Positions 1 through 64,000 of a DNA stretch of 64,000 nucleotides are shown piece after piece. The position numbers and the translations under genes are program-made. Source of the stretch: a virus. Lineage: Duplodnaviria > Caudoviricetes. Location: IMG/VR virus record IMGVR_UViG_3300036805_000167, positions 64,001 to 128,000 of that record; one strand, 5' to 3'. The notes under the pieces were generated by a model. It was not told the DNA's origin and searched no databases. It worked only from the letters and a program-made list of their open reading frames with translations. Numbering within the stretch: the first letter of the stretch is position 1; every line of letters begins with the position of its first letter.

Positions 1-1
1 C

Positions 2-121
2 GACTGCCAGTGCGGCGAGGACTGGCTGCCCGCCCGGTTCCCGACCTGGGAGACGGCCTACCGGGTGGCCGACGACCACGCGCGGGTGTCGCACAAGACC
101 GACCGGCGGTGGCGGCGATGA
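2..121 (+). CDS. 3' end of small CxC/His-containing hypothetical protein (partial)
   Basis: Manual translation DCQCGEDWLPARFPTWETAYRVADDHARVSHK...; TGA overlaps ATG at 118 (ATGA coupling). Confidence 0.45.
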   Translation, partial: DCQCGEDWLPARFPTWETAYRVADDHARVSHKTDRRWRR

Positions 122-630
122 AAACGATCCTGCTGCTGCTCATCGCCGGCCTGGCCGTGGCGATCGTGAAGGCGCACCCCGCAGCGCTGCTGATCCTGGT
201 GCCGATCGTGCTGCTGCTGTTCCGGGCGCGCTCCAGGGCCACCTCTGGGGCGATGACCGCCCACATCGCACCGGGCCACTACCCGGCCGAGACTGCCCGT
301 CACGAAGCTGGTCACGTCGTCGCCGCTCGCCGAATCGGCGGACGAGTCACCTCGGCGGTGGTCAATCGCGATGGCTCGGGCTACGTGCGCGTGTCCGGCA
401 TGGCGTCCGCTGCTAAGCGCATCGGGTTCCTCCGAGCCGGTGAGTACGCGATCCACTCCGGCCGGGGCGCCTCCGCTGATCGGGCAGCTGTTCGCGCGAT
501 CCTGCGCGAAGTCCCCAAAGCGGACCGCGCCCGAGTGTTGCGCGAGGGCGAGCGCATCGGGCGCTCGGCCGCCCGCAGCTCGAAGGTGTCGGGTGTCGCG
601 TCGAAACTGGCGCGCGACGGGAGGCTCTGA
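118..630 (+). CDS. Membrane-anchored HEXXH zinc metallopeptidase (M41/M50-like), copy 1
   Basis: Start moved to ATG118 (MKTILLLL); N-terminal hydrophobic segments, ARHEAGH motif, later AG...GASAD resembling FtsH GASND; paralog at 9930. Confidence 0.7.
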   Translation: MKTILLLLIAGLAVAIVKAHPAALLILVPIVLLLFRARSRATSGAMTAHIAPGHYPAETARHEAGHVVAARRIGGRVTSAVVNRDGSGYVRVSGMASAAKRIGFLRAGEYAIHSGRGASADRAAVRAILREVPKADRARVLREGERIGRSAARSSKVSGVASKLARDGRL

Positions 631-1259
631 TGACCTGGGCGCGCGGTTCTCTCATCGTCCTGCTGGCGGCCATCGCCGCCGGCGCGCTGACCTTGTCCGC
701 GTCGAGCACGCTCCAGCTCGCGAGCCGCTCCGGCGTGCACAACGTCCAGTTCGCGTCGATCGCCGTGCTCGAGCTCGCCGCCATCGTCGGCACCGTGATG
801 TGGCTGCGCGCGTCGCACTGGCGCAGTCGCGTCGAGGCTGCGCTGCTCGTCGTCGGCGCGTCCGCGGTCACCGCGATCGGGGGCCTGGGCGCCTACGGGC
901 TGTTCGGGCTGGTCGGGCCCGCGTTCCTGGTCGCGTCGGTGCACGTCGCCTCCCGGGAGTGGCGTGCCGAGCCGCACGCCGCGCACGAACCGTCCGCGAC
1001 CGCGCCCGTCGCGCCCGTCGAGCCCTGGGGTCCGCCCGAGACCGTGCCCGAGACCGCGCCCGTCGCACCGTCCCCGCCCGCCACCCTGCACGCCGTGCCC
1101 GGGCTCGCACGCGAACGGTCCGACGGGCTCGACGCGCTCTCCCGCGACGACCTGCGCGAGCTCGCGAAGACGCGAGGCGTGACCCAGCGCGGCAGCGCGG
1201 ACGAGCTGCGCGTGCGGCTGCGTGCGGCGACCGCACCGAACCGGGAGGCCAGCGCATGA
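630..1259 (+). CDS. Spd/DUF2637-like multi-TM protein with C-terminal SAP-like DNA-binding domain, copy 1
   Basis: Four hydrophobic segments, Pro-rich linker, LSRDDLRELAKTRGVTQRGSADELRVRL SAP-like helix-extension-helix; translationally coupled. Confidence 0.6.
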   Translation: MTWARGSLIVLLAAIAAGALTLSASSTLQLASRSGVHNVQFASIAVLELAAIVGTVMWLRASHWRSRVEAALLVVGASAVTAIGGLGAYGLFGLVGPAFLVASVHVASREWRAEPHAAHEPSATAPVAPVEPWGPPETVPETAPVAPSPPATLHAVPGLARERSDGLDALSRDDLRELAKTRGVTQRGSADELRVRLRAATAPNREASA

Positions 1260-1714
1260 GCCGCACCACCATGTTCCACAACGGCGTCAAGATCACGGCC
1301 TCGGGCGGTGGCGGCATCGCGTGGCTCGTCGAGCTGATCGCGCTCGTCGGCGCCGTCGCGGGCATCGCCGCGGCGTTCCGGGCGCTGACCGCACCCGAAC
1401 CCGTGCTCGACGCCGCCATCGGGATCACCTTCGACGTCGCGGGCATCCTCGGCGCCCTCGGACTGCTCGGGATCGGGGGCTGGCTCGTCTACGACGCCGC
1501 GGCCTCCCGCGCGGCCGTGCGCCGGTTCGCGACCCACGACGACCGGCTCGACGCGGCCGCCGCGGCACGCCTGGAGCGCACGGCCGTGCGCCCGGCCGTC
1601 GACCCCGCACGCCTGCACGTGCCCGCCGACCGGCTCGACCGCACGGAGACCGTGCCCGCACGCGGCGACGAGGCCCTGGAGCCCGTGCCCGTCGAGCTGG
1701 ACGCGCTGGGCTGA
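1256..1714 (+). CDS. Two-TM membrane protein (transfer/spread module)
   Basis: ATG1256 overlaps previous stop (ATGA); MSRTTMF...; two TM helices. Confidence 0.6.
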   Translation: MSRTTMFHNGVKITASGGGGIAWLVELIALVGAVAGIAAAFRALTAPEPVLDAAIGITFDVAGILGALGLLGIGGWLVYDAAASRAAVRRFATHDDRLDAAAAARLERTAVRPAVDPARLHVPADRLDRTETVPARGDEALEPVPVELDALG

Positions 1715-1716
1715 CC

Positions 1717-3462
1717 ATGTCCGATCATCCCGTCGTGCGGGCGGCACGGTTCGCGGTCGGACACCCGCTGGACGGCACTCACCGCACCAACGCGGGCTGG
1801 ACGAAGCCTGGCACCGCACCGTACGACCCGGACCGTGCGGGCTGGTGGGCGCACCAGTCGCACCGCCGGCGTTCGGCGATCCGCTGGGGCGCCCTGCTCG
1901 GGATCACGGCCGCGATCATCGGGATCCTGCTCGCTCCGGGCGCGACCGCGTCCACGCTGCGCATCCCGGTCTGGTTCGGGATCGTCACCGCGGTCTACGT
2001 GGTGGTGCACAAGACCCGGCGCTGGGAGCACTACAAGCGCTGGATCGAGGCGATCGCGCTCGCGGTCGGCCCGCTGCTGGACATGCCCCGGCGCCGCAAC
2101 CCGCGCGAGTGGATTCACGTCCCGATCGGGCACCAGGACGACCCCGACAAGCCGGTGCTGCTCACGCTGCCCGAGAACTTCGCGATGAACGAGACGCGCC
2201 GCGAGCGTCTCGCCCTGCTCACGGCCGCGGTCGCGGGCGTGCAGAACCCGTTCTGGCAGTTCGACCTCGAAGCGCGCCCGCCGACGCTGCTGGTCTCGGC
2301 GATCCCGCAGCCGCCCACGCTGGTGGTGTTCTCCGAGATCGTGCGCGAGTGGGAGAACGCCGCCGACGACGAGCTGATCATCGGACTGGCCGCGGGCGGC
2401 GTCCCCGCCCGGGTGAGCCTGGGCGGGGACTCCCCGCACATCCTGTGCTCGATGGGCTCGGGTGGGGGCAAGTCCGAGTTCTGCGCCGGGATCGCGCTCC
2501 AGATGCGGCGCAAGGCCCGGCCCGCGCGGGTGATCTACATCGACGTGATCAAGCGCGGGGCGTCGGCGAAGTGGGCCAAGGGCGTCGACGGCATCGAGGT
2601 CATCCGCTCCACCGCGCTCGCCCACGACCTGCTGCTCGAGCTGTTCGCACAGGTCCAGGCCCGGTGCGAGAGCTACTGGGACCACGGCTACGACGCCGAG
2701 CAGCAGCGCGTGCTGATCATCGTCGACGAGGCGAACCGCACCACCCGCGAGCTGACCCGCTACTGGCGCGCGGAGTGCGAGGGCAAGGGCACCTCCCCGG
2801 CCGTGGACGCGATCGAGGGCATCCTGTTCGTCGGGCGCGAGGCGGCCACGCACGTGCTCACCGTCGGGCAGCGGATGTCGGCGGCCGCGTCCGGTGGCGG
2901 CGACGCCCGCGAGGCGTACGGCGTCAAGATCGGGAACCGGTTCTCGCCGCAGACCGCGCGGATGCTGTTCGGTGACGTCGGCGACGGCCGAGCCTCCACG
3001 CTGCCCCGCTCGTCGAACCACCCGGGACGCGTCCAGGTGGTCACCGGCGGCAGCGCGGTCGCCGTCCAGGTGCCGCTGTCGACCGACCGGGCCACGAAGG
3101 CGCTGCTGCCCGGGCCCGCGGCCTGGATCGCCGACGCGCCCCCGCTCGTCGTGCAGAGCGTCCGCCCAGCGATGTCGCCCAACACCGCGCGTGTAGGGGA
3201 TTCGCCGGTTCATGACGTCGGTCGACGTCACCTCGAGCCGGTCCCGAACGCGCCCGCGGACGCCGAGCCGCCCCCGATGTTGATCGCGCTGCCGGATGCT
3301 GTCGAGCAGCTCGACGGCGTGAGCCTGACCGCGCTCAAGAACGCCCGCGCCCGCGACAAGGACTTCCCCGAGCCCGCCCAGAAGGTGGGCCAGACCTACC
3401 TCTACGACCTCGACGAGCTCGCCCGCTGGGCGGCCAACCGCGCACAGGCTGGAGCCCGCTGA
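1717..3462 (+). CDS. TraB/FtsK-SpoIIIE-like DNA translocase, copy 1
   Basis: ATG1717 MSDHPVV; N-terminal TMs, Walker A-like SMGSGGGKS, Walker B VLIIVDE, GREAATHVLTVGQR, PGR motif, C-terminal wHTH-like YLYDLDELARW. Confidence 0.8.
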   Translation: MSDHPVVRAARFAVGHPLDGTHRTNAGWTKPGTAPYDPDRAGWWAHQSHRRRSAIRWGALLGITAAIIGILLAPGATASTLRIPVWFGIVTAVYVVVHKTRRWEHYKRWIEAIALAVGPLLDMPRRRNPREWIHVPIGHQDDPDKPVLLTLPENFAMNETRRERLALLTAAVAGVQNPFWQFDLEARPPTLLVSAIPQPPTLVVFSEIVREWENAADDELIIGLAAGGVPARVSLGGDSPHILCSMGSGGGKSEFCAGIALQMRRKARPARVIYIDVIKRGASAKWAKGVDGIEVIRSTALAHDLLLELFAQVQARCESYWDHGYDAEQQRVLIIVDEANRTTRELTRYWRAECEGKGTSPAVDAIEGILFVGREAATHVLTVGQRMSAAASGGGDAREAYGVKIGNRFSPQTARMLFGDVGDGRASTLPRSSNHPGRVQVVTGGSAVAVQVPLSTDRATKALLPGPAAWIADAPPLVVQSVRPAMSPNTARVGDSPVHDVGRRHLEPVPNAPADAEPPPMLIALPDAVEQLDGVSLTALKNARARDKDFPEPAQKVGQTYLYDLDELARWAANRAQAGAR

Positions 3463-3464
3463 CC

Positions 3465-4217
3465 ATGCCCATGAAGGCGACCCACCAGGCCGGCGCCGCG
3501 CCGTGCGCGGTTCTACTCGGCGCGTACGCCCCGGTGCCGTGGCCGGTGGCGATCGGGGTCGGGCTCGCGTGCTGGGGGGTGGCCGCGATCAACGACTGGG
3601 ATCACCCGAACTACACCCGTCGGATGCACCTGGGCGCGATGGCGGTCCGCTGGTCGGCTCGCGCCGGCTACCGCATCCGCACCCGCCACGACCGCCACCG
3701 CACCGACCTGCACCGCGGCCCGTCGCACTCGCTGGAGTGGTGCGCGATGTTCGGGCTCGCGGTCGGGGTGCTGGCCAGCCTCGCATTCGGGTACTGGGGC
3801 GAGGCCGGGTGGGGGCTGTGGTTCGGGATCGCGGTCGCGACGGGGACGGCCTCGCACGTGCTGCTGGACTGGATGACGCCCTCGGGGGTCCCGCTCTCGG
3901 CGCTCTACAACGTGACGCTCTACCCGCTGCTGCGCCGCGGCCGGAACCGTCAGGTCTGGCGCCGCCACGCGTGCGGCTGGTGGGTGCCGTTCTACGAGGT
4001 GTCGTTCTGGCTGCGCTGGATCCGTCTGCCGCGCCCGATGGCGGTCGACGAGTCCCACCCGGGCTGTACGCCGGGCCTGTTCCACACCGACCGCGGCGGC
4101 GAGCACATGATCGTGGTCCCGATCCTCTACGGGGCGACCGGGGTCATCGTGCTCTCCGTGCTGGGCATCCTCACGCCGGTGATCACGTTCTTGGCCCCGA
4201 TGGTGACCGCGCTGTGA
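3465..4217 (+). CDS. YdjM-like membrane metal-dependent hydrolase
   Basis: DWDHP, HRGPSHSL and SHVLLDWMTPSGVP motifs with TM helices. Confidence 0.75.
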   Translation: MPMKATHQAGAAPCAVLLGAYAPVPWPVAIGVGLACWGVAAINDWDHPNYTRRMHLGAMAVRWSARAGYRIRTRHDRHRTDLHRGPSHSLEWCAMFGLAVGVLASLAFGYWGEAGWGLWFGIAVATGTASHVLLDWMTPSGVPLSALYNVTLYPLLRRGRNRQVWRRHACGWWVPFYEVSFWLRWIRLPRPMAVDESHPGCTPGLFHTDRGGEHMIVVPILYGATGVIVLSVLGILTPVITFLAPMVTAL

Positions 4218-4600
4218 GCGCCCGTCGCGCCCAGGGAGCCGCCGAGGGCGGCAAGCGCCGCCACCTGCCCCGCTCCGGGGTGTACAAGGCCTGCCACAAG
4301 TGCCGGGGCTCCGGGCGCGTACACGGCGGCCTGTGGTGCGCGGGCTGCGGCGGGCACGGCATCCGCAAGGTCGGGAACGTCAAGCGCGGGCGCGGGCGAG
4401 GGAAGGGGCCGTCGTGGACGCCGACCGGGCGCAAGCGTGCGAGCCGGAAGCTGGGCAACCGTGCGCTGTGCGTGGGCGGTGCGTACCTGGCCGGGTTCTA
4501 CTTCCTGGGCGCGCTCGGCGGGGTGCTGGTACTGGTCGTGGTGGGGCTGCTGATCGTGTTGCGTGCGGCCGCGTGGGTCACCGAGGCGTCGCACCGGTGA
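4214..4600 (+). CDS. DnaJ-type zinc-finger protein with C-terminal TM
   Basis: GTG4214 coupled; CHKCRGSG...CAGCGGHG; hydrophobic C-terminus. Confidence 0.6.
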   Translation: MSARRAQGAAEGGKRRHLPRSGVYKACHKCRGSGRVHGGLWCAGCGGHGIRKVGNVKRGRGRGKGPSWTPTGRKRASRKLGNRALCVGGAYLAGFYFLGALGGVLVLVVVGLLIVLRAAAWVTEASHR

Positions 4601-4785
4601 GCGCCGTGCCGGAGGCCGTGCGGACCGTGCGGGCCCGCACGCACGCGGTCACGCTGGCCCAGCGCGCGTGCCGCGCCGCGGACCGGGCGGTCGGGGCGTA
4701 TCTGGCGCACTGCGCGCGGATGGACGCGTGGGAGCGCCGTCGCGACCGCGAACGGCGGCGACGGCGCTCGTCACGGGCGCGCTAG
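4597..4785 (+). CDS. Hypothetical protein
   Basis: GTGA-coupled start, last gene of operon. Confidence 0.4.
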   Translation: MSAVPEAVRTVRARTHAVTLAQRACRAADRAVGAYLAHCARMDAWERRRDRERRRRRSSRAR

Positions 4786-4953
4786 CCGGCGCGCCATCCG
4801 CGCGACGTCGTTGCCCGAGTACAGCGCGACCGTGGTCTTGCCGTAGCCGTTGGAGTAGCTGCCCACGGGCGAGAGCTGAGCCTTGACCGTCGCGGCCGGG
4901 ACGCCGATCTGTGCGACCGCTTCCTCGAGCGTGAGCAGGGTGTCGACGCTCAT
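4771..4953 (-). CDS. Small HTH/excisionase-like DNA-binding protein (paralog of 15779)
   Basis: MSVDTLLTLEEAVAQIGVPAATVKAQL...VALYSGNDVARMAR; clear paralog at 15779. Confidence 0.65.
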   Translation of the reverse strand: MSVDTLLTLEEAVAQIGVPAATVKAQLSPVGSYSNGYGKTTVALYSGNDVARMARRLARP

Positions 4954-5168
4954 CGTTCGTCCTCCGCGATCCGGGCGACCTCGGCGATTGCCTCCGCCGT
5001 GGCATGGTCGGTGACCCGCTCCGGGACGACGACAAGCTCCGGGTCGCGGCCCACGCGGATCGCGCACACCATGTGCCCGGAGTCGGAGATACCGAGCACC
5101 ACCCGGTACGACGGGTAGCCGGCCGGACCGGGTGCGGTGCCGGTCAGGATCAGCGGTTCCTCGATCAT
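4950..5168 (-). CDS. Hypothetical protein
   Basis: MIEEPLIL..., coupled overlaps on both sides. Confidence 0.5.
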   Translation of the reverse strand: MIEEPLILTGTAPGPAGYPSYRVVLGISDSGHMVCAIRVGRDPELVVVPERVTDHATAEAIAEVARIAEDER

Positions 5169-5344
5169 CGCAAGAACACCTCCAAGATCACGCTGGTGAG
5201 TACGAACAGGGCGAACAAGGCGACCGCGAGCGAGAGCACCCGGATCGGGAAGTAGTCGACGACCCCCGCGCCGCAGCGCGGGCACCGGGTCACGACGCCG
5301 GCCGTGCGCACGCGTTCGCGGCACGACTGGCAGGTCTCAGTCAC
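5165..5344 (-). CDS. Zinc-ribbon plus TM small protein
   Basis: CQSC...CPRC then hydrophobic helix. Confidence 0.5.
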   Translation of the reverse strand: MTETCQSCRERVRTAGVVTRCPRCGAGVVDYFPIRVLSLAVALFALFVLTSVILEVFLR

Positions 5345-5483
5345 GGTCGACCTCCAGCTCGTCGCGATAGTGCAGGTACAAGTAGTGCCCGCACATGCAG
5401 ACGCCCGGCTCCTCGATGCCGACCTTGGCACCGTTGTGGACGGGCTCGGTGCAGCCACAGACGCAGGCGTCGCGCTCGGTCAT
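5337..5483 (-). CDS. Small Cys/His-rich protein
   Basis: MTERDACVCGC...CMCGH. Confidence 0.5.
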   Translation of the reverse strand: MTERDACVCGCTEPVHNGAKVGIEEPGVCMCGHYLYLHYRDELEVDRD

Positions 5484-5686
5484 CGTTCGGCCTCCAGCTC
5501 GTCGGCGCGTCGACCCAGGCGATTGCCCATCACGTTGAACCCTTCGGCGTAACAATCCTCGGACCACTTCCGTAGCTCGGCGATCAGGACCGGGCGAGCG
5601 ATGGCGTCAACACGAGAAGCGTCGGGCACAAGATCGAAGTTGCGCAGTGCCTCGATTGCCTCGTCGGGGATGTGCAGTTCAGTCAT
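5480..5686 (-). CDS. Phage hypothetical protein
   Basis: MTELHIPDEAIEA...; coupled. Confidence 0.55.
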   Translation of the reverse strand: MTELHIPDEAIEALRNFDLVPDASRVDAIARPVLIAELRKWSEDCYAEGFNVMGNRLGRRADELEAER

Positions 5687-5847
5687 CGGGGCTCATTCCG
5701 TTCTAGCCAGTCGATGTGCCGCTCATAGGCCTCACGGCGCATACGATCGAGGTTGGCTTCGGACTCCTCGGCCACGGCGAGAACATCCGGACACGGTGAT
5801 GGCCGACCGCAAGTCGAGCAGCGCTTCACGTCGTCGACATCGCTCAT
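5683..5847 (-). CDS. Small hypothetical protein (CxxC)
   Basis: MSDVDDVKRCSTCGRPSPC. Confidence 0.5.
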   Translation of the reverse strand: MSDVDDVKRCSTCGRPSPCPDVLAVAEESEANLDRMRREAYERHIDWLERNEPR

Positions 5848-6023
5848 CGCCGCACCTCGGACTCTGCGCGGTACCAGCGGTAGCCCGCGCCCGCGACCAG
5901 TACGTGAACCCAGCGCTGACCGCACCAGCACGTCACGGCCCCGCGGGCGAACCCGAACCCGCGCCGTGGAGTCGGCGCGCAGCGGTGCCCGAGCGCGTGG
6001 GCGATCTTGGTCCTAGCCCTCAT
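5844..6023 (-). CDS. Small hypothetical protein
   Basis: MRARTKIAHALGHRC...CWCGQRW; coupled. Confidence 0.45.
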   Translation of the reverse strand: MRARTKIAHALGHRCAPTPRRGFGFARGAVTCWCGQRWVHVLVAGAGYRWYRAESEVRR

Positions 6024-6231
6024 CGTGATCTGTCTCCTCGTCCGTGTTCTCGCTGAGCCAGCGCGCGATCGTGTTGCGGTGCACACCGGTGATCGCGGCC
6101 ATGCGCAGTCCAGAGATGCCGCTGACGGCGCCGCCCTGTACGAGCTCGACGAGCGTGGCGTGCTCGCGCTCGGTGTTCGTAGTGCTCGCGTGCCAGCGGC
6201 GGGCCTGCTCGGCGATGGTGGCTTCGTCCAT
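6013..6231 (-). CDS. HTH transcriptional regulator
   Basis: GISGLRMAAITGVHRNTIARWL HTH; divergent from 6279. Confidence 0.7.
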   Translation of the reverse strand: MDEATIAEQARRWHASTTNTEREHATLVELVQGGAVSGISGLRMAAITGVHRNTIARWLSENTDEETDHDEG

Positions 6232-6242
6232 GCGAGCCAGTA

Positions 6243-6278
6243 TTGCACACTGCACCAGTGCAGTGCTACTGTGGGCAC
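6243..6278 (+). promoter_or_regulatory. Leaderless promoter TTGCAC-N18-TACTGT with operator palindrome CACTGCAC-ca-GTGCAGTG (6248-6265)
   Basis: Read directly; ATG 6 nt after the -10; lies between divergent genes. Confidence 0.6.
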
Positions 6279-6494
6279 ATGAGCACAGACACCTTCCCGC
6301 TCGACCTCCGAGTCGGGTGCCAGCACTGCGGCGATGTCGCCTGCGTGGCCGCGTACGTGATCTCGGCCGAGGCCGAGGACGGCGGCGAGCCCGTGCATGT
6401 CGGCACTCGCTGCCTGCGCACGGCCGTGGCCTTCATGTCGTACACGGCCATCCACCGGACCGGTCCGGTCTACATCGAGGGCGTGACGGCATGA
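6279..6494 (+). CDS. Hypothetical protein (CxxC)
   Basis: MSTDTFPLDLRVGCQHC; follows promoter. Confidence 0.55.
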   Translation: MSTDTFPLDLRVGCQHCGDVACVAAYVISAEAEDGGEPVHVGTRCLRTAVAFMSYTAIHRTGPVYIEGVTA

Positions 6495-6670
6495 TCACGC
6501 GGCTCGCGGTCATCACCGCGATCTCCACCGTCGGAGGCATCGTGCTCGCGACCTTGGGCGGTCTCTACGGGATCCCGCTCGCCGGACTGTTCGGCGCGGT
6601 GGCTGCGATGTTCGGCGGCGTGCACTTCGGACTGCACTACGCGCCCGGTCAGCACCGGAGTCGGTCATGA
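6491..6670 (+). CDS. Small two-TM membrane protein
   Basis: MITRLAVITAIS...; coupled. Confidence 0.55.
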   Translation: MITRLAVITAISTVGGIVLATLGGLYGIPLAGLFGAVAAMFGGVHFGLHYAPGQHRSRS

Positions 6671-6870
6671 GCGACTACCTCGACCGGCCCGAGACGGTGT
6701 GGGAGTCCGAGCACGACGAATGGCTCGACGAGCTGGAACGCGACCTCGAGCCGCACGTCGGACCCGAGCGCACGCCCGAGGGCGAGCTCACGGAATGGGA
6801 CACGGTCGCGATCGCGGTCGGGGTCATGCGCGACGAGCGCTACGAGCAGGACTTCGGAGGGACGACATGA
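6667..6870 (+). CDS. Acidic hypothetical protein
   Basis: Coupled ORF. Confidence 0.55.
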   Translation: MSDYLDRPETVWESEHDEWLDELERDLEPHVGPERTPEGELTEWDTVAIAVGVMRDERYEQDFGGTT

Positions 6871-7991
6871 CCGACTTCACGCCGCGCGAGGCCGCGGACC
6901 TCGTTGAGCGGGCAGGCCCGATGTGGCTGGTGGACGACAACGACCGCGCGTCCACCGCCCTCCGCGTCCTGATCGACCACGCCCGCGCCACCTCGCCCGC
7001 GCCCGAGGGCGGGGACCTGACTTGGCTCGTGGACGGGCTAACACGGATCGCGAGTGACCTCGAAGAGGCGAACGAATCGCTCGACGACGAGCGGGTCGCC
7101 GAGGAAGCGCGGTCGGCCGTCAGTGCGATCGAAGGTCTGCGATCCGAGGTCAAAGTGCACATGAGGCGGCCCGCGCCCTCGGTCGCGGCCCCGCCGCGAG
7201 AAGACGTGCGCGATCCTGGCCATGCTTTCACCACCGACGGCTTCCTCGACCAGTCGGAGCTGACACGGCGCTTTGAGCAGCAGCTCCGTCGCATAGTCGC
7301 GGTCCATCCGGGTGACGTGTTCGAGCGCAACGACGGCGGCGTGAACGCTCTGGTCGACGCGGGTGATCTAGCTCGGACCTATGCGCGAGTCGCGCGGATC
7401 GCGTTCTACGGCAACGACGAGGTCGACGCCTCGGACGCCATGCACACCGAGCCCGCTGCCGCGCCCGAGGGCGGGGACCTGGCCGCGGACGACTGGCGTC
7501 GCTTCTCGACCTCGCAGGTCCGAGGCGCGCTCGGATGGTGGCTGTACGCGGCCGAGACCGGCGACCACTCCGGCGGCACGGAGGACGCAGCTCGTGACGT
7601 GATCGGGCACGAGGACGCGGACCGACTCGCCCGCCTGCTCCCGCTTCGCCCGACGCCCTCGGTCGCGACCCCGCCGCGGGAGGGCGAGTGCCTCTGCTCC
7701 GACCCGTGGGACCCGGCCGCGCACATGCATCGCTTCGAGGCCCATCCCGAGTGCCCGCAGCACGGCGACCCGGCCGTGCTGGCACAGATCGCCCCCGCGG
7801 TCGGGGACATGGTCGAGACCGTCGAGCAGCTCGACGGGCTACCGGTGGGAGCGGTGGTGCGCACGGGCGCAGACATGGTCGCCGAGCGGATCGCCCACGC
7901 CTGGCGGCTGACCGGAGCGGCCGGTGAGTACCGGACGACGGGACTAACGCTCCCCGCCCGCGTGCTCGACGTTCCGGAGGGCTCGAAGTGA
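6867..7991 (+). CDS. Mosaic phage hypothetical protein with repeated linkers
   Basis: ATG6867 with GGAGG RBS; APEGGDL x2 and PSVA(A/T)PPRE x2; C-terminal VETVEQLDGLPVGAVVR phage-type module. Confidence 0.6.
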   Translation: MTDFTPREAADLVERAGPMWLVDDNDRASTALRVLIDHARATSPAPEGGDLTWLVDGLTRIASDLEEANESLDDERVAEEARSAVSAIEGLRSEVKVHMRRPAPSVAAPPREDVRDPGHAFTTDGFLDQSELTRRFEQQLRRIVAVHPGDVFERNDGGVNALVDAGDLARTYARVARIAFYGNDEVDASDAMHTEPAAAPEGGDLAADDWRRFSTSQVRGALGWWLYAAETGDHSGGTEDAARDVIGHEDADRLARLLPLRPTPSVATPPREGECLCSDPWDPAAHMHRFEAHPECPQHGDPAVLAQIAPAVGDMVETVEQLDGLPVGAVVRTGADMVAERIAHAWRLTGAAGEYRTTGLTLPARVLDVPEGSK

Positions 7992-8378
7992 CCGCCCCAA
8001 CGCCGCGCGACGACTTCGCCGACGAGTTGCGGGACACGGCGGCGCCACGGTTGTCGTCTGGCTCGACGCATGACCTGAATGGAGACCAGCCTGCCAACGA
8101 CGACTGACGACCACACCGGGCGAAGGGTCTGGGACCCTGCCGAGGTCACCGCGCAGCGACCAGGCGCACGACGAGACACCTGACCACAATTCGAAGGGGA
8201 GCACGACATGAGCTACGGCAACGGCCACGACAAGGCCGAGCGGATGCAGGAACAGTGGCGTAAGGGCCACGGTGAGAGGGAGCGGGAACGCGAGACGCGG
8301 GAGCGGGTGGATCGTGAACGCTGACCCCGACAACGACCGCGCGTCCACCGCCCTCCGCGTCCTGATCGACCACGCCCG
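6935..8378 (+). repeat. 51-bp exact direct repeat (6935-6985 = 8328-8378)
   Basis: cgacaacgaccgcgcgtccaccgccctccgcgtcctgatcgaccacgcccg present twice, encoding DNDRASTALRVLIDHAR. Confidence 0.9.
8208..8324 (+). CDS. 38-aa charged peptide
   Basis: GAAGGGG RBS; MSYGNGHDKAERMQEQWRKGHGERERE...; below ORF-track cutoff. Confidence 0.45.
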   Translation: MSYGNGHDKAERMQEQWRKGHGERERERETRERVDRER

Positions 8379-8463
8379 AGCCACCGCGCCCGAACCCGAG
8401 GGCCACAAGTGGCTGCAGATGCAAGCCATGGTCACGAACGCGACGAGAGAGGACGACGAGTGA
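8314..8463 (+). CDS. Small hypothetical protein sharing the DNDRASTALRVLIDHARAT module
   Basis: GTG8314; duplicated segment of the 6867 gene. Confidence 0.45.
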   Translation: MNADPDNDRASTALRVLIDHARATAPEPEGHKWLQMQAMVTNATREDDE

Positions 8464-8750
8464 GGACCGGCCGCGAAGCGCTGCGGCAACTCGCCGCCGA
8501 CCTTGAACGGCTCGCCGACGAAAACTTCGACGAACCCGACTCGGACACGACCCCGCGTGCCCGGCTTGGACGGGCCCAGCAGGAGACAGCGAAACGGATA
8601 AGGGTCGCGCTCGGCGCTGAGCACCTGAGTCCAGTGCGTAACCACCGACAGCCCGGAGGGGGCTACCGGGGCAGCCTCGACGGTGCCGAGATGCAACCCC
8701 CCGCCGACATCCCGACCGGCGCCGTGCGCGACACGGAGGACAGCCGATGA
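8460..8750 (+). CDS. Hypothetical protein
   Basis: GTGA coupling, GAGGA RBS. Confidence 0.5.
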   Translation: MRTGREALRQLAADLERLADENFDEPDSDTTPRARLGRAQQETAKRIRVALGAEHLSPVRNHRQPGGGYRGSLDGAEMQPPADIPTGAVRDTEDSR

Positions 8751-9013
8751 CCGACGACGACACCACCCCGGAGCAGCGCGACGCCGAACGCGCCCTCGAC
8801 GAAGCCATCCGCAACGCCCACTACGCGTTCGGTGGACGCGGCATGCCCGCAGGGTGGGTCGTGTGCTGCGGCGCCGTCGGCACCGACGACATCTCCGACT
8901 ACTCGTCGGTGAACCTCATGTTCCCACCCGGCGGCCTCCCCTGGCACCACGTCCTGGGGCTCCTCCGCGGCGGCACCCTTCGCTTCGAAGCTGACATGGA
9001 GTCCGATCTGTGA
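8747..9013 (+). CDS. Actinophage hypothetical protein
   Basis: PAGWVVC...LPWHHVLGLL; coupled. Confidence 0.6.
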   Translation: MTDDDTTPEQRDAERALDEAIRNAHYAFGGRGMPAGWVVCCGAVGTDDISDYSSVNLMFPPGGLPWHHVLGLLRGGTLRFEADMESDL

Positions 9014-9372
9014 CCCCGGGACACGACCACGACAACGACGGCGACCACGCCTCCTACAGCCCCGTTATGCCGTTCGTGGCCTGCACCTCGAAAGGCGGAC
9101 CGTACGACGACGACGCCTACGCCGCGGGCTGGCAACTCGGCAAGATCGACGAACAGCTCGAGCAAGCCGCTGACCGCCGCGAGTGGTCCCACATCGTCGC
9201 CACCGTCTTCACCACCAACGTCGAACAGGCCGACCTTGTCGCGATGTGCCACGGTTTCTCGTCGTCGGTGACCGAGACCCACGACGGCGGCTGGTCCGAC
9301 GTCATGTTCTCCCCACCCGTCGAATGGCGGCCCGACGACGAGGCTCCCTCGGCGAAAGTAGAGTCGCCTTAG
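9010..9372 (+). CDS. Actinophage hypothetical protein
   Basis: VMPFVACTSKGGPYDDDAYAAGW; coupled. Confidence 0.6.
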   Translation: MTPGHDHDNDGDHASYSPVMPFVACTSKGGPYDDDAYAAGWQLGKIDEQLEQAADRREWSHIVATVFTTNVEQADLVAMCHGFSSSVTETHDGGWSDVMFSPPVEWRPDDEAPSAKVESP

Positions 9373-9434
9373 ACCTCTCGCCATCAGGGCGAGAGAACCC
9401 CCAGGCGTAAGTCACTTCCCCTGCAGCCTGGGTC

Positions 9435-9473
9435 CGAAGCCCCCGATCCCCACCCCCGGGATCGGGGGCTTCG
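9435..9473. terminator. Stem-loop, 16-bp perfect stem
   Basis: cgaagcccccgatccc / gggatcgggggcttcg at operon end. Confidence 0.7.
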
Positions 9474-9508
9474 TCGTGCGCTGAACGGGTGGCGGAGTTG
9501 AGCCCTGC

Positions 9509-9544
9509 TTGCTCAGGTGTCTCGGAACTGAGACGATTGCGTAC
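9509..9544 (+). promoter_or_regulatory. Leaderless promoter TTGCTC-N17-GACGAT with GTCTC-N6-GAGAC operator (9519-9534)
   Basis: GTG start 7 nt downstream; heads transfer module 2. Confidence 0.45.
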
Positions 9545-9805
9545 GTGCCAGTGACTCGCGCGGAACTCGACGAGGCTCTCGCCTCGCTCCTTGCGGAAGG
9601 CGAGCGCACCGGCGACGTCTACGCCGACACCATCGCCGGGGTCAAGCGCGCCTTGGATCGCCGCAGGACGAACACCCGCGACGGTGGCGTGGCCATCGAG
9701 TGGCTGCGCGACCAAGGGCTGTCCTGGCGTCGGATCGAGACGATCACAGGCGTGGACAAAGAGACCGCGCGCCGCTGGGCGCTGCCGCCGCAGGGGGAGT
9801 CATGA
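9545..9805 (+). CDS. HTH regulator heading transfer module 2
   Basis: LRDQGLSWRRIETITGVDKETARRW HTH. Confidence 0.7.
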   Translation: MPVTRAELDEALASLLAEGERTGDVYADTIAGVKRALDRRRTNTRDGGVAIEWLRDQGLSWRRIETITGVDKETARRWALPPQGES

Positions 9806-9933
9806 CCAGGCCAGGTGATCCGTCCGAGCAGCGTCAGCGCTGGGCAGCCGAGAGCGAGCGCGTCCGCGCCGAGGTCCGCGAGTGGTGCGCTCGGCTTGAC
9901 GAGGCGCGCCGTCAGAAGGAGACGCAGCGATGA
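9802..9933 (+). CDS. Small hypothetical protein
   Basis: MTRPGDPSEQRQRW; ATGA-coupled on both sides. Confidence 0.45.
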   Translation: MTRPGDPSEQRQRWAAESERVRAEVREWCARLDEARRQKETQR

Positions 9934-10442
9934 AGCTGTTGATGGTGCTGCTCATCGCCGGCCTGGCCGTGGCGATGGTGAAGGCACACCCCGCGGCCCT
10001 GCTGGTCCTGGTGCCGATCGTGCTGCTGCTGTTCCGGACGCGCTCCAGGGCCACCTCCGGGGCGATGGTCGCGCACATCGCACCGGGCCACTACCCGGCC
10101 GAGACTGCCCGTCACGAAGCTGGTCACGTCGTCGCCGCTCATCGAATCGGCGGACGAGTCACCTCGGCAGTGGTCAATCGCGATGGCTCGGGCTACGTGC
10201 GCGTGTCCGGCATGGCGTCCGCTGCTAAGCGCATCGGGTTCCTCCGAGCCGGTGAGTACGCGATCCACTCCGGCCGGGGCGCCTCCGCTGATCGGGCGGC
10301 TGTACGCGCGATCCTGCGCGAGGTCCCCAAAGCGGACCGCGCCCAAGTGTTGCGCGAGGGCGAGCGCATCGGGCGCTCGGCCGCCCGCAGCTCGAAGGTG
10401 TCGGGTGTCGCGTCGAAACTGGCGCGCGACGGGAGGCTCTGA
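9930..10442 (+). CDS. Membrane-anchored HEXXH metallopeptidase, copy 2
   Basis: Nearly identical to 118-630; AAGGAG RBS. Confidence 0.7.
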   Translation: MKLLMVLLIAGLAVAMVKAHPAALLVLVPIVLLLFRTRSRATSGAMVAHIAPGHYPAETARHEAGHVVAAHRIGGRVTSAVVNRDGSGYVRVSGMASAAKRIGFLRAGEYAIHSGRGASADRAAVRAILREVPKADRAQVLREGERIGRSAARSSKVSGVASKLARDGRL

Positions 10443-11053
10443 TGACCTGGGCCCGCGGAAGCCTCATCGTCCTGCTCGCCGCCATCGCCGCCGGCGCGCT
10501 GACCCTCTCGGCGTCGAGCACGCTGCAGCTCGCGAGCCGCTCCGGCGTGCACAACGTCCAGTTCTCGTCGATCGCCGTGCTCGAGCTGGCCGCCATCGTC
10601 GGCACCGTGATGTGGCTGCGTGCGTCGCACTGGCGCAGTCGCGTCGAGGCCGCCCTGTTGGTCGTCGGCGCCTCGGCGGTCACCGCGGTCGGCGGCCTCG
10701 GCGCCTACGGGCTGTTCGGACTGGTCGGGCCGGCGTTCCTGGTCGCGTCAGTGCACGTCGCCTCTCGAGAGTGGCGCGCCGAGCCATCCGTGGAAACTGA
10801 CACGCCTGACGAGCTGATGTCAGTCAACGAGCCGAAGGCTGACACGCCTACCGAGCCCTGGGGCGCGCCGGAGACGGTGCCCAGCATCGAGCACCGTGCG
10901 CCGAAGCTGCACGCCGTCGACGACCTGTCCAAGTTGACGTTGCCGCAGCTGCGTGACCTGGCCCGCGCCGAAGGCGCGAGGGTCCGTGGCTCCAAGGCTG
11001 AGGTGGCCGCCGGCATCCGCGCCAACCGGACCGAGCAGGAGGCCAGCGCATGA
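10442..11053 (+). CDS. Spd/DUF2637-like multi-TM protein with SAP/Rho-N-like C-terminus, copy 2
   Basis: N-terminal ~115 aa almost identical to 630-1259; DLSKLTLPQLRDLARAEG...GSKAEV. Confidence 0.6.
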   Translation: MTWARGSLIVLLAAIAAGALTLSASSTLQLASRSGVHNVQFSSIAVLELAAIVGTVMWLRASHWRSRVEAALLVVGASAVTAVGGLGAYGLFGLVGPAFLVASVHVASREWRAEPSVETDTPDELMSVNEPKADTPTEPWGAPETVPSIEHRAPKLHAVDDLSKLTLPQLRDLARAEGARVRGSKAEVAAGIRANRTEQEASA

Positions 11054-11433
11054 GCCGCTGCACCGATCACTGCCCAGCGCCCGGTCGGGGCAGTTGGTGG
11101 CTGTTCGTCGTCGTCTCCACCGTGGTGTTCTCGACCGTCGCCACACTCGTGGTCCGTGGTGCCACTGCCGCGGACGGTGCCGCCGACGCGGTTTTCCAGT
11201 GGCTGCTGATCGCCGCCGGACTGGCGGTCGCCACAGCCGGTGCCGGAGCTATCGCCTGGGGCGTCACCGACACGGTCCGCTCCCGGACGGCGGTCGCCCG
11301 GTTCCAGGTCCACAACGCCACCCTCGGCGCGCGGGCGCTGACGGCGCGGAAGGCTCCGACGGCGCTGCCCGAGGCTCCGGTGTACCGCGCGGACGCCGTG
11401 CGCGTCGCCGAGACCGAGCGCGAGCTGAGCTGA
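11050..11433 (+). CDS. Two-TM membrane protein
   Basis: Positional counterpart of 1256-1714; coupled. Confidence 0.55.
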   Translation: MSRCTDHCPAPGRGSWWLFVVVSTVVFSTVATLVVRGATAADGAADAVFQWLLIAAGLAVATAGAGAIAWGVTDTVRSRTAVARFQVHNATLGARALTARKAPTALPEAPVYRADAVRVAETERELS

Positions 11434-11436
11434 CCC

Positions 11437-11985
11437 GTGCCTCGCGTCGAGCAACGACGTGCTTCCGAGGAGTTCGGGGGCAAGCGCAAGCGCCGTACCC
11501 CCGGCCGTCGAGAGACGTCGTGGCAGCGCACGTCGCGGCGTGCGGGCAACGTGTTCCGCTACGGCCGCAAGGTGCACCGGCGTCACCGCGGCAAGACCGG
11601 GGCTGTGCTGTTCCTGGTGTCCTGCGCCGGCATCGCCGCGTCGATGGTTGCGTTCCAGGGCGCCGTGCAGCTCGTGACGATCGGGGCGTGCGGCGCGGGC
11701 ATGGTCGGCGGTTACGTGCTGGACCGGCGTGCGCACGCCAAGAGCGCACAGTCGACACGGCGGGTGTCGTTCGCCGACCGACGCCGTTACGCCACGAACC
11801 GTGCTGCTGGGCGTGCGTTCGATGACGACGACCCGTCGAGCACGCGTGTGCGGGTGCGGTCGCACACCCGTGACGGTGACGGCGTCGGCACGCACACCCG
11901 CGCACGCCCCGGCGCGCACGGCACAGCTGCGAAGCGTGCTGATCGGTGGGGTACCGAGGTCGACGACGAAGGGGGCACGGCGTGA
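11437..11985 (+). CDS. Basic membrane protein
   Basis: Arg-rich with two TM helices; VRVRSHTRDG..V..HTR motif. Confidence 0.5.
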   Translation: MPRVEQRRASEEFGGKRKRRTPGRRETSWQRTSRRAGNVFRYGRKVHRRHRGKTGAVLFLVSCAGIAASMVAFQGAVQLVTIGACGAGMVGGYVLDRRAHAKSAQSTRRVSFADRRRYATNRAAGRAFDDDDPSSTRVRVRSHTRDGDGVGTHTRARPGAHGTAAKRADRWGTEVDDEGGTA

Positions 11986-14900
11986 CCGTCACCGACGACC
12001 CGAGTACCGCTGTCGCCCGCCGGCCGGTCGGTGAGCTGGTGCTGTACGGACCCCTGGACGCCGCCGACACGCTGGTCTACGGCGCGCAGTCGGTGGTGGT
12101 GGGTGCGCTGGCGTTCATCTACCAGGACTGGTTGCCGTGGGTCCGCGACGACGCCCACACCGAGCGGCTCGACAAGGCCGACCGGATCGCCGGGGCCGCC
12201 GGGGGGCGGTTGTCGCTGCGGGAGCGTGAGGCGTGGCGGGAGCGCCGGGACCGGCGGATGCGTCGCACCTGGCAGGCCGTGTCGCTGTGCGTGCTGCTGG
12301 CCGTGGCGACGTGCGTGTCGGGGTTCGCGCCGTGGCCGTCGATCGGGTACGGGCTGGCCGTGACGGCCGTGATGGTCGTGCTCGCGCTGGTGGTCGACTC
12401 GAAAGAGGCGTCACGGTGGCTGCTGCGGCTGTGCGTGCTGCCGTGCGTGTGCTCCGTGCCGTTCGGTATCACGACGTGGCGGTGGTGGCCCGCGGCCGTG
12501 CTGTGCGTGCTGGCCGTGGCGGTGTGCGTGTGGCGTGGCCTGAACGTCACGCCACCGGCACGCCGTGACGGTGGCGGCCCGAAGCTGACCCGCCGGGACT
12601 GGGCGACGTTGTGGGCCTCGGCGTCGGGCGTGCTCGCCGAGCGTGGCAAAGAGCTGGAGCGCACCGGTGACGCACACCCGATCAGCGCGGACGGCACAGA
12701 GCTCGGTGCCGGGTTCGGAGCTCGATGCGCCGACCCCGTGAGCCCGGACGACGTGCGTGCCCTGGAGCGCAATCTCGGGTTCCCGGTGGGCTCCTCGGCG
12801 TGGGTGCCGAACCCGAAGGCCGCGGGCACCGGGGAGCTGCGGCTGCTCTGGGCCGACCCGCTGCCGCCGAAGGCGATGCCGCGCCGGGAGCCGATGTCGC
12901 TGTCCTACACCCGGCCGTTCGAGGTGGCCCGACGCACCGGGGGCCGCGTGACGTCACTGAGCCTGAATCGGACACGCATGCTTTTTGCGGGCAATTCGGG
13001 GTGTATTGCGCCATGGACGCGCATCTACCTCCCCGACCGCGACGAGCACGTTCGTGTCGATGATCTCGCCGCAGCCGGAGAGGCAGTCACAGTCCAGGCA
13101 TGGGATCCGTCTCGTGGCTGGGTTCGGGCTCAGACTCACGGGCCCCCGTACGTAAAAGGGACCGCGGCTTTGTATGAGGTGCGGTGCTCGGACGGGGCCA
13201 CCATGACAGTGACGGGTCAGCACCGGTTCCTGACCCCGACAGGATGGCGTCGACTCGACTCGTTGCGCGCTGGACAGCTTCTCGCCGCACCTGCTCGCGC
13301 CGGTGGGCAGGGAGCTTCGGGATACCCGTCAGGGTCGTGCGTAGGTGCTCCGCGTTCGACGGGAACAGGCGCAGGTTGTCCGGGTGGTTGTTCGATGTGT
13401 CGCCGTCACGATGGTCGATCACCTCGTCCGGCGTCAGGTATCGGCCGAGCCGGTCTTCCATCACGACGCGGTGGACGGACACGTGGCCGTCCCATCGTTT
13501 CGCCTGAGGATGCTCCGGCATCCGCACGCTCACGTAGCCGTGCTTGTCGACGTGATAGCCCCGTAGCTGGGTGTTCCGTGACAGGGGCACAGCCTGGTTG
13601 CGGATCGGCACGCCCTGTTCCGGAAGCTGTCGGTACAGCCACTTCCACCCCACGCCCAGCTCTCCTGCGATGGGGCGGAGCCCCCAGCCCTGCTGGTACA
13701 GCTCGACGGCTCGCACGAGGGTGGTGGGGTCCAGCATCCGTGCAGTCTCTGCTGGTGTCTTCCCGTTCGTTTTTCTCACTGGCCACCCCAGCTTGGCGAA
13801 CTGCTGACTCACGGCCGTCTGAGTCACTCCGCAGCGCCTCGCAACTTCCGTGCAGGGCAACAACTCCTCAGTGTGCAGGCGGTACGCATCTCTTACTGAC
13901 ATCGACCACGTCGTTTCCTTCGGCACCACTTGATGGTACCAGGTGGCTCCGGATAGAGAGCGTTACACCTGCTGGTAAAGGTGTGTATTACGACCTGACG
14001 GTGCCTGGTCCTGAGTGCTACGTGGCCGAGGGGCTGCTAAACCACAACAGTGGGAAGTCGCAGGCGCTGCAGGATGTGCTGGACGCGGTGTGCGACATGC
14101 CCGACGCGACGTGGTCGGCGATCGACCGCCAGGAGGGCCCGACGTTCAAGGCGTATCGCAATCAGTGGAACCGCACCGGCACCTTCCACGAGAGCGACGA
14201 CGCGCTAGGTGAGATCAAGCGGCTCCGGGCGCTGTGCAAGCAGCGCAACCGCCGTCTCGACGAGGGCATGGATGCCGACCTGGACGGCGAGGTCGACCAG
14301 TGGTGGATCGTCGACGAATCCGGCGAGACCCCGGACCGCCGCGGGCACGTGCTGTTCATCGATGAGCTGTCCTCGGCGACCACCGATAAGGAGTTCGCCG
14401 AGAACCTGACCCTGCTGCTCGAGGTGTGCCGCAAGTCGAGCGTGTCGGTGGTGATGGCCAGCCCCGACCTGGATACCAACCGCGTGCCGCGGGCGGTGCT
14501 CGACCAGGTCAACGTCACGGTCGGGTTCGCCTGCCCGTTCTCGGATGCGGTGCAGATGTTCGGCAAGGGCTCGACGCAGTCTGGCTGGGAGCCGTACTCG
14601 CTGGTCACGGCCACTGACGACGAGCCCAACGACGCCGGCAAGGCGTTTATCCGCGGCGGCGGCTACAACCTGCCCGAGCTGCACCGCTTCGGCGCGATGG
14701 ACCGCGAGGAGATCGTGGCGCGCAACCGCGCGCGGCGGCTGTGGCGCGAGCGGATGGGGATGAGCGCTGACGTCACGCCGGACGACGTCGAAGACGCCGA
14801 GATCGTCAGCGACGAAGAGATGGCGATCCGCGCGGCGCTGGAACTCTGCGGCGACCGCGCCGGACTTCCGGTCGCCGAGGCGAAGAAGTCCCTGACTGAC

Positions 14901-15029
14901 GCACAGATCGCGTCGGTGCGGTCGGTGGCCCCGTCCCGCCCGACGCACGACCCCGGCGCGCGTCAGTCAGTCCGCGCGTACCGGCGGGAAGACCTGGTCA
15001 GCGCGTTGGAGGCGTTCGACGAGGCCTGA
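11982..15029 (+). CDS. TraB/FtsK-like DNA translocase, copy 2, containing an intein in Walker A
   Basis: GTG11982 with GAAGGGGG RBS; N-terminal TMs; AGNSG|intein|SGKS; Walker B HVLFIDE; C-terminal RAYRREDL. Confidence 0.8.
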   Translation: MTVTDDPSTAVARRPVGELVLYGPLDAADTLVYGAQSVVVGALAFIYQDWLPWVRDDAHTERLDKADRIAGAAGGRLSLREREAWRERRDRRMRRTWQAVSLCVLLAVATCVSGFAPWPSIGYGLAVTAVMVVLALVVDSKEASRWLLRLCVLPCVCSVPFGITTWRWWPAAVLCVLAVAVCVWRGLNVTPPARRDGGGPKLTRRDWATLWASASGVLAERGKELERTGDAHPISADGTELGAGFGARCADPVSPDDVRALERNLGFPVGSSAWVPNPKAAGTGELRLLWADPLPPKAMPRREPMSLSYTRPFEVARRTGGRVTSLSLNRTRMLFAGNSGCIAPWTRIYLPDRDEHVRVDDLAAAGEAVTVQAWDPSRGWVRAQTHGPPYVKGTAALYEVRCSDGATMTVTGQHRFLTPTGWRRLDSLRAGQLLAAPARAGGQGASGYPSGSCVGAPRSTGTGAGCPGGCSMCRRHDGRSPRPASGIGRAGLPSRRGGRTRGRPIVSPEDAPASARSRSRACRRDSPVAGCSVTGAQPGCGSARPVPEAVGTATSTPRPALLRWGGAPSPAGTARRLARGWWGPASVQSLLVSSRSFFSLATPAWRTADSRPSESLRSASQLPCRATTPQCAGGTHLLLTSTTSFPSAPLDGTRWLRIESVTPAGKGVYYDLTVPGPECYVAEGLLNHNSGKSQALQDVLDAVCDMPDATWSAIDRQEGPTFKAYRNQWNRTGTFHESDDALGEIKRLRALCKQRNRRLDEGMDADLDGEVDQWWIVDESGETPDRRGHVLFIDELSSATTDKEFAENLTLLLEVCRKSSVSVVMASPDLDTNRVPRAVLDQVNVTVGFACPFSDAVQMFGKGSTQSGWEPYSLVTATDDEPNDAGKAFIRGGGYNLPELHRFGAMDREEIVARNRARRLWRERMGMSADVTPDDVEDAEIVSDEEMAIRAALELCGDRAGLPVAEAKKSLTDAQIASVRSVAPSRPTHDPGARQSVRAYRREDLVSALEAFDEA
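13002..14048 (+). mobile_element. Intein (349 aa), Cys1...His-Asn/Ser+1, no in-frame endonuclease
   Basis: Block A CIAPWTRIYL, block B TVTGQHRFLT, block F/G VYYDLTVPGPECYVAEGLLNHN then S; excision restores GNSGSGKS. Confidence 0.93.
13087..13902 (-). CDS. HTH + HNH homing endonuclease nested antisense within the intein
   Basis: VHRVVMEDRLGRYLTPDEVIDHRDGDTSNNHPDNL HNH motif, KHGYVSV, two N-terminal HTH-like segments; GAAGGA RBS upstream of ATG13902. Confidence 0.88.
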   Translation of the reverse strand: MSVRDAYRLHTEELLPCTEVARRCGVTQTAVSQQFAKLGWPVRKTNGKTPAETARMLDPTTLVRAVELYQQGWGLRPIAGELGVGWKWLYRQLPEQGVPIRNQAVPLSRNTQLRGYHVDKHGYVSVRMPEHPQAKRWDGHVSVHRVVMEDRLGRYLTPDEVIDHRDGDTSNNHPDNLRLFPSNAEHLRTTLTGIPKLPAHRREQVRREAVQRATSRVDAILSGSGTGADPSLSWWPRPSTAPHTKPRSLLRTGARESEPEPSHETDPMPGL

Positions 15030-15061
15030 CGATCTGACGCGGCCTGACGTTCGACCTGACG
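15026..15061 (+). repeat. Four CTGACG direct repeats immediately after traB-2 (clt-like candidate)
   Basis: CTGACG at 15026, 15034, 15044 and 15056. Confidence 0.5.
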
Positions 15062-15074
15062 AGGAGATGACACG

Positions 15075-15269
15075 GTGACCGAGCCATCGGGGTACGACAC
15101 GCCGACCGAGGACGACGTCTCGGAAGCGTTCGAGGACGGCTTCCGCGAGGGCATGCAGGCGGCTCGTTGCGGTGATGGCTGCCAGCACCACCGCACATGT
15201 CCGCAGAGCGACGAGTACCGGCTACCGCTGCGGGACAAGCTCAAGTCGCTGTTCGGGGGGCAGCAGTGA
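15075..15269 (+). CDS. Hypothetical protein
   Basis: GAGGAG RBS; CGDGC..H..C. Confidence 0.5.
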   Translation: MTEPSGYDTPTEDDVSEAFEDGFREGMQAARCGDGCQHHRTCPQSDEYRLPLRDKLKSLFGGQQ

Positions 15270-15751
15270 GCCACTCGACGGTGGTTGTGGTCGTCACGGT
15301 GCTGGTCGTCATGCTGGCGCTGTTCGGCTACGGCTTCTACCGCGGCGCCCGCTACGGCGGCAAGCTGTCCGGTGCTGCGCCGCGGCCCTCGCGAGCTCCG
15401 CACCCGGACGGCAAGGGCTGGGACCCGACCGCGGTGTACGTCTACCTCGACGCCGACCAGGCGGTGCTCTACGCCGGCATCTCGTCGGCGCCGCAGATCA
15501 GGGCTCGACAGCACTGGGACGCTCCCGATGAGGTTGAGCTGTGCTCGCAGGTGGCGAACATCCGCGCGCACTGGTTCCCGGACCGCTACGCCGCGCTCTG
15601 TGTGGAATGGGCGCTGATCCACTACTTCGACCCGCCGTACAACAAGGCGCGTAGCGGCAGCTGCGACGCGTGGACCCAGCCGCGCCCGCCGATCGTGCCG
15701 GTGACGGTGAAGATCCCTCGTCGACGGGCGCTGGCGCGCTCCTTGCGCTAG
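15266..15751 (+). CDS. GIY-YIG nuclease with N-terminal TM anchor
   Basis: AVYVYLD...VLYAGIS..PQIRARQH...AALCVEWALI...PPYN; N-terminal VVVVVTVLVVMLALFGY. Confidence 0.7.
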   Translation: MSHSTVVVVVTVLVVMLALFGYGFYRGARYGGKLSGAAPRPSRAPHPDGKGWDPTAVYVYLDADQAVLYAGISSAPQIRARQHWDAPDEVELCSQVANIRAHWFPDRYAALCVEWALIHYFDPPYNKARSGSCDAWTQPRPPIVPVTVKIPRRRALARSLR

Positions 15752-15778
15752 GGCACTCTGAGGCATAGAGTGAGAGTC
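15743..15778 (+). promoter_or_regulatory. Leaderless promoter TTGCGC-N17-TAGAGT-N7-ATG with GCGCTAGGGC site
   Basis: Member of the repeated promoter family. Confidence 0.65.
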
Positions 15779-15952
15779 ATGACCACGGACACGCTCCTCA
15801 CGCTCGAGGAGGCCGCCACTCAGCTCGGTGTGGAACCGGAAGCCGTCAAGGCTCGGCTGCGGCCTGTCGGTTCGTTCACCGAGCCGCCCCGACACACCGT
15901 GGCGCTGTACTCGGCCAACGACGTCGCGCGGATGGCGCGGAAGCCACGATGA
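15779..15952 (+). CDS. Small HTH/excisionase-like protein (paralog of 4771-4953)
   Basis: MTTDTLLTLEEAATQLGVEPEAVKARL...VALYSANDVARMAR. Confidence 0.65.
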   Translation: MTTDTLLTLEEAATQLGVEPEAVKARLRPVGSFTEPPRHTVALYSANDVARMARKPR

Positions 15953-16037
15953 GCCGCTTGGCCGAACTTCGACGACCCACCGTAACCAACCTTTAAGCCG
16001 GTTCGATTATCAGCAAGACGCTTTTCCCATCTGACCC

Positions 16038-16901
16038 ATGGAGAACTCCGTGACCCGCTCCCTCCGGCCGCTCGCCCTCGTCGGCGCCGGCCTCATCGCG
16101 ACAAGCCTGACCTTCGGGTCGGGCGTCGCGCTCGCCTCTCCGGCCCCGGCCGAGACCCCCGCCCTCTGCGTCTCCGTCGACGCGGCCGTCAAGGCGGTCA
16201 ACACCGCCAAGAGCACCCTCGCCGACAAGGTGGCCGCCCTGACCGATGCGAACTCTGCGGTTACCGCTGCAGAGTCCGCGCTCAACCTGCTCCCCGCTGG
16301 CGACCCGGGACTCGGTGCAGCGCAGACCACCCTCCAGAACGACAAGCAGGCCGTGCAGGACGCCGAGGTCGCGAAGAACGCCGCCCAGGCCGACCTCACT
16401 GGAGCCAAGCAGAGCAAGGAGAACGCACTCTCGGCGGTCGCTGACGCCGGCATCAACTGCGACACCGGCACCACCGCGCCGCCTGCGGAGACGACCACCA
16501 CGCCGCCCGCGAAGACCAACACCACGCCGCCCGTCACTGAGCCGAAGCCAACCACGCTCACTGTCGCGGACGTCCGCGCGGAGATCGACGCGCTCAACTG
16601 CGATCACTTCGCGGAGAAGAACGGCAAGATCGAGGACGACTCGTTCTCGCTGATCGGGCACTCCACCAGTCAGGAGCGGGGGGCCCTTTCCGACGCCTAC
16701 AGCGCCAAGCTCCACGACCTCAACTACTGCGTGAGCGGCTACACCCCGGCCCCGCAGAGCTCGACCGTGAACAACGGCAGCACCGAGATCAACAACGGCG
16801 TGGTCGTCAACCCGACCCAGGACGACGGCTCTAAGGCCACGACCTCGGGCAACGAGGTCACCGACGTTCCGAGCGGCTCCATCCAGACCGGGGCGGTGTA
16901 G
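16038..16901 (+). CDS. Secreted coiled-coil protein, putative class F sortase substrate
   Basis: Signal peptide (..GVALA|S), Ala-rich coiled coil, Thr/Pro linker, C-terminal VPSGSIQTG; adjacent to sortase. Confidence 0.7.
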   Translation: MENSVTRSLRPLALVGAGLIATSLTFGSGVALASPAPAETPALCVSVDAAVKAVNTAKSTLADKVAALTDANSAVTAAESALNLLPAGDPGLGAAQTTLQNDKQAVQDAEVAKNAAQADLTGAKQSKENALSAVADAGINCDTGTTAPPAETTTTPPAKTNTTPPVTEPKPTTLTVADVRAEIDALNCDHFAEKNGKIEDDSFSLIGHSTSQERGALSDAYSAKLHDLNYCVSGYTPAPQSSTVNNGSTEINNGVVVNPTQDDGSKATTSGNEVTDVPSGSIQTGAV

Positions 16902-16906
16902 GGACC

Positions 16907-17506
16907 ATGCGAGTCGCCACCACTCGCGCGGTCCTCGCGCTCGCCACTGCCATCCTGCTCGGCGGCGGACTCCTGACCGCCTGCTCCACGGACACCCCGG
17001 CAGCTCCTCCGCCGGGACAGGGCAGCATCGCCGCCCAGCAGCAGTCGACCGTCGCGCCCTTAGCCGACTACACCATGACGGTGTCGAAGCTGGGGCTGTC
17101 CAACGCGGCTCTAGTGCCGCTCGGACTCAACGCCGACAAGACCATCCAGGTGCCGCCGCTCTCGGCGCCCCAGGAGCTCGGCGTCTACAGCAAGGGGCCG
17201 CTGCCCGGCGGCAAGGGTCCCGCGGTGATCCTGGGTCACATCAACGCCAACGGAGTGCCGGGAGCGTTCGCGCACCTCGACACACTTAAGGCCGGAGACC
17301 AGGTCGCAACCACCGCCCCGGGCGGCAAGGCCACGAAGTTCGTGGTTTACAAGGTGCAGACAGTGCCGAAGGCAGCGTTCCCGACTGCGGCGGTGTACTC
17401 CGACACCTCCGGGCCGGAGCTGCGGCTCATCACCTGTGGCGGTGCGCTGGATCGTTCAGCGCACAACTACCTCTCGAACGTGATCGTCTGGGCTCGCCAG
17501 ACCTGA
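16907..17506 (+). CDS. Class F sortase (lipoprotein)
   Basis: Lipobox LTAC; PGGKGPAVILGH, LRLITCGG, YLSNVIV motifs. Confidence 0.9.
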   Translation: MRVATTRAVLALATAILLGGGLLTACSTDTPAAPPPGQGSIAAQQQSTVAPLADYTMTVSKLGLSNAALVPLGLNADKTIQVPPLSAPQELGVYSKGPLPGGKGPAVILGHINANGVPGAFAHLDTLKAGDQVATTAPGGKATKFVVYKVQTVPKAAFPTAAVYSDTSGPELRLITCGGALDRSAHNYLSNVIVWARQT

Positions 17507-17513
17507 CGCAGAC

Positions 17514-17552
17514 CACAGCGCCCCCGTAGCATCTCGCTGCGGGGGCGCTGTG
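17514..17552. terminator. Bidirectional hairpin terminator between convergent operons
   Basis: cacagcgcccccgtagc / gctgcgggggcgctgtg. Confidence 0.75.
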
Positions 17553-17562
17553 CTGCGCGGCG

Positions 17563-18597
17563 TTAGCCAGTCACCGAAGCCAGCGTCGACCCCTTGGCAA
17601 CACCGTGGAACACGATCTCCGAGGTCTTCCCGACCGCCGCGTCCCGATACGTGCCGATCTTGCCGTAGCTCGACTGCCCCGAGTACAACGTCCCGCCGTG
17701 GGCCTTGCCCGAGAAGGCCACCGCCCCGTTGTGCCACGCACTCACCGAGGCGTTGCCGGTGGTGAACGGCACCTCGAGGACCACCGAGTGCTTCACGTCG
17801 GTGGTCGCATCGCAGATGATCTCGGTGCCGGTCTCTGAGCCGCCAGCGGAGTGCCACTGCAGATAGACCGCATTACGACCCGACTTGCTGCCGACCATGA
17901 GCTCCAGCGGCGGTGAGCCCGTCGAGGAGTTCTTGCACTGCGCAATGGTCTGCCAGGTACCGGTGCTCGTCGGGAACCCACCGAGCAGCGTGAAGTCGTA
18001 ACGCAGGAACAGGGTGCCAGTCAGGTTGCCCCACCCCGCGACGTACGCCTCGCAGCGCTGGTAGCTACCCGACGCCGCCGACGCGCCCGGCCCGGGTGAG
18101 CCGCCAGAAGACGGCAGCCTGACGTGCATGCCGTCCGACTGGAACGACGGCACAGCCGACTGGTGTGAGTCGTTCGCCGACGTCACCCCCGACGACGTCA
18201 AGACCGGGAGCGCCGCCCACTCTCCGGTCGTCGTTCCCGTGCCGGAGCCGGTGGTATCACCGCCTCCGCCGCTGCCACCAGCAGAGCCAGAAGTGCGGTG
18301 AGCATCGATCCCCTTGATGAGTGCCTCGAGCAGCTGCGCCTTCTCGACCAACGTCCGCGCCTTGGGCGCGGCGCCGTAACGCGCAGTGGTCTGGTCGACG
18401 ATCCCGTCCCAGGCCTGCGCGTCGCTGCGATAGGGACCGGGATCGCTACCCGAGACGGGTGCGGCGATGTTCAACCCGGCCGAGAGGTTCCACGCCGCAG
18501 CCAGGGCCTTGTCGAGGCGATCGAGGACGGTGTCCGGGTAGGAGCCAGAGCTGGCGCTACCGGTCAGTGCCGCGAGCAGGTTGGTCTCGTCGGACAT
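17563..18597 (-). CDS. Polysaccharide lyase-like (jelly-roll, heparin lyase I/PL-type) domain protein
   Basis: QRCE, FLRYDFTL..GFP....WQTIAQ, SPPLEL, YGKIGTYRD after a Gly/Thr linker. Confidence 0.65.
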   Translation of the reverse strand: MSDETNLLAALTGSASSGSYPDTVLDRLDKALAAAWNLSAGLNIAAPVSGSDPGPYRSDAQAWDGIVDQTTARYGAAPKARTLVEKAQLLEALIKGIDAHRTSGSAGGSGGGGDTTGSGTGTTTGEWAALPVLTSSGVTSANDSHQSAVPSFQSDGMHVRLPSSGGSPGPGASAASGSYQRCEAYVAGWGNLTGTLFLRYDFTLLGGFPTSTGTWQTIAQCKNSSTGSPPLELMVGSKSGRNAVYLQWHSAGGSETGTEIICDATTDVKHSVVLEVPFTTGNASVSAWHNGAVAFSGKAHGGTLYSGQSSYGKIGTYRDAAVGKTSEIVFHGVAKGSTLASVTG

Positions 18598-18606
18598 GTG
18601 CGTCTC

Positions 18607-20016
18607 CTAGATCCCGAGAGCGAACCAGTGGGGCAACCCGTTGCTGGCGTAACCGGTCGTCAGGTTGGCGGTCGTGGGCAGCGCGGACTGGCCGGTGATG
18701 CTGGCGCTCCAAGTGGCAGCTGTCGTCGGGTTCATGAACCCCGTGGGGGTGCCAGTACCCCCGAGTACCTGGAAGGTGGGCGCCGTGGTCATGGTCGCGA
18801 GCACGCCGGCGTAGACGTAGAGCCCGGGAGTGATCGGCACAGTTGCGGAGAGCACCCACTCATACATCGTTGTCGCCGTGATCGTGGTGGCCGTGGTGAT
18901 CGTTGCTACGCGAGTGAGCGCGGCGGTCGACGCGCCGGTGTAGATGCCCACCAGGAAGTTGCCGCCAGAGCCCGCCGTGCCCGAGAACATCCGCACGGTC
19001 CGAGCGGTGAAGGTGGACCCGGCTATGCCTCCCACCATCCAGAGAGTGCCGCTGGTGGCCGTCTTGGCTGCGGTACTCATCCAGCGGGGCATGTTCGAGT
19101 AGTAGTCGCCGTAGAGCGCGACGTCCCCCGAGCTCGCGAGGAACCTGGGGTCGGTCGCCGACGCCGCCCCGTGGGCTTTCACCGCCGAGTACGTCGAGTT
19201 CGAGCTGCCGGCGGTGCCGGTCCACGCGCCGCCCGGGGAGTTGCCGTCGAAGTAGACCCCGGGAGCGGTAGCCGCCTCCACCATGTACTGCGACAGGCTG
19301 ATCGTCTGCCCTGCAGCGGCCCCGTAGAACGAAAGGTAGGGCCGCAGCTGGTTGGCGCCGCCCGGTCCCACCACGGTGTAGGACAGCCGGATGTAGTTCC
19401 CGGTGGCGGTCCGCCGAGATGCGCTCAGGCTGGCGTTCGGGGGCACGGTCGTCGTCGAATAGGCACCGGAGGCGAACCAGTTAGCCGACATGACCATGGT
19501 GATCCCGGCCGGTGCCTTCACAGCGATCGAGATGGTGTACGTCGTGCCCGCCGCGACCGTGGCCTGTGGCAGTGTCACCTCGCCGGTGGCGTTGGCGACG
19601 AACGTTGCGGTCAGACTGGTCGACGAACCATCAGCCCCACCGGTGGCCGAGCGCGCCGGCGCGGCAGTGATGCCCGTACCTGAGTCGGTCTTCGCGCTGT
19701 AACCGGCGTTGTCGACCAGGCCGTTGGGGTTGGGCGACAGGTTGGTCCTCGAGGCCAGCAGCGACGGCCCGATCCCGCTGGTCTCGGTGTCGGTGAGTGC
19801 TGCGGCGTTGGCGGTGAGGTTGTCCGAATACTGCTTCGTGCCAGCCTGGAGTGCCAAGGTGGGGTCACCGGGCAACGTCACCGAAGTGGTGAAGACCGGC
19901 GAGTCGAGCGGCGCCTTCGTGGCGTCACCGTTATCTACGTACTGCTTCGTAGCCGCCTGCAGAGCCGATGTGGGGTCTGCAGGCAGCGCGATCGGTGTGA
20001 GGAAAGTACGGGCCAC
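18607..20016 (-). CDS. Tail/head fibre-like protein with carbohydrate-binding-like domain
   Basis: DPTSALQAATKQYVD repeats, RTNLSPNP, PGVYFDG. Confidence 0.65.
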   Translation of the reverse strand: MARTFLTPIALPADPTSALQAATKQYVDNGDATKAPLDSPVFTTSVTLPGDPTLALQAGTKQYSDNLTANAAALTDTETSGIGPSLLASRTNLSPNPNGLVDNAGYSAKTDSGTGITAAPARSATGGADGSSTSLTATFVANATGEVTLPQATVAAGTTYTISIAVKAPAGITMVMSANWFASGAYSTTTVPPNASLSASRRTATGNYIRLSYTVVGPGGANQLRPYLSFYGAAAGQTISLSQYMVEAATAPGVYFDGNSPGGAWTGTAGSSNSTYSAVKAHGAASATDPRFLASSGDVALYGDYYSNMPRWMSTAAKTATSGTLWMVGGIAGSTFTARTVRMFSGTAGSGGNFLVGIYTGASTAALTRVATITTATTITATTMYEWVLSATVPITPGLYVYAGVLATMTTAPTFQVLGGTGTPTGFMNPTTAATWSASITGQSALPTTANLTTGYASNGLPHWFALGI

Positions 20017-20069
20017 GCGAGCTCCCAGGTCGAGCCATCAGGTGATCAGATTCTTTGAGGTTCATCTCG

Positions 20070-20492
20070 TCATGTTGGCCTGTAACCAACATTGGCAACT
20101 TGGAGGTAACCCTGCTTAACGAATACCGATACTGACGGATCGTCGCAGTAGACATGAAGAGACGTCTGCGGATCGGCGTAACCGTCGACTATGCCAGTTA
20201 GTCCGACTGTATAACTTTCGTTAAGCGATGTACCATGCCCGTATGCAATGGCCACCGGGTCGCGGCCAGGCGATGCTTCAAGCTCGAACCGTGCGGTGCC
20301 CCAGTATCCCCGGAATTCAAAGCGGAGCGACACCGTGAACATCCAGTAACCGTAGGATGTGTTGATGATCGTAGGGTTCCCGCTCGCATCATTACTGATC
20401 GTGAGGCCCTGCGGGTCACCGGTTGGGGTGCCGAAAATCGACACACCTGGGTCGGGAGCTCCATAGAGCCCGTCGACGAGAAGAACAGCCAC
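20070..20492 (-). CDS. Hypothetical protein, lower GC
   Basis: GGAGG RBS; visibly more A/T-rich codons. Confidence 0.55.
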   Translation of the reverse strand: MAVLLVDGLYGAPDPGVSIFGTPTGDPQGLTISNDASGNPTIINTSYGYWMFTVSLRFEFRGYWGTARFELEASPGRDPVAIAYGHGTSLNESYTVGLTGIVDGYADPQTSLHVYCDDPSVSVFVKQGYLQVANVGYRPT

Positions 20493-20518
20493 GGATCGAC
20501 CTCCGTATTGAAGGGGAC

Positions 20519-21697
20519 TTAACCCACGATGGAGATGAGGTAGTTGTTGGCAGCCGGGGCGGCCGGGAAGGCGAGCACCACGTTGTTGGCGTCAGACGCG
20601 GTGTCGTCGACTTCGACAAGTTGTCCCGTAACTGTCCCGGATGGCGGCACTGAACCCGCGCGGATAGTTACCGAGACTGCCCAGTTATTGAGTGCGTGGT
20701 TGACTGTCACCGTCGCGCCGGACACCGAGAAGATGCCCGAGGTCGACGCGGGGACCGTACCGGTAACCTTGCGGGCGACCACCGCGCTGTCGACCTGCAG
20801 CGAGTTGCTAGCCAGCGAGAGGCCACCAGCAAAACCGGTAGTGTAGTTCAGTCCGAACGCGGCTCCGGACAGAGTGATGGGATAGGTGGCGGTGTAAGTC
20901 GCCCCGGCGTTACCGCGGATGACGAAGGCGGTAGGCGTGGTGTCGACAGTGATGGCAACGTCGGTGGTCAGAAGCGCGAACAGGTCGGCGTTGGTGCCCT
21001 CGCGGACGTCCCAGAACGAGCCCGGAGTGGCTGTCGCACCGCTGGCGTAGTTGGTGGGTCGAGCAGCGGAGGTTGCAGAGGCCCACACCCATGGTCCGTT
21101 CTGGGCCGCAGTGGTCTGTCCCGTTAGAAGGAAAACGTCGCCAGCGCTCATGGTGACGCCATCGATGGTGGACCCGGGCGCGGTAGTGGGGCTAGCGATG
21201 TTGGTGGAGCTCGCGACACGCACGGACCCCTTCATCACCATGCCGGAAGTCAGCGAACCGACCTGCGTGTCTACGTAGTTCTTCGTGGCCGCGTCAGTCG
21301 AGACGGTGGGGTCAGCGACGGCGGTCAGTTTCTGCGAGTTGACGTTGACCGCCGCGTTCGGCGCCGTCAGCGAGGTCCACCTGTAGCCGAAGACGGTAGC
21401 TTGGAAGTCGGAGATCGTTGACGAGGTCTGGGTGCCAGCGTGGTTGGCGCGGGACTGGTACCACGATCCGGGATGGACCGCTGAGTCCAACGCCCCGCCG
21501 AGCTGGTCCGCAGAATCCGAGGTGGCACCCCAGCTTGAACCGCCCCACTGGTAAAACCGCGAGTTGGTGGTCAGGTAGACGATGCGCCCGGCGTCACCGG
21601 GGCCGAGCCCGGTCGGCAGGCTCGCTACGTTCTGCGCGCGGGCGTTGAGCAACTCGAGGTTGCTCATGTCGATCGGGGTCAGGAACTTCCGTGCCAT
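20519..21697 (-). CDS. Fibre/decoration-like virion protein
   Basis: MARKFLTPID, RANHAGTQ, DAATKNYVD, KGSVRVAS..NI, TVNHALN. Confidence 0.65.
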   Translation of the reverse strand: MARKFLTPIDMSNLELLNARAQNVASLPTGLGPGDAGRIVYLTTNSRFYQWGGSSWGATSDSADQLGGALDSAVHPGSWYQSRANHAGTQTSSTISDFQATVFGYRWTSLTAPNAAVNVNSQKLTAVADPTVSTDAATKNYVDTQVGSLTSGMVMKGSVRVASSTNIASPTTAPGSTIDGVTMSAGDVFLLTGQTTAAQNGPWVWASATSAARPTNYASGATATPGSFWDVREGTNADLFALLTTDVAITVDTTPTAFVIRGNAGATYTATYPITLSGAAFGLNYTTGFAGGLSLASNSLQVDSAVVARKVTGTVPASTSGIFSVSGATVTVNHALNNWAVSVTIRAGSVPPSGTVTGQLVEVDDTASDANNVVLAFPAAPAANNYLISIVG

Positions 21698-21709
21698 GAG
21701 GGTGTCTCC

Positions 21710-22042
21710 TTAGGACAGGTAGGCCACACCGGACACGGTGATGCCGTAGGGGAACGTGATGACCACCCGTGACGTCGGCAGCGGGTAGGAGGGGTCACCC
21801 TCGATCTCACTGCCATCGGAGTCGAGCAGCGTGATCCCACCCGGCGCGAAACCCAGGTTGTGGTCGATGACCCATGGGTTGTCCGCCGAGAGTTGCCGGT
21901 GGGTATGCCCCTGGCCCACCCCGGGCAGTAGCTCGCCGTGCACCGAGATGACCTCGGCGCCGGCGAGCTCGTCGACCGGCTCATAGGCCAGCTCGACGAC
22001 GCTGCCCTGGCCGATCTCGATGACCTCGACGGAGTCAGTCAT
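21710..22042 (-). CDS. Virion-associated small protein
   Basis: HRQLSADNPWVIDHNLG...GVAYLS. Confidence 0.6.
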   Translation of the reverse strand: MTDSVEVIEIGQGSVVELAYEPVDELAGAEVISVHGELLPGVGQGHTHRQLSADNPWVIDHNLGFAPGGITLLDSDGSEIEGDPSYPLPTSRVVITFPYGITVSGVAYLS

Positions 22043-22436
22043 GCTCCACGTCCGCGACGATCTGGAAGGGCCGCTTCCGCACGATGGTGTAACGCAGGTC
22101 GGGGTCATCGCTGCTGTCCGAGGACAGCTCGATGTCGAGATACCCAGACCAGTTGGCTGGCTTGCCTACCCACGCCGAGGGGCGCAGCCGTAGCTGCACC
22201 GTCCCGGTCGTGGCTACGCCACCGTCGGCCTTCTTGACCTCGGCGGAGCCGATCAGGATGTCGGTGCCGTCCGAGGTCCACTCGAATACCGCGTCGACCG
22301 TGGCGCTGTTCTTGCGGACCTGCGCGCGGATGTACCAGTCGCTCGGGTCGACCACCACGTCATTGACGAACACCGCCCATACCGGGGAGAGCCAGGAGTC
22401 TCCCCGGTATGCGACCAATGACGCTGGTGTGGCCAC
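22035..22436 (-). CDS. BppU/LtfC-like baseplate-associated protein
   Basis: YRGDSW, IRAQVRK, YLDIEL. Confidence 0.55.
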   Translation of the reverse strand: MATPASLVAYRGDSWLSPVWAVFVNDVVVDPSDWYIRAQVRKNSATVDAVFEWTSDGTDILIGSAEVKKADGGVATTGTVQLRLRPSAWVGKPANWSGYLDIELSSDSSDDPDLRYTIVRKRPFQIVADVEHD

Positions 22437-22437
22437 G

Positions 22438-22596
22438 TCAGAACCAGTACCGGCGGCCGCCGACAGGATGCCCGGCGCCGCCGAGGACCAGCAGGAGCAG
22501 GCCGATGACGGCGAGGATGATGCCGATGGTGAACAGCACCTTCACGGCCGGGATCAGTAGCCCGACCACGATGAGGATGATCCCCAGGACGATCAC
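22438..22596 (-). CDS. 52-aa two-TM protein (DUF6131-like)
   Basis: Manual translation MIVLGIILIVVGLLIPAVKVLFTIGIILAVIGLLLLVLGGAGHPVGGRRYWF; missing from ORF track. Confidence 0.65.
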   Translation of the reverse strand: MIVLGIILIVVGLLIPAVKVLFTIGIILAVIGLLLLVLGGAGHPVGGRRYWF

Positions 22597-22599
22597 GGG

Positions 22600-22932
22600 T
22601 CAGACCTGCTTACGGAAGCGAGGGGCCGTCGCGACCGGGGTGACCTGACGGCGGGCGACCAGCGCGGTCGCGTGCGACGACACGAGCCCCGAGATCAGGC
22701 CGACCAGGCCGACGACGACGGTGCCGACCGGGACCAGGTTGCTGGAGATGTAGTCGACGGTCGTATTGAGCAGCGCGGCCTGCTCGGAAGAGAGCACGCC
22801 GACAGCGACGAGAACGCCTACCGCAGTGACGAGGAACGCGGCGAGCGACCCCCACAGCGCGGCGGCCTTGAGGACGGGCTCGGGGGTCTCGGCGACAGGC
22901 TCATTGCTGACGGGGGCGATGGGGTCAGTCAT
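22600..22932 (-). CDS. Holin
   Basis: AGGAG RBS; two TMs, C-terminal ARRQVTPV; downstream of endolysin. Confidence 0.7.
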   Translation of the reverse strand: MTDPIAPVSNEPVAETPEPVLKAAALWGSLAAFLVTAVGVLVAVGVLSSEQAALLNTTVDYISSNLVPVGTVVVGLVGLISGLVSSHATALVARRQVTPVATAPRFRKQV

Positions 22933-22964
22933 CTGCGTCTCCTGGTTGAGGAAGTCGGGGTCGG

Positions 22965-23285
22965 TCACAGCGCCTGCAGCTCGAGGACCAGCGCGCCGGG
23001 ACCATTGACAGTCACGTCGTACTCGATCCACTCAGTGCCAGCTGGCAGGTTCGTGTGAACGCGCGTGGCGGACTTGAACGTCTGCCCGGTCCACGCGGGG
23101 CCAGCGCCAGGCGCGGGACCGTCCGAGTCCGCGGACCTCTGGAACCAGACGTTCGCGACACCGCCGCCGGTGGCGCGAACCGACACCCAGGCGTTCTTCA
23201 CGATCGCTGAGGTCGGCATCCCACCTGTCGGGCAGATGACTGTACCCAGGTAGCGCCCGGCGGCCGGAAACTCGCGCTCGATCAT
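22965..23285 (-). CDS. Hypothetical protein (possible separate lysin-associated domain)
   Basis: AGGGAG RBS; between endolysin and holin. Confidence 0.55.
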   Translation of the reverse strand: MIEREFPAAGRYLGTVICPTGGMPTSAIVKNAWVSVRATGGGVANVWFQRSADSDGPAPGAGPAWTGQTFKSATRVHTNLPAGTEWIEYDVTVNGPGALVLELQAL

Positions 23286-23297
23286 GAAAGCTCCCTA

Positions 23298-24101
23298 TCA
23301 GGTCAGCAGCAGACGCTGCTGGGCGTTGGTGGGCGACGTCGTTGGCGAGGAGCTCGAGCCGCCGTAGACGAGAGCGCGGAGTTGGTCCTTCGTCCCGCGG
23401 TAGGCGTTGACGTCGATCTGTCTGCCCGCAACCGTCGCGCGGTCGCTGAACTGCAGGACTGTCGTGTTGCCGCCGCCGTAGGAGTCCCAGAACGACGACG
23501 GGACCTTGGCATAAATGCCCGAGGCGTAGCCGGTGGCGGTCAGGTAGCGCGACGACACGACCGGCGGCAGACCGGCCAGCGACGGTGACCCGAGCTGCTG
23601 CCAGTACCAGCGAGGGACGTAGGCCAGCGGGACAGCCACGCCGAGGTTGCGGCATGCGGTGATCAGCGCCTTGAGGTTGGCGACCGAACCCGAATCCGCC
23701 TCGAAGTCCATCATCACCGGACGCCCGTGGCATGCGCTCTTCACTGTCTGCGCTTGCGCCGCGACGCTTGCGGTGGTCACGTAGTGGTAGACGTAGGTGA
23801 CCATGCCGAGCTGGTCCGCGCGGTCGAGCCATGTCTTCGCGCCGGCGGCCCACGACGAGCTCGTCCCCTGCGAAGCCTTGACCGCCAGGAACGAGAACCC
23901 TTCGGCGGCGATCTCGTCGATGGAGATACCGGCCTGGAACGTCGGATGAATGTCCGGGCCGTAGATCACCGACGCGGTGGCCGCCGCCGCTCGGGGAGCG
24001 AGCTCCGGCGCTTCGGGCGTGGTTAGCTCACCAGGCTTGGCGTCCTGTTCGGCGTAGTCGGCGACGCCGTTGCCGTCGAGGTCTTCGTGCCTGCCGGGCA
24101 T
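23298..24101 (-). CDS. Endolysin, GH25 muramidase
   Basis: YGPDIH..FQ, FLAVKASQG, YHY, MMDFE, LQFSD, IDVNAYRG. Confidence 0.88.
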   Translation of the reverse strand: MPGRHEDLDGNGVADYAEQDAKPGELTTPEAPELAPRAAAATASVIYGPDIHPTFQAGISIDEIAAEGFSFLAVKASQGTSSSWAAGAKTWLDRADQLGMVTYVYHYVTTASVAAQAQTVKSACHGRPVMMDFEADSGSVANLKALITACRNLGVAVPLAYVPRWYWQQLGSPSLAGLPPVVSSRYLTATGYASGIYAKVPSSFWDSYGGGNTTVLQFSDRATVAGRQIDVNAYRGTKDQLRALVYGGSSSSPTTSPTNAQQRLLLT

Positions 24102-24102
24102 G

Positions 24103-24465
24103 TCAGCTCTCGCCGGCCTCGAGCGCGTGGACGGTGTAAGTACTGGCGTGGCCGCTCTCGACCATCACCTGGCCCCAGTCCCGCCCGTCGGGCAGTGTCA
24201 CCGAGGCGAGGACGCGGCCGTAGTTGTCGCGGCGCCCGAGCGACCCCGGAGAGGTGAGGGTGACAGTGTCGCCCGGCTGGACGAGGGTCTTCGCGAACTC
24301 CGTCGCTGCCTGCCCCTCCGGGGTCGAGTTCTCCGGCGCGTTGATGCCGTTCACGCGAACCCTGGCGCTGGTCAGTCCGACGCCCAGCCCCAGCGTGATG
24401 GTGCAGACCGGCGTGTCGCCGTCGTAGACGTAGTTCACGACGGCGGGCGCGACGAGAGTGGCCAT
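24103..24465 (-). CDS. Thermonuclease (SNase family)
   Basis: VYDGDT, VRVNGINAPE, DNYGRVLA, MVESGHA. Confidence 0.88.
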   Translation of the reverse strand: MATLVAPAVVNYVYDGDTPVCTITLGLGVGLTSARVRVNGINAPENSTPEGQAATEFAKTLVQPGDTVTLTSPGSLGRRDNYGRVLASVTLPDGRDWGQVMVESGHASTYTVHALEAGES

Positions 24466-25688
24466 CAGTGGCCCTGGCGCTTGATCTCGGCGCTGGCTTC
24501 CTGGCTGATCGTGTCCGCCTGTCGGCGAATACGCAGCAGCGCACCGAGACACCCGGGGTTCGTCGGGTCGGGGGTCGGAGTGGGGTCCGGGGTGGGGTCG
24601 GGGGTCGGAGTGGGGTCCGGAGTGGGGTCCGGGGTCGGAGTGGGGCCAGTGCCGCCACCGGGGGCGGGAACCTGCGTACCGGAGGTCAGGACGGTAAGCA
24701 GCTTGCCCCAGTCGACGACGCCGAAGCCGGTGGTCATGTCGCGACCGGGTCCAGCCTTGTAGCCGCCGTTGTCGCCGACGGTGACGTCGTAGGCGATGGT
24801 CGGGTTCGTCAGGACGGTGTTGAGCAGGTCGAAAGTCTTGCCGTAGGCCTGCTTGGTGATCGCGTAACAGGCAGCGTAGAGCGGCGCGACCGCCGAGGTG
24901 CCACCGATGACGTAGGTCTGTCCATCGACCACGACCTGGTAACCGGTCGACGGCGAAGCGTTGCCGGCGACGTCGGGAACCTGGCGCCCGGCGAACACCT
25001 TGGAGACGCCGCCGCCGGTGGCGGACTGGGTGTCGGAGTCGTCCCAGGTGACCTCGGCCTTGCGGGTGCCGTCGGAGTTCAGGGTCAGCCTGGTGCCACC
25101 GCAGCCGATCACCGACGGGTCCGAGGCCGGATAGTCGGTGACGTCCGAGCCGGTCGAATCCTGCGAGCCGGTATCCCCGGAAGCCACGAACACCGGAATG
25201 CCGGCGGCGCGGGCGGTGGCCAGCACCGCCGAGAACGACTTGATCGACGCTGAGGACCACTGGTTCTCGGGGCCACCCCAGGAGATCGACACCGCGTCGC
25301 ACTCCGAGGCGGCCTGTTTGGTGGCGTCGATGAACCCGGAGTCGGTGTTGGCCGCGAAGTACACCCGAATCTTGGCGCCCGGGGCGATCCCGGCGACCAC
25401 CTCGACGTCGAGCATCACCTCACCGTCGGCGCCGTCCGGGCCGTCGGACTTGGACTTGCCGCCGTCGACACCGACCACGGTGACGTTCGCCGACGAGAGT
25501 CCGGCCTTCGACATGTCCCCGGTGATGAACCCGCCACCGAGCTCGACGATCCCGACAGTGGTGCCGGTGCCGTCGTGGTCCAGTGGGGCGTTGTAGGCCT
25601 TTGCCACGTCGCGGGCGTTATAGGACGCGCCCGCCGCGCGGGGGCGAACGATCCCGGTGGTGATGGGCGGCTGGACGATCTCGGACAC
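24465..25688 (-). CDS. Sedolisin/kumamolisin (S53) serine protease lacking propeptide
   Basis: EVMLDVE, SISWG, ASGDTGS, YPASDP, VPDVAG, GGTSAVAP, DVTVGDNG; GTG25688 with GAGGA RBS; C-terminal PT/PD linker. Confidence 0.9.
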   Translation of the reverse strand: MSEIVQPPITTGIVRPRAAGASYNARDVAKAYNAPLDHDGTGTTVGIVELGGGFITGDMSKAGLSSANVTVVGVDGGKSKSDGPDGADGEVMLDVEVVAGIAPGAKIRVYFAANTDSGFIDATKQAASECDAVSISWGGPENQWSSASIKSFSAVLATARAAGIPVFVASGDTGSQDSTGSDVTDYPASDPSVIGCGGTRLTLNSDGTRKAEVTWDDSDTQSATGGGVSKVFAGRQVPDVAGNASPSTGYQVVVDGQTYVIGGTSAVAPLYAACYAITKQAYGKTFDLLNTVLTNPTIAYDVTVGDNGGYKAGPGRDMTTGFGVVDWGKLLTVLTSGTQVPAPGGGTGPTPTPDPTPDPTPTPDPTPDPTPTPDPTNPGCLGALLRIRRQADTISQEASAEIKRQGH

Positions 25689-25769
25689 CGTGAAGGACTC
25701 CTCGAGGTAGATGGCGCGCCAAGTGGCCTCGAAGATGGGCAGGCAGTCCATCTTCGAGGCCAAGGCAGA

Positions 25770-26147
25770 TCAGGCGCTCGCGCCGGAACCGTCGCCGGAG
25801 CCGTCGACTACCGGGGCGGTCGGGTCGCCGGAAACCGGGCCCTCGCCGCCACCAGTGGTGGACGGGACGAGCTGACCGACCTGGGCGACCGCGTCGTTGA
25901 GACCCGACAGGTCGAGGTTGGGGTTGGCGGCCTGCAGGTTCGAGATCTCGGTCTGGATGAGACCGGTGTCCTCGACGAGCTGCGCGGCGAGGTTGTCGAG
26001 ATCGGCCTGGGTAACAGCCATGGCTACTCCTAGTGCGTTGAGACGGCGGAGAACTTCGTGGAGCTCGCCCCGAGTTGCCCGCTGCTCGAGCAGGACGGGA
26101 CGCAGCAACCAGTCACGAAACTGATCGGGGACCGAGGAGTCGTGCAC
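25770..26147 (-). CDS. Hypothetical coiled-coil protein (alternative start 26021)
   Basis: MAVTQADLDNLAAQL; AGGAG before 26021. Confidence 0.55.
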   Translation of the reverse strand: MHDSSVPDQFRDWLLRPVLLEQRATRGELHEVLRRLNALGVAMAVTQADLDNLAAQLVEDTGLIQTEISNLQAANPNLDLSGLNDAVAQVGQLVPSTTGGGEGPVSGDPTAPVVDGSGDGSGASA

Positions 26148-26150
26148 TGA

Positions 26151-26378
26151 CTACTTCTTGCCCTTGGACTTCGAGGACCGGGGCTTGCGCGCCGGCATCG
26201 AAGCAGGGCCGTCGAGCAGAACGGTCTGCGGGCTCTGTCCAGCGACGTGCTGGCGGCCCTGATTGACGTCCGGCGCGTCTTCGCGGTCAGCGCCGCCGTA
26301 GCCGGACCCGGCCTGCGAGAGCGTGCCGCCGGCGTCGGGCGTGTTGTCGACGGCACCGGAGCCGACGGGGGTGGTCAT
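26151..26378 (-). CDS. Small hypothetical protein
   Basis: GGAGG RBS; basic C-terminus. Confidence 0.5.
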   Translation of the reverse strand: MTTPVGSGAVDNTPDAGGTLSQAGSGYGGADREDAPDVNQGRQHVAGQSPQTVLLDGPASMPARKPRSSKSKGKK

Positions 26379-26470
26379 CTCAGATGCCTCCATGAAAGAC
26401 GGACGAGTCCCCTAGCACGCTAGGCGGATGCCCTCTCTTCGCGGAGCCCTTGCATGGGTCCAGAGGAGAC

Positions 26471-27499
26471 TCACAGGGCCACAGCCGCGGACAACAAATT
26501 GAGCAGCTGGGAGACCAGCCCGCGGTCCTGCTTGGCAGGAGCGGGATCGGCCGGCGGCGTCTCAACGCTCGGCTCGGTCATCGGGGCCGAGTCGGTCGTC
26601 GGACTCGGCGCCTCGGTGCTCGAGTCGGTCGTCGGAGCTGGCTCCGTGGTCGGCTCGGCTGACGGCTCGGTCGTAGGGGCCGAGTCGGTCGTCGGACTCG
26701 GCGCCTCGGTGCTCGGCGGGAGGGGAGTGGCGGACCCCTCGGCGGGCTGTTGGGATTCGTCGGGTGGCGGCGGAGCCATCGCCTGGGTAGTCGGCGGCGG
26801 CGGCGGCGGCGGCGGAGCCTCAGTGGTCGGCAAAGCTGGCAGCCCCGGGTCCGCGGAGACGGGGGGTGTCACCGCATCGGCGGGGGTCGCCGCGGGCGCG
26901 GGAACACTCACGCCGTCGCTCGGCACGATTGCCGTCCCAGCTGGCGCCGGCGCTGCGGTGGGCGCCAGCGGCGAAGACGGCAGGCCCGTGGCTTGGGGCA
27001 ACGGTGCCTCGTTCGGCACGGGCGCGGGCGCCTGGACCGTGACCACACCCGGAGGCGGACCGACCAGGACCGTCGGCTGGCCAGGGGCAGCAACCATGAT
27101 CGGTCCACCCGGTACAGCAGGGCCGAGCGTCGTCGGCTGCGACCCCTCCGGGTCTCCACCGGCGAGTAGCGGCGTTTCCCCTCGCTGCACCTGTTCACAG
27201 GTGCCCACCTGGTCAGCCGGAGTGTTGGCCCCGGCAGCAGTACACACCTGGCGGAGTGAGCTGGACAGGCTGTATACCGACGGCGTCAGCAACGCCACGA
27301 CCAGTGTCAGGGCCAGCACGCCCACGACGAGCATCGCCAGGGAAAGTCGCTGCTGGCGAGTGCGCCGTCGTACCTTGACCAGGGTAGTGACAACGTCAGG
27401 TTGCTCAGAGCTCATCGACTTTGTCCGAGTCTGCGGCGCCGTGTCGACGCGAGGGGGTTCGTGGTGACTGTCAGTATGGCGCTCCTGGAGGGCGTTCAC
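26471..27499 (-). CDS. Membrane-anchored Pro/Thr-rich protein (lysis-cassette associated)
   Basis: TM, C..C pair, Pro-rich region; internal 40-bp repeat 26583-26622 / 26676-26715. Confidence 0.6.
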   Translation of the reverse strand: MNALQERHTDSHHEPPRVDTAPQTRTKSMSSEQPDVVTTLVKVRRRTRQQRLSLAMLVVGVLALTLVVALLTPSVYSLSSSLRQVCTAAGANTPADQVGTCEQVQRGETPLLAGGDPEGSQPTTLGPAVPGGPIMVAAPGQPTVLVGPPPGVVTVQAPAPVPNEAPLPQATGLPSSPLAPTAAPAPAGTAIVPSDGVSVPAPAATPADAVTPPVSADPGLPALPTTEAPPPPPPPPTTQAMAPPPPDESQQPAEGSATPLPPSTEAPSPTTDSAPTTEPSAEPTTEPAPTTDSSTEAPSPTTDSAPMTEPSVETPPADPAPAKQDRGLVSQLLNLLSAAVAL

Positions 27500-27813
27500 T
27501 GCGTTTGGCCGTAGTAAATAAAGTCGACCGAGGGCATGTCGTCGAGCCGAGCTCCCACCTCGATGAGCCGACCTCGGTAGCGGACCGCGAGCTCGAGGCC
27601 ACGGTCACGCTGGCGGCGCATCTCGTCGACGTCGTGCTCAGCGGCGTTCGCGCGATCCTCCTGACGCCTGGTCTGGGCGTTGAGTCGTTCCATGAGGGAC
27701 TGCTCGCTCTCCAACTTGCCCTTGCGCCACTGCTGGAAGACGTTCGCCAGGCCGGCGATAGCACCGGTGCCACCCGCGCCCAGTAGCAGGGGGAGCAGCA
27801 CGTCGAGGCTCAC
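27496..27813 (-). CDS. TM plus coiled-coil protein (lysis accessory)
   Basis: LLLGAGGTGAIAG followed by coiled coil. Confidence 0.6.
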   Translation of the reverse strand: MSLDVLLPLLLGAGGTGAIAGLANVFQQWRKGKLESEQSLMERLNAQTRRQEDRANAAEHDVDEMRRQRDRGLELAVRYRGRLIEVGARLDDMPSVDFIYYGQTQ

Positions 27814-28271
27814 CGGTCACCATCCGCTGTCAGTCGTCGTGCCAGCTGCAACAACCGCCACTGAGCCACCCATCGATCGAGCAACCCTGCTGCCTGCGCC
27901 AGCAATAGAGCAGCGACGAACAGGTAGGCCCCGTCGTGACGCGACGGTTCCCAGAACTGGGAGCCGACCGCTACTCCGTAGAGCGTCGCGGCAGAGGCCA
28001 GCAGGGGCAGTCCGACCAGTTCACCGGCCCAGCGCCTCACGATCATCCCTACTGAACAGATCAACCCACCTGCGATGAAGAACGACGCCCAGACGTAGAC
28101 CATCCACGATGGGACGTTCGCGGCCACGGCGTTGGACGGGAAGAACAGCGCGGCGAGCCCGCCCCCGGAGAACGCCAAGTACATGACGTGCGGCAGGAGG
28201 GTGCGTCGGTCGCGGTGATCTTCGAGCGTCTCCGTGTGCTTCCCTCGTTCGGGGTAGTGGAAGAGGGACAC
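27810..28271 (-). CDS. Four-TM membrane protein (holin-like)
   Basis: Four hydrophobic helices; ELVGLPLL. Confidence 0.6.
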   Translation of the reverse strand: MSLFHYPERGKHTETLEDHRDRRTLLPHVMYLAFSGGGLAALFFPSNAVAANVPSWMVYVWASFFIAGGLICSVGMIVRRWAGELVGLPLLASAATLYGVAVGSQFWEPSRHDGAYLFVAALLLAQAAGLLDRWVAQWRLLQLARRLTADGDR

Positions 28272-28353
28272 GGTGGTCAGCCTAAGAACGAGCGACGAGG
28301 CACTATCACTCTACGTGGGCGAGGTCAATGCTCTGAGTTACTCCGGAGGAGTA

Positions 28354-31300
28354 CTACATTCTGTTGTAAAACAGACTGCTCAGGACGTCCGGAGGGACGG
28401 GGGCCGCGTTGACGTCGACAGCCATCCCCGAGTAGGTGACCCCGGCCGAGGTGAACTGCAGCGCGTCAACACTGCCGCCGAGGACAGTGCCGCGTCCGAA
28501 GGTGGGGTTGGTCGCCAGGATGTCGTCGAACACCTTGCGAGGATTCTGGGCGGGGTCGGTCGTCGACGAGATCCAGTACCTGGAGTTAATTAGCCGCAAC
28601 CCGGTGGATGCGTCGATCGTGGCAGCGCCATGACTCGGCGCGTACCCCTGGAGGTTGGTGTAAAGCATCGTCACCGCGATGCCCGCCGAGTTGAAGGCAG
28701 CCAGGACCGCCAGCAGGTTGGACCAGGTGCCGCCGCCGTCCTCCCAGTCGAGCATCACCGGCGTCGTCGACGTGATCATCACGTCGCCGCCCCAGTTCGG
28801 GTTGTTCGACGAGACGCGCGTCGGGTAGGCCATCCCCCCCGCGAGCCAAGAGCACTGCGCGCCGCCGAGTGCATCGGCAGCTCTCGGCGCGGACAGCACG
28901 CCAGACGCGACCCCGGCCGAACCGACCCCGGTGTCCCAGTAGTGCAGACACTCCGGGAACGACTTCGGATAGTTGATAACCACCTTGTAACGCTGCCCAG
29001 GGGTCAGCGTGATCGGCGCCGAGAAGTACACCCGCTGCTTGCCGGTCCCCGAGAGCGGGAACGTCATGACCGGCGAGACCGCGGTACCCGAGGTCGCCGA
29101 GTTGGCGCGCCAGAGCTGCCCAGTGACCCCGGTGATAGCGGTGGAAGGCCGGTCGAACACCAGGCCCGTGCACTGCGCAGAAGCGCTGACGCGGAACTCC
29201 GTGCCCAGAGAGTAGGGCCCGTCGCTACGCACCGAGTCGACCGGCAGGTCGTCCGGGAACAGCATGCGTGACTCGGTGTCCAGCACTGCCTTGCAGCGGC
29301 TGGCCTGCGCCGCCGGGGACTCCGTGCCACCGACGTACCAGTACCCGGCGAACGTCTCCGACCACGTGGGCACACCCCGAGAGGTGGACAGCGCCGTCGA
29401 CCAGTAGGGGTCGATGGACGCGCCGTAGACCGAACCGGCGTCAGTAGTCCCACCCCCCTGACCGATCTTGGCGACGTGCCCGGCGTAGCCGGTGTTCGCC
29501 ACTCGCTGCAGGTCGATCGGCGTGCCCTGCTCCCATTGGTAGTGGCTGGTGTCGATGTAGAACGACCAGCCGGTCGGCGCGAGGGCCTGCACCGGCAGCG
29601 GGCGCACACTGATCTGGTCGTTGATCCCGTTGGAATCCAGGGTGCGGTGAGTCTTGACGACGATCCCGATGACCGGGGTCGACTCCCCTCGGAAGTGCAG
29701 GCGCGCGACCATCCCCACCTGAGTGCGGGGATTGCCGCGCACCGGAAGGTCCTCGAGGACGCTCACCGGCTCAGCCATCGCCGCCAGCAGCTCCTGCGCG
29801 ACCGAATCCAGCACCCCCGGGGTCTGACGCCAGTCGGAGGTGTTGAGCGAGAGCGCGCGGGGCGAACGGTACTTCGCGATGGACGCCTCGTTGCGGTACT
29901 CCTCGACGTGATCGGGGAGGGTGATCATCGGCCAACCACCGATGTGCAGCGCCGGGTCGCCAGGCTCACCTGCGAGGTTCGCGACGTTGGCGTCAGAGCC
30001 CAGGCGCACCGTGGTCGAGCTCGAGGTGTTGTTGACCGTGAGCAGCATCTTCCGCGGCCCGGTCTGGCAGTAGGTGACGACAACGATGTAGTTGTTGACC
30101 TCTCCCGTCCAGTTGGTGCCGTAGGAGTAGGTCCAACCGTGGGGGATGTCCCCGGTCCACTGCGGGAGCGGGTTGGGCGTCGTGGTCTGGTCGTCGAAGT
30201 AGTACGGGACCGTGCCACCCTGGCGGCCCGCCGCCCCCCACGGCCAGTCGAGCTCGAACTTCGAGATACCCGGGGGGCAGACGAACTGCAGCGCGTCCTG
30301 GGCCTGCACCACGGTCTGCCAGTCCCCCGAGTGGTACTTCGGGGTGGACGTGTAGCCGATGACGTTGCGGATCGAGTCCGACGAGATGGTGTAGGCGACG
30401 TCGGACAGGTTGGTCTCGACGTCGATATCAACGTCGACCGCCTCCGAACGAGAGTCGGTCCGCGGTCGAAAGAAGTACCGCCCATCAGGGGTGAAGCCGT
30501 GCACCCCGAACTCGGCCTGCACGGCAGCCTTGAGCACCTCCCACGAGTCGGCTGCAGCGACATCGGGTAGGTAGAGGAGCTCGTTGTTGCCGCGGGCGAT
30601 GTCAGCCTGCGGAGTGAAGTACTCGCCGGCCTGCCACTCCGCCAGCGACGGTGCGTCGTACTTGACCCACGCCTGCAGGTTGGTCCACCCGCGGAACATC
30701 TGGCCGTTGACCTGCAACGTCGGACGGTAACCGTGGGCCGGAGTCGTCGAGGGGATCGCGAGGGTGTAGGTGCGAGTGACCTGGTCGACTCGGACAGTGA
30801 TGACCAGGCTGGTCGCCGAGGCCATCCGGAAGTGCAGCCCCACGAAGCGCCAGCTGGGGGTCCTACCGGTGGGGATGTGCGGGGTCGAGTAGACGTTGTT
30901 CGCGCTGGTGCTCAGCCCGGCATAGATGTCGCCGTTACCGAAGCCCGACAAGAACAACCTCGGGTACTGGTTGTCGTCGTTGTCCGAGACGATGTCGCCG
31001 GGGCGAATCTGCAGGATGCGGTTCTCGAAGCTGGCGCCGAGGTTCATGTAAGACCCGATGTGCAGCCAGCACGACACGCCGACGCCGTAGCCCGCCGCGA
31101 ACTGGAACGGCGCGTTGTAACCGTCGGTGATGCCGTAGAACTCCTGGTAGCCGACGGTGCCACCGGTGGAGTTCTCCGGCGTGCCGAGCATCCCGAAGGG
31201 GTGGTTGTCCTCGGTCCACAACCCAGACTGTGGCCCCGTCCCGTAGATCGAGATGGGGGCACCGTTGAACCCGATCTCAGAGGCGAGACCGCCATGTCCG

Positions 31301-32178
31301 GTGCAAGAGATGATGGCGTCTTCGCGCGGCGGGGGGCTGGCGTAGATGCTGTTCTGACGCAGGACGAAGTCCACGACCCACTGGGTGTTGATCGTCAGCG
31401 CCCAGGGGCGGCGCACGGCGTGGGTGACGAACTCTGCGTACGTCGGCAGCGTGATGACCTCACGGATGCGCTCCGAAGGGTCCACGGCCTGCAACTGGAC
31501 CGACTCGTCGGCCTCGCCCATCCGCAGCGAACGGATCGGGCCGGTCAACTGGCGGTAAGTCTTCTCGCCGGCGTCGGTGAGTAGCCCCAGCTCGAACCGC
31601 GCGGTGGGGGTCACCAGAGTCTTGCCGTAGAGCGGAGAGTCGGGTCGGTACGGGGAAAGCTCCTCGGCGAAGGTGAGCTCAGCACCATCGCGGCGCCCAC
31701 CGAGCTGGGCGGTCAGCGTGCCGGTGGCGTAACCGTCGACCACGCCGGACTCGTCGGGGAGCTCCCCGGTGATGGACCGCTCAACCTCCACCGAACGGAT
31801 GGTGTCCGAGAGGTCGGACGCGATACCCGTGAAGTCCTCGTCGGTCCAGTCGACCTGCAGTGACCACGCGGGCCACCGCTCCGGGCGCCGCTCGGCCTCA
31901 TCGAACTGGGCGTCAGTGATGACCGGGATGACGATGCCGCCGAGCGCGCGGGTGGAGGCGATCCCCGGGTGACCCGGCCAGGACTTGATCGGCCGCCCAG
32001 TAGTGACTCCGGCGCCCGCCGTGCTCGGCTGCGACGCCGCCGTGTACCCCTTGGCGCCGACGCCATGGGTGCCGCTCGAGCCGACGAGCCCGTGCCCGAC
32101 CAACGACGACTTCGACCAGCTACCGCCGGTCGCGACCGCGCCGGCAGTGGCCGCGATAGACCCTTGATAGGTCGGCAT
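28354..32178 (-). CDS. Large minor tail (hub/tip) protein with C-terminal GH25 domain interrupted by a DUF4082-like domain
   Basis: LQVDW..SVEVERS, LQAVD, SIAKY; IDTSHYQ...AKIGQG...GYWY [insert] VMLDWE...LQFTS...VDVN. Confidence 0.75.
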   Translation of the reverse strand: MPTYQGSIAATAGAVATGGSWSKSSLVGHGLVGSSGTHGVGAKGYTAASQPSTAGAGVTTGRPIKSWPGHPGIASTRALGGIVIPVITDAQFDEAERRPERWPAWSLQVDWTDEDFTGIASDLSDTIRSVEVERSITGELPDESGVVDGYATGTLTAQLGGRRDGAELTFAEELSPYRPDSPLYGKTLVTPTARFELGLLTDAGEKTYRQLTGPIRSLRMGEADESVQLQAVDPSERIREVITLPTYAEFVTHAVRRPWALTINTQWVVDFVLRQNSIYASPPPREDAIISCTGHGGLASEIGFNGAPISIYGTGPQSGLWTEDNHPFGMLGTPENSTGGTVGYQEFYGITDGYNAPFQFAAGYGVGVSCWLHIGSYMNLGASFENRILQIRPGDIVSDNDDNQYPRLFLSGFGNGDIYAGLSTSANNVYSTPHIPTGRTPSWRFVGLHFRMASATSLVITVRVDQVTRTYTLAIPSTTPAHGYRPTLQVNGQMFRGWTNLQAWVKYDAPSLAEWQAGEYFTPQADIARGNNELLYLPDVAAADSWEVLKAAVQAEFGVHGFTPDGRYFFRPRTDSRSEAVDVDIDVETNLSDVAYTISSDSIRNVIGYTSTPKYHSGDWQTVVQAQDALQFVCPPGISKFELDWPWGAAGRQGGTVPYYFDDQTTTPNPLPQWTGDIPHGWTYSYGTNWTGEVNNYIVVVTYCQTGPRKMLLTVNNTSSSTTVRLGSDANVANLAGEPGDPALHIGGWPMITLPDHVEEYRNEASIAKYRSPRALSLNTSDWRQTPGVLDSVAQELLAAMAEPVSVLEDLPVRGNPRTQVGMVARLHFRGESTPVIGIVVKTHRTLDSNGINDQISVRPLPVQALAPTGWSFYIDTSHYQWEQGTPIDLQRVANTGYAGHVAKIGQGGGTTDAGSVYGASIDPYWSTALSTSRGVPTWSETFAGYWYVGGTESPAAQASRCKAVLDTESRMLFPDDLPVDSVRSDGPYSLGTEFRVSASAQCTGLVFDRPSTAITGVTGQLWRANSATSGTAVSPVMTFPLSGTGKQRVYFSAPITLTPGQRYKVVINYPKSFPECLHYWDTGVGSAGVASGVLSAPRAADALGGAQCSWLAGGMAYPTRVSSNNPNWGGDVMITSTTPVMLDWEDGGGTWSNLLAVLAAFNSAGIAVTMLYTNLQGYAPSHGAATIDASTGLRLINSRYWISSTTDPAQNPRKVFDDILATNPTFGRGTVLGGSVDALQFTSAGVTYSGMAVDVNAAPVPPDVLSSLFYNRM

Positions 32179-32663
32179 CAGCTCACCGAGTCGCGCCAGA
32201 ACCCGGACGCGTCGAAGGCGTAGGTCAGATTCGACCCATCGAGGATGGCTGGCCAGTCCAGCCACACCAGCGGAACGATCGCGGAGTTCGCCGAGCCCGC
32301 AGTCGGGGCGTAGCAAACCCCGAGCTTGGCCAGCTTGTACGGCGTGGCACCCCCGCCCGAAGTCCCTGCCGTCGACCAGGTCGGGTTGGTGATCGCCAAG
32401 CTGACCTGGGTCGGCGAGTTGGACGGCGTGATCGTCACCGACGAGTAGGACTTGCGGGCGTAGGTCGTCCCACCCGTCCAGGCAGCTTCCTTGTTAGCGC
32501 TCACCGCGAGCACGTCCGCGAGGGTCAGGCGCGTCACCAGGGTCGAATCGGCTTCCACGCCGTTGGCGAGGATCACCGCGAGCAGCACGCCGGTACCTGC
32601 GTTGACCTGCTCGCAGTAGGACCGGGCCCGCCCCAGGGAGGCGAGAGTGGCCTTGTCGCTCAT
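32178..32663 (-). CDS. Minor tail protein
   Basis: NKEAAW..YARK; AGGAG RBS; position. Confidence 0.6.
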   Translation of the reverse strand: MSDKATLASLGRARSYCEQVNAGTGVLLAVILANGVEADSTLVTRLTLADVLAVSANKEAAWTGGTTYARKSYSSVTITPSNSPTQVSLAITNPTWSTAGTSGGGATPYKLAKLGVCYAPTAGSANSAIVPLVWLDWPAILDGSNLTYAFDASGFWRDSVS

Positions 32664-32679
32664 GGGTGTCGTCTCCTGG

Positions 32680-33699
32680 TCAGGGGGTGGTCTCGGTGAG
32701 TAGCAGAGCGGAGTCCCGTAGCCCGTAAAGCCGGTACGTGGTGGTCCCCGGGTCGGTGACGACGTACGGCGCGCCGCCGCCGGGCCACCATCCGCCGGAA
32801 AGGTCCTCCGGCGCGCAGTCCCCTTGCCAACTGCCCATGTTGGTCACGCCGCCGCTGGTCAGGGACCTGATCTGCCATGCGGTGGTGAACACCGAACCGG
32901 CAACGGCTGCCTCGTCGGACACGGTCAGTCGGGGGGTGAGTGACACTGCCCCGTGAGTGCCGGGGTCGACCTCCAGCACCAGCCGTTGCCACACACTCGA
33001 AGACAATACTGCCTGCTCAGGGCCGGTACCGTCGGCGTAGTAGGGGGAAGCGGTGCCATCGGCGGCGTACTCGGTCCACGCGAGCTCGACAGGCAACCCG
33101 GCGACACCGACCACCCAGCAGGACAGCTCGAGCGGACCCTCAGCAGGGACGGCTGGCAACTGCCAGCTGCCGTCGCTCGCGTCGCCGGTCAGATACATGG
33201 TCCCGGGGCCGCCGGAAGGGCGCTGCCACTCCTGGGCGCCGCGCAGCAACGGCGCGGGGGGCAGCGTGGTGCGGTCAGAGGGCAACGACTTGAGGTCCCG
33301 GTAGGACAGCCCCCCGGCGGTGATGGCGAACCCGTCGGTGGAGCGTGCACGCGAACCACCGGAGGCGACCTGCTCCGGTAGGCGGTTGACCTCGTGCGGA
33401 TCGATCAGCCGCAGCGGGTCAGGCACGAGGCCGTGCGACAAGGCATGTACGTAGGGCATGTGGGCGGGTAGCAGGTTGGCCCACCCCCAGGACCAGGTTC
33501 GCTGATATCCCAGAGTGTCGCGCCACTGCCTGCCGGTCAGCGACGTCGAGGAGCCGCCGAGGCGGGCATCAGCGACGGCGACGTCGGAGTAGATGTTGGG
33601 CAGCGGCCGCAGCCAACCAACCGACCCAACCCAGAAGGTGATGCCTTCGCTCTCGCCGCTGAGCAGCGACGAGGAAGGTGCTGCTCCGGGATAGGTCAT
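32680..33699 (-). CDS. Distal tail/minor tail protein
   Basis: RTWSWGW, PLRLIDP, LLLTE; position. Confidence 0.6.
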   Translation of the reverse strand: MTYPGAAPSSSLLSGESEGITFWVGSVGWLRPLPNIYSDVAVADARLGGSSTSLTGRQWRDTLGYQRTWSWGWANLLPAHMPYVHALSHGLVPDPLRLIDPHEVNRLPEQVASGGSRARSTDGFAITAGGLSYRDLKSLPSDRTTLPPAPLLRGAQEWQRPSGGPGTMYLTGDASDGSWQLPAVPAEGPLELSCWVVGVAGLPVELAWTEYAADGTASPYYADGTGPEQAVLSSSVWQRLVLEVDPGTHGAVSLTPRLTVSDEAAVAGSVFTTAWQIRSLTSGGVTNMGSWQGDCAPEDLSGGWWPGGGAPYVVTDPGTTTYRLYGLRDSALLLTETTP

Positions 33700-36221
33700 C
33701 AGTACACCCCGATGAACGGCATGGGAACGTCGACGTTCCCCGCGGCTGGCGTGAACGACGCAGGCAGGGTGGTGGTCACGCCGGCGATGGCCTGGACGCG
33801 GTAGTTGCCGGTCGTGGTGACCGCCCCGTTCGAGATCTTCCAGGCGTAAGACGCCGCTGGAGGCGTGGCGACGCACTGGAACTTCGGGTTGGTGCCGGTG
33901 AACTGGTGCACGAGACCGACGTAGACGAACCGCCCGGCTGTCTGTGCCGCCACGGGGGCCGACAGCGCCGCGGCCTGCGCTCCGAGCGTCGTGAACAGCG
34001 CGGGGGTGTCGGCGGTGGAGGCCGCCAGAACACCCGCGTCGGTGTACACCGCGTAGCGGTTCACGGTCCCCGACCCCGCGGTCTGCGCCACCGTAGTCAC
34101 GTAGGCGACCAGGCCGTTGATCGGTACGTTAGCGGGAATCCACAGACGATAGAGCCCGAGACGGCTCACGGTCTGAGCTGTCGCGCTCCCGACGCAGACG
34201 TCCGGGTGGACCGTCGCGGCGCTCAGCCCGTACTCGGCGATCGGGTACAGCCCGGAGTGTCCCGCCGTCAGCGTCGGCGCGGAGCGCACCGGAGCCGCCG
34301 TGACGCCCGTCGCCGAGCCGACCATCGGCGATACGACCAGGCCGGAGCCACCGAAGATCGCAGTGGTCGCAGCGAACACATACCCCGAAGTGATCGTCAC
34401 CGGGTTCGCGCCGGGGGCGTAGACGCCGTACTGGGGCGAGGTCACTACCGGGGTGCCGCCCGGACCGTTGGTGTCGTTGTGGTCGTCGTCGACACCGGGG
34501 TAGACCTGCAGGTTATCGACGATCACCGGCATGGTGGCGGTCGCCGCCACCGAGAACCCGGCGTACCCGCCGGCGCCGGCGCCGGCGTTCCGGCCGTCAC
34601 GGCGGTTTACCACGCCGGTGAACTGCAACGCGCCGGCGCCGGTGGCGTCGACGTAGATGCCGTTGTAGCCGTTGCGGTCGGTGGTGATCGACGAGACGAT
34701 GCAACCACCCGAGCCCTGCCCGGAAGCCCAGTAGCCAGAGGTGAACAGGATGCCGCTCTGGCCGGACCACTCCGCGCGGCAGTTGGCGATCTGGCCGTTC
34801 ATGAAGCCCTGGATGCTGAACCCGCTGTTGGTTGCACCGAGGGAGTTGCAGTCGACGATCGTCGAGTCGGGGACGTTGACGAACGTGTAGCCGTTGTTGC
34901 CCGACGCCTTGGCGAGACAGCCGACCAGTCGCAGCGACTGCGGGAACTTCGACGTGTCGGTGGTGCCGGCGCCGAACCAGAACGACGTGTCCTTGGCGGC
35001 GTTCACGGTCACGTATTCGAAGCGAGCCTCGCGTACCAGCCCCGCGACCTGAATGCCCTTGGTGCCTGCCGGCGTGTTCGTGCCATCCAGGGTCAAGTTC
35101 CTGATCCGCGCGCCGACGTGGTCGTAGGTGCGCGCCGTCTCGTCCTTGCCGCGCAACCGCAGGATCGCGGTGCCGGTGTGCGAGGACAGTGGGCGGATGA
35201 CGCACGGACTCGTCGGCGACGTGGCGTACGGGATGGTGTCGCCGTGGACACCTTCGATGGTGACGTTCTCGGGGATCTCGATGGACGAGCTCGTTGCGTA
35301 GATGCCTGACGGGAACCACACTCGCCCGCCGGGCGCTGCCAGCGCTGCCGCGATCGCCGAGTTGATTGCGGCGGTGTCGTCGGTGGTGCCGTCGCCGAGC
35401 GCGCCGTAGGCCTTGACGTCGTATGCCAGCCGAGTCAGGCCCGGCACGGTCGGCGCCGCCGCAGTTCCTCCCAGAGCGCCGGCGAGCTGCACGACACCCC
35501 TCGAGGTCGTAGTGGCGTCCGAGACGGTGCCGCCACCACCACCGGACACCGTGGTCGGCACGTAAGCAGTGCCGTTCCAGGCCGGGACCTGCCCGGGGCT
35601 GGGCGCGCCTCCGGCGTAGAGGTTCCACGAAGCGGCGGTGCCAGCCGCGGTGTACCGCGCGTCGAGCTGGGCGAGCGGCAGGTCGTCGGCGAGGATGAGC
35701 CACACGTGGTTGGTGGCGTTGTACTGCGCCAGTGCGCCCTGGCCGGGCAGTGTCGCCGAGACCGACGTGACGCCGGAACCAGGCTTGGTGAACACGTCGG
35801 TGCCGCTGCAAGCCACCGTCAAGGCGTTCCCGGCGGTGGTCAACTTCCAGCCCAGCGAGGTCCCGTCAGGGGGGCTACTGGGCAGAGTCAGTACCACTGC
35901 GGCGGAGCTCGTGTCGACCGGGACGTACTCCCCGGCGTTGACCGTGTAGGCCGCGGTCTTCGTCGCGGTGACGGTGTACTTGCTCGACGAGGTGGTCGGC
36001 ACATAGGCAGTGCCGTTCCAGCTCAGCACCTGACCGCTGGAAGGTGTCCCGCCGCCGTAAAGACCCCACGTGCCGTCTCCGCCACCGCCTGCGGCGATAC
36101 CAGCCTCGATGTGAGTCAGCGCATCAGCGGTGACCGGGGTGGCCGACCTGCGGATCAGCACGCCGTTGGCGTCGTAGAGACCGTCTTCCCACGGGATGGG
36201 GTAGTACGGGCTGTAGGTCAT
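33699..36221 (-). CDS. Tailspike/depolymerase with pectin-lyase beta-helix
   Basis: YDVKAYGALGDGTTDDTAAINSAI, VWFPSGIY, beta-helix repeats; GQVLSWNGTAYVP repeats. Confidence 0.8.
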   Translation of the reverse strand: MTYSPYYPIPWEDGLYDANGVLIRRSATPVTADALTHIEAGIAAGGGGDGTWGLYGGGTPSSGQVLSWNGTAYVPTTSSSKYTVTATKTAAYTVNAGEYVPVDTSSAAVVLTLPSSPPDGTSLGWKLTTAGNALTVACSGTDVFTKPGSGVTSVSATLPGQGALAQYNATNHVWLILADDLPLAQLDARYTAAGTAASWNLYAGGAPSPGQVPAWNGTAYVPTTVSGGGGGTVSDATTTSRGVVQLAGALGGTAAAPTVPGLTRLAYDVKAYGALGDGTTDDTAAINSAIAAALAAPGGRVWFPSGIYATSSSIEIPENVTIEGVHGDTIPYATSPTSPCVIRPLSSHTGTAILRLRGKDETARTYDHVGARIRNLTLDGTNTPAGTKGIQVAGLVREARFEYVTVNAAKDTSFWFGAGTTDTSKFPQSLRLVGCLAKASGNNGYTFVNVPDSTIVDCNSLGATNSGFSIQGFMNGQIANCRAEWSGQSGILFTSGYWASGQGSGGCIVSSITTDRNGYNGIYVDATGAGALQFTGVVNRRDGRNAGAGAGGYAGFSVAATATMPVIVDNLQVYPGVDDDHNDTNGPGGTPVVTSPQYGVYAPGANPVTITSGYVFAATTAIFGGSGLVVSPMVGSATGVTAAPVRSAPTLTAGHSGLYPIAEYGLSAATVHPDVCVGSATAQTVSRLGLYRLWIPANVPINGLVAYVTTVAQTAGSGTVNRYAVYTDAGVLAASTADTPALFTTLGAQAAALSAPVAAQTAGRFVYVGLVHQFTGTNPKFQCVATPPAASYAWKISNGAVTTTGNYRVQAIAGVTTTLPASFTPAAGNVDVPMPFIGVY

Positions 36222-39200
36222 CGTCGCACCAAGTCCTTCTGGCCGGTGGCCACCACACGCGCCAGCCCCGTCGCAGAGATGGGCTTCATAGCTTCCGAGA
36301 TGCCCTGCTGAATACCAACCGCCACGGCCGAGACGATCGCATCATGATCAGGTCCCGAAGCGGACTGCGCCGCTGCCGGACCCCCCGGCTGCGCTGTCGA
36401 GCCGACATCCCGAACAGTGGTCGAGGTGATCTTCGCAGTGTTGGTGCGCGGCCTGATCGCGGTCACATGTGCGTTGCTGGGCAGGAACCCGGGCCGGTCC
36501 AGCATCTGCGCAGCGATGTTCATGATCGGCGAGAGCGACCTGACCAGATAGCCCTGGCTCTTGCTCATACCGTCGGCCAGGCGCTGAACGATCTTCCCAC
36601 CGGAGATCAGCGGGTCACCCTTGCCTGAGAGCGGACCCTCCTTGGCGGGCGAGCTCGGGAACTGCGCCTTGATGCTCGCGGCGATCCGCGCGGCCGCAGC
36701 AGTGGCCTGCGCGCCGGCAGCGATCATGCCGGCGGTGAGCCGCTGGATCAGCGTCTGCCCGGCGTTGTACATCGCGCCGTCCTGCGCGTTGATCGCCGCC
36801 ACGGCCTGCGTGGCGGTCCGCTGCGCAGACTGCACAGCTTGCTGACCGCCTTGATCGAAGGCCTGAACGATCTTCTGCCAGGTCTGGGTGACGATCTGGA
36901 CCATCTGCGTAGTGGCCTGGGTGAAGTTCTGCACGATCGCCTGCAGGGCCTGGCGCACCGTGTTCGTCGCCGCGGTCATGTTCGTCGTGAATGCCGCAGC
37001 GATAGCGACCAGCGCCGCAGTGACAGCGGTCTGCGCGCCGGTAACCGCAGCCGACGCCCCCGCCATCGAGGCCTGCATCGCCGAAGAGAACCCGGCCGCG
37101 GCGGTGTTGGCGCTGGCGAACCCGGTCTGCGCGGACGTGGCGACCTGTGACATCGAGGTTCCGAACGCCGCCACCGCCGGGCCGATCGGCTGGGTCAGTG
37201 CGTTGCCGATGTTCGTGCCGCCCTGCTGGGCCGCAGCGACTGCCGGGTCCAGAGCACCGGAGACTGCTCCGGAGGTCGGATCGAGCGCAGCACCCACGGC
37301 CGCAGGCGCGGGCGCCACCGGTTGCGTGGTGTTGTCGTGGATGGCCTTACCCCCAGCCTGAGCAGCAGCGGCGGCCTGGTCCAACGGTGGCTTGACCGCA
37401 CCGGGAACCTGATTGAAGATGCCGCCGACCTGGCCGGGCACCGGCTGGACCCCACCCACAGCGGCGGCGCGGACCTGCTCCATCGTCTGCTGCGCAGCGG
37501 GCACCGCCGGCCCGAGATGCTGCACGACCTGGCTGCCGGTGGGCTTGAGGTCGATGCCGATCTGCCCAGGGATCGGCGCAGCTCCGGCGTGGGCAGCGTT
37601 CTGGGTGGCCAGCAGTTGATCCTGGACGGTCTTCGGTAGCCCGGCGAACGCGTCTTGGGTGATGCCTTGGACCTGCGACATCGGGCCCTTGACGTTGTCC
37701 GGGATCGCCTGCGCCCCGGAGTTGGCGTTGGCGGAAGCCTGCGCCAGCTGCGTCTGGATGATCTTAGGCAGCTGGCTGAACTGCGCCTGGGTCAGTCCCG
37801 GCATCGTCGAGATCGGAACCTTGACACCGTCGACGATGCCTTGTGCGCCAGGGACAGCGACGCCCTTGGCGGTCAGCAAGGACTTCTGGATGTCCGGCGC
37901 GAGCTTGTTGAACTCGGCCTGCGACATCCCCGGGATCTCCGAGATCGGACCCTTGATCGCCTGCTGGAGCTGCTTGGCGCCCTGCCCGCCGTTGGTCGAG
38001 GCCTGCCCCAGGGTCTGCTGAACCTGGGGCGGCAGCTGATCGAACTGCGCCTGGGTCAGTCCTGGGATCGTCGAGATCGGGACGACGACGCCGTTCACGA
38101 TGCTGTTGGCTTGCGCCTTCGCGGTCTGCCCCGCGGTCCCCAGCCCCGTCGCGATCGAGTTGTTGATCCCACCCATCGACGTGCCCACCTGGCCTGGCAG
38201 CGCGTTCATCGGCTGCACGACACCGGTCTGCAGGTACTTATTGAAACCGTTGAGCGCTTGATCGCTCTGGTCGCTGAAGTTGGACATGTTCTGCCCGGCG
38301 TCGCTGAACGAGCTCCTGGCCGCGTTCTGGAACTTGTCGAACGCGCCGCTGGTCAGGCCGATCGCATCAGTGACGTAGGCGAAGCCAGCGACGAGGCCGT
38401 TGAGCACTCCGGCGATGGAGTTGATCGCGGCGGCCACCAACTGCCCCAGCGGGACCAGGGCCTGCAGGAGCTGCGCGATCGTCGTCAGCACAGGAACGAG
38501 AAGTCCGAGGATCGGCCCGAGGGCAGTGAACACGTTGCCCAGTGCCTGGACGATCGGTGTCAGCCCTGACGCCGCCGCGCTCAACCCGTCGCCCAGCAGC
38601 GTCGCGACCGCATCGATGACCGGCTGCAGCGCGGTCATCGCCGACTGCAGGGCACCGCCGATGGCCTGCGCCAGCGAAGTGATCGCCGGCATCGCCGTCT
38701 GCAGCGCCGAGGCCAGTGCGCCGCTGATGGCGTTGGTAACCGGCGAGATCGCCTGCACCACGTTGGCCAGCACGGTGACCAGGTTCAAGAAGATACTGCC
38801 CAGGCCCTGCAGCGTCGGCGTCAACGACATCGCTGCGTTGCCGATCGCGGTGATCGCGGAGGCCAGCTGGCCGTTCAGGGCGGCACCGAGCTGGATGCCC
38901 ATCGCGGTGAGCTGGTTGAACACGCCGAGCAGCGATTGCACCACCTGGACCAGCCCGGTGAACGCCTGCTGAATCTGGGGGCCCGACCGGTTGATGATGT
39001 CGTCGAACTGGGCCGAGAACTGCGAGATCACATCGGCGAGCTGCTTGAGCGCAGGCTGGGCCAGCGCCGCCAGCTGCAGGAACGCGTCGGTGATGCTGCC
39101 AATGGCGGGCGTCAGCGCATCGATGAAGCTCTTGGTGCCCTGCAGGATCGTGTTGATCTGCTGGGTGCCCCTGGCGGAGGTCACTACGTTGGTGAACCCC

Positions 39201-40753
39201 TGCGCCACACCCACCAGGCTCGTGGCGATGTCGTTCAGCGGCGCCTTGAGGCTCGAGATCAGCGGCTTGAGCTGCTGGAAGACCGGGGTGAGCTCCTTCT
39301 TGAAGGTGTCACTGATCGACTTCTTGAGATCGTCGATCGTCGGCTTGAGCGTCTTCGCGGCAGCCTTGATGCCGTCCATGCCGAGCTTGACGACGGCGAA
39401 CCCTGCAGCGGCGTTGGCGGCGAGACCGGGCAGGATGCCCAGCGCCGAGCCGAGCGCTCCGAGCGCCGGCCCGGCAAGCCCGGCAACGACGGGGATGAGG
39501 AGCTGCATCTTGGTGCTCATCCCGGCAACTCCGCTGGCCGCCCCTTCGGCGCCCTTAGCTGCACCGTCGCTGGCGGTCTCAACGTCGCCGAGCGCCTTGC
39601 CGAACAGGCCGCCGCTGTCCGAGGAGCTGGTGAACGCCGACTTGAGCTTGCCGAGGATGCCGACGTGCTTGGTTTCCTTCTCGCTGGTCGACTCATGAGC
39701 GTCACCGAGGACCTTCTCGGCCTCCGCGGCGACCTTGGTCTCGGTAGACGAGCCCCGCCGGGAGGTTCTGACCTTCTCCTCGGTGGTGGCGACGCGGCTG
39801 GCGGCGGCCTCGGAAGCGGTGCGCGCTTTCCCGAGGTTGGTCTCGTCCTTCTCCAGCTGGGCGTCGGCGATGCTGGAGAACTTGCGGGCGTTGGTGACGT
39901 CCCGCTCAGCGGCTTCGATCTTCGAGGCGGTGGCGCCCTCGTTGTTGCGCAGCGTGTTGAGGTTCTCTTCGCGCGCGCGGAGCTCGTCCGCGGCGTCTCC
40001 GGCCGTGGCGCGGGACTCGGCGACCCGCTCTTCGAGCGCAGCCACCTTGTCAGTGGCGACCAGCATCGACTGGCGAGCCTTGCTGAGTTCATCCTCCAGC
40101 TTGGAGTCGTTCGCCGTTGCCGTCTCAGCCGAGGTTCGCGCCTTGTCCAGTGCGGTCTCAGCGGCGGCAGCGGTGGAAGTTGCCTGCGCACCATCGGCAC
40201 GGCTCTTCGCGACGGCGTTCTCGGACTGCTCGAGGTTGGTCGCCTCAGTGGCAGCCTTCGCGGCTGACGTGGCGATGCCGTCGAAGCCGCTCTTCGCGCG
40301 GTCTGAGTCGGCGCCGAGCTTCCCCACGGCGGTGGAGGCCTTGGTGGTCGCAGCGGTGATCTGGTCCCACCGCGTCTTCTCGTCGGTCTGATCCTTCTTG
40401 AGCTTGTCGATCGCCGGCTGCCAGACGGCCTTGAGCTTGTCGCGCAGCTTGGTCTGCTCGGTGGTCTGCTTGATCCGCGACTTCTCGGCATTCTGTGAGA
40501 TGTCGTCAAACAGCCCCTGCTCATCGGCCTTGAGCTTGGAGAAGTCGTCCTGCCCCGAGGAACCGAAGCGGTCCATCGCCTCGCGCATCTTGGCCTCGGC
40601 GTTGCTGGTGTCGACGTCGACCGATATATGGATCGTCTTGTCGAGCCCAGCGGTCGCTTCCTCGATCGCGCTCTCTAGCTCGCCACGAAGCTCGGCGGCG
40701 AAGCCGGATGTGTCAGGCGTGATGCGCACGCTAGCTTCATCGATTACCGCCAC
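36218..40753 (-). CDS. Tape measure protein
   Basis: 1511 aa Ala/Gln-rich helical; ASVRITPDTSGF N-terminus; FPSSPAKEGPLSG C-terminal motif. Confidence 0.92.
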   Translation of the reverse strand: MAVIDEASVRITPDTSGFAAELRGELESAIEEATAGLDKTIHISVDVDTSNAEAKMREAMDRFGSSGQDDFSKLKADEQGLFDDISQNAEKSRIKQTTEQTKLRDKLKAVWQPAIDKLKKDQTDEKTRWDQITAATTKASTAVGKLGADSDRAKSGFDGIATSAAKAATEATNLEQSENAVAKSRADGAQATSTAAAAETALDKARTSAETATANDSKLEDELSKARQSMLVATDKVAALEERVAESRATAGDAADELRAREENLNTLRNNEGATASKIEAAERDVTNARKFSSIADAQLEKDETNLGKARTASEAAASRVATTEEKVRTSRRGSSTETKVAAEAEKVLGDAHESTSEKETKHVGILGKLKSAFTSSSDSGGLFGKALGDVETASDGAAKGAEGAASGVAGMSTKMQLLIPVVAGLAGPALGALGSALGILPGLAANAAAGFAVVKLGMDGIKAAAKTLKPTIDDLKKSISDTFKKELTPVFQQLKPLISSLKAPLNDIATSLVGVAQGFTNVVTSARGTQQINTILQGTKSFIDALTPAIGSITDAFLQLAALAQPALKQLADVISQFSAQFDDIINRSGPQIQQAFTGLVQVVQSLLGVFNQLTAMGIQLGAALNGQLASAITAIGNAAMSLTPTLQGLGSIFLNLVTVLANVVQAISPVTNAISGALASALQTAMPAITSLAQAIGGALQSAMTALQPVIDAVATLLGDGLSAAASGLTPIVQALGNVFTALGPILGLLVPVLTTIAQLLQALVPLGQLVAAAINSIAGVLNGLVAGFAYVTDAIGLTSGAFDKFQNAARSSFSDAGQNMSNFSDQSDQALNGFNKYLQTGVVQPMNALPGQVGTSMGGINNSIATGLGTAGQTAKAQANSIVNGVVVPISTIPGLTQAQFDQLPPQVQQTLGQASTNGGQGAKQLQQAIKGPISEIPGMSQAEFNKLAPDIQKSLLTAKGVAVPGAQGIVDGVKVPISTMPGLTQAQFSQLPKIIQTQLAQASANANSGAQAIPDNVKGPMSQVQGITQDAFAGLPKTVQDQLLATQNAAHAGAAPIPGQIGIDLKPTGSQVVQHLGPAVPAAQQTMEQVRAAAVGGVQPVPGQVGGIFNQVPGAVKPPLDQAAAAAQAGGKAIHDNTTQPVAPAPAAVGAALDPTSGAVSGALDPAVAAAQQGGTNIGNALTQPIGPAVAAFGTSMSQVATSAQTGFASANTAAAGFSSAMQASMAGASAAVTGAQTAVTAALVAIAAAFTTNMTAATNTVRQALQAIVQNFTQATTQMVQIVTQTWQKIVQAFDQGGQQAVQSAQRTATQAVAAINAQDGAMYNAGQTLIQRLTAGMIAAGAQATAAAARIAASIKAQFPSSPAKEGPLSGKGDPLISGGKIVQRLADGMSKSQGYLVRSLSPIMNIAAQMLDRPGFLPSNAHVTAIRPRTNTAKITSTTVRDVGSTAQPGGPAAAQSASGPDHDAIVSAVAVGIQQGISEAMKPISATGLARVVATGQKDLVRR

Positions 40754-40765
40754 TTCACACCCCCG

Positions 40766-40800
40766 TTGCTCCAGGTCAGAGGGGGTGATACTTTGTAGGC
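40766..40800 (+). promoter_or_regulatory. Leaderless promoter TTGCTC-N17-TACTTT for HNH gene
   Basis: ATG 6 nt after the -10. Confidence 0.55.
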
Positions 40801-41616
40801 ATGGCTGCCACCGCTACCTACAAGGACCCCCGCCTGTCGAGCTCGCTCTGGAGCCACGTACGCCGAAGCACCAACGGCTGCTGGCACTGGACTGGAGCCA
40901 TCGACGAGCGCACCGGCTACGGGATCACCTGGAACCCCATCAACGGCTCGACGATGCCGGCGCACAGGCGCTTCTACGCCGCGCTCGTCAAACCCCTGAT
41001 GCCACGAGGACGGCCGGGGTACCTGGAGGTCGACCACGAGTGCCATAACCGCAGCAAGGGATGCAAGGGCGGCCCGACCTGCAAGCACCGCCGCTGCGTA
41101 AACCCAGCCCATCTGGCCGCCAAAACGTCGCGGGAGAACTCCGGCGCTTCGCGGCATACGCCCGCGAGCATCAATCGGGCCAAGACCCACTGCGACCGCG
41201 GCCACCCTCTGTCCGGCAACAACGTCCGCTACTACTACGGCAAGCGCTGCTGCTACGAGTGCCACCTGGCGACCACGAACGAGGCACGTCGTCAGCGCCT
41301 GGCTGCCGCGCGGCCCGAGGGATGGGCCAAGGTCGAGCGCGGCACGAAACTGACGCGCTGTCCGCAGGGCCATCCCTACGACGGGGACAACCTCTACATC
41401 ACTGCTGCTGGTACGCGGCAGTGCAAGACGTGCCGGAGCGCCGCAGCTGCGCGACATCGAGAAAAGTCCATCAAGGGCACCGTCCCTCGCGGGCAGCGCG
41501 CCGACTGGACGCACTGCAAGCACGGGCACGAACTGACCGGGGACAACCTCTACGTCGCGCCAAGCTCCGGCAAGCGGAGCTGCAAGACGTGTCGTCGCGC
41601 GTCCGCGCGCAAGTAA
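40801..41616 (+). CDS. Free-standing HNH homing endonuclease with three C-terminal zinc-ribbon repeats
   Basis: GCWHWTG, GYG, AHR, VDHEC, CVNPAHL; 3x T(H/R)CxxGH...GxNx...CxxC; antisense to tail operon. Confidence 0.88.
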   Translation: MAATATYKDPRLSSSLWSHVRRSTNGCWHWTGAIDERTGYGITWNPINGSTMPAHRRFYAALVKPLMPRGRPGYLEVDHECHNRSKGCKGGPTCKHRRCVNPAHLAAKTSRENSGASRHTPASINRAKTHCDRGHPLSGNNVRYYYGKRCCYECHLATTNEARRQRLAAARPEGWAKVERGTKLTRCPQGHPYDGDNLYITAAGTRQCKTCRSAAAARHREKSIKGTVPRGQRADWTHCKHGHELTGDNLYVAPSSGKRSCKTCRRASARK

Positions 41617-41618
41617 CA

Positions 41619-41915
41619 TCAGGCGTCCTCGCCGATGCCGGGGGCAGCGCCCATGTTCGGGTCCCCCCCGAACATCGACATCATCGCGGCCTGGCCGCGC
41701 TGGGCCTTCTCACTGGCTCCCCATTCCTCGGGCGTGGGCTGGCCGTCAGTAGAGGCCGAACGCAGCGTGTCCCAGAGCTCCTCGAGGTGGTCCAGTCGGT
41801 CGCGGTCGAGCGTCATCGCCATGTCCGTATAGACCGACCAGGCCACGTCGAACCACACCCCGATGTCCTCGCTGCCGTCGAGGTGAGGTGCGTCGCGTGC
41901 GATCCGGCCAGCCAT
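41619..41915 (-). CDS. Tail assembly chaperone, downstream (frameshift/T-like) part
   Basis: In the -1 frame overlapping the TAC end; EEWGASEKAQRGQAAMM. Confidence 0.6.
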   Translation of the reverse strand: MAGRIARDAPHLDGSEDIGVWFDVAWSVYTDMAMTLDRDRLDHLEELWDTLRSASTDGQPTPEEWGASEKAQRGQAAMMSMFGGDPNMGAAPGIGEDA

Positions 41916-41923
41916 CCAGGCTC

Positions 41924-42517
41924 CTAACGCCGTTTCTGAGCCCGCGAGCGCGGCGAGCCGCTGGACAGCTCGGTAGGGCGGGCAGCAGCAGCCGACACGA
42001 CGACGTCGACCAACTCCTCGAGCGCGGACTGCTCCACAGCCAGGTACATGGAATCCATGACGTAGATGAAGCGGCGCAGGCTGGAGCCGTTCTCGTCGGC
42101 GTAGCTGTGCGCGAGCGACTCGGAGGGGAAGACCGAGTCGCCGATCTTCCACTGCACCGGGAGGTTGTTGTCGTCATCGTCGCCGACCACGACCAGCTCG
42201 CCGGCCTTCACCTCAGCTTCGGGGTCGTCTTTCTCGGCCGGGACGACCTGGCGAGGCTGCTCCTGCAGCGGCACGCCGTCGTCGTCGACGAAGGCGCGCA
42301 TCAGGAAGTTGCGCAGCCCAGTGAGGCGCTTGCCGGGGCTGGCGTCCTCCGCGGACAGGGCGAACACCGACGAGGTGTCCATCTGGGCGCGGACGGTGAG
42401 ATTCCAGAGCTCCTCGACCTCTCCGCGATACACGGCGAGTGAGAACGTCTCACGCTTGGCTTGAGAGCGGCGGCGCCCGATGACACGGGGCTCGCTCGAG
42501 GTGGTGGTGGCGGACAT
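41924..42517 (-). CDS. Tail assembly chaperone
   Basis: Position before TMP; C-terminal ARPT.SSGS. Confidence 0.7.
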   Translation of the reverse strand: MSATTTSSEPRVIGRRRSQAKRETFSLAVYRGEVEELWNLTVRAQMDTSSVFALSAEDASPGKRLTGLRNFLMRAFVDDDGVPLQEQPRQVVPAEKDDPEAEVKAGELVVVGDDDDNNLPVQWKIGDSVFPSESLAHSYADENGSSLRRFIYVMDSMYLAVEQSALEELVDVVVSAAAARPTELSSGSPRSRAQKRR

Positions 42518-42576
42518 GCACCCCATGCTCGTCGGATGCGAGGTATGCGGGTCGGCTGCAGCGCCCCACGTAGCCG

Positions 42577-42996
42577 CTAGTCCGCAGCCGCGCGCAGCGA
42601 CTCCTGCACGAACGGGTTGCGCTTAGTCCCCGGGTGCGAGACCTTCCGGAACGCCACGTTGGCGCCGACCTTCTCCCAGAAGAACCGCAACATGCCGTTG
42701 CCCCTGGCCCGAATCTCATGCGGCGACGTGCCGTAAATCTGGTACCCGAGCTGCGGGGTGAGACCCGCCTGCCCCGCGGTGATGTCGACGCTGTCCCCGG
42801 CGCTCTCCACGCGGATAGTGCCGATCAGGGTGCCGGTCTTCACGCCGACGTGGGCGCGCTGGTAGGCCGCCACGTTGTCCGCTCGACGGTGCAGGTCCTG
42901 CTGGACGCCCGGAGAGCGTTTGAGCGCCTCGATCTCAGCGCTGTTGATGTTCTGGCTGCCCGGCTTGAGCGAGAGCTTGACGTCGATACTGGGCAC
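42577..42996 (-). CDS. HK97 gp10-like/tail completion protein
   Basis: VGVKTGTL, YGTSPHEIR, VSHPGTKRNPF. Confidence 0.75.
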   Translation of the reverse strand: MPSIDVKLSLKPGSQNINSAEIEALKRSPGVQQDLHRRADNVAAYQRAHVGVKTGTLIGTIRVESAGDSVDITAGQAGLTPQLGYQIYGTSPHEIRARGNGMLRFFWEKVGANVAFRKVSHPGTKRNPFVQESLRAAAD

Positions 42997-43508
42997 TACT
43001 GCACCGGTCCGATCGTCAGCTGCACGGCGTGCCCGGCGAGGCCGCCCAGCGGTCCGATCACCTCGACATCACCGATGACCACCTGCGGGTTGGTGTCGAT
43101 CCCGGGCGGGCTAGCAGCGGCACCTTGCCACGCGAACAGCGCAGTGATCAACCGTCCTGGGTCGGCCATGAGCCGCAGGCCGTCGTCGTTGAGCGCCGAG
43201 GCCGTCGGCACGTACCCGCGGCTGTCGACCACCGACACGCAGCGCATCAGCCGCAACTTGAAGTCGGCGCGCGGCACATGCATCGAGCGGGCCCCGTGGG
43301 AAGGGGTGCCGGTCTGATTGAGGCTGCGCGGAGTGACCCCGGAGTGCATCGCCGAGAGCGCCACCGCGAGGTGCTCGTCGTCAGCGGCGAGGATGCTCGG
43401 CGATCCAGCAGCGATATAGCGCCGCTCGGGCAGGTCCCAACCCTGCTCGGCGAAGTACCCCTCGACGAAGCTCAGCATGCGCTGAGCAACCGCCGCGACG
43501 TCAATCAC
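42996..43508 (-). CDS. Tail terminator-like protein
   Basis: LMRCV, GPLGGLAG; position. Confidence 0.6.
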   Translation of the reverse strand: MIDVAAVAQRMLSFVEGYFAEQGWDLPERRYIAAGSPSILAADDEHLAVALSAMHSGVTPRSLNQTGTPSHGARSMHVPRADFKLRLMRCVSVVDSRGYVPTASALNDDGLRLMADPGRLITALFAWQGAAASPPGIDTNPQVVIGDVEVIGPLGGLAGHAVQLTIGPVQ

Positions 43509-43753
43509 GCGCCGGCGCCCTGCGCGGTCTCGACACGCTCGATGAGCTCCTCACGGGTGCCGCTGGTCGAGAGACCGCGCTGGCGAGCGAGATCCTGCAG
43601 CTCAGCCTTCTGCATCCGGACGAGCTGGCCGCGGGGGTACACCGACACCTCGATCGCCGGCTCCGGGGCCTCGACGGACTCCTCGCGCTGGGCGCGCGAC
43701 TCCCCGGAGGGGGCGTCGTCGTACTTGCCGTCAAAAGGATCGTGGGCGCTCAT
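43505..43753 (-). CDS. SAP-domain small protein
   Basis: KAELQDLARQRGLSTSGTREELIER. Confidence 0.7.
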   Translation of the reverse strand: MSAHDPFDGKYDDAPSGESRAQREESVEAPEPAIEVSVYPRGQLVRMQKAELQDLARQRGLSTSGTREELIERVETAQGAGA

Positions 43754-44457
43754 GTGGTTGTCCTCCGGATGCGGGCCGCGTCGGGCGACCAGGCGCTGGC
43801 TCGCCGCGTGAACATGTGCGGGTTGACGCTGGAAAGCCAGGCGTCGATGTCCCAGATACCGGTCCGCCAACCCTGCAGGGTGGAGACCAGGCCGATAGTA
43901 ATGCCTTCACGGGTGATGTTCTCAATGCGTGAAGGCAGGTTGCAGCGCCCACCGGTCCAGCTCTTGCCGAGCTCTAGGGCCAACTGCACCGCGGCGCGCT
44001 TACCACCGATGGGCGGTGCGATGCCGTGGTTGTAGACGATGGTGGTGCCGGTGTGCCACGGGTGGCCGTCTTCGCGGTAGACGATCCCCGAGGGGAGCTC
44101 GGCGACGTAGGGGACGTCAATACCATCCCGGGTCACCGAAGTGACCGCAGTGACTGGCGCGTCAGGGAGCTTGGCCACCACCCGCCCCCTGACGCGCCAG
44201 CAGCCCTGGAAGAACCAGGGGTCCCCCCAGTAGTGCCAGTACGGCCATGCGTCGGGCTGGCGCTCGCCGGGGGGATGTTCGAGGACGACGGTCGACTCAG
44301 CGCTGCCGCTGTACTGCTTGCCCGACCAGAGGTAGAGCATCTCGGAGGCCTGGGTCAGTAGGTCCGTCCAAGTGTCGTCGTCCAGGCTTGGCTTCGATTC
44401 CGGCAGGTCGGCGAGGGTGGCCCACGGAGCGTTGATCATGCTCGTTGTCTGGGCCAC
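43750..44457 (-). CDS. Head-to-tail adaptor
   Basis: ASEMLYLWSGKQY, CNLPSRIENITREG, TGIWDIDAWL..VNP. Confidence 0.8.
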   Translation of the reverse strand: MAQTTSMINAPWATLADLPESKPSLDDDTWTDLLTQASEMLYLWSGKQYSGSAESTVVLEHPPGERQPDAWPYWHYWGDPWFFQGCWRVRGRVVAKLPDAPVTAVTSVTRDGIDVPYVAELPSGIVYREDGHPWHTGTTIVYNHGIAPPIGGKRAAVQLALELGKSWTGGRCNLPSRIENITREGITIGLVSTLQGWRTGIWDIDAWLSSVNPHMFTRRASAWSPDAARIRRTTT

Positions 44458-44501
44458 CCCACACCTCCTCTGTCGTCACCAACCGCCATCGACCAAGTGG
44501 C

Positions 44502-45179
44502 TCAGGGACCGACGGTGGTGACGGCCGCGTAGCCGTACTCGTAGTCGGGCAGCGTGGTCTCCTGAATCCACTGGCACACGCGGCTCGTGATCGGGAAGGT
44601 CGACAGGTCACCGTTCGGCCCGTCCCCGAAGAACGAGTTCTCCTGCGCGATGCCCTCGAGACCGGTGTCGAAGGCGTTAGTGCCATCGAGGTTCTGGTCC
44701 TTGGTGAACTGCAGGTACACCTTCGGCATGAGCCAGTGGAAGTAGCCGACCACGGAGCCCTGCTGAATCTGCGAGGACCACAGCTCCATCGCGACGCCGC
44801 CCGGCTTGGGGTCGACGCCGACTGGCGGGAAGGCGTAACCGATCGGCGCCGGGTCGGTGGTGACGTCGTCGGGGTCGGTGAACACGACGCCGCCGGCGAG
44901 GTACTCGATGGCCTGGGGGTCCGGGTAGCAGAAGTTGATGTTCCCGATATCCATGCGGAGCATGGTCTGCGGCGGCGAGTACGTGGTGCAGATGCGCCCG
45001 GCACCGTTGACGATCGAGACGTCATCCTGCTTGTTGTAGGCCGCGGTGAACGAGACCGAGATCATCGCGTCGGACCAGAAGATGTTCTGCGGCCCGACGA
45101 TCGGGGCACCGAAGTTGTCGATCCTGGTGAACTTGGCCAGGACCGCCTGCAGCATCCCGGACTTGTTGTACGTAGCCAT
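44502..45179 (-). CDS. Major tail protein
   Basis: NGAGRIC, FCYPDP, VAMELWS, FGDGP; position. Confidence 0.75.
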   Translation of the reverse strand: MATYNKSGMLQAVLAKFTRIDNFGAPIVGPQNIFWSDAMISVSFTAAYNKQDDVSIVNGAGRICTTYSPPQTMLRMDIGNINFCYPDPQAIEYLAGGVVFTDPDDVTTDPAPIGYAFPPVGVDPKPGGVAMELWSSQIQQGSVVGYFHWLMPKVYLQFTKDQNLDGTNAFDTGLEGIAQENSFFGDGPNGDLSTFPITSRVCQWIQETTLPDYEYGYAAVTTVGP

Positions 45180-45203
45180 TCTTTCTCGTTCCTCCGGGAT
45201 GGG

Positions 45204-46082
45204 TCAGGTAGCGCTGACGGTGCAGCCGACGAGCGACTGCGGGTCGAACATCAACATGGCGGCGCGTTCCGCCCACACGGCGACACGGTTGGTTTCGTGG
45301 TCGACCACCCACGAGTCCTTGTCGTAGACCACTGGCTCGTCGAGCCAGTACTGCACCGGGCCGGTGCCGTAGACGGTCATCTCCTCGCTGTCGTCACTGA
45401 GCTCCGGCGGGTAGCCGGCGTCAGCGACCACGATCGACCCCAGCGGGGTGCGGATCAGGTCACCTTCGTCGCGCAGCGTCAGCAGCGACATGAGATGAAC
45501 GCTGGGGATGTGCAGGTAAACCGGGCCACCGGCGATCCGGTCTTCGACCTCAGCCTCGACCAGGCCGATGGCCTCCTCGATGGTCGTCGCCCCGGTGGCC
45601 AGCGCCGATCCCGCCCCGGTCAGATAGGGGTTGACGTAAGGCCCCTCGTCAGCGGTCCCCAGGTCGGGCCGGGGGTTGGCCAGCGTCACCTGCCCGGTGG
45701 GCAGGCTCCACGGGTCGAGCGCGGACGCTTCGCCGGTCCACAGTTCGTGGGCCAGCGCGGTGGACGTGATCGCACGCAGGTTGCGCTCCGCGCGGTCGCG
45801 CATCACCGAGATCGGCCCACGCGGGCAGTGGGTGACCGTCTGGATGACGAACGGCCGGGTGGCGACGGGACTGAACTCGGTCTCGTCGCCGTACTCGGCT
45901 GCCACGTCGTCTGCGGTGCAGTCCTGCACCACCCGCCAGTAGGGGGAGGACTCGGGCCAGTGGATGAGCCCCTTGCGCCAGTCCACCCCCTCGGCGGTGC
46001 CGGGCATCGCCGAGGTCAGCAGCGCACCCTTGGTGCGCGGCTGTGGCCTCGGCGCGGGGACGTGCCCCAGCATCAGTTCCAT
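45204..46082 (-). CDS. Second capsid protein (pentamer-type)
   Basis: LAHELWTG, AIGLVE, RTPLGSIVVADAGY, YGTGPV, VWAER; follows MCP. Confidence 0.65.
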   Translation of the reverse strand: MELMLGHVPAPRPQPRTKGALLTSAMPGTAEGVDWRKGLIHWPESSPYWRVVQDCTADDVAAEYGDETEFSPVATRPFVIQTVTHCPRGPISVMRDRAERNLRAITSTALAHELWTGEASALDPWSLPTGQVTLANPRPDLGTADEGPYVNPYLTGAGSALATGATTIEEAIGLVEAEVEDRIAGGPVYLHIPSVHLMSLLTLRDEGDLIRTPLGSIVVADAGYPPELSDDSEEMTVYGTGPVQYWLDEPVVYDKDSWVVDHETNRVAVWAERAAMLMFDPQSLVGCTVSAT

Positions 46083-46093
46083 CGGTCAGCGCC

Positions 46094-47866
46094 TCAGGCC
46101 GTAATCGTGGTCGGGTTGATCGTCCCGGACATGGCGCCGTTCGGCGTGACCGAAGCGACCAGGCGCAGTGCCTCGACGCCGCGGGCAGCGATGCCCTCGA
46201 AGGACTCCGAGAACTGCCGGTAGCGGTTCCGGCGGACGAGCTGGGCGTCGCGGACGATGCCCAGGTCGAGAACGCCGCCGTCGAGGTGCTGGAAGTGCCC
46301 CTCGGGGTGGAGCAGGATGTCGACCTTGGTGGGGTAGTCCGGCACGGCCGTACCTGCAGCCTGCTGCAGGTACTGCTGCGCGGGGACGTCATCGGTCGTG
46401 GAGCCCGAAGTCCCCATGGTGTCGGCAGCCGGGTTGCCGTCGAGGTGCCACACCGGAATGATGTTGCGGCTGGCGAAGAACCCGTCGATCTGCGCGTCGG
46501 TGACGTTCAGCGACGAGAAGCTGTCGTCGTTGAACTGCCGCGCGAGGTCCGAGCGGATCATGGCCTTGGCCCAGAACGGCAGGATCGCGCGCAGCGGCAT
46601 GTTGCTCGACAGGCGGTGCACCGACCGGTAGTAGGTCTGGGCCTTGTCGAAGGTGACCAGCAGGTCGCGGGTCGCGCCGAGGATCGTCCCGGAGGTCATA
46701 ACCTTCGACTTGGCCTGCAGCTGCGCGAGCAGGTGGTTCTCGCAGATGCGGTCGTGCCAGACCAGGGCTGCCTCGGTGTTGGCCTGCAGCGTCTCCGGGT
46801 CGAAGCGCGAAGAGATGTTCGCGAACTCGACCTGGAAGGTGATGGTCTCGACCTGGGCGGTCTCGGTCGGGGGGCAGTCAACAACCCACAGCGCCTTGAG
46901 CGGGCCGGGGGTGGCCGCTCCCGCCTCGTAGTTGGCGGGGTCCTCGGCGTCGACGTCGTTCTGCATCGACCAGAACCCGGTCGCCGACATGGGGCCGTCG
47001 GTGGCAGCGTTGATCATCGGCGAGAGGTCGCGGCGGAACTGGATGCCGCCACGCTCCACCTGGAAGCCGGGGAGCGAGTCGCGGATCGGGCGGCCCTGGG
47101 TGCCCCAGACGCCGTAGTTGTAGTCGATCGCGAGCGGCGCGCAGAGGCCGCCGGCGGCGGTGATCGCCTGCTGCGAAGTGACCCGGTGGATCTTGTTGGT
47201 GTTGACCTCGACGCTGTCGCCGGCCTTGAGGACGCGGTCCTCCGGGACGTCGTTGGCGTTGATCGAAGCAACGACAACCGACTCGCCGTCGCCGGACTGG
47301 CCGGAGTTGGCGACCGAACGCAGCCGCGACTGGAGCGCCTTGCCGATCTGGGAGACTTCGAGCTGCTGTCCGGCGTAGAAGCCGTGGACATCGGCAGCGG
47401 CGGTGATGCTCATAGCCGGCTTGCCTGCGGGCGCCTTCGGGGCGGCCTTGGTGACCTCGCCCATCTTCGGCGCCTTCGGGGTGGCGGATGCGGCAACCAG
47501 CTCGGGCTCAGACTCGGACACCGGCTCCTCGGCCTTCTCTTCGGCCTCCGGGGTCGCCTCGGGCTCCTCCTGCTCCGCGACCGGCTCGGTCTCGGGCTCC
47601 TGCGGCTCGTCGGTCAGCGAAGCCAGCTCGTCGGCGGCGGCGTAGTCGGCCTCGCGCTTTTCGGCGCGAGCACCGACCTCACCGTTGAGCGAGGTGAACG
47701 CGTCCTTGAGGCCAGCCAGCTCGCCGAGCTCGTCGCTCGACAGCGATCGGTCGGCGATCTTCGGGCGGAGCTCGGCGATGCGAGCCTTCGCCTCCGAGTG
47801 CGTAGCGTGCAGCGTGTCGTCGTCCACCTCGGTCAGGCGGTTCACGACCTCGTCGTACTTGCCCAT
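46094..47866 (-). CDS. Major capsid (hexamer-type) protein with N-terminal scaffold
   Basis: Coiled-coil N-terminus; ITAAGGLCAP, LPGFQVERGGI, LDLGIVRD..L...N.Y..FSE. Confidence 0.88.
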   Translation of the reverse strand: MGKYDEVVNRLTEVDDDTLHATHSEAKARIAELRPKIADRSLSSDELGELAGLKDAFTSLNGEVGARAEKREADYAAADELASLTDEPQEPETEPVAEQEEPEATPEAEEKAEEPVSESEPELVAASATPKAPKMGEVTKAAPKAPAGKPAMSITAAADVHGFYAGQQLEVSQIGKALQSRLRSVANSGQSGDGESVVVASINANDVPEDRVLKAGDSVEVNTNKIHRVTSQQAITAAGGLCAPLAIDYNYGVWGTQGRPIRDSLPGFQVERGGIQFRRDLSPMINAATDGPMSATGFWSMQNDVDAEDPANYEAGAATPGPLKALWVVDCPPTETAQVETITFQVEFANISSRFDPETLQANTEAALVWHDRICENHLLAQLQAKSKVMTSGTILGATRDLLVTFDKAQTYYRSVHRLSSNMPLRAILPFWAKAMIRSDLARQFNDDSFSSLNVTDAQIDGFFASRNIIPVWHLDGNPAADTMGTSGSTTDDVPAQQYLQQAAGTAVPDYPTKVDILLHPEGHFQHLDGGVLDLGIVRDAQLVRRNRYRQFSESFEGIAARGVEALRLVASVTPNGAMSGTINPTTITA

Positions 47867-48017
47867 GAGGCCGAGGCCCCTTCCTGTGTCGTACCGGTGC
47901 CTCGGCGCTGGGCGCCATGTTCGGCGGACTGGGAACGACGCTCCACTAGGCAGCTCGTCGTTCACTTGCTGGTGACGCTAGGCAACCGAGTTGCCCGGGC
48001 GTCCCAGTTGCGTGGGG

Positions 48018-48902
48018 CTAGACCTCGATGCCCTCGAGCAGCCGGGCGGCCTCGTCGGCGCGGTCGCGGGCCTCGAGCGACGCGGTGAGCTGCTCGATGC
48101 GCGACTCCAGGCCCTGCAGCCGCTGACGCTCGGTGCGTGCCGCGGACGCGGCGATGGCCTGGTCCTCGGTAGCGCCGGTGATCTCGTCGGCGCTGACCGG
48201 GACCTCCACCACGAACCGGGTGTGCTCGTCATCGGCGACCTCTACGACCTTGGCGATCTGGCCGGATGCGGTGATCTGGACGTAGTCGTCCTTGAAGAAC
48301 TTGGACACGGGGGCCTCCTGGGGCTCCTGGATGGGGTTGGGGACGACGTTGGCGGCGACCAGCGGCGCGAGCTCGGCGGCCGAAGCCACCCGGGCGCGGG
48401 GAATGGGGAAGCCGGGCGTGTTGACCATCAGCGCCGCGACCAGCTCGAGCGACCCGCCCACCGGCCGCCAGTCGCCCGATACTGCGGAGGCGCGCAGCTT
48501 GTGCATGCGCAGGTCGTCGATGCCGGGGGCGACGGCGCCGGCGAACCACACGCCGTGGGCGTCCTCGCCGGCGCACACCTGGGCGACCTGGGCGCCGGTG
48601 TCGTCGTAGTGCGCCGCGGCCTGGGTGGCGTCGCTGGTCAGCGAGGCGTGCCCGGTGTCGAGCGTCAGATTTCCGACGGAGATGTCAACCGGCGCGTCAC
48701 CGTCGAGCGCCTGCGTGGAGCCCACCATGAAGTAGCTGTAATCGTGCTGTGACCTCGGTGGCCGCACGTTCTTGCCCGGCATCCCCATGTGCGTCGAGTC
48801 CCAGGTGGCGATATGTCCATACACGCGGCCGGATGACTCGACAGTGACGGGGGTAGGACCGCTCAGTTGCGGATCGCGGAACCAGTCGATAGGCGGGGTC
48901 AT
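48018..48902 (-). CDS. Capsid maturation protease-like protein
   Basis: WFRDPQL, GRVYGHIATW, GEDAHGVWFAG, SGDWR, LMVNTPGFP. Confidence 0.75.
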   Translation of the reverse strand: MTPPIDWFRDPQLSGPTPVTVESSGRVYGHIATWDSTHMGMPGKNVRPPRSQHDYSYFMVGSTQALDGDAPVDISVGNLTLDTGHASLTSDATQAAAHYDDTGAQVAQVCAGEDAHGVWFAGAVAPGIDDLRMHKLRASAVSGDWRPVGGSLELVAALMVNTPGFPIPRARVASAAELAPLVAANVVPNPIQEPQEAPVSKFFKDDYVQITASGQIAKVVEVADDEHTRFVVEVPVSADEITGATEDQAIAASAARTERQRLQGLESRIEQLTASLEARDRADEAARLLEGIEV

Positions 48903-49171
48903 CAGCGGTGCCTCCCTCGCAGGCGGCCCTTGCCCCTGCTTGCTGCTCGCGTATGACGCGACATGACGCGCGCCTTCTGGCTGACCGTCAGCTGCTTGGC
49001 GCTGCGCTGACGACGTTTGGTCTGCTTCCCCGAGCGGGCCTTCTTGGTGGCCTTGGCCTTGCCGGAGCGGCTGGGCTTGGTCGACGCCTTCGACGTGTGC
49101 GGGTCGCCGTAGGAGGCGAACCGGCCGCCGTTGACGCCCGACTGGATGCGGGCCTGCCTGGAGCTATACAC
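48902..49171 (-). CDS. Small basic protein
   Basis: NGGRF motif; Lys/Arg-rich. Confidence 0.5.
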   Translation of the reverse strand: MYSSRQARIQSGVNGGRFASYGDPHTSKASTKPSRSGKAKATKKARSGKQTKRRQRSAKQLTVSQKARVMSRHTRAASRGKGRLRGRHR

Positions 49172-51755
49172 GGGCCGCCTCCGCGGGTTCCGGTGTCGGT
49201 GTCGACCAGACGGTCTCGACGGTGCACAAGCAACCGTGGTGATCGCCGGGATGGAACGCGGGGCCGATCCACGAGGCGTCCGCGCCCGCATCGAGGCGCG
49301 GGTCGGTCCACGAGGTGAACTCCAGGTCGTCGAGACGCTGGTGGGGCTCGAAGTGCTGCCGCGGGTTCGACGGGTAGTTCCAGCGGTAACCACGCACCGC
49401 CGCGTCGGCGCCGCGCATCACATCCACGACCTCGATGCCGGTACCGGGACCGGCCGCGGCCGAGACCGGGTCGCCCGGACCCCGCACCATCGTCCCGTCA
49501 TCCGCAACACCAGCGGCGCCCTCGGGCAGGCCACCCATCTTCGACACCGCACCGCGGATCAGCGACGCGGGCACGTAGTCGGAGTGCGACTCGCCCACCG
49601 GCGGAGACGTCTCGCCGTAGAGCACCGCCCGGATGCGCTCGGAGAGCTTGCCCTTGAGCCAGTGCCACGCGTTCTGCGCCCGCGCGATCAGCCGGTCAGC
49701 CAGGCCCTTGGCCTTGCCCGCCCCGACCATCGAGGCCACCGTCGACTCAACCGCGCGGGCCGCCGAGGCAGTGTCGCGTTCGTACTGGGTGGCGAAGTCG
49801 TCCAGGGCGCCGTCCAAAGCGGCCTCGTCATCGAGGGACGCGGTCAATCCACGACCCCCGCGGGCGAGGACACCGCGAGGGTCGGTGCCGGTGGGGAACA
49901 GCGACGCAGTCACCGCCGACTTCTGCGACTGGGTGCGAAGCCGGTTGGCCGCCTTCTCCACCGCCCGGCCGATGGTCGCGTCGGCGTGGGCGAGCAGCGT
50001 GACCGTCAGGTCGGCGTCGATGCGGGCCAGCCGCGCTGAGGCGCGAGCGTGGACCTTCTCGCGCACCGCCGAGGCGCGCACCGTGGTCTGCGGCGGCGGA
50101 GAATCCGACTGTGTCGGCGAAGCAGCCGGAAGCGTGCGGGTGCGGTCACCGGCCTTGTTGACCTCGGTGGGGCGCCCACCGGTCTGGCCGGCGTCCTGCG
50201 GCGTAGCCGCGTCCTGAGTCGGCGGCGCGTTCTTGCCAGCCAACGCCGCCATCGCCAGGCTCATCACCTTGGCGATCGTCGGCTCGGAGAGGTCCAGCCC
50301 GGACAGCGCGATCAACGCCGGAATCGACGCCTGGTAAGCACGGCCCTCGGACAGGTCACGGGACAGCTTCTCCATCGGGGAGGGCCGGTCTTCCTCAGTG
50401 AAGCCCAGCGAGCGGCGCAGCGCCGCGTCCGAGATAGCCATCGACTGGTGCGCGTCCTTGGCGGCCTGACCACGATCCGGGTCCTGCATCAGCTCGGACG
50501 GGTCGAACCAGAAACACAGCTTCTCCCGCTCCTCGCGAGAGACGCCCATGGCCTTGAGCGCCGGCCACAGGTAGGCAACGGTCAACGCATCGCACATCCG
50601 CTCGGCGCGGGGCTCGATGTGGGACTTCACGGTGTCGGCGGAGATGACCGCACCGTTCCAGTGGTTGGTGTCGCCGATACCGGTGAGCACCTCGGGCGGC
50701 AGGTCGATGCCGCGCGCCAACACCGCCACCAGGTTGTCACGACGAGCGTCGAGGTCCTTCGGGTCTTCGTTGTGCAGGTCGATGGTCCCGATGACGTCCT
50801 TCATCGGGGTGTCGTTCATCATCGCCGGGCCGCGGATCACCAGCGGCACCACCGCCGACGGGTCAGCCTCGTCGGCGATCGGCTCGGTCATGAACGCGGC
50901 CAGCTCGGTCAGGAACGGGTCACCGTCCTCGTCGGCACCCTCGGCGTCCGAAGTGGCCGGGGCCTGGCCTGCGCGGTGCAGCGAGAGCTCGTCAGGCAGG
51001 AACAGCGCCTTACCCGAGGAGATACGGGACCGGTCGTGAGCTCGGCCGCGCCGCGAGAGCAGCGTCATCGCCTCGCAGGTCTCGAGCAGCGCCGCGATCG
51101 GCGAGTCCGGCCACAGGTGATAGCGCGGGTGCGGGTTCCACAGCCGCAGCAGCTCACAGCTCGACGGATCCAGGTCGCGGCCACCGCGGCCGGCGCCGGG
51201 TTCGACGAGGCGCACCATCTGGTTGCCGATGGTGACCTCGGAGACCGACTTGATCGACCAGTCCTCGCCGTCCTCGCCGTCCTCGCCGAGCAGATAGGCC
51301 TCGCCGGCGAACTCGAGGTTCTCACCGAGGCGCCCGAGCAGCGTGGAACCCTGCTGGTCAAGGTTGAGCCGACTCGACGCAGTTAGCGCGGCGGCGCGGG
51401 TCGCAGCGCTGACCTGACTGACTGGCTTGGTGGGCTTGTCGGCCGAATCCTTCGACGCGTCCTGGGCACCTTCCAGCGGCTGCGGCGGCACCCCACGGGG
51501 CTGACGCTCAGCAGGAAAGACGCGCAGTCGTCCCAGGCTGGAGCGGATGAAGCTGGCCACGAACTGCAGCTCGGGCACGGTGTCGCGGTAGACCCACGCG
51601 GAGTCCTGCCAACCGCTGCGCCGAGCGATGACCGGTTCGGGCTTGCGCAGGTCGATGCGCTGCCCGGCGGCGACCATGGCCTTCGGCGCCTTGCGCGGCG
51701 GCGTAGCGGCCGGCGGCGGGGTGACAGTCTTCGCGAAGTTCTCCAGCAGCCCCAC
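49164..51755 (-). CDS. Portal protein fused to MuF-like minor head domain
   Basis: WQDSAW..VPEL, GEAYL, RLWNPHPR, AVVPL, NHW; C-terminal RW...H...HPGDHHGCLC. Confidence 0.8.
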   Translation of the reverse strand: MGLLENFAKTVTPPPAATPPRKAPKAMVAAGQRIDLRKPEPVIARRSGWQDSAWVYRDTVPELQFVASFIRSSLGRLRVFPAERQPRGVPPQPLEGAQDASKDSADKPTKPVSQVSAATRAAALTASSRLNLDQQGSTLLGRLGENLEFAGEAYLLGEDGEDGEDWSIKSVSEVTIGNQMVRLVEPGAGRGGRDLDPSSCELLRLWNPHPRYHLWPDSPIAALLETCEAMTLLSRRGRAHDRSRISSGKALFLPDELSLHRAGQAPATSDAEGADEDGDPFLTELAAFMTEPIADEADPSAVVPLVIRGPAMMNDTPMKDVIGTIDLHNEDPKDLDARRDNLVAVLARGIDLPPEVLTGIGDTNHWNGAVISADTVKSHIEPRAERMCDALTVAYLWPALKAMGVSREEREKLCFWFDPSELMQDPDRGQAAKDAHQSMAISDAALRRSLGFTEEDRPSPMEKLSRDLSEGRAYQASIPALIALSGLDLSEPTIAKVMSLAMAALAGKNAPPTQDAATPQDAGQTGGRPTEVNKAGDRTRTLPAASPTQSDSPPPQTTVRASAVREKVHARASARLARIDADLTVTLLAHADATIGRAVEKAANRLRTQSQKSAVTASLFPTGTDPRGVLARGGRGLTASLDDEAALDGALDDFATQYERDTASAARAVESTVASMVGAGKAKGLADRLIARAQNAWHWLKGKLSERIRAVLYGETSPPVGESHSDYVPASLIRGAVSKMGGLPEGAAGVADDGTMVRGPGDPVSAAAGPGTGIEVVDVMRGADAAVRGYRWNYPSNPRQHFEPHQRLDDLEFTSWTDPRLDAGADASWIGPAFHPGDHHGCLCTVETVWSTPTPEPAEAARV

Positions 51756-51757
51756 GG

Positions 51758-52081
51758 TCAGGAAACCTCACGGTCGGCGAGCAGGCCGGTGACCGCGGAG
51801 ATCGCCCACGGCATCGCGGCGAGGAGAAACAGGTCACGGCGCTTGCGACGCCCGGCGAGCTCAGCAGCGGCGGTGACCCCGGCGGCGATCCATGCTCCCA
51901 GGCACCAGGGGCAGGACCACAGCATGTCGTAGCCGGCGGGGGTGCGCTTCGCCAGCGCGTCACGGGCCCGGACCGCGGGGGGGAAGTCGTCGGTGGTAGC
52001 CAGCCGTGTCAGCCGATAGGAGGCGAGGGCGGCGACCGCAACGGTCCACGGGTCACGTGTCCACCCTCCACGGCGCGCCAT
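51758..52081 (-). CDS. DUF1360-like membrane protein
   Basis: YRLTRLATTD, LWSCPWCLGAW. Confidence 0.75.
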   Translation of the reverse strand: MARRGGWTRDPWTVAVAALASYRLTRLATTDDFPPAVRARDALAKRTPAGYDMLWSCPWCLGAWIAAGVTAAAELAGRRKRRDLFLLAAMPWAISAVTGLLADREVS

Positions 52082-52132
52082 AGCTTCGCACGGTAGGTGC
52101 CCGCGACAGGCTGATCGTCGGGTTGCGTGGGC

Positions 52133-52306
52133 TCAGCGACCCTTGCGACCCGAGTGTTTCGAGGCGGGGAGCCTGCGGTAGCGCACGATCTTCCCGCCAG
52201 CTGTGCGGTGAGCCTTCTCTCGAGCCCAGGGCTTCCCCGACGCGAACGCCCAGCGCCACTGCTTCTTGGACTTGTACCCGTGGTAGGTACCCCGACGACG
52301 CACCAT
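52133..52306 (-). CDS. Small basic protein
   Basis: YKSKKQWRWAFA..PWA. Confidence 0.55.
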   Translation of the reverse strand: MVRRRGTYHGYKSKKQWRWAFASGKPWAREKAHRTAGGKIVRYRRLPASKHSGRKGR

Positions 52307-52509
52307 CAGGACTTCTTGCGCTTCTTGGCCCACTTCCGGGCGTTCGCAGCGAACGTCGCCCTCGCACGCGTCTTGGGGTCCTTCGACTTCTTGAGCTTGG
52401 CCAGCTTCGACGCGGGGACCTTCTGGCCCTTCTTCACGCCGGCGGCCTTGCGCAGCTTGCCCTTGTTCGCCGGGTTAATTTTGATCTTCGTGCGCCTCTT
52501 CGTCGCCAT
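52306..52509 (-). CDS. Small highly basic phage protein
   Basis: IKINPANKGKLR...RARATFAANARKW. Confidence 0.65.
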   Translation of the reverse strand: MATKRRTKIKINPANKGKLRKAAGVKKGQKVPASKLAKLKKSKDPKTRARATFAANARKWAKKRKKS

Positions 52510-52530
52510 GAGCCGAGGGTAGGCGCGTGA

Positions 52531-52713
52531 CTACCGTTCGACGCAGAGAAGCTGGGCCGAGCACCCGAGGCAGACGGCCAGCGCCGGAGACTCCGCCGTG
52601 CCCAGGCCGAGCTCGAAGTAGTACTCGTCGTTCTCGAACGGCTGCTTGCAGCTCGGGCAGCGGCCCAGCGCCGCGAGCATCGAGTCCACCGGCACCATCA
52701 CCGCGTCACTCAC
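52531..52713 (-). CDS. Zinc-finger small protein
   Basis: CPSC...CLGC. Confidence 0.45.
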   Translation of the reverse strand: MSDAVMVPVDSMLAALGRCPSCKQPFENDEYYFELGLGTAESPALAVCLGCSAQLLCVER

Positions 52714-52906
52714 CGTAAGCCTCCCCCTGCTTCGGCGCCTGAAAGCCGTTGTCGTGGCGCATCGCGCAGTCGAAGCACGCCCGGTCCCAGCGGGCGGTCC
52801 CGACGTGCACCCGGTTCCACGGCTCACCGACGCTCGGGCGCTCGTCGCACCACGGGCAAGGTGTGTAGCCGTCGGCGTACTCGATGTCGGCGTAGTCCTC
52901 GCTCAC
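52706..52906 (-). CDS. Zinc-finger small protein
   Basis: CPWC...CFDC; AAGGAG RBS. Confidence 0.5.
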   Translation of the reverse strand: MSEDYADIEYADGYTPCPWCDERPSVGEPWNRVHVGTARWDRACFDCAMRHDNGFQAPKQGEAYGE

Positions 52907-53085
52907 TGCCCACGCTCCTTGCGCAGCTGCTCGGCGACCTCACGGGCAGCTTCGCGGTCCGAGCGAGGATCGAGCCCGGTCAACTTGGCGACCTTGACGT
53001 CGCGGATCGTGTTGAGGATCAGGCCCAGTGCGAGCAGCGCACCCAGGACGATCACCGAGCCCAGGATCACGGCGCCGACACTCAT
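52903..53085 (-). CDS. Small membrane protein
   Basis: MSVGAVILGSVIVLG; GGAGG RBS. Confidence 0.5.
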   Translation of the reverse strand: MSVGAVILGSVIVLGALLALGLILNTIRDVKVAKLTGLDPRSDREAAREVAEQLRKERGQ

Positions 53086-53411
53086 CACAGCCTCCCCAGC
53101 TGGTACGGAGTGAGCTCCGGCGGGTGCCAGCCCTTGAGCCGGTCCCCGCAGCCGCAACCACCGGCCGAGCGCACGCCGATACGACCGATCGACGTGTCGA
53201 ACCACCAGTCGGTGCCCTTGTTGCCGATCGTCGAGGCGTCGCGCTCGAACGGCACGTCGTAAACCGGGTGATCGGGGCTGGTCCAGGCCAGCAGCCGCCC
53301 CGTCCCCTGCTCGTCGGGCTTGGTGAGCACCACCTTGGCCTTGGCGTGGGTCACCGCGCCGTCAGGGCCGAGCAGCTTGACCGGGAACCGGTCAGCGACG
53401 ATGACAGTCAC
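53085..53411 (-). CDS. Phage hypothetical protein
   Basis: GGCGCG..LK.W.P motif. Confidence 0.55.
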   Translation of the reverse strand: MTVIVADRFPVKLLGPDGAVTHAKAKVVLTKPDEQGTGRLLAWTSPDHPVYDVPFERDASTIGNKGTDWWFDTSIGRIGVRSAGGCGCGDRLKGWHPPELTPYQLGRL

Positions 53412-53647
53412 TCGTGCACCTCACGTCGATCCATGGCGTTGTGTATGTAGATGGTGCTCAACTGTCCGTCGGGCTCGATACGCGGCTCGAGGGTGGGTAC
53501 GCACCAGCACTCGTGGTAGCGATGCGGGCCGGGACGCTGCAACGTCAACCAGCCAGTGGTGTTGCGGTCATCGTCGTAGCCGCGCGGCACCTCATGGGTG
53601 CGCAGATCGTCCAGCGGGATGACGTCGACACTCGGGGTGACGTTCAC
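53408..53647 (-). CDS. Phage hypothetical protein
   Basis: VIPLDDL..H...CWCVP...IHNAMDRRE. Confidence 0.55.
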   Translation of the reverse strand: MNVTPSVDVIPLDDLRTHEVPRGYDDDRNTTGWLTLQRPGPHRYHECWCVPTLEPRIEPDGQLSTIYIHNAMDRREVHE

Positions 53648-54150
53648 GACGCCTCACCCGCCGAGTCGCAGTACTCGGCGTAGCTGGTCGCCAAGCCCAT
53701 CCGGCCACGGCGGATCAGCAGCGACGCGATCTTGCGGGGGTCGCGGAACACCCGGCCCCGCGGCGAGGTCCACGACCCGTCGGGGTTCGGTGTCCACTCC
53801 GCCGGATGGATCTGATCGGGACGCACCACCGCGCCACCGCCATAGGACACCTCCCCGGGGTCGCCGCTGACCTCGCGGCGAGTGTGGGGACGGCGACGGC
53901 GCGGCTCGGTGGGGTCGGTGGGGTCGGTCAGCGCATCCAGGTCGTAGGACACCCCGTGCCAGCGGGCGTAGCCGGCGATGGTGGCCTCACGGAACGCCGC
54001 GGACACCGCGTGCCACAGCTGGTCGGGACCTTTCGCGATGACCGCGTGACCGCGGGCCTGCGGAGTGGAGACACGCAACCGGCCGTCGTCGAGGCGTTGC
54101 AGTTGCAACTCCACGTGTCGTGCACCCGGCCGCGAACCCTGAGCACCCAT
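53644..54150 (-). CDS. Hypothetical protein
   Basis: GAAAGG RBS; WTPNPDGSWTSPRGR. Confidence 0.55.
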   Translation of the reverse strand: MGAQGSRPGARHVELQLQRLDDGRLRVSTPQARGHAVIAKGPDQLWHAVSAAFREATIAGYARWHGVSYDLDALTDPTDPTEPRRRRPHTRREVSGDPGEVSYGGGAVVRPDQIHPAEWTPNPDGSWTSPRGRVFRDPRKIASLLIRRGRMGLATSYAEYCDSAGEAS

Positions 54151-54223
54151 CAGCGAGTGAGCCTTTCGTCGTGGATCACAGCGCAGAGTAACGGGTTGGT
54201 CTCGTTCACATACTCCGGGACGC

Positions 54224-55990
54224 TCAGGCGTCGCGTTCGTGGGGCGAGCGAGAGTTGTGCCGCATCGCCCGCTGCATGCCCATCGGCGTGATCCCACCGG
54301 TGCCGGTCGTGGCAGTGGCGCCCTGGCGGCTCTTCGCCGTGTTGATCGGGATGACTGCGCCACCGACGTCGGTGACCCGGGAGATACGCGCGGTGCCGCG
54401 CGCCGACTCCAGATGCGTGGTCAGCATCGACAGCACGTCGATCCGGTTCGGGCTCTTCTGGCCTTCCAACCACTGGCAACACTCGTACTCCAGGCGATCG
54501 AGCTGGCCGAGCAGGCACGCCCGGCCGGTCTCGAACGCCCCGGCCACCGACTCCGCGCGAACCCGCTTCGACTGCCGCGGAGTGATCGACACGACCCGCG
54601 GCCCAGTGGGTCCGGCGTCGAGGACCGCGCGGAACACCTTGAGCACCTGGCGCAGCGCCACCAGCTCAGCGGCCTGGTCGTCACCGCGGGCACGGAGCTC
54701 GTCGATGGCGAAGTGCGGGCGGGAATCGTCGCCGTTCTCCAGCTTGTCCTCGGGCACATCAGCGAGGGCCTGGGCCTGGCGGTAGAGCAGCGCCCAGGCG
54801 TCCGGGATGGAAGTGCGCATCCCGAGGTTGTGCTCCTGCACGATGCGGGTGGCGCCGTGGGTGATCCAAGCGAGGCACGCCTTACGCGCCCACTGCGCCT
54901 GGGAAAGCTGCGCCGACAGGTCGTCGGTGAACACGATCTTCCCGTCGCGGGTCAGGCCGGCGACCAAGATGCCCGCCGCGTCACCGCGGCCGGTGTCGGC
55001 GGGGTCGACCCCGACCACAGTCAGCACGAAGTGTGGCCGCTGCGTGAGCCGGTGGGTGGCGAACCACGCGTGCTGGAAGATGCCGCCCTCGAGCGGGGCG
55101 GGACGCCCCTGGTACAACGCCGCGAAGTCCCGCTCCCCGACGTCCGCGCGGACCTTCTCCCAGTCCAGGCGCGTGCGACCACGAGTGGAGATCAACCACT
55201 CACCGGACTCCCGGTCCAGCGCGTCCTCGGTCTCACCGTCGGAAAGAGCCGGGATGTTGATCAGCGGCCAGCCCTGCTCGATCATCCGCCCAGCAAGATC
55301 GTCTTCGTGCCAGCGGGTCTGGATGACCAGCGCCGGCGCACCCGGAGCGAGACGAGTACGGGCGACTGAGGTCCACCACTCGTGCATCGCCTCGCGGACG
55401 GTGTCCGAGTCGGCCTGCTCCCGGCCTTTGAGGGGGTCATCCACAAGCATGATGTCAGCTGGGCGGCCGGTCAGCGCACCGCCAAGGCCCACCGAGTACA
55501 GCCCGCCTCGGCGACCTTCGATGCCCCAGTCGGTGGCGTCACGGTGGCTCTGGTCCAGCGGCAGGCACAGCTCGGGGTGGGTCTTGAGGATGTTGCGGAC
55601 CTCGCGGCCGGTCTGGCGCGCGAGGCTCTGCGCGAAGCTGACGTTGACGATGCGTCGGTCCGGGTCATCGCAGAGCAGCCAGGTGATCAGCCACCGCAGC
55701 TGAGTGGTCTTGAACTCCTGCGGCGGCACCGAGACCACCAGGCGACCGTCGTAGGAAGTGGCCGCCTCCTTCATGCGGCGCGAGACCAACTCGAGGGCCG
55801 GGGTGCGCTTGGTGCGCAGGTCGAACCGCTCCGCGAAGTCCAACGGCGTCGGGTGCTGCGCCAAGAACATCTTCCGCGCGCCACCGGGGTCCGCGGCGAC
55901 CAGGGCATCCCGTTGCTTGCGCAGCTCCTGGAGCTGCTCGAGCTTGTGCAGCCGACGCGCGCGCAGGCTGGCGTTCTCGGGCTCGGTCAC
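54224..55990 (-). CDS. terL: Terminase large subunit
   Basis: SVPPQEFKT (variant Walker A), GGALTGRPAD, LVDDP, IQTRWHEDDL, ALYQGRP, VGVDP, SPNRID. Confidence 0.92.
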   Translation of the reverse strand: MTEPENASLRARRLHKLEQLQELRKQRDALVAADPGGARKMFLAQHPTPLDFAERFDLRTKRTPALELVSRRMKEAATSYDGRLVVSVPPQEFKTTQLRWLITWLLCDDPDRRIVNVSFAQSLARQTGREVRNILKTHPELCLPLDQSHRDATDWGIEGRRGGLYSVGLGGALTGRPADIMLVDDPLKGREQADSDTVREAMHEWWTSVARTRLAPGAPALVIQTRWHEDDLAGRMIEQGWPLINIPALSDGETEDALDRESGEWLISTRGRTRLDWEKVRADVGERDFAALYQGRPAPLEGGIFQHAWFATHRLTQRPHFVLTVVGVDPADTGRGDAAGILVAGLTRDGKIVFTDDLSAQLSQAQWARKACLAWITHGATRIVQEHNLGMRTSIPDAWALLYRQAQALADVPEDKLENGDDSRPHFAIDELRARGDDQAAELVALRQVLKVFRAVLDAGPTGPRVVSITPRQSKRVRAESVAGAFETGRACLLGQLDRLEYECCQWLEGQKSPNRIDVLSMLTTHLESARGTARISRVTDVGGAVIPINTAKSRQGATATTGTGGITPMGMQRAMRHNSRSPHERDA

Positions 55991-55993
55991 CGC

Positions 55994-56479
55994 TTACTCG
56001 ACCGCTTCGGCGTCGGCCTTCTCGGCGTCCTGCGCGTCCTGCTCAGCCTGGGCGACCTGGTCCATCGCGGCGAGCTCACGCTGCAGCGCAGCGATCTCCT
56101 GGTCGACCTTGTCGATGGTGACCACCTGGGTCGGCGCGTCCAGCCCGAGCAGCTTGGCCTTGCGCTCGGCCCAGCCGCGGATCGAGCTCCACGCCTCGAT
56201 GCGGCTGCGCGCGGAGACGTGGGCCTCGTCGCGGGCGATGCCCATCAGGTCGGCGATGGCGTCGTCGATGAGCATCAGCTCCTCGGCCCGATGCTCATCG
56301 ACGTGCTGGGCCGGCGCCTCGGCGATCATGCGCTGGTAGTCGTTCCACGCGGTACCGACCGAGCAGCCGAGCGTCTCGGCGATCTGCTTCCAGCCCAACC
56401 GCTGACGACGCAGCTCGACCACGCGCCCAGCACGCTTCGCCACGTCGACCGGGTCGTGCGCGGGCTTTCCCTTCGCCAT
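55994..56479 (-). CDS. terS: Terminase small subunit
   Basis: N-terminal HTH (WKQIAETLG), RKAKLLGLDAP; directly upstream of terL. Confidence 0.8.
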   Translation of the reverse strand: MAKGKPAHDPVDVAKRAGRVVELRRQRLGWKQIAETLGCSVGTAWNDYQRMIAEAPAQHVDEHRAEELMLIDDAIADLMGIARDEAHVSARSRIEAWSSIRGWAERKAKLLGLDAPTQVVTIDKVDQEIAALQRELAAMDQVAQAEQDAQDAEKADAEAVE

Positions 56480-56519
56480 GCCCGGGATGATAGGCCGCGC
56501 CGCCGGCTCTGTGCCGGGG

Positions 56520-56555
56520 TTGTGCGGGCGAGGGATATGCGCTAGAGTCCTCTAC
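56520..56555 (+). promoter_or_regulatory. Leaderless promoter TTGTGC-N17-TAGAGT-N7-ATG
   Basis: Promoter family member. Confidence 0.65.
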
Positions 56556-56834
56556 ATGAGCACCCCGAACCGCAAGCCCGCCAAGCGGAACTTCTCGCAG
56601 GCCCTGCCCACCCGCAAGCTGGTCAGCCACTGCCTCGGCTGCGACAAGAAGGCCTACTTCGAGCGCAGCCACGCCAAGGACGAGCGCAAGCGGCTGCGCC
56701 GCGCGGACCCCAACGAGATGCCGCTGTCGGTCTACCGCTGCCCCGACGACGACACCCGCTGGCACATCGGCCACGACCACCTGCGCCACCTCGACGTCGT
56801 CGACTACTACAACTCGCTGGAGACCGGAGCATGA
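56556..56834 (+). CDS. Phage zinc-binding protein
   Basis: CLGCDKKAY...YRCP....WHIGH. Confidence 0.6.
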   Translation: MSTPNRKPAKRNFSQALPTRKLVSHCLGCDKKAYFERSHAKDERKRLRRADPNEMPLSVYRCPDDDTRWHIGHDHLRHLDVVDYYNSLETGA

Positions 56835-57031
56835 GCCGGCGGGCTGAGTGGTCGTGGGGCGACGCCACCGATACCACCGAGGTGCGCATCATGGCGCTGC
56901 CTGACCGGAAGGCGTCGTACCTGGTGATGCACACCGACGACGGCATGCACCAGATCGCGCGGTTCCTCGACGACCGGGCGGCCGAGGAGTTCGCCGCCTG
57001 GCTGGACACGCGGCTGGGCGAGGGGGCGTGA
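56831..57031 (+). CDS. Hypothetical protein
   Basis: Coupled ORF. Confidence 0.55.
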   Translation: MSRRAEWSWGDATDTTEVRIMALPDRKASYLVMHTDDGMHQIARFLDDRAAEEFAAWLDTRLGEGA

Positions 57032-57213
57032 ACGACGACCGCCGCAACCTGACGGCGTGGCTGATCTTCACCTTCGTGATGCTGCTGTGCCTGCTGGCCA
57101 CGGCGTTCGACCTCTTGACGTCGAGCCGAGTGACCCTGCTCGACGTTACCGTCCTGGCCGCGGGGCTCGTCGCGCCGGGCGGGCTGACGCTAGCGACTCG
57201 ACGCATGACCTAG
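57028..57213 (+). CDS. Small membrane protein
   Basis: Two TMs, coupled. Confidence 0.5.
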   Translation: MNDDRRNLTAWLIFTFVMLLCLLATAFDLLTSSRVTLLDVTVLAAGLVAPGGLTLATRRMT

Positions 57214-57385
57214 AGCATGAATTGTGAGTGCGAAGAGGGTGAGAATTGGTGAGGGGGAAGGCCGACCACCCAGGCGCCTTGCTTTAAAAAAGGGCGCGAA
57301 ACCCCGGGCGGTTTGCCGGCGGCCACGCATGCGGGTACGTGTACGCGCGCAGAGCACACGGAAAGAATTGCCTCGAGCTCCTTTC

Positions 57386-57421
57386 TTGCCCTCTGCCCTA
57401 GAGCGGCGTAGAGTGGCTTCC
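57386..57421 (+). promoter_or_regulatory. Leaderless promoter TTGCCC-N17-TAGAGT-N7-ATG with CCCTAGAGC site
   Basis: Promoter family member. Confidence 0.65.
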
Positions 57422-57751
57422 ATGCGAACAGTCATCCTCTCCGGGCTCGCCGTCATCATCATCGCGCTGGCCCCCCACCTCCCCATGATCGTCCAAGCGG
57501 CGCCGCACCCGGCGACGAGCGCGCCGAGCTCGCAGCCGCGCGTCACCCAGGCACCCGCGGCCGAGGCGGTGCCGGCGCCGGGGGGTATGCCCGCGGGCTA
57601 CTACGTCGCGGTGGACGCCGAGGCGCCCTCACAGTGCGTAACCGACCTGCTGGCGCTGGGGTGGACCGGCGATCCCACCGACGGGCGTGAGGCTGTCATC
57701 GCCCCGCACAGCGTCTACGTCGCGGTCTGCCACCCGCTGGTGTCCGCATGA
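57422..57751 (+). CDS. Secreted/membrane-anchored hypothetical protein
   Basis: Signal-like N-terminus; C..LLALGW.GDPTDG.E. Confidence 0.55.
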   Translation: MRTVILSGLAVIIIALAPHLPMIVQAAPHPATSAPSSQPRVTQAPAAEAVPAPGGMPAGYYVAVDAEAPSQCVTDLLALGWTGDPTDGREAVIAPHSVYVAVCHPLVSA

Positions 57752-58041
57752 GCCTCGCGGACATGCCCCTCTCGATCGCCGTCAACCGCGAAGGAGCTCC
57801 CATGCCCCGCAAGACCTTCACCGCCGCCCTGCTCGACGAGACCGGCCAGGTGCTCGCCGCCGACACCAAGTACGCGTTCAACTCCACGATCAAGGCCAGC
57901 GAGGCCCTCGTCCGCGCGTGGGCGCGCGAGCGTGAGGTCTACTGCCACGGTGGACGCCCGACCCGCCAGGGCGACATCTACACCCGCCAATGGATCGCCG
58001 AATCCGGCGAGCAGCTCACCGCCCACGTGAGCCCAGCATGA
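57748..58041 (+). CDS. Hypothetical protein
   Basis: Coupled ORF (alternative start 57802 with AAGGAG). Confidence 0.55.
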   Translation: MSLADMPLSIAVNREGAPMPRKTFTAALLDETGQVLAADTKYAFNSTIKASEALVRAWAREREVYCHGGRPTRQGDIYTRQWIAESGEQLTAHVSPA

Positions 58042-58199
58042 GCCTCATCGAGCTCGAGCGGGAGCGCCGGGATGATCACTGCCCGGCCTGCGGCGAGGGC
58101 ATCGACTGGGAGAGCGGTGATCACGAAATCCTGGAAAGTGGCTGGTCAGCGCGCTGCTGGATCACGCGGGCAAGCTTCGATCTTGCGGTGCTCGAGTAG
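58038..58199 (+). CDS. Small CxxC protein
   Basis: HCPACGEGIDW; coupled. Confidence 0.5.
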   Translation: MSLIELERERRDDHCPACGEGIDWESGDHEILESGWSARCWITRASFDLAVLE

Positions 58200-58267
58200 A
58201 AGCTGACACTTCCTGTCAGGAGTTCAAGCGGGTAGTCGTTCACGTTGTCAACTCAGCGTTGACGAGC

Positions 58268-58300
58268 AGGGCCCGGCCTCGTGATTCGAGGCCGGGCCCT
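58268..58300. terminator. Hairpin (14-bp stem)
   Basis: agggcccggcctcg / cgaggccgggccct followed by T-rich tract. Confidence 0.7.
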
Positions 58301-58301
58301 C

Positions 58302-58336
58302 TTGTGCTTTGCTCTAGGGCATGTAGAGTGGTCCCC
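58302..58336 (+). promoter_or_regulatory. Leaderless promoter TTGTGC-N16-TAGAGT-N7-ATG with GCTCTAGGGC site
   Basis: Promoter family member. Confidence 0.65.
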
Positions 58337-58531
58337 ATGAGCACAGACCAGCACAGCGTCAAGGCCGCCGGCCTCCTCGTCGGCCACGTCCTCGCCACCG
58401 GCCAGACCGTCACCCGCGTCGAGATGTACACCGCCTACGGCCTGCACGGCGGCACCTGGATCGAGTGGACCACCGACGACGGCGCCAAGGACTCCGCCCC
58501 CGCCTACTCGCTCGTCCACACCGCCTCCTGA
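58337..58531 (+). CDS. Small hypothetical protein
   Basis: MSTDQHSVKAAGLLVGHVL. Confidence 0.6.
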   Translation: MSTDQHSVKAAGLLVGHVLATGQTVTRVEMYTAYGLHGGTWIEWTTDDGAKDSAPAYSLVHTAS

Positions 58532-58984
58532 CGTCGTGCGTGGCGCCCAGCTCGCCTGGGCGCCGCGTTCCCCGCCAGACCCGACCGAAGGAGCTCGACA
58601 TGCAGACCACTGACATCCGCTACAGCCTCACCCGCCACGACGTCGCGCATGACTGCACCCAGACCGAGGTCCCCGTCGTCGACTCGCCCGCAATTGGCGC
58701 CGCCGCCGCCGCGGCACTGCGCAACCGCGTCAACGACCGGCGGGACGCCGCTGCCGCCCCGGTGCGCTGGTACGCGGGTGACAGCGGCACATGGGCGGCA
58801 GTGACCGACCTGCACCGCCGCGGGCAGCACGACGACGCGCTTGAGCTTGCCAGCTTCCTCTACTGGACCGAACGGCGCGCTGTCGCCCGGGACCACGTCG
58901 TGTGGACGCTCACCACCTCCTGACGTCGTGCGGCGCCCAGCTCGCCTGGGCGCTGCGTTCCCCGCCAGACCGACCCGCTAGGAG
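58519..58984 (+). repeat. ~75-bp intergenic direct repeat (58519-58593 / 58911-58984): stop codon + hairpin + RBS
   Basis: cctcctgacgtcgtgcg..gcgcccagctcgcctgggcgc.gcgttccccgccagacc..AGGAG twice. Confidence 0.85.
58600..58923 (+). CDS. Hypothetical protein (cassette between repeats)
   Basis: AAGGAG RBS; MQTTDIRY. Confidence 0.6.
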   Translation: MQTTDIRYSLTRHDVAHDCTQTEVPVVDSPAIGAAAAAALRNRVNDRRDAAAAPVRWYAGDSGTWAAVTDLHRRGQHDDALELASFLYWTERRAVARDHVVWTLTTS

Positions 58985-58993
58985 TCCTGCCCC

Positions 58994-60226
58994 ATGATCA
59001 CCGATTACCCCACCATCCACGCCGAGGTCCCCGCCGAGCTCCTCGAGCCGACCAGGCCGAAGGTGACCAAGGAACAGCAGCTGCTCAACGAGGTTGAGGG
59101 CGTGTTCCGCAAGTTCATGGCGATGCCCTCCGAGCACGCCTTCACCGTGGCGACGCTGTGGGTGGCCCACACCCACCTGCGCAGCACCGAAGGCCACTTC
59201 CTGCCCCGCACCACGCCCCGGCTCTACTACGGGTCCAAGCAGGCGGGCTGCGGCAAGACCATGGCCATGGAACTCACCACGCTGATGTGCTTCAACGGCG
59301 AGGTCGTCATCGAGCCCACCGAACCCGGCCTGATCTCAAAGATCCACAACGACCACGCCACCGTCGGGCTGGACGAGATCGATCTGTTCTTCGGCAACCG
59401 CGGCGGGTCGAAGTCCGGCCACCGCGCAGTTATCAACGGCGGCTACAAGCGCGGCACCACCGTCGACCGCGAGCGCAACGACGAGACCGAGAAGCGCAAC
59501 ATCCACGCGCCCATGGTGCTCGCCGGCAAGAATGCCAACCGGTTCATGACCGCCGACGCATTCGAGACGCTGCGCACCCGTTCGATCGCCGTGCTGCTCG
59601 AGCGCAAGCCTGTCGGTACCGAACTCGCCAAGTACCGCTCCGACCGCCACGAAGGCCACCTGCGCAGCATCGCGGCCCGCCTGGCCCGTTGGGGGCAGCA
59701 CTTCGGCAAGCGGATCACGTGCCTCGACGTCGAGCCGCTGCTCGACGCGCTGGGCATCGACAACCGCGACGCCGAGGTCTGGAACCCGCTGTTCCAGCTC
59801 GCAGCCCACGTCGGTGGCGACTGGCTCGACCGCATCGAGGCTGCCGCCAAGGCATTGACCCTGGGCGACTGGGGTCCCGACGAGACGCCGGTCCTCTCGC
59901 CGGCCGAGGACCTCCTCAAGGCCGCTGCGGACGCTTTCGGCGACGACGAGGACTTCCTGTCCACCTCCGAGCTCTTGCGGCGCCTGCTGACCGCTGAAGG
60001 GTCGTGGTGGACCGAGGAGTGGTCGACCCCGCGGGCGGCGGCGATGGACCTGGCGACCACGCTGGGCACCTTCGGCATCGAGGCGAGCCGCGGCTACGTC
60101 GACGGCAAGCAGGCCCGGGGCTACGCGCTGAGCGCCCTGCAGGCGGCCCCGGACGACGAGGACGAGGACTGGGGCGCCGAGTCCGCCGCTCCGGCAGAGT
60201 GGGACTGGAGCGGCATCGACGACTGA
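58994..60226 (+). CDS. DUF3631-type P-loop ATPase/replication protein
   Basis: TLWVAHTH, TPRL, GCGKT, GLDEID, GYKRG, RTRSI, RDAEVWNPL, GGDW, C-terminal wHTH (ARGY). Confidence 0.75.
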   Translation: MITDYPTIHAEVPAELLEPTRPKVTKEQQLLNEVEGVFRKFMAMPSEHAFTVATLWVAHTHLRSTEGHFLPRTTPRLYYGSKQAGCGKTMAMELTTLMCFNGEVVIEPTEPGLISKIHNDHATVGLDEIDLFFGNRGGSKSGHRAVINGGYKRGTTVDRERNDETEKRNIHAPMVLAGKNANRFMTADAFETLRTRSIAVLLERKPVGTELAKYRSDRHEGHLRSIAARLARWGQHFGKRITCLDVEPLLDALGIDNRDAEVWNPLFQLAAHVGGDWLDRIEAAAKALTLGDWGPDETPVLSPAEDLLKAAADAFGDDEDFLSTSELLRRLLTAEGSWWTEEWSTPRAAAMDLATTLGTFGIEASRGYVDGKQARGYALSALQAAPDDEDEDWGAESAAPAEWDWSGIDD

Positions 60227-60240
60227 CCCCGCGCAAGGCG

Positions 60241-60275
60241 AGAAGGGCCCCGCAGCATCGCTGCGGGGCCCTTCT
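60241..60275. terminator. Hairpin, 16-bp perfect stem
   Basis: agaagggccccgcagc-atc-gctgcggggcccttct. Confidence 0.75.
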
Positions 60276-60287
60276 GCTGTCTGCGGA

Positions 60288-60400
60288 CAAGACAACCTTG
60301 CGTGAAGCAAGACAACCTCGCTCGAGCAAGACAACCTTGCGTGAAGCAAGACAACCTCGCTCGAGCAAGACGACCTTGCGTGAAGCAAGACAACCTTGCG
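60288..60400 (+). repeat. Six CAAGAC(A/G)ACCT iteron-like repeats, spacing 20/19 (39-bp higher-order unit)
   Basis: Starts at 60288, 60308, 60327, 60347, 60366, 60386. Confidence 0.9.
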
Positions 60401-60409
60401 GGGGCCCTC

Positions 60410-60444
60410 TTGCGTTCCCGGCCCCACCGTGTATGCTCTAGAGC
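60410..60444 (+). promoter_or_regulatory. Leaderless promoter TTGCGT-N16-TATGCT-N7-ATG with GCTCTAGAGC palindrome
   Basis: Promoter family member. Confidence 0.6.
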
Positions 60445-60672
60445 ATGAGCACCGACCAGTACACCGTCACCAGCAACGTCCTGCGCGCCGAGCTGCGCCT
60501 CACGCTCGACGATGGCGACCCGTGGGGGTCCGCGATGGGCTGGGCGTTCGCGCTCGGCGAGTGCCTCGCGGTGATGCGCTACGACTACGACGAGGACTTC
60601 CCAGCCAGGCCCCCGCACTTCGGTGCGGGGGCTCTCTTGCGTTCCCCCCAACGATGCTCTAGAGTATGGGAT
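60445..60672 (+). pseudogene. Probable 3'-truncated gene reading in frame into the 60673 gene
   Basis: MSTDQY... has no own stop and runs through a UUCG hairpin (60609-60632) and a promoter. Confidence 0.4.
60637..60672 (+). promoter_or_regulatory. Leaderless promoter TTGCGT-N17-TAGAGT-N7-ATG
   Basis: Promoter family member with GCTCTAGAGT. Confidence 0.65.
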
Positions 60673-60933
60673 ATGCAGATCAACGTAGTCCGCCGCTCCG
60701 CCCTCGCCCAGCTGGCCGTGCTCACCATGGCCGCCCCGATCTGGATGCTCTGGTGGATGCTCAAGATCGTCTTCCTCGGCCTGGTCGTGCTCGGCAAGGT
60801 GCTCGCCGTGATCTTCGGCGGCGTCTACGACCACATCGCCGCCCGCCGCGCCGGCACCACCGTGGCCGAGCTCAACGACGCGGCCGACCAAGCCGCCAAG
60901 CACCGCCAGGCCGCCGTCTCGAACCGGCGATGA
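60673..60933 (+). CDS. Membrane protein
   Basis: MQINVV...; hydrophobic core. Confidence 0.6.
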   Translation: MQINVVRRSALAQLAVLTMAAPIWMLWWMLKIVFLGLVVLGKVLAVIFGGVYDHIAARRAGTTVAELNDAADQAAKHRQAAVSNRR

Positions 60934-61025
60934 GCCGCCGCGCGCTGGTCTGGCCGCTGCTCGGCCTCGGGCTCGGCCTGGCCGCCGACTGGCTCTGCGC
61001 GATCCTCCCCGGCCTCGCCGGTTGA
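60930..61025 (+). CDS. 31-aa membrane peptide
   Basis: ATGA-coupled; MSRRALVWPLLGLGLGLAADW. Confidence 0.35.
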   Translation: MSRRALVWPLLGLGLGLAADWLCAILPGLAG

Positions 61026-61084
61026 CTCGTCAAGCTTCCCCCTCGTGCGTGCGTGCGCGACGCGAGCAGGCACACCCACCCCGC

Positions 61085-61117
61085 AACGGCCCGTCAGCGA
61101 AGCGCTGACGGGCCGTT
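61085..61117. terminator. Hairpin between convergent genes
   Basis: aacggcccgtcagcg-aag-cgctgacgggccgtt. Confidence 0.7.
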
Positions 61118-61161
61118 CGGCGTTCCCGGGTCTCCCAGGGCCACCGGGCGCCGTGCGGCCG

Positions 61162-61455
61162 TCAGCGAAGCGCTGCGGCGCCTCTACGGGCCCCGCCGAA
61201 CGCCTTGGCCTTGGCTGCCTCGTCCATCTCCGGCCCGCGCCACATCTCGTCACGGAAGAACATCACCCGCTCGCCGGCATGCGCCCCCGACTGCTTGACG
61301 ATCTCGGCGGGCTCGAGGCAGCGCCCGTGCTCCCCGGCGGCCACCCGGTGCGCGTCGAACAGCCCCACCGACGCGAAGGTCCGGTGACAGCTCGAGCAGT
61401 GGGCCGCTCCCAGCGCCGTCCAGCCCGTCTCACACCCGTTGCAGGTGATGCTCAC
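61162..61455 (-). CDS. FDXHR-type phage zinc-binding protein
   Basis: CNGC...HCSSCHRTF....FDAHR......CLEP. Confidence 0.75.
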   Translation of the reverse strand: MSITCNGCETGWTALGAAHCSSCHRTFASVGLFDAHRVAAGEHGRCLEPAEIVKQSGAHAGERVMFFRDEMWRGPEMDEAAKAKAFGGARRGAAALR

Positions 61456-61593
61456 GTCCCTGACACCTCCACTTTGCCCGCGCCTGCCGAATCTGAGCGA
61501 CTTTCTCGCGTCCCGAGGGTCAGGACACCGGGGAGCACCTCCGCGAGCCTCTCAGGCCGTCTCAGGCTCTCGAGAACCCGCCGGCCGAACCCC

Positions 61594-61622
61594 TTGCCCC
61601 CTCGAGTTGCATGCGCTAGAGT
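61594..61622 (+). promoter_or_regulatory. Promoter TTGCCC-N17-TAGAGT with no in-register ORF
   Basis: Promoter family member facing a convergent gene. Confidence 0.5.
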
Positions 61623-61666
61623 ATGGCTATCGGCAAGCGAGAGGCTCAGCCTCCGGCCGATCCCCC

Positions 61667-62050
61667 TCACGTGTACCCACGCCGTGCGGTCCGGGCGTGC
61701 TCGCTCGACGACCTCGCCGCCAGCACTTCACGAGCCCTCGCCTCGCCTGCCTTCTTGGCCGCTTCCTCATCGACCGGCCAGCCCAGGTCCATCAGGGTCC
61801 GAGCCTCGACCATGATCACCAAGGTGTCGTCGTCCGGAACCGCGGTGTGCACCTTCGCGGTGTCCAGCCCCGCCCGCTTCGACCACTGCCGGAAGCTCGA
61901 CCGCTTCGACGACACCGACACCGACCCGTCCAGGTCGACGCCGCGCTTGAGCTCGTGGGCCTGCCCGTCGCAGTAGGCCCGCCAGTCGTTGAGCGGGCCA
62001 CGCAGCGACTTCTCGCCCCACACCTTGTCCGGGTCCACGATCCGCGACAT
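61667..62050 (-). CDS. Hypothetical protein
   Basis: GAGGAGG RBS; W..YCDG....LKRGVD. Confidence 0.6.
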   Translation of the reverse strand: MSRIVDPDKVWGEKSLRGPLNDWRAYCDGQAHELKRGVDLDGSVSVSSKRSSFRQWSKRAGLDTAKVHTAVPDDDTLVIMVEARTLMDLGWPVDEEAAKKAGEARAREVLAARSSSEHARTARRGYT

Positions 62051-62081
62051 GTTCCAGCCCTCCTCAGGTCCTGTTGACTCC

Positions 62082-62110
62082 ACTCTAACGCTCTAGAGCG
62101 TTCAGCGCAA
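62082..62110 (-). promoter_or_regulatory. Promoter TTGCGC-N17-TAGAGT with 16-bp palindrome AACGCTCTAGAGCGTT
   Basis: Read on minus strand upstream of 62050. Confidence 0.7.
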
Positions 62111-62116
62111 AGCTGG

Positions 62117-62782
62117 TCACGTCGGCATCGGAGGCGATACCGCAGGGCAGCCGTTGCCGTGCTCCTCATCGGACAGCGTTTCGCCGAGGTGGCTCTTGAG
62201 CTCGCCAGCCTTCACCGAGCGCAAGCCATCGGAGCGATCAGCGAGCAGGCACCCGCTCAGCGCCCACTTGGCCCCTGGGCGCCGGTAGACCGCACAGGCC
62301 CACACGCCATCGGAGGGCTTAGCCGCCCTGACGACCGCTGTGGCGGTCGCAGGACCATCCTCGGGCTCAGGACCCTCGGAATAGGTCACCAGCGTCTCCC
62401 AGCCCGCCTGAGAGGCCAGTGTGGCGATCCTGCGGGCACCGGCGGGAACCTCATCGGAGACCGCTTCCCGTCCCGGCGTCTTCGGAGCACCTTTCGAGCG
62501 CCACCGCTTGGCCACCGGCTTGTCCCACGCCCTCGGCGCCGACCAGCCCGCGCCATCGGAGCGCCGATCCCGCGGCGGGTACGCGGCGATCTCCGCCGAG
62601 CGCACCCGAGCGCAGACGTGGAGCCCGAGCGCCGGCAGTCGCTCACACCGCGGCGAGCATCCCTCGCACGTCGGCATCGGCTGCGATCGGACCTGCCGCA
62701 TCGGAGCCGCTTCCTCGGCTTCCTCCTGGCGCCGCAGCAGCTCCGCCGAGATGTCGACGATCTCGGGGTCGTCATCGCTCAT
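62117..62782 (-). CDS. Hypothetical protein
   Basis: Coupled ORF. Confidence 0.5.
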   Translation of the reverse strand: MSDDDPEIVDISAELLRRQEEAEEAAPMRQVRSQPMPTCEGCSPRCERLPALGLHVCARVRSAEIAAYPPRDRRSDGAGWSAPRAWDKPVAKRWRSKGAPKTPGREAVSDEVPAGARRIATLASQAGWETLVTYSEGPEPEDGPATATAVVRAAKPSDGVWACAVYRRPGAKWALSGCLLADRSDGLRSVKAGELKSHLGETLSDEEHGNGCPAVSPPMPT

Positions 62783-63086
62783 CGGAGAGCCCTTCGCCGA
62801 GGGCTTGCTTCCACGCCGTCTGGAATGCCGCTAACGGGTCCATCGCCCAGACGAGCTGGAAAGCCCCGTACCCCTCGGCGACCTTCTCGTCGTCCCCCAA
62901 CTCCCTCGCGGTCACCGTCTCAACGACATCCCGCTCGCGGACCGTCAGCTCCCCGACGCCGAAATGTCCCGACAGCCACGAATACAACGCCAGGGTCACC
63001 ACGCCATCGGAGCGCTCGACGACCTCCCCCACTGGGCACCGACCATCGGAGAGTCCGAGTGCCATCACGGGTCGCTTCTCGTCCAT
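62772..63086 (-). CDS. Hypothetical protein
   Basis: AAGGAGG RBS; MDEKRPV. Confidence 0.6.
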   Translation of the reverse strand: MDEKRPVMALGLSDGRCPVGEVVERSDGVVTLALYSWLSGHFGVGELTVRERDVVETVTARELGDDEKVAEGYGAFQLVWAMDPLAAFQTAWKQALGEGLSDER

Positions 63087-63127
63087 CAAAGCCTCCTTCG
63101 TTGATCTTGTTTTCGAGGGTCTTCCGT

Positions 63128-63330
63128 CTGACACCTGACGGCCCTGACAGGTGAGGGGGCTCTACGAGACCCCCTCACTCAACCTGTCAGCAAAGGGCAG
63201 GGGTTACCTGTCAGCACCTGTCAGCACCTGTCAGCCCAGCTCAGTAGGGGTGTCAGCTACCTGTCAGCACCTGTCAGAACCACCTGTCAGCAAGGGTGTC
63301 AGCACCCCTTGCTGACACCCCTTGCTGACA
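63128..63330. repeat. TGTCAG/CTGACA repeat cluster (candidate replication origin)
   Basis: Nine TGTCAG (often CACCTGTCAG in 10-bp tandem) flanked by four CTGACA in opposite orientation. Confidence 0.8.
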
Positions 63331-63357
63331 GGACGAATCGGACACAGTTGTGGATCT

Positions 63358-64000
63358 TCATCGGAGATCGTTCCGCGCCGTCCAGACGTGCCGTCCGGTG
63401 GTGTTCTCGACCTTCCCGTCGGAGCCGTCTTTCCCGTCCGCAGGCGCGAGATAGCCCATCGCTCGAAGCGCCGACCAAGCTCGACGAACCGCGGGCTCGG
63501 AGTGTCCGCGACCCTTTCCGAGCCGAGTGACCGACAGCGCCGAGCTGGCCTGCACCCGCGAGACCCCGATGCCATCCGGGTCGGCAAGCCCAGCGTCGTG
63601 AGCCATGAACTTGGCCAGGTCGGGCACCGCGGCCTTGCCTGGTCCGTCGTAGTCATCGACGGCCCCGGGCATCGGAAGCTCAGCGGTCATCCATCTGCGC
63701 TCGACATCGCCCGGCAGTTCTCTCGGCGCGGGCAGGTCGACGTCGTCGCCCATCGGAAGCAGCACCGCGGCGTCGGTTCCGTCGGCCAGCGGGTGGTGGC
63801 GGAGGAAGAACTCCCATGTCTGTCCCGCCTCGCGCGCCTTGTCGCGGGTGACGCGCACGGTGACCTTGGGCGGGGACTGCTTGTCGTTCTCGACGAGCGC
63901 CTCGGTGTCCATGCCGCCCTCGGTGGAGTTGCCACCGCGGGCCCGGTCCGGAGCGGACAGTCCGGTGTGGTCGACGAGCAGCACGCAGCAGCCGGTGGCC
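63358..64000 (-). CDS. C-terminal part of RepA/AAA_25-type helicase (primase-helicase), partial
   Basis: GCCVLLVDHTG...RARGGNSTEGGMDT..., K.RE, C-terminal wHTH; extends beyond window. Confidence 0.7.
   Translation of the reverse strand, partial: ATGCCVLLVDHTGLSAPDRARGGNSTEGGMDTEALVENDKQSPPKVTVRVTRDKAREAGQTWEFFLRHHPLADGTDAAVLLPMGDDVDLPAPRELPGDVERRWMTAELPMPGAVDDYDGPGKAAVPDLAKFMAHDAGLADPDGIGVSRVQASSALSVTRLGKGRGHSEPAVRRAWSALRAMGYLAPADGKDGSDGKVENTTGRHVWTARNDLR

Follow-up and report, generated by a model that had tools for sequence, protein, structure and literature searches.

A metagenomic record that probably joins two soil tailed phages, each with a putative plasmid-type FtsK/Tra-like translocase cassette

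Introduction

The plasmid proteins pIJ101 Tra (KilA) and pSVH1 TraB are FtsK-like motors, each acting as a single-protein system for the conjugation of double-stranded DNA and recognising clt or TRS sequences. A tra locus can also share one element with a tailed virion, as in pZL12, the subject, reportedly, of a paper by Zhong et al. in 2010 (J Bacteriol 192:3747). As described in PMC3583192 and PMC4487206, pZL12/phiZL12 is a 90-kb Streptomyces plasmid-phage with ParA/ParB and a demonstrated plasmid/lytic cycle, in which a full tailed-virion operon accompanies a tra locus composed of a major tra gene and adjacent genes. Related motors are found in quite different settings, such as TcpA of Clostridium perfringens pCW3 (PDB 6o1w-6o1z), a membrane-anchored FtsK-like conjugation ATPase, and the ‘FtsK-like DNA translocase’ of cluster-BE Streptomyces phages (Samistivirus; for example Pepperwood gp106). 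A further class, the AICEs, is recognised by the combination of an integrase, an FtsK_SpoIIIE transfer protein and RepSA, RepAM (DUF3631) or Prim-Pol (PMC3218068).

Here we analyse a stretch of 64,000 nucleotides (the window) from a metagenomic record of 138.8 kb; coordinates of the record are cited as “genome” and those of the stretch as “window”. A preliminary description had presented it as one tailed phage with two conjugative transfer modules, a phage-AICE hybrid. We find it probable, instead, that the record is a mis-join of two co-occurring soil tailed phages with a Streptomyces-like host, here called A and B, each of which carries one translocase cassette. Like pZL12, these are Streptomyces-type elements in which a tra-like locus accompanies a complete operon for a tailed virion, a likeness of description; the two phages are smaller (~68-72 kb), and no ParB, integrase or sign of a plasmid state was detected in them.

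Results and discussion

Assembly of the record

The two ends of the record lead back to the same place. An exact-repeat scan showed that it begins with a perfect copy of window 7853-7979 and closes with a perfect copy of window 6998-7124, each 127 nt long, so that both ends re-enter, by exactly k = 127, a 982-bp segment (R, window 6998-7979) at whose borders the identity precisely ends. End overlaps and contig depth mark R as a repeat node common to both phages and as the point where the record crosses over from A to B. In the Logan contigs of the probable source run, R forms a separate 982-bp contig of depth 76.9. Its neighbour on the cassette-A side, 6831 bp long, has a depth of 70.3, and the contigs on the cassette-B side have 21.1 and 11.8. 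The contrast across R is thus 3-6-fold, depth being one figure per Logan contig over a covered stretch of 5 kb only, whereas a single phage genome would be expected to have uniform depth. A 374-aa open reading frame with no assigned function (window 6867-7991, + strand) holds the chimeric junction: it has no Pfam hit, and parts homologous to its N-terminal and C-terminal portions are found at the end and at the start of the record, respectively.

The gene content also falls into two halves. Whereas one virion gene set would be expected of a single genome, the record has two, both complete and not homologous to each other, with terminase phrog_38, portal phrog_776 and capsid phrog_777 in phage B and terminase phrog_2, portal phrog_113 and capsid phrog_1650 in phage A. 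The virion and lysis operon of phage B (window 20519-56479, − strand) has PHROGs matches to the terminase large subunit (1e-80), portal (2e-91), major head (2e-76), major tail, tape measure (1e-99), minor tail and head decoration proteins; the virion operon of phage A sits outside the window. There are, in addition, two promoter families, each confined to one half of the record. The promoter-like site TTGCGC-N17-TAGAGT with an embedded CTAG (window 15743-15771, + strand) does belong, as had been proposed, to a shared TTG-N17-TAGAGT family, but all seven sites of this family lie in the phage-B part, with cassette B. Since both ends overlap with R, depth is unequal across it, and there are two virion sets and two promoter families, we conclude that two phages have probably been wrongly joined at a shared repeat. 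Phage A (~71.9 kb) would then consist of genome 128-70997 plus R, with its own virion operon and cassette A, and phage B (~67.7 kb) of genome 71980-138650 plus R, with cassette B and the virion operon visible in the window. The preliminary description had itself named an assembly chimera as a refutation; its idea of one phage with two transfer modules falls with the join, and of the claim that the cassettes are contiguous with a virion operon, the operon is real, whereas cassette A lies on the other side of the assembly repeat node.

A single replicon of ~139 kb, phage or phage-plasmid, truly bearing both cassettes and both virion sets would agree with the recovery of the sequence as one contig, rated 99% complete by CheckV, and R offers a site where recombination could physically produce a cointegrate; the depth data, moreover, span 5 kb only. 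Nevertheless, the 3-6-fold depth change, the re-entry of both contig ends into R by exactly k, and the unrelated terminase, portal and capsid sets with their separate promoter families largely refute it, and so do relatives with a single cassette, which measure ~72 kb. Relatives of ATPase A occur on phage-like contigs of 72-73 kb that also share genes of the left part of phage A. We consider this reading very improbable, even if a minority A-B cointegrate may also be present. The sharing of R and of an 862-bp patch with 94% nucleotide identity in the two cassettes is what recent recombination between co-resident phages would be expected to produce.

A second shared graph node, the 128-nt r2 (window 358-485), is identical to window 10170-10297 in the exact-repeat scan. 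Through R and r2, a graph path is formally possible in which cassette A belongs to a separate replicon of ~9.8 kb (window 486-6997, R, 7980-10169 and r2) threaded between the two phages. Such a circle, which would have no replication gene, is barely credible: its two arcs differ in depth (70.3 versus 11.8-21.1), a single Logan contig (window 134-6964) passes through r2 on the phage-A path, and a related 72-kb contig pairs ATPase A and YdjM genes with those of the left part of phage A. We therefore keep to two phages joined at R, and because of this join, any claim that takes the genes of the record for those of a single genome, be it two transfer modules, two virion sets or a size of 139 kb, is unsound.

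Each phage encodes one DUF3631 protein and one Prim-Pol+AAA_25 protein, as an AICE would for its replication; both families are common in actinophages too. No match to Phage_integrase, Resolvase or ParB_N was found anywhere in the record and no tRNA gene in the window. Lacking integrase, resolvase and ParB, the record is not an AICE, nothing in it points to a plasmid state, and the phage-AICE hybrid is not supported. There is no clt-like repeat array next to either cassette; a co-oriented 8-mer array (CATCGGAG, 11 copies) lies far from them, beside the Prim-Pol gene.

Two cassettes with closely related heads

Cassette A (window 109-4600) and cassette B (window 9545-15952), both on the + strand, lie near the positions first proposed for two parallel operons, and all their reading frames are intact. 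Neighbouring genes within each share 1 or 4 nt or leave gaps of 2-3 nt, in keeping with the translational coupling suggested for them. The parallel holds for the first genes, which are paralogous, but not for the ATPases, between which BLASTP found no similarity. At the head of cassette B, the 86-aa protein B0 (window 9545-9805, +), whose relatives stand first in the cassettes of L010 and L023, is 79% identical in amino acids to the protein encoded directly before cassette A (genome 63601-63867), these proteins measuring 86-88 aa. The next pair, the single-TM proteins A1 (window 109-630, +) and B1 (window 9930-10442, +), is 94% identical and has a HEAGH motif; A1 matches Pfam Peptidase_M50B-like with E 1.1e-5 (25.6 bits, just short of the 26-bit cut-off). 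It is followed by the 4-TM proteins A2 (window 630-1259, +) and B2 (window 10442-11053, +), 68% identical, which end in a SAP-like tail in A2 (E 0.061) and in a SAP domain in B2 (E 7.4e-5). No homologues of the HEAGH and 4-TM/SAP proteins were detected in plasmids, where tblastn gave no hit for B2.

The remaining small genes differ. In cassette A, a small 2-TM protein (A3, window 1256-1714, +) precedes the ATPase, after which come a membrane hydrolase of the YdjM family (A5, window 3465-4217, +; Pfam YdjM E 8.4e-13) and a basic protein with a CxxC..CxxC motif (Zn-ribbon) and a predicted C-terminal TM segment (A6, window 4214-4600, +). YdjM is a recurrent neighbour of both ATPase types. In cassette B, a small TM protein (B3, window 11122-11433, +) and a basic protein with one predicted TM segment (B4, window 11437-11985, +), a homologue of which lies immediately upstream of the ATPase in L023, come before the ATPase. 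Behind it are the 64-aa B6 (window 15075-15269, +), in whose position L023 has a 54-aa gene, then B7 (window 15266-15751, +), a TM protein with a weak GIY-YIG-like domain (PHROG endonuclease E 1.1e-4; Pfam GIY-YIG E 0.015) and a 51% identical homologue downstream of P0028, an ATPase B homologue, and finally the 57-aa B8 (window 15779-15952, +), 62% identical to a phage A gene at window 4771-4953 (−).

The 4-TM proteins had been called Spd-like. We know of no way to recognise Spd proteins by sequence, and what stands of the claim is the 4-TM topology and a weak link to DUF2637: the nearest ESM Atlas clusters of B2 are DUF2637, with a feature score of 0.77 (below the 0.9 level) and a structural TM of 0.57 over residues 1-149. 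The Pfam DUF2637 profile did not match the 4-TM proteins at E ≤ 1, and BLASTP found no similarity between the 4-TM protein and the DUF2637 protein of pPR2. We treat a DUF2637-like 4-TM domain fused to a SAP tail as a lead suggested by these models.

Two distant motors with predicted membrane anchors

ATPase A (581 aa; window 1717-3462, +) has two TM helices, with predicted hydrophobic segments within residues 53-97, a Walker A motif (GSGGGKS) and a Walker B motif (IIVDEAN). Its profile matches TcpA best among solved structures (E 1.4e-7), and its structural model (pLDDT 84.0) has FtsK (1.5e-15) and TcpA (5.9e-15) as top Foldseek matches. The C-terminus, modelled as three helices and a hairpin, is a predicted HTH, in line with HTH_17 matches in seven of 24 type A relatives and excisionase-like PHROG hits.

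The precursor of ATPase B (window 11982-15029, +) was assigned by family profiles and fold. It has about four TM helices, with hydrophobic segments of the extein predicted within residues 96-191, and an FtsK/SpoIIIE-type motor whose Walker A motif, GNSG|SGKS, is split by a 349-aa insert (window 13002-14048, +). The insert matches Pfam Intein_splicing (42.4 bits) and reads GNSG|C...TGQH...HN|SGKS, with Cys1, the block B TGQH, the terminal HN and Ser+1, whereas P0028 is uninterrupted at this site (GNSGSGKS). By its sequence it qualifies as a class 1 intein, intein-free allele included, and the predicted spliced ATPase B would have 666 aa, the same length as P0028. Antisense to the middle of the intein runs a 280-aa reading frame (window 13087-13929, −) with HNH_3 (Pfam E 2.9e-10, 40.1 bits versus a cut-off of 24.8) and HTH_23 domains. 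The model of P0028 (pLDDT 84.2) has the FtsK motor as its top Foldseek match, with TcpA also present, and ends in a winged HTH of three helices and a hairpin; matches of both ATPase models to FtsK and TcpA have Foldseek E-values of 1e-15 to 1e-13. On these models, both ATPases are predicted to be membrane-anchored FtsK/TcpA-fold translocases with a C-terminal HTH. TcpA is among the top fold matches of both types, but identity in the structural alignments is 12-16% and the multi-protein Tcp apparatus is absent here.

The TraB/FtsK identity first proposed for both ATPases holds for the fold, for the plasmid tra homologues of type A and for the resemblance of type B to pIJ101 Tra, although not for a direct Pfam match: FtsK_SpoIIIE (PF01580) hit neither ATPase at E ≤ 0.01, and a six-frame search of the whole record gave nothing at E ≤ 1. 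The domain is matched by one of 24 type A relatives (E 0.018) and by 17 of 36 members of the ATPase B family (best 3.2e-11). The two families are joined only by profile comparison (98.2% probability). Against PDB, the type B profile finds EccC (8.6e-21) and also TcpA and FtsK, and hhalign aligns it with pIJ101 Tra over 220 columns (98.1% probability, E 8.8e-14); the corresponding match of type A is weak (23.5% probability, E 8.6e-4).

Type A has its nearest relatives elsewhere. Full-length homologues, 31-33% identical, occur in 60 plasmids, 56 of them from Streptomyces, annotated as DUF87, FtsK, ‘Tra protein’ or pRL2-11, and one is the sole FtsK-like gene of pRL2, pPR2, pFRL6 and a plasmid of S. 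goshikiensis. Judged by sequence, type A is closest to the putative Tra proteins of linear plasmids. The phage collection that we searched holds a single weak match, in phage Dagobah, while P0028 has relatives there in Streptomyces phages only (89 records), in contrast to the capsid, whose relatives are spread over phages of Mycobacterium, Gordonia, Microbacterium and Arthrobacter. Tra-locus proteins of pRL2, pPR2, pFRL6 and pFP1 are 29-33% identical to ATPase A over 81-98% of its length. In pRL2, pPR2 and pFRL6 a DUF2637 gene precedes that of Tra, with a GntR gene also upstream in pRL2; in the phage cassettes the protein upstream of the ATPase that may be DUF2637-like is the 4-TM one. The phage cassettes differ from these tra loci in having no GntR Kor-type repressor, no NUDIX Pif and no plasmid replication or partition context, and in their HEAGH, SAP-fusion and YdjM proteins, for which no plasmid homologues were detected. 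Like the predicted phage proteins, pIJ101 Tra and pSVH1 TraB are membrane-associated and combine an FtsK-type motor with an HTH at the C-terminus; the phage proteins depart from them by the intein that splits ATPase B, and no clt repeats were identified beside their genes. From sequence comparison, both ATPases appear to be descendants of the single-protein Tra motors found in Streptomyces plasmids, or to have a common ancestor with them.

Over the motor, the cluster-BE translocase and the ATPase B type are ~28% identical, and the cluster-BE gene is likewise followed by one for a small membrane protein. The phages that carry it differ in being lytic and larger (131-136 kb), with the gene placed amid tRNA genes and no multi-gene membrane cassette. 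These strictly lytic phages hold related translocases for which no conjugation-like role is known, a point against a transfer function.

Possible roles of the translocases

What remains of the preliminary description is narrower and applies once per phage: the genome of a tailed phage encodes an FtsK/TraB-like translocase with a predicted membrane anchor, in the company of small membrane proteins. Each phage would encode one hexameric-type dsDNA translocase of the FtsK/TcpA/Tra clade, in which the motor domain stands between N-terminal TM helices and a C-terminal HTH, produced from a translationally coupled cassette together with, among other small membrane proteins, the putative DUF2637-like 4-TM protein with its SAP DNA-binding tail; in type A, the YdjM membrane hydrolase would be its neighbour. 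Docked on phage DNA through the HTH, such a pump could carry double-stranded genomes of the phage through membranes or through the septal cross-walls of the mycelium, so that a single adsorption would be enough to seed neighbouring compartments, with no virions involved. We propose this role tentatively, as a possibility.

The pump might be real and have another job, such as the exclusion of incoming DNA of plasmids or phages, the clearing or segregation of DNA at septa to let phage DNA into prespores, or help with genome entry when a cell is infected. FtsK-like translocases are present in 89 lytic Streptomyces phages without further transfer genes, the recurrent partner is YdjM and not a known Spd protein, the cassettes have no clt-like array beside them, and HerA/FtsK ATPases, found among the PDB hits, also act in defence systems. 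Yet no cassette protein matched a PADLOC defence model, the closest non-phage homologues occupy the tra position of plasmids, and TraB and TcpA are built in the same way, as TM-motor-HTH proteins. We regard such other jobs as rather unlikely.

Genome transfer through the mycelium could also be taken further: integrase-less, lytic-looking soil phages of mycelial actinomycetes may pump their replicating genomes through septa or hyphal contacts with a plasmid-derived kit and so spread independently of virions, different phage lineages recruiting different Tra lineages and swapping cassette parts by recombination. This wider version seems to us unlikely, and we offer it as speculation. The kit in question would comprise the FtsK/Tra motor, the DUF2637-like protein with SAP tail and the YdjM membrane hydrolase. 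The spread of naked DNA has one precedent, pZL12, and the pairings of the motors with YdjM and with DUF2637-like/SAP proteins are concrete candidates for testing it in phages of mycelial hosts. With A and B, two distant soil phages join the growing set of Streptomyces phages with plasmid-type FtsK/Tra pumps.

Finally, the cassettes might be recent plasmid-derived or selfish passengers without a selected role in the phage. Their head has been exchanged recently between phages (94% over the 862 bp), accessory genes vary among relatives, and cassette B contains an intein together with an HNH gene on the opposite strand and a gene of GIY-YIG-like type. We nonetheless judge this improbable, given that the ATPase-YdjM and ATPase-GIY-YIG-like pairs are kept at 44-70% identity in phage contigs of other samples, that every frame is open, and that a promoter from the phage’s own family marks the end of cassette B.

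Two phage genomes in a single assembled record

Two TraB/Spd-type transfer modules on one tailed phage, the arrangement proposed in the preliminary description, are an assembly artefact, since the record consists of two loops with unrelated sets of virion genes that meet at a 982-bp stretch, R (window 6998-7979). The record is a 138,777-bp IMG/VR entry, and the window spans its bases 64001-128000. Self-comparison located exact copies of both record ends inside the window: the 127 nt at the start recur at window 7853-7979, those at the end at window 6998-7124, and the identity breaks off exactly at the borders of R. Exact overlaps of 127 nt are characteristic of a de Bruijn graph with k = 127, the usual largest k of metaSPAdes, and R, which falls within a 374-aa ORF without assigned function, is therefore a node common to two loops. 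Each loop is equivalent to a full phage genome. Loop A encodes a terminase (phrog_2), a portal (phrog_113), a capsid protein (phrog_1650), an endolysin, and a 1555-aa tape-measure homologue; loop B encodes its own terminase (phrog_38), portal (phrog_776), capsid protein (phrog_777), and tape measure. Prim-Pol/AAA_25 and DUF3631 genes are likewise present separately in each loop.

One soil-metagenome run, probably the source of the record, contains 99% of the words of the junction; run X2 contained only 5% of them, in short fragments, and no conclusion was drawn from it. Depth was taken from Logan contigs placed on window 5000-10000, with one figure per contig and for these 5 kb only. To the left of R, window 134-6964 is a single Logan contig of 6831 bp (depth 70.3), R is a stand-alone contig of exactly 982 bp (depth 76.9), and the contigs to its right have depths of 21.1 and 11.8. 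Abundance thus differs 3-6-fold between the two sides of R, and the depth of R is close to their sum, a pattern that agrees with phage A (~71.9 kb) and phage B (~67.7 kb) being distinct genomes, and not with one molecule, although a cointegrate of the two may exist in the sample as a minority form. The graph also permits a route that would close the phage A cassette into a circle of 9.8 kb. This circle was rejected: its two arcs differ in depth, one Logan contig runs through the second common node (r2, 128 nt) on the phage A path, and a related contig of 72 kb, found in a different sample, joins homologues of the phage A ATPase and of its neighboring YdjM hydrolase to genes of the left part of phage A.

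The proposal of an AICE hybrid was not borne out either: the record lacks both a tyrosine integrase and a resolvase, and it is not an AICE under the signature given in PMC3218068. ParB is also absent from the whole record, the window contains no tRNA genes, and there is no sign of a plasmid state. CheckV scored the chimeric 138.8-kb record as 99% complete; chimeric records of this kind can get through completeness filters.

Gene content of the two cassettes

Codon-bias gene calling and translation confirmed two tightly packed, co-oriented cassettes on the + strand, one in each phage. In cassette A (window 109-4600), the first product has one TM segment and a HEAGH motif (Peptidase_M50B-like; 25.6 bits, where the cut-off is 26). 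It is followed by A2, a 4-TM protein whose tail is SAP-like, by a 2-TM protein, and by the 581-aa ATPase, which has two TM helices at its N-terminus, Walker A GSGGGKS, and an HTH at its C-terminus; a YdjM-family membrane hydrolase (window 3465-4217, E 8.4e-13) and a Zn-ribbon/TM protein complete the cassette. Cassette B, at window 9545-15952, opens with an 86-aa protein, and paralogues of the HEAGH and 4-TM/SAP proteins come next (SAP E 7.4e-5). Two small TM proteins precede its ATPase precursor (11982-15029), which is followed by a 64-aa protein, a GIY-YIG-like TM protein, and a 57-aa protein. Window 1-16000 had no megablast match among phages or plasmids. The heads of the cassettes are recent paralogues with 94% identity across 862 bp (window 112-973 and 9924-10785), a patch that includes r2. 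In the idea of two parallel operons, the cassettes and their paralogous heads stand, but the ATPases are not close: BLASTP found no match between ATPase A and the ATPase B extein (E 2.7), and their families (types A and B) are remote homologues (98.2%) linked by profiles only.

Two otherwise strongly diverged, co-occurring phages have in common the 982 identical bp of R and the 862-bp patch, which suggests, from sequence comparison, very recent recombination between them. Alternatively, the perfect identity of R may come from the assembly, if closely similar variants of R were merged into the commoner of them.

Against Pfam at E <= 1, the small cassette proteins yielded nothing beyond sub-threshold noise such as TraQ 0.02 and Anti-TRAP 0.03, which we did not use. 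The HEAGH and 4-TM/SAP proteins of cassette B had zero tblastn matches on plasmids, and A2 had no BLASTP match to the DUF2637 protein of plasmid pPR2; the 4-TM domain resembles DUF2637 in its embedding (0.77) and in its predicted structure (TM 0.57) only, and this resemblance is a lead. The YdjM hydrolase recurs beside ATPases of both types in other samples. In phage A, and likewise in contigs unrelated to it that carry one or the other ATPase type (loci L010, L024, and L033), it lies directly 3' of the FtsK-like ATPase. It neighbors a type A relative in three of four examined contexts (adjacent in two), and it is absent from the plasmid tra loci inspected; it looks like a conserved phage-specific partner of the ATPase. 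Downstream of type B ATPases, it is the GIY-YIG-like protein that recurs. Between the tail-fibre/lyase genes of phage B and cassette B lies a further pair (window 16038-17506), a family-less 287-aa gene and, immediately after it, a gene for a sortase (Pfam Sortase, E 2.1e-18).

Kinship of the ATPases with plasmid transfer proteins

The assignment of both ATPases to TraB/FtsK found partial support. Neither ATPase A nor ATPase B reaches the Pfam FtsK_SpoIIIE threshold, but 17 of the 36 type B family members match it, and the type B profile matches EccC, TcpA, and FtsK, its alignment to pIJ101 Tra having a probability of 98.1%; type A aligns to pIJ101 Tra weakly. In a profile search with type A, TcpA of pCW3 (E 1.4e-7) ranks before FtsK, and in fold comparison the structural model of ATPase A (pLDDT 84) has matches at ~1e-15 to the FtsK motor and to TcpA. 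The type B model also matches the FtsK motor and ends C-terminally in a winged HTH.

Type A relatives number only 25 in a large protein collection, all of them metagenomic, and sit on phage-like contigs beside WhiB, Lsr2, lysin, and HNH genes. By tblastn, near full-length homologues of ATPase A (31-33% identical) occur on 60 plasmids, 56 of them from Streptomyces, annotated as DUF87, FtsK, 'Tra protein', or pRL2-11. In pRL2, pPR2, and pFRL6 this homologue is the sole gene with any FtsK_SpoIIIE signal and is preceded by a DUF2637 gene, with an additional GntR gene upstream in pRL2. This order (GntR, DUF2637, tra gene) is the classic layout of Streptomyces transfer loci. Plasmid pFP1 has the same layout, and the gene at its tra position is a type B relative. 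In 89 records of lytic Streptomyces phages, the gene product annotated as 'FtsK-like DNA translocase' shares ~28% identity with type B.

The P-loop of ATPase B is interrupted by a 349-aa intein (13002-14048, +), and an intein-free homologue (P0028) has 666 aa, exactly the predicted spliced length. The middle of the intein has no recognizable in-frame endonuclease; an antisense 280-aa ORF (window 13087-13929, -) matches HTH_23 and, with 40.1 bits and over the cut-off, HNH_3, and the + frame has no stop across it. If so, the homing nuclease of the intein would be encoded antisense, an unusual arrangement. P0064 (1024 aa), also of this family, carries a large insert at the identical P-loop site.

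Possible function of the translocases

Each phage encodes a membrane-anchored motor of the FtsK fold, with a predicted DNA-binding tail and kinship to plasmid Tra proteins, in a conserved operon with membrane proteins. TraB and Spd proteins have established roles in moving plasmid DNA through the mycelium (PMC3583192). By analogy, the phage motor would pump double-stranded phage DNA across mycelial membranes or cross-walls, a role that we consider possible but less likely than not. In the phage collection searched, relatives of both translocase types are found only in Streptomyces phages whereas capsid relatives span many actinobacterial hosts, a distribution that fits a function tied to the host. 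Rival readings are a pump that segregates phage DNA at septa or into spores, a cassette that is a passenger element, and a pump that excludes foreign DNA; PADLOC matched no defence model to the 10 cassette proteins searched. The closest published system is the plasmid-phage pZL12, with virions and a tra locus (PMC3583192, PMC4487206). A phage-borne FtsK-like translocase is itself an already known kind of feature: Thermobifida phage P1312 carries an annotated FtsK-like gene (PMC4569894), and annotations of such genes are routine among Streptomyces phages of cluster BE.

Promoters and repeat arrays

The promoter at window 15743, previously taken to tie the left arm to the phage, does belong to the TTG/TAGAGT family, but this family is confined to loop B. 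A pattern search for TTGNNN-N16/17-TAGAGT, with its embedded CTAG, found seven sites there (window 15743, 56520, 57386, 58302, 60637, 61594, and 62082). Loop A has its own family, TTGCAT-N17-TATGCT (genome 41918-46409), inside repeated intergenic units of 70-110 nt. Many sites of both families sit immediately 5' of start codons.

Within the phage B Prim-Pol gene and 3' of it, the 8-mer CATCGGAG occurs in 11 copies within 2.5 kb (window 62126-64629, running past the window end; genome 126126-128629), all on a single strand and in several reading frames, and none is found on the opposite strand anywhere in the record. The array may be a clt site where the translocase docks; its position by the Prim-Pol gene, like the analogous iterons of phage A, agrees no less well with an origin of replication. 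These iterons form a tight ACGTCCCAG(C) cluster at the matching position by the phage A Prim-Pol gene (genome 52802-52957, outside the window), and both arrays are likely origins of replication.

Follow-up and report, generated by a model that had tools for sequence, protein, structure and literature searches.

A gene for a TraB/FtsK-like translocase in a viral genome is interrupted by an element that is read on both strands: a class-1 intein in the sense direction and, lying backwards within it, a gene for an HNH endonuclease. We interpret the pair as one two-strand selfish element, a reading to which we assign a probability of roughly 0.7. The DNA analysed here, referred to throughout as the window, is a stretch of 64,000 nucleotides (positions 64,001 to 128,000 of IMG/VR record IMGVR_UViG_3300036805_000167). 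The architecture itself (an intein, a separate antisense HNH gene, and avoidance of stops in the sense frame) is supported in the window and overwhelmingly so in its family: the layout is confirmed as real, and the family is large and mostly unannotated. The features of the element are collected in Table 1.

Table 1. Coordinates of the host gene, the intein and the antisense HNH gene in the window.
Feature	Position	Strand	Basis
Host gene precursor, FtsK/SpoIIIE-like (TraB-like) P-loop ATPase, 1027 aa	11946..15029	+	ORF; predicted start
Class-1 intein, 349 aa, between Gly and Ser of the Walker A loop (GNSG/SGKS)	13002..14048	+	
N-terminal splicing lobe, residues 1-100, blocks A and B	13002..13301	+	pLDDT 93-98, beta strands; N-lobe HMM match
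Sense-frame linker, residues 101-310, stop-free disordered read-through of the HNH gene	13302..13931	+	
C-terminal splicing lobe, residues 311-349, blocks F and G, ends HN	13932..14048	+	pLDDT 95-98; C-lobe HMM 3.4e-22
Presumed homing site, upstream and downstream halves	12975..13001 and 14049..14075	+	
Antisense gene for the HNH endonuclease, GTG at 13926, 279 codons, TGA at 13087-13089	13087..13926	-	
Alternative starts of the HNH gene	13929 and 13902	-	
Two helix-turn-helix DNA-binding modules, HNH residues 11-45 and 58-103	13618..13896	-	Pfam HTH; modelled helices
HNH_3 catalytic core, HNH residues 124-198	13333..13557	-	Pfam HNH_3; pLDDT above 90
Stretch with both products predicted folded, HNH helix 207-231 opposite intein residues 78-103	13234..13308	-	
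Candidate leaderless promoter: TGGTACCAT (extended -10), six bases, GTG at 13926	13927..13941	-	

Two genes in one interval

The C-extein of the host gene is 70% identical over 236 residues (BLASTP) to an intein-less homologue, P0003, which matches PHROG 12531 'FtsK/SpoIIIE-like protein' at 5.3e-22. The Pfam family FtsK_SpoIIIE (PF01580) is weak in P0003 (E = 0.085) and finds no match in the window exteins; the FtsK-like host of a related mini-intein, P0004, scores above the cut-off of that family (26.8 bits vs. 24). Once the two halves of the Walker A loop are joined they read GNSGSGKS, identical to the motif that is intact in P0003, whose locus (L075) has GCCGGCAACTCCGGG followed directly by TCCGGGAAGTCT at the codons of the homing site. 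A second TraB-like paralogue is present in the same genome as the intein-bearing copy, and a blastn search of the cultured phages with the whole host gene gave no match. The GC content of the intein is 0.59-0.66, compared with 0.72-0.75 upstream. The window is 69% GC overall, and many overlapping ORFs occur there.

Inteins of class 1 have an N-terminal Cys or Ser as nucleophile and a Cys, Ser or Thr at position +1, after a C-terminal His-Asn. The sense-strand element of the window has Cys at 13002, HN at 14043-14048 and Ser (+1) at 14049, and its block B reads TGQH (intein residues 71-74); none of Cys1, His74, His348 and Asn349 varies among 40 family members. With a score of 38.3 bits for Pfam Intein_splicing (PF14890; cut-off 35.8), the preliminary description of the element as a canonical intein with Cys1, TxxH and HN followed by Ser is borne out. 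In the AlphaFold model residues 1-100 and 311-349 are all beta at pLDDT 93-98, and both lobes are predicted to form one Hint domain; residues from about 101 to 310 have pLDDT 34-60 and no secondary structure. This middle part is rich in Arg, Gly, Ser and Pro and is matched by no Pfam family, in agreement with the earlier remark that the centre is of low complexity and carries no nuclease motif in the sense frame. The window intein is predicted to undergo protein splicing.

The opposite strand does encode the coherent HTH-HTH-HNH endonuclease that had been recognized there. The ORF at 13087-13929 matches Pfam HNH_3 (PF13392) at 2.9e-10 (40.1 bits, cut-off 24.8) and Pfam HTH_23, with weaker matches to other HTH families, and it matches the PHROG HNH endonuclease families at 5e-21. 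Identity of the window protein is 39-43% to phage HNH endonucleases and 34-46% to its nearest relatives, and His152, His172, Asn180, Asn184 and His194, invariant in 40 relatives, are all present in it. The ORF continues about 45 codons beyond the usual stop of the family, as a tail predicted to be disordered. As described initially, the gene lies wholly within the intein (13087-13926 inside 13002-14048) and crosses block B. The intein residues that face HNH helix 207-231 are block B and the strands after it.

Of the start signals proposed initially, the extended -10 is retained as a candidate, while the ATG at 13902, with GAAGGA 13 nt upstream, is the less probable predicted start: comparison within the family favours a leaderless GTG at 13926, and the same TANNNT-N6-start layout recurs in five high-GC relatives (L077, L078, L079, L148 and L159). 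A sigma-70 promoter and terminator scan of positions 12900-14150, which does not model actinobacterial -10-only promoters, returned nothing. The HNH gene is presumably expressed; the search for sequencing runs listed one run with window DNA, a soil metagenome DNA run, which probably comes from the source sample.

Register, stop avoidance and the wider family

The two frames run in a fixed register, with codon position 1 of the HNH gene opposite position 1 of the sense codon and HNH position 3 coinciding with sense position 2. The rule stated in the preliminary description, by which an NTC codon followed by A in the HNH gene creates TGA in the intein frame, is therefore correct. Since the host frame must cross the backwards gene, HNH codons avoid the NTC-A, NTT-A and NCT-A junctions, which are sense stops. 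We have measured this avoidance by synonymous shuffling of the HNH codons, as had been suggested, in a procedure that does not preserve the dinucleotides at codon junctions: the window has no sense-frame stops where a mean of 3.54 is expected, and 6 of 500 shuffles were stop-free. The sense frame is thus open beyond chance, as claimed, although for the window taken alone the evidence of stop avoidance is modest. The other two antisense frames are interrupted by 4-7 stops in the window and by as many as 20 elsewhere.

All 81 non-redundant loci, spanning 34-71% GC, have the same codon register and zero sense stops. Their shuffles gave on average 1.9-10.9 stops per locus, with stop-free shuffles making up at most 9% at any locus; in the relatives at 34-45% GC both strands are open, and zero stops were never obtained by shuffling. 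Two free-standing HNH relatives, L093 and L144, have 11-12 stops in the intein register. Comparison of 16 pairs gives 0.108, 0.084 and 0.387 differences per site at the first, second and third HNH codon positions, respectively: substitutions are concentrated at position 3, which is sense position 2, and it is therefore the HNH protein that is conserved. The HNH frame is thus shown to be the one under purifying selection in the family. For the window copy, whose nearest relative is 46% identical, synonymous sites are saturated.

Retrieval by HNH homology alone gave about 160 loci, of which 107 carry opposite-strand intein halves in one open frame and 2 have that frame broken. A profile search of genome contigs with the HNH alignment recovered 32 loci, whereas the corresponding search with the intein alignment found nothing; tblastn with a terminase intein, including its low-complexity centre, gave no match in phages, and with the mini-intein it gave only distant inteins in phages and plasmids. 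The closest inteins are in large terminases; their splicing lobes are 58% identical and their HNH 43% identical to those of the window, and the exteins are unrelated. The same intein lineage is found in large terminases, helicases, FtsK-like and AAA_25 genes, and L164 is a second FtsK-type host with the same element. Both strands are also open in cultured phages of low GC, namely Pseudoalteromonas phage PHS3 (0.41), which has an annotated HNH but a truncated terminase, and Pectobacterium phage Sabo (0.48), where 'hypothetical protein' is the label given to the intein-bearing large terminase. Across 3235 pairs, which are not independent, divergence of the HNH is correlated with that of the splicing lobes (Spearman 0.49).

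The search for intein-less and mini-intein alleles recommended in the preliminary description led to P0003/L075 and to P0004, respectively. P0004 is the one related mini-intein located in an FtsK-like gene. It retains the last ~50 HNH codons on its antisense strand and is thus a deletion derivative rather than an ancestor. The 81 loci with one register, and with a homologous HNH tail over block B, indicate that the composite element is old and has been inherited as a unit, and the existence of an intein-less homologue, together with the occurrence of the same lineage in several gene types, makes for a patchy distribution, which indicates mobility. The suggestion that a free-standing HNH gene had invaded a mini-intein in reverse does not hold at the window locus, in view of the single register of the 81 loci and the derived state of P0004, but it may fit the origin of the family. 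We lean towards the view that the antisense-HNH inteins are one ancient lineage, with a single register and a single block B junction, that has spread to P-loop sites in the large terminases of phages, in giant helicases, in AAA_25 proteins and in conjugative FtsK/TraB translocases, across hosts of 34-71% GC.

Relation to described inteins and endonucleases

The presence of an antisense endonuclease in an intein is not in itself new. An antisense LAGLIDADG gene in the Synechocystis DnaX intein goes back to Gorbalenya 1998 (Nucleic Acids Res 26:1741), as cited in bioRxiv 10.1101/2025.01.02.630785, and the latter study describes actinophage inteins with antisense LAGLIDADG or VSR-like endonucleases (Gosselin, Arsenault and Gogarten). 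It reports 63 non-canonical inteins, all four types taken together, and lists HNH only as an in-frame domain. The window nuclease, being of the HNH_3 type, is thus outside the described antisense types, and our literature search found no paper describing an antisense HNH in an intein; the novelty, which the preliminary description left to be checked, is overstated there. The resemblance to the published antisense cases is otherwise close: a separate endonuclease ORF on the opposite strand fills the endonuclease slot of an intein that is otherwise normal, the sense frame is an open read-through without recognisable fold, and the distribution suggests continued invasion, with phage large terminases among the hosts. 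The differences are in the nuclease, here HTH-HNH_3, in the host, here an FtsK/TraB-like translocase, and in numbers: the family of the window element, for which a profile search gave 5095 hits and, at E <= 1e-30, 128 cluster representatives, far exceeds the 63 published cases. The window intein is therefore an HNH-type version, in a new host gene, of the arrangement first reported in 1998.

Inteins whose HNH is in frame show the same partnership and use the same slot, between blocks B and F, but their nuclease is part of the intein polypeptide, whereas in the window the other strand encodes it as a separate protein, and its expression is thus uncoupled from that of the host gene. The hidden alternate-frame endonucleases of actinophage insertions mentioned in the preliminary description correspond to the ShiLan-type methylase insertions, which carry an out-of-frame HNH on the same strand and no splicing domains (Arsenault et al. 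2025, PMC11855218). These have in common with the window a hidden HNH gene, a stop-free host read-through and a proposed leaderless GTG start, and differ in that the window HNH lies antisense, within an insertion that is a bona fide intein. In the fractured genes of Dassa et al. 2009 (PMC2677866) a free-standing endonuclease also sits between N- and C-terminal intein parts, but the host gene is split and the products are joined by trans-splicing, while in the window a single frame runs through the nuclease gene. As for the nuclease itself, the best nuclease match by both fold and profile is I-HmuI (PDB 1u3e), and it is a weak one (23% identity over 91 columns; Foldseek rank 2, probability 1.00, E = 0.03, TM 0.23-0.35; profile E = 0.009). 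Both proteins join an HNH_3 core to helix-turn-helix DNA-binding modules, but the gene of I-HmuI lies in a group I intron and the HTH module of the enzyme is C-terminal, whereas the window HNH has two such modules before the core.

A proposed two-strand selfish element and its alternatives

In the reading that we favour, the class-1 intein in the Walker A loop of the TraB/FtsK-like translocase would have to splice out, restoring GNSGSGKS. In inteins the slot is normally filled by an in-frame endonuclease domain; here it would be taken by a separate antisense gene with its own start signals, whose I-HmuI-like HTH-HTH-HNH_3 product would cut or nick the P-loop-coding site of intein-less copies. 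Repair templated by the intein-bearing copy would then duplicate the whole unit (homing), and as the P-loop sequence is common to many NTPases the element could occasionally jump among unrelated genes such as large terminases, giant helicases and FtsK/TraB. The sense read-through would act as a disordered tether of ~210 residues joining the two splicing lobes. The cleavage specificity of the HNH and active homing of the window copy are both inferred.

A different possibility, which we regard as improbable, is that the architecture of the family is real but the window copy is a decaying relic that no longer homes, with an HNH inactive or unexpressed and a sense frame kept open only because the host needs TraB, or because the element arrived too recently for stops to accumulate. 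The local stop test is only modest (6/500), the HNH ORF lacks the stop usual in the family and is prolonged by a tail predicted to be disordered, most of the HNH gene is already gone in the mini-intein P0004, and the presence of a TraB paralogue in the genome could weaken selection and let the copy tolerate decay. These points have to be set against an HNH frame that is intact across 279 codons and keeps all the family-invariant residues, a core modelled at high confidence, and a promoter-like start context that is conserved.

Somewhat less probable still is that the HNH is a lodger, a selfish or accessory nuclease in its own right that shelters in a dispensable loop of the intein and does not mobilise it, and that it serves phage competition or cuts elsewhere. 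The existence of close free-standing relatives (L093, L144) is in keeping with this idea, as is the fact that the cleavage site of the HNH is a presumed one. However, divergence in the nuclease goes along with divergence in the splicing lobes, a common register and a common junction link the two in 81/81 loci, and both are present at the same P-loop site in unrelated genes, as would be expected if they moved as one unit to one kind of target. The idea that the two ORFs are chance shadows, with GC-rich DNA opening both strands and one of the readings meaningless, retains next to no probability: the 69% GC and the many overlapping ORFs of the window might suggest it, but both readings match curated families, relatives of low GC are open on both strands with shuffles that are never stop-free, and the remaining antisense frames contain stops. 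Family matches, stop test and codon-position differences together refute it.

If the intein with its backwards nuclease gene is indeed a single selfish element, several implications follow. A homing endonuclease can serve an intein without belonging to its polypeptide, and the splicing lobes are predicted to tolerate a disordered tether of ~210 residues. A P-loop-targeting element in a conjugative-type translocase, on a phage-like genome, would be a link between the gene pools of phages and plasmids, and the nucleases of the family are candidates for new site-specific enzymes. The family also provides a large natural data set of two genes that overlap on opposite strands over ~630-840 bases, where the only constraint on one of the frames is to avoid stops. 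Since gene callers keep one of two overlapping genes, antisense-HNH inteins are invisible in databases; if they are one ancient lineage, this would be among the commonest of viral intein architectures, yet undescribed and systematically mis-annotated, and it would offer a natural model of long-term dual-strand coding, including a stretch of ~75 nt in which both products are folded.

Anatomy of the intein and its host gene

The preliminary description of an intein enclosing an antisense HTH/HNH endonuclease ORF stands, because Pfam and PHROG matches and 39-43% identity to HNH endonucleases of cultured phages are found at the coordinates in the table below; the arrangement is genuine, with good support for its anatomy, while splicing, expression and cleavage are predicted. 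The intein starts with Cys, carries a TGQH motif (residues 71-74), ends in HN followed by Ser, and passes the Pfam Intein_splicing cut-off (38.3 bits; cut-off 35.8). The antisense ORF matches PHROG HNH-endonuclease families at 5e-21, in addition to its Pfam domains. Excision would join GNSG to SGKS, giving a Walker A loop. The GC content of the intein is 0.59-0.66, as against 0.72-0.75 immediately upstream; the source is a 138.8-kb IMG/VR virus record with a completeness rating of 99%.

Coordinates of the window features, of the predicted HNH protein modules and of two free-standing relatives
Feature	Location	Strand	Remark
Host precursor ORF	11946-15029	+	1027 residues
Intein	precursor residues 353-701; Cys at nt 13002, ...LLNHN end at nt 14048	+	then Ser
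HNH ORF	13087-13929	-	Pfam HNH_3 2.9e-10 and HTH_23
HNH protein, two helix-turn-helix modules	residues 11-45 and 58-103	-	structure model
HNH protein, core	residues 124-198	-	pLDDT above 90
HNH protein, helix	residues 207-231	-	structure model
HNH protein, disordered tail	residues 232-279	-	structure model
Free-standing HNH relative L093	324-1028		family HMM E 5e-62
Free-standing HNH relative L144	127-933		family HMM E 1e-30

Structure models of the intein and of the antisense protein were each built with 40 relatives. Intein residues 1-100 and 311-349, the splicing lobes, are modeled as all beta with pLDDT 93-98, and the 210 residues between them have pLDDT 34-60 and no secondary structure. 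The best nuclease match of the HNH protein is I-HmuI (1u3e), a weak one (Foldseek probability 1.00, E 0.03; profile E 0.009). The helix at the end of its ordered part is coded opposite intein residues 78-103, which suggests that about 75 nt code for folded parts of both proteins. The start region of the HNH gene reads TGGTACCAT, then six bases, then GTG at 13926; TANNNT, six bases and ATG or GTG recur at the equivalent position in five relatives (L077, L078, L079, L148, L159), and Shine-Dalgarno motifs are found instead in L080 and many lower-GC family members. The TANNNT arrangement is thus a candidate expression signal, suggestive only; a consensus promoter scan of the window locus found no promoter.

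P0003, a 666-residue homologue (C-extein 70% identical over 236 residues by BLASTP), lacks the intein, and its Walker A loop is uninterrupted, reading AGNSGSGKS at the insertion site; at its locus, L075, the empty-site DNA is GCCGGCAACTCCGGG joined to TCCGGGAAGTCT. Since P0003 matches the PHROG 'FtsK/SpoIIIE-like protein' strongly (5.3e-22) and Pfam FtsK_SpoIIIE weakly (E 0.085), the name FtsK/SpoIIIE-like (TraB-like) for the window host appears supported but not firm. A second FtsK/TraB-like paralogue in the window (1222-3462, + strand; Walker A GSGGGKS) lacks an intein, and may simply be no target because its P-loop codons differ from those of the invaded site. The intein-less homologue is followed by a gene of 160 aa that matches GIY-YIG faintly (L075:3543-4025), in a place equivalent to window 15266-15751; from this shared position the gene is judged syntenic and independent of the intein.

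An open sense frame in a single register

In all 81 non-redundant loci, HNH codon position 1 lies opposite sense (intein-strand) codon position 1, and from this common register follows the rule, already proposed in the preliminary description, that an NTC codon followed by A in the HNH gene creates a stop in the intein frame. The codon-shuffle check proposed there was run by shuffling synonymous codons within each HNH gene, keeping protein and codon usage, and counting sense-frame stops. The splicing-lobe HMMs by which loci were sorted (below) may overlook inteins that have diverged or are broken. No stop was observed at any of the 81 loci, against shuffled means of 1.9-10.9 per locus, with at most 9% of shuffles stop-free at any locus; for the window 3.54 stops were expected, and 6 of 500 shuffles were stop-free. 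The remaining two antisense frames contain up to 20 stops across these loci. Read in the family register, the free-standing HNH relatives L093 and L144 contain 11 stops in 201 codons and 12 in 184, respectively. Across 16 pairs of 75-97% nucleotide identity, the first, second and third HNH codon positions show 0.108, 0.084 and 0.387 differences per site. Changes concentrate at the third HNH position, which is sense position 2; it is therefore the HNH protein that is conserved, and the sense read-through can vary freely, barring stops.

Extent and history of the family

Searching viral contigs with the two FtsK-type inteins turned up relatives of these inteins in large terminases (L077-L079) and in a giant helicase-like ORF (L080), inserted in every case at a P-loop site. 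The middle of each of these inteins is junk-like, and the opposite strand holds an HTH-HNH ORF whose register is that of the window. Further loci were fetched by homology to the HNH alone, independently of frame openness, and their opposite strand was scanned with small HMMs of both splicing lobes. Both lobes flanked the HNH in one open frame at 107 loci; a single lobe was detected at 22 and the HNH alone at 29, and at one locus the HMM detected no HNH. Only two (L037, L103) had N and C lobes in different frames; a frameshift or decay of the copy, an assembly error or a genuinely split arrangement could account for this. Insertion sites were Walker A loops almost throughout (GGRG/C...HN/SGKS and similar). 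The intein plus antisense HNH layout was present at 16 of 32 HNH-fetched loci from prokaryote assemblies; some of these assemblies are of isolates, Polaromonas sp. CG9_12 among them.

When five inteins were used at full length, with their junk centres, in an exhaustive profile search, the cluster representatives recovered numbered 5095 at E <= 1e-3 and 128 at E <= 1e-30; for many of them the match covers the entire profile without a break. Hosts among sampled matches were Terminase_6, ResIII/Helicase_C giants, FtsK_SpoIIIE and AAA_25; in one of them, a second FtsK-type gene (P0015/L164), the intein is long and the antisense HNH frame runs over 301 codons. Many of the best matches belong to giant proteins, 2000-5800 residues in length (P0005, P0006, P0009, P0010, P0014), P0005 having ResIII, Helicase_C and topoisomerase I core domains.

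Cultured phages carry the element under misleading annotation. In Pectobacterium phage Sabo (PQ008974.1, 37606-39870; L160) large terminase and intein form a 754-aa gene labelled 'hypothetical protein', adjoining the portal gene. In Pseudoalteromonas phage PHS3 (KX912252.1, 17336-19857; L161) the HNH is annotated, the terminase is truncated around it and its N-extein part bears the label 'terminase small subunit'; a single 708-codon frame (0.41 GC) is open through the annotated HNH.

A mini-intein of 158 residues sits in P0004, which is distantly FtsK-like (26.8 bits with Pfam FtsK_SpoIIIE, cut-off 24). The mini-intein occupies the same insertion site and is 59% identical to the window intein over aligned residues, with a peak in the splicing lobes. 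Its linker DNA aligns with the window up to the last HNH histidine codon and, translated antisense in the family register, reads YSNAQHLRMTLTG...RRVDAILQESGSDADPS, the C-terminal ~50 HNH residues; because it keeps this remnant, the mini-intein derives by deletion from an ancestor that carried the HNH, in line with a homing cycle. The nearest full-length relatives of the window intein are terminase inteins (58% identity in splicing lobes, 43% in HNH) with unrelated exteins, which implies a host-gene switch via the common P-loop site. The FtsK-type lineage has lost the stop that normally ends the HNH (in terminase relatives it follows ...GADPSP), and the frame continues into ...PSLSWWPRPSTAP (window 13087-13230); the extension also occurs in the mini-intein remnant (L072:6931-7404) and in L164, and is therefore a marker of common lineage.

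Relation to known systems

An antisense LAGLIDADG endonuclease is reported in the Synechocystis DnaX intein (Gorbalenya 1998; Gogarten 2002), and the dnaX case was revisited in a 2026 preprint; actinophage minor-capsid inteins also carry an antisense LAGLIDADG endonuclease. The alternate-frame endonuclease mentioned in the preliminary description for some actinophage insertions matches ShiLan, where an out-of-frame HNH lies on the same strand within a methylase insertion that is not an intein (PMC11855218), whereas the window HNH is antisense and within an intein. Antisense HNH genes in inteins were not found in the literature searched, in which the sole relevant paper combining intein, anti-sense and HNH is a 2025 survey (Gosselin, Arsenault and Gogarten preprint, bioRxiv 10.1101/2025.01.02.630785) that treats HNH as an in-frame domain only. 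The antisense-endonuclease principle is thus already known; what is new is that the nuclease is an HNH and the host an FtsK/TraB gene. The window locus belongs to a large family undescribed in that literature, for which L093 and L144 are possible outgroups if one wishes to date when the intein captured its nuclease.
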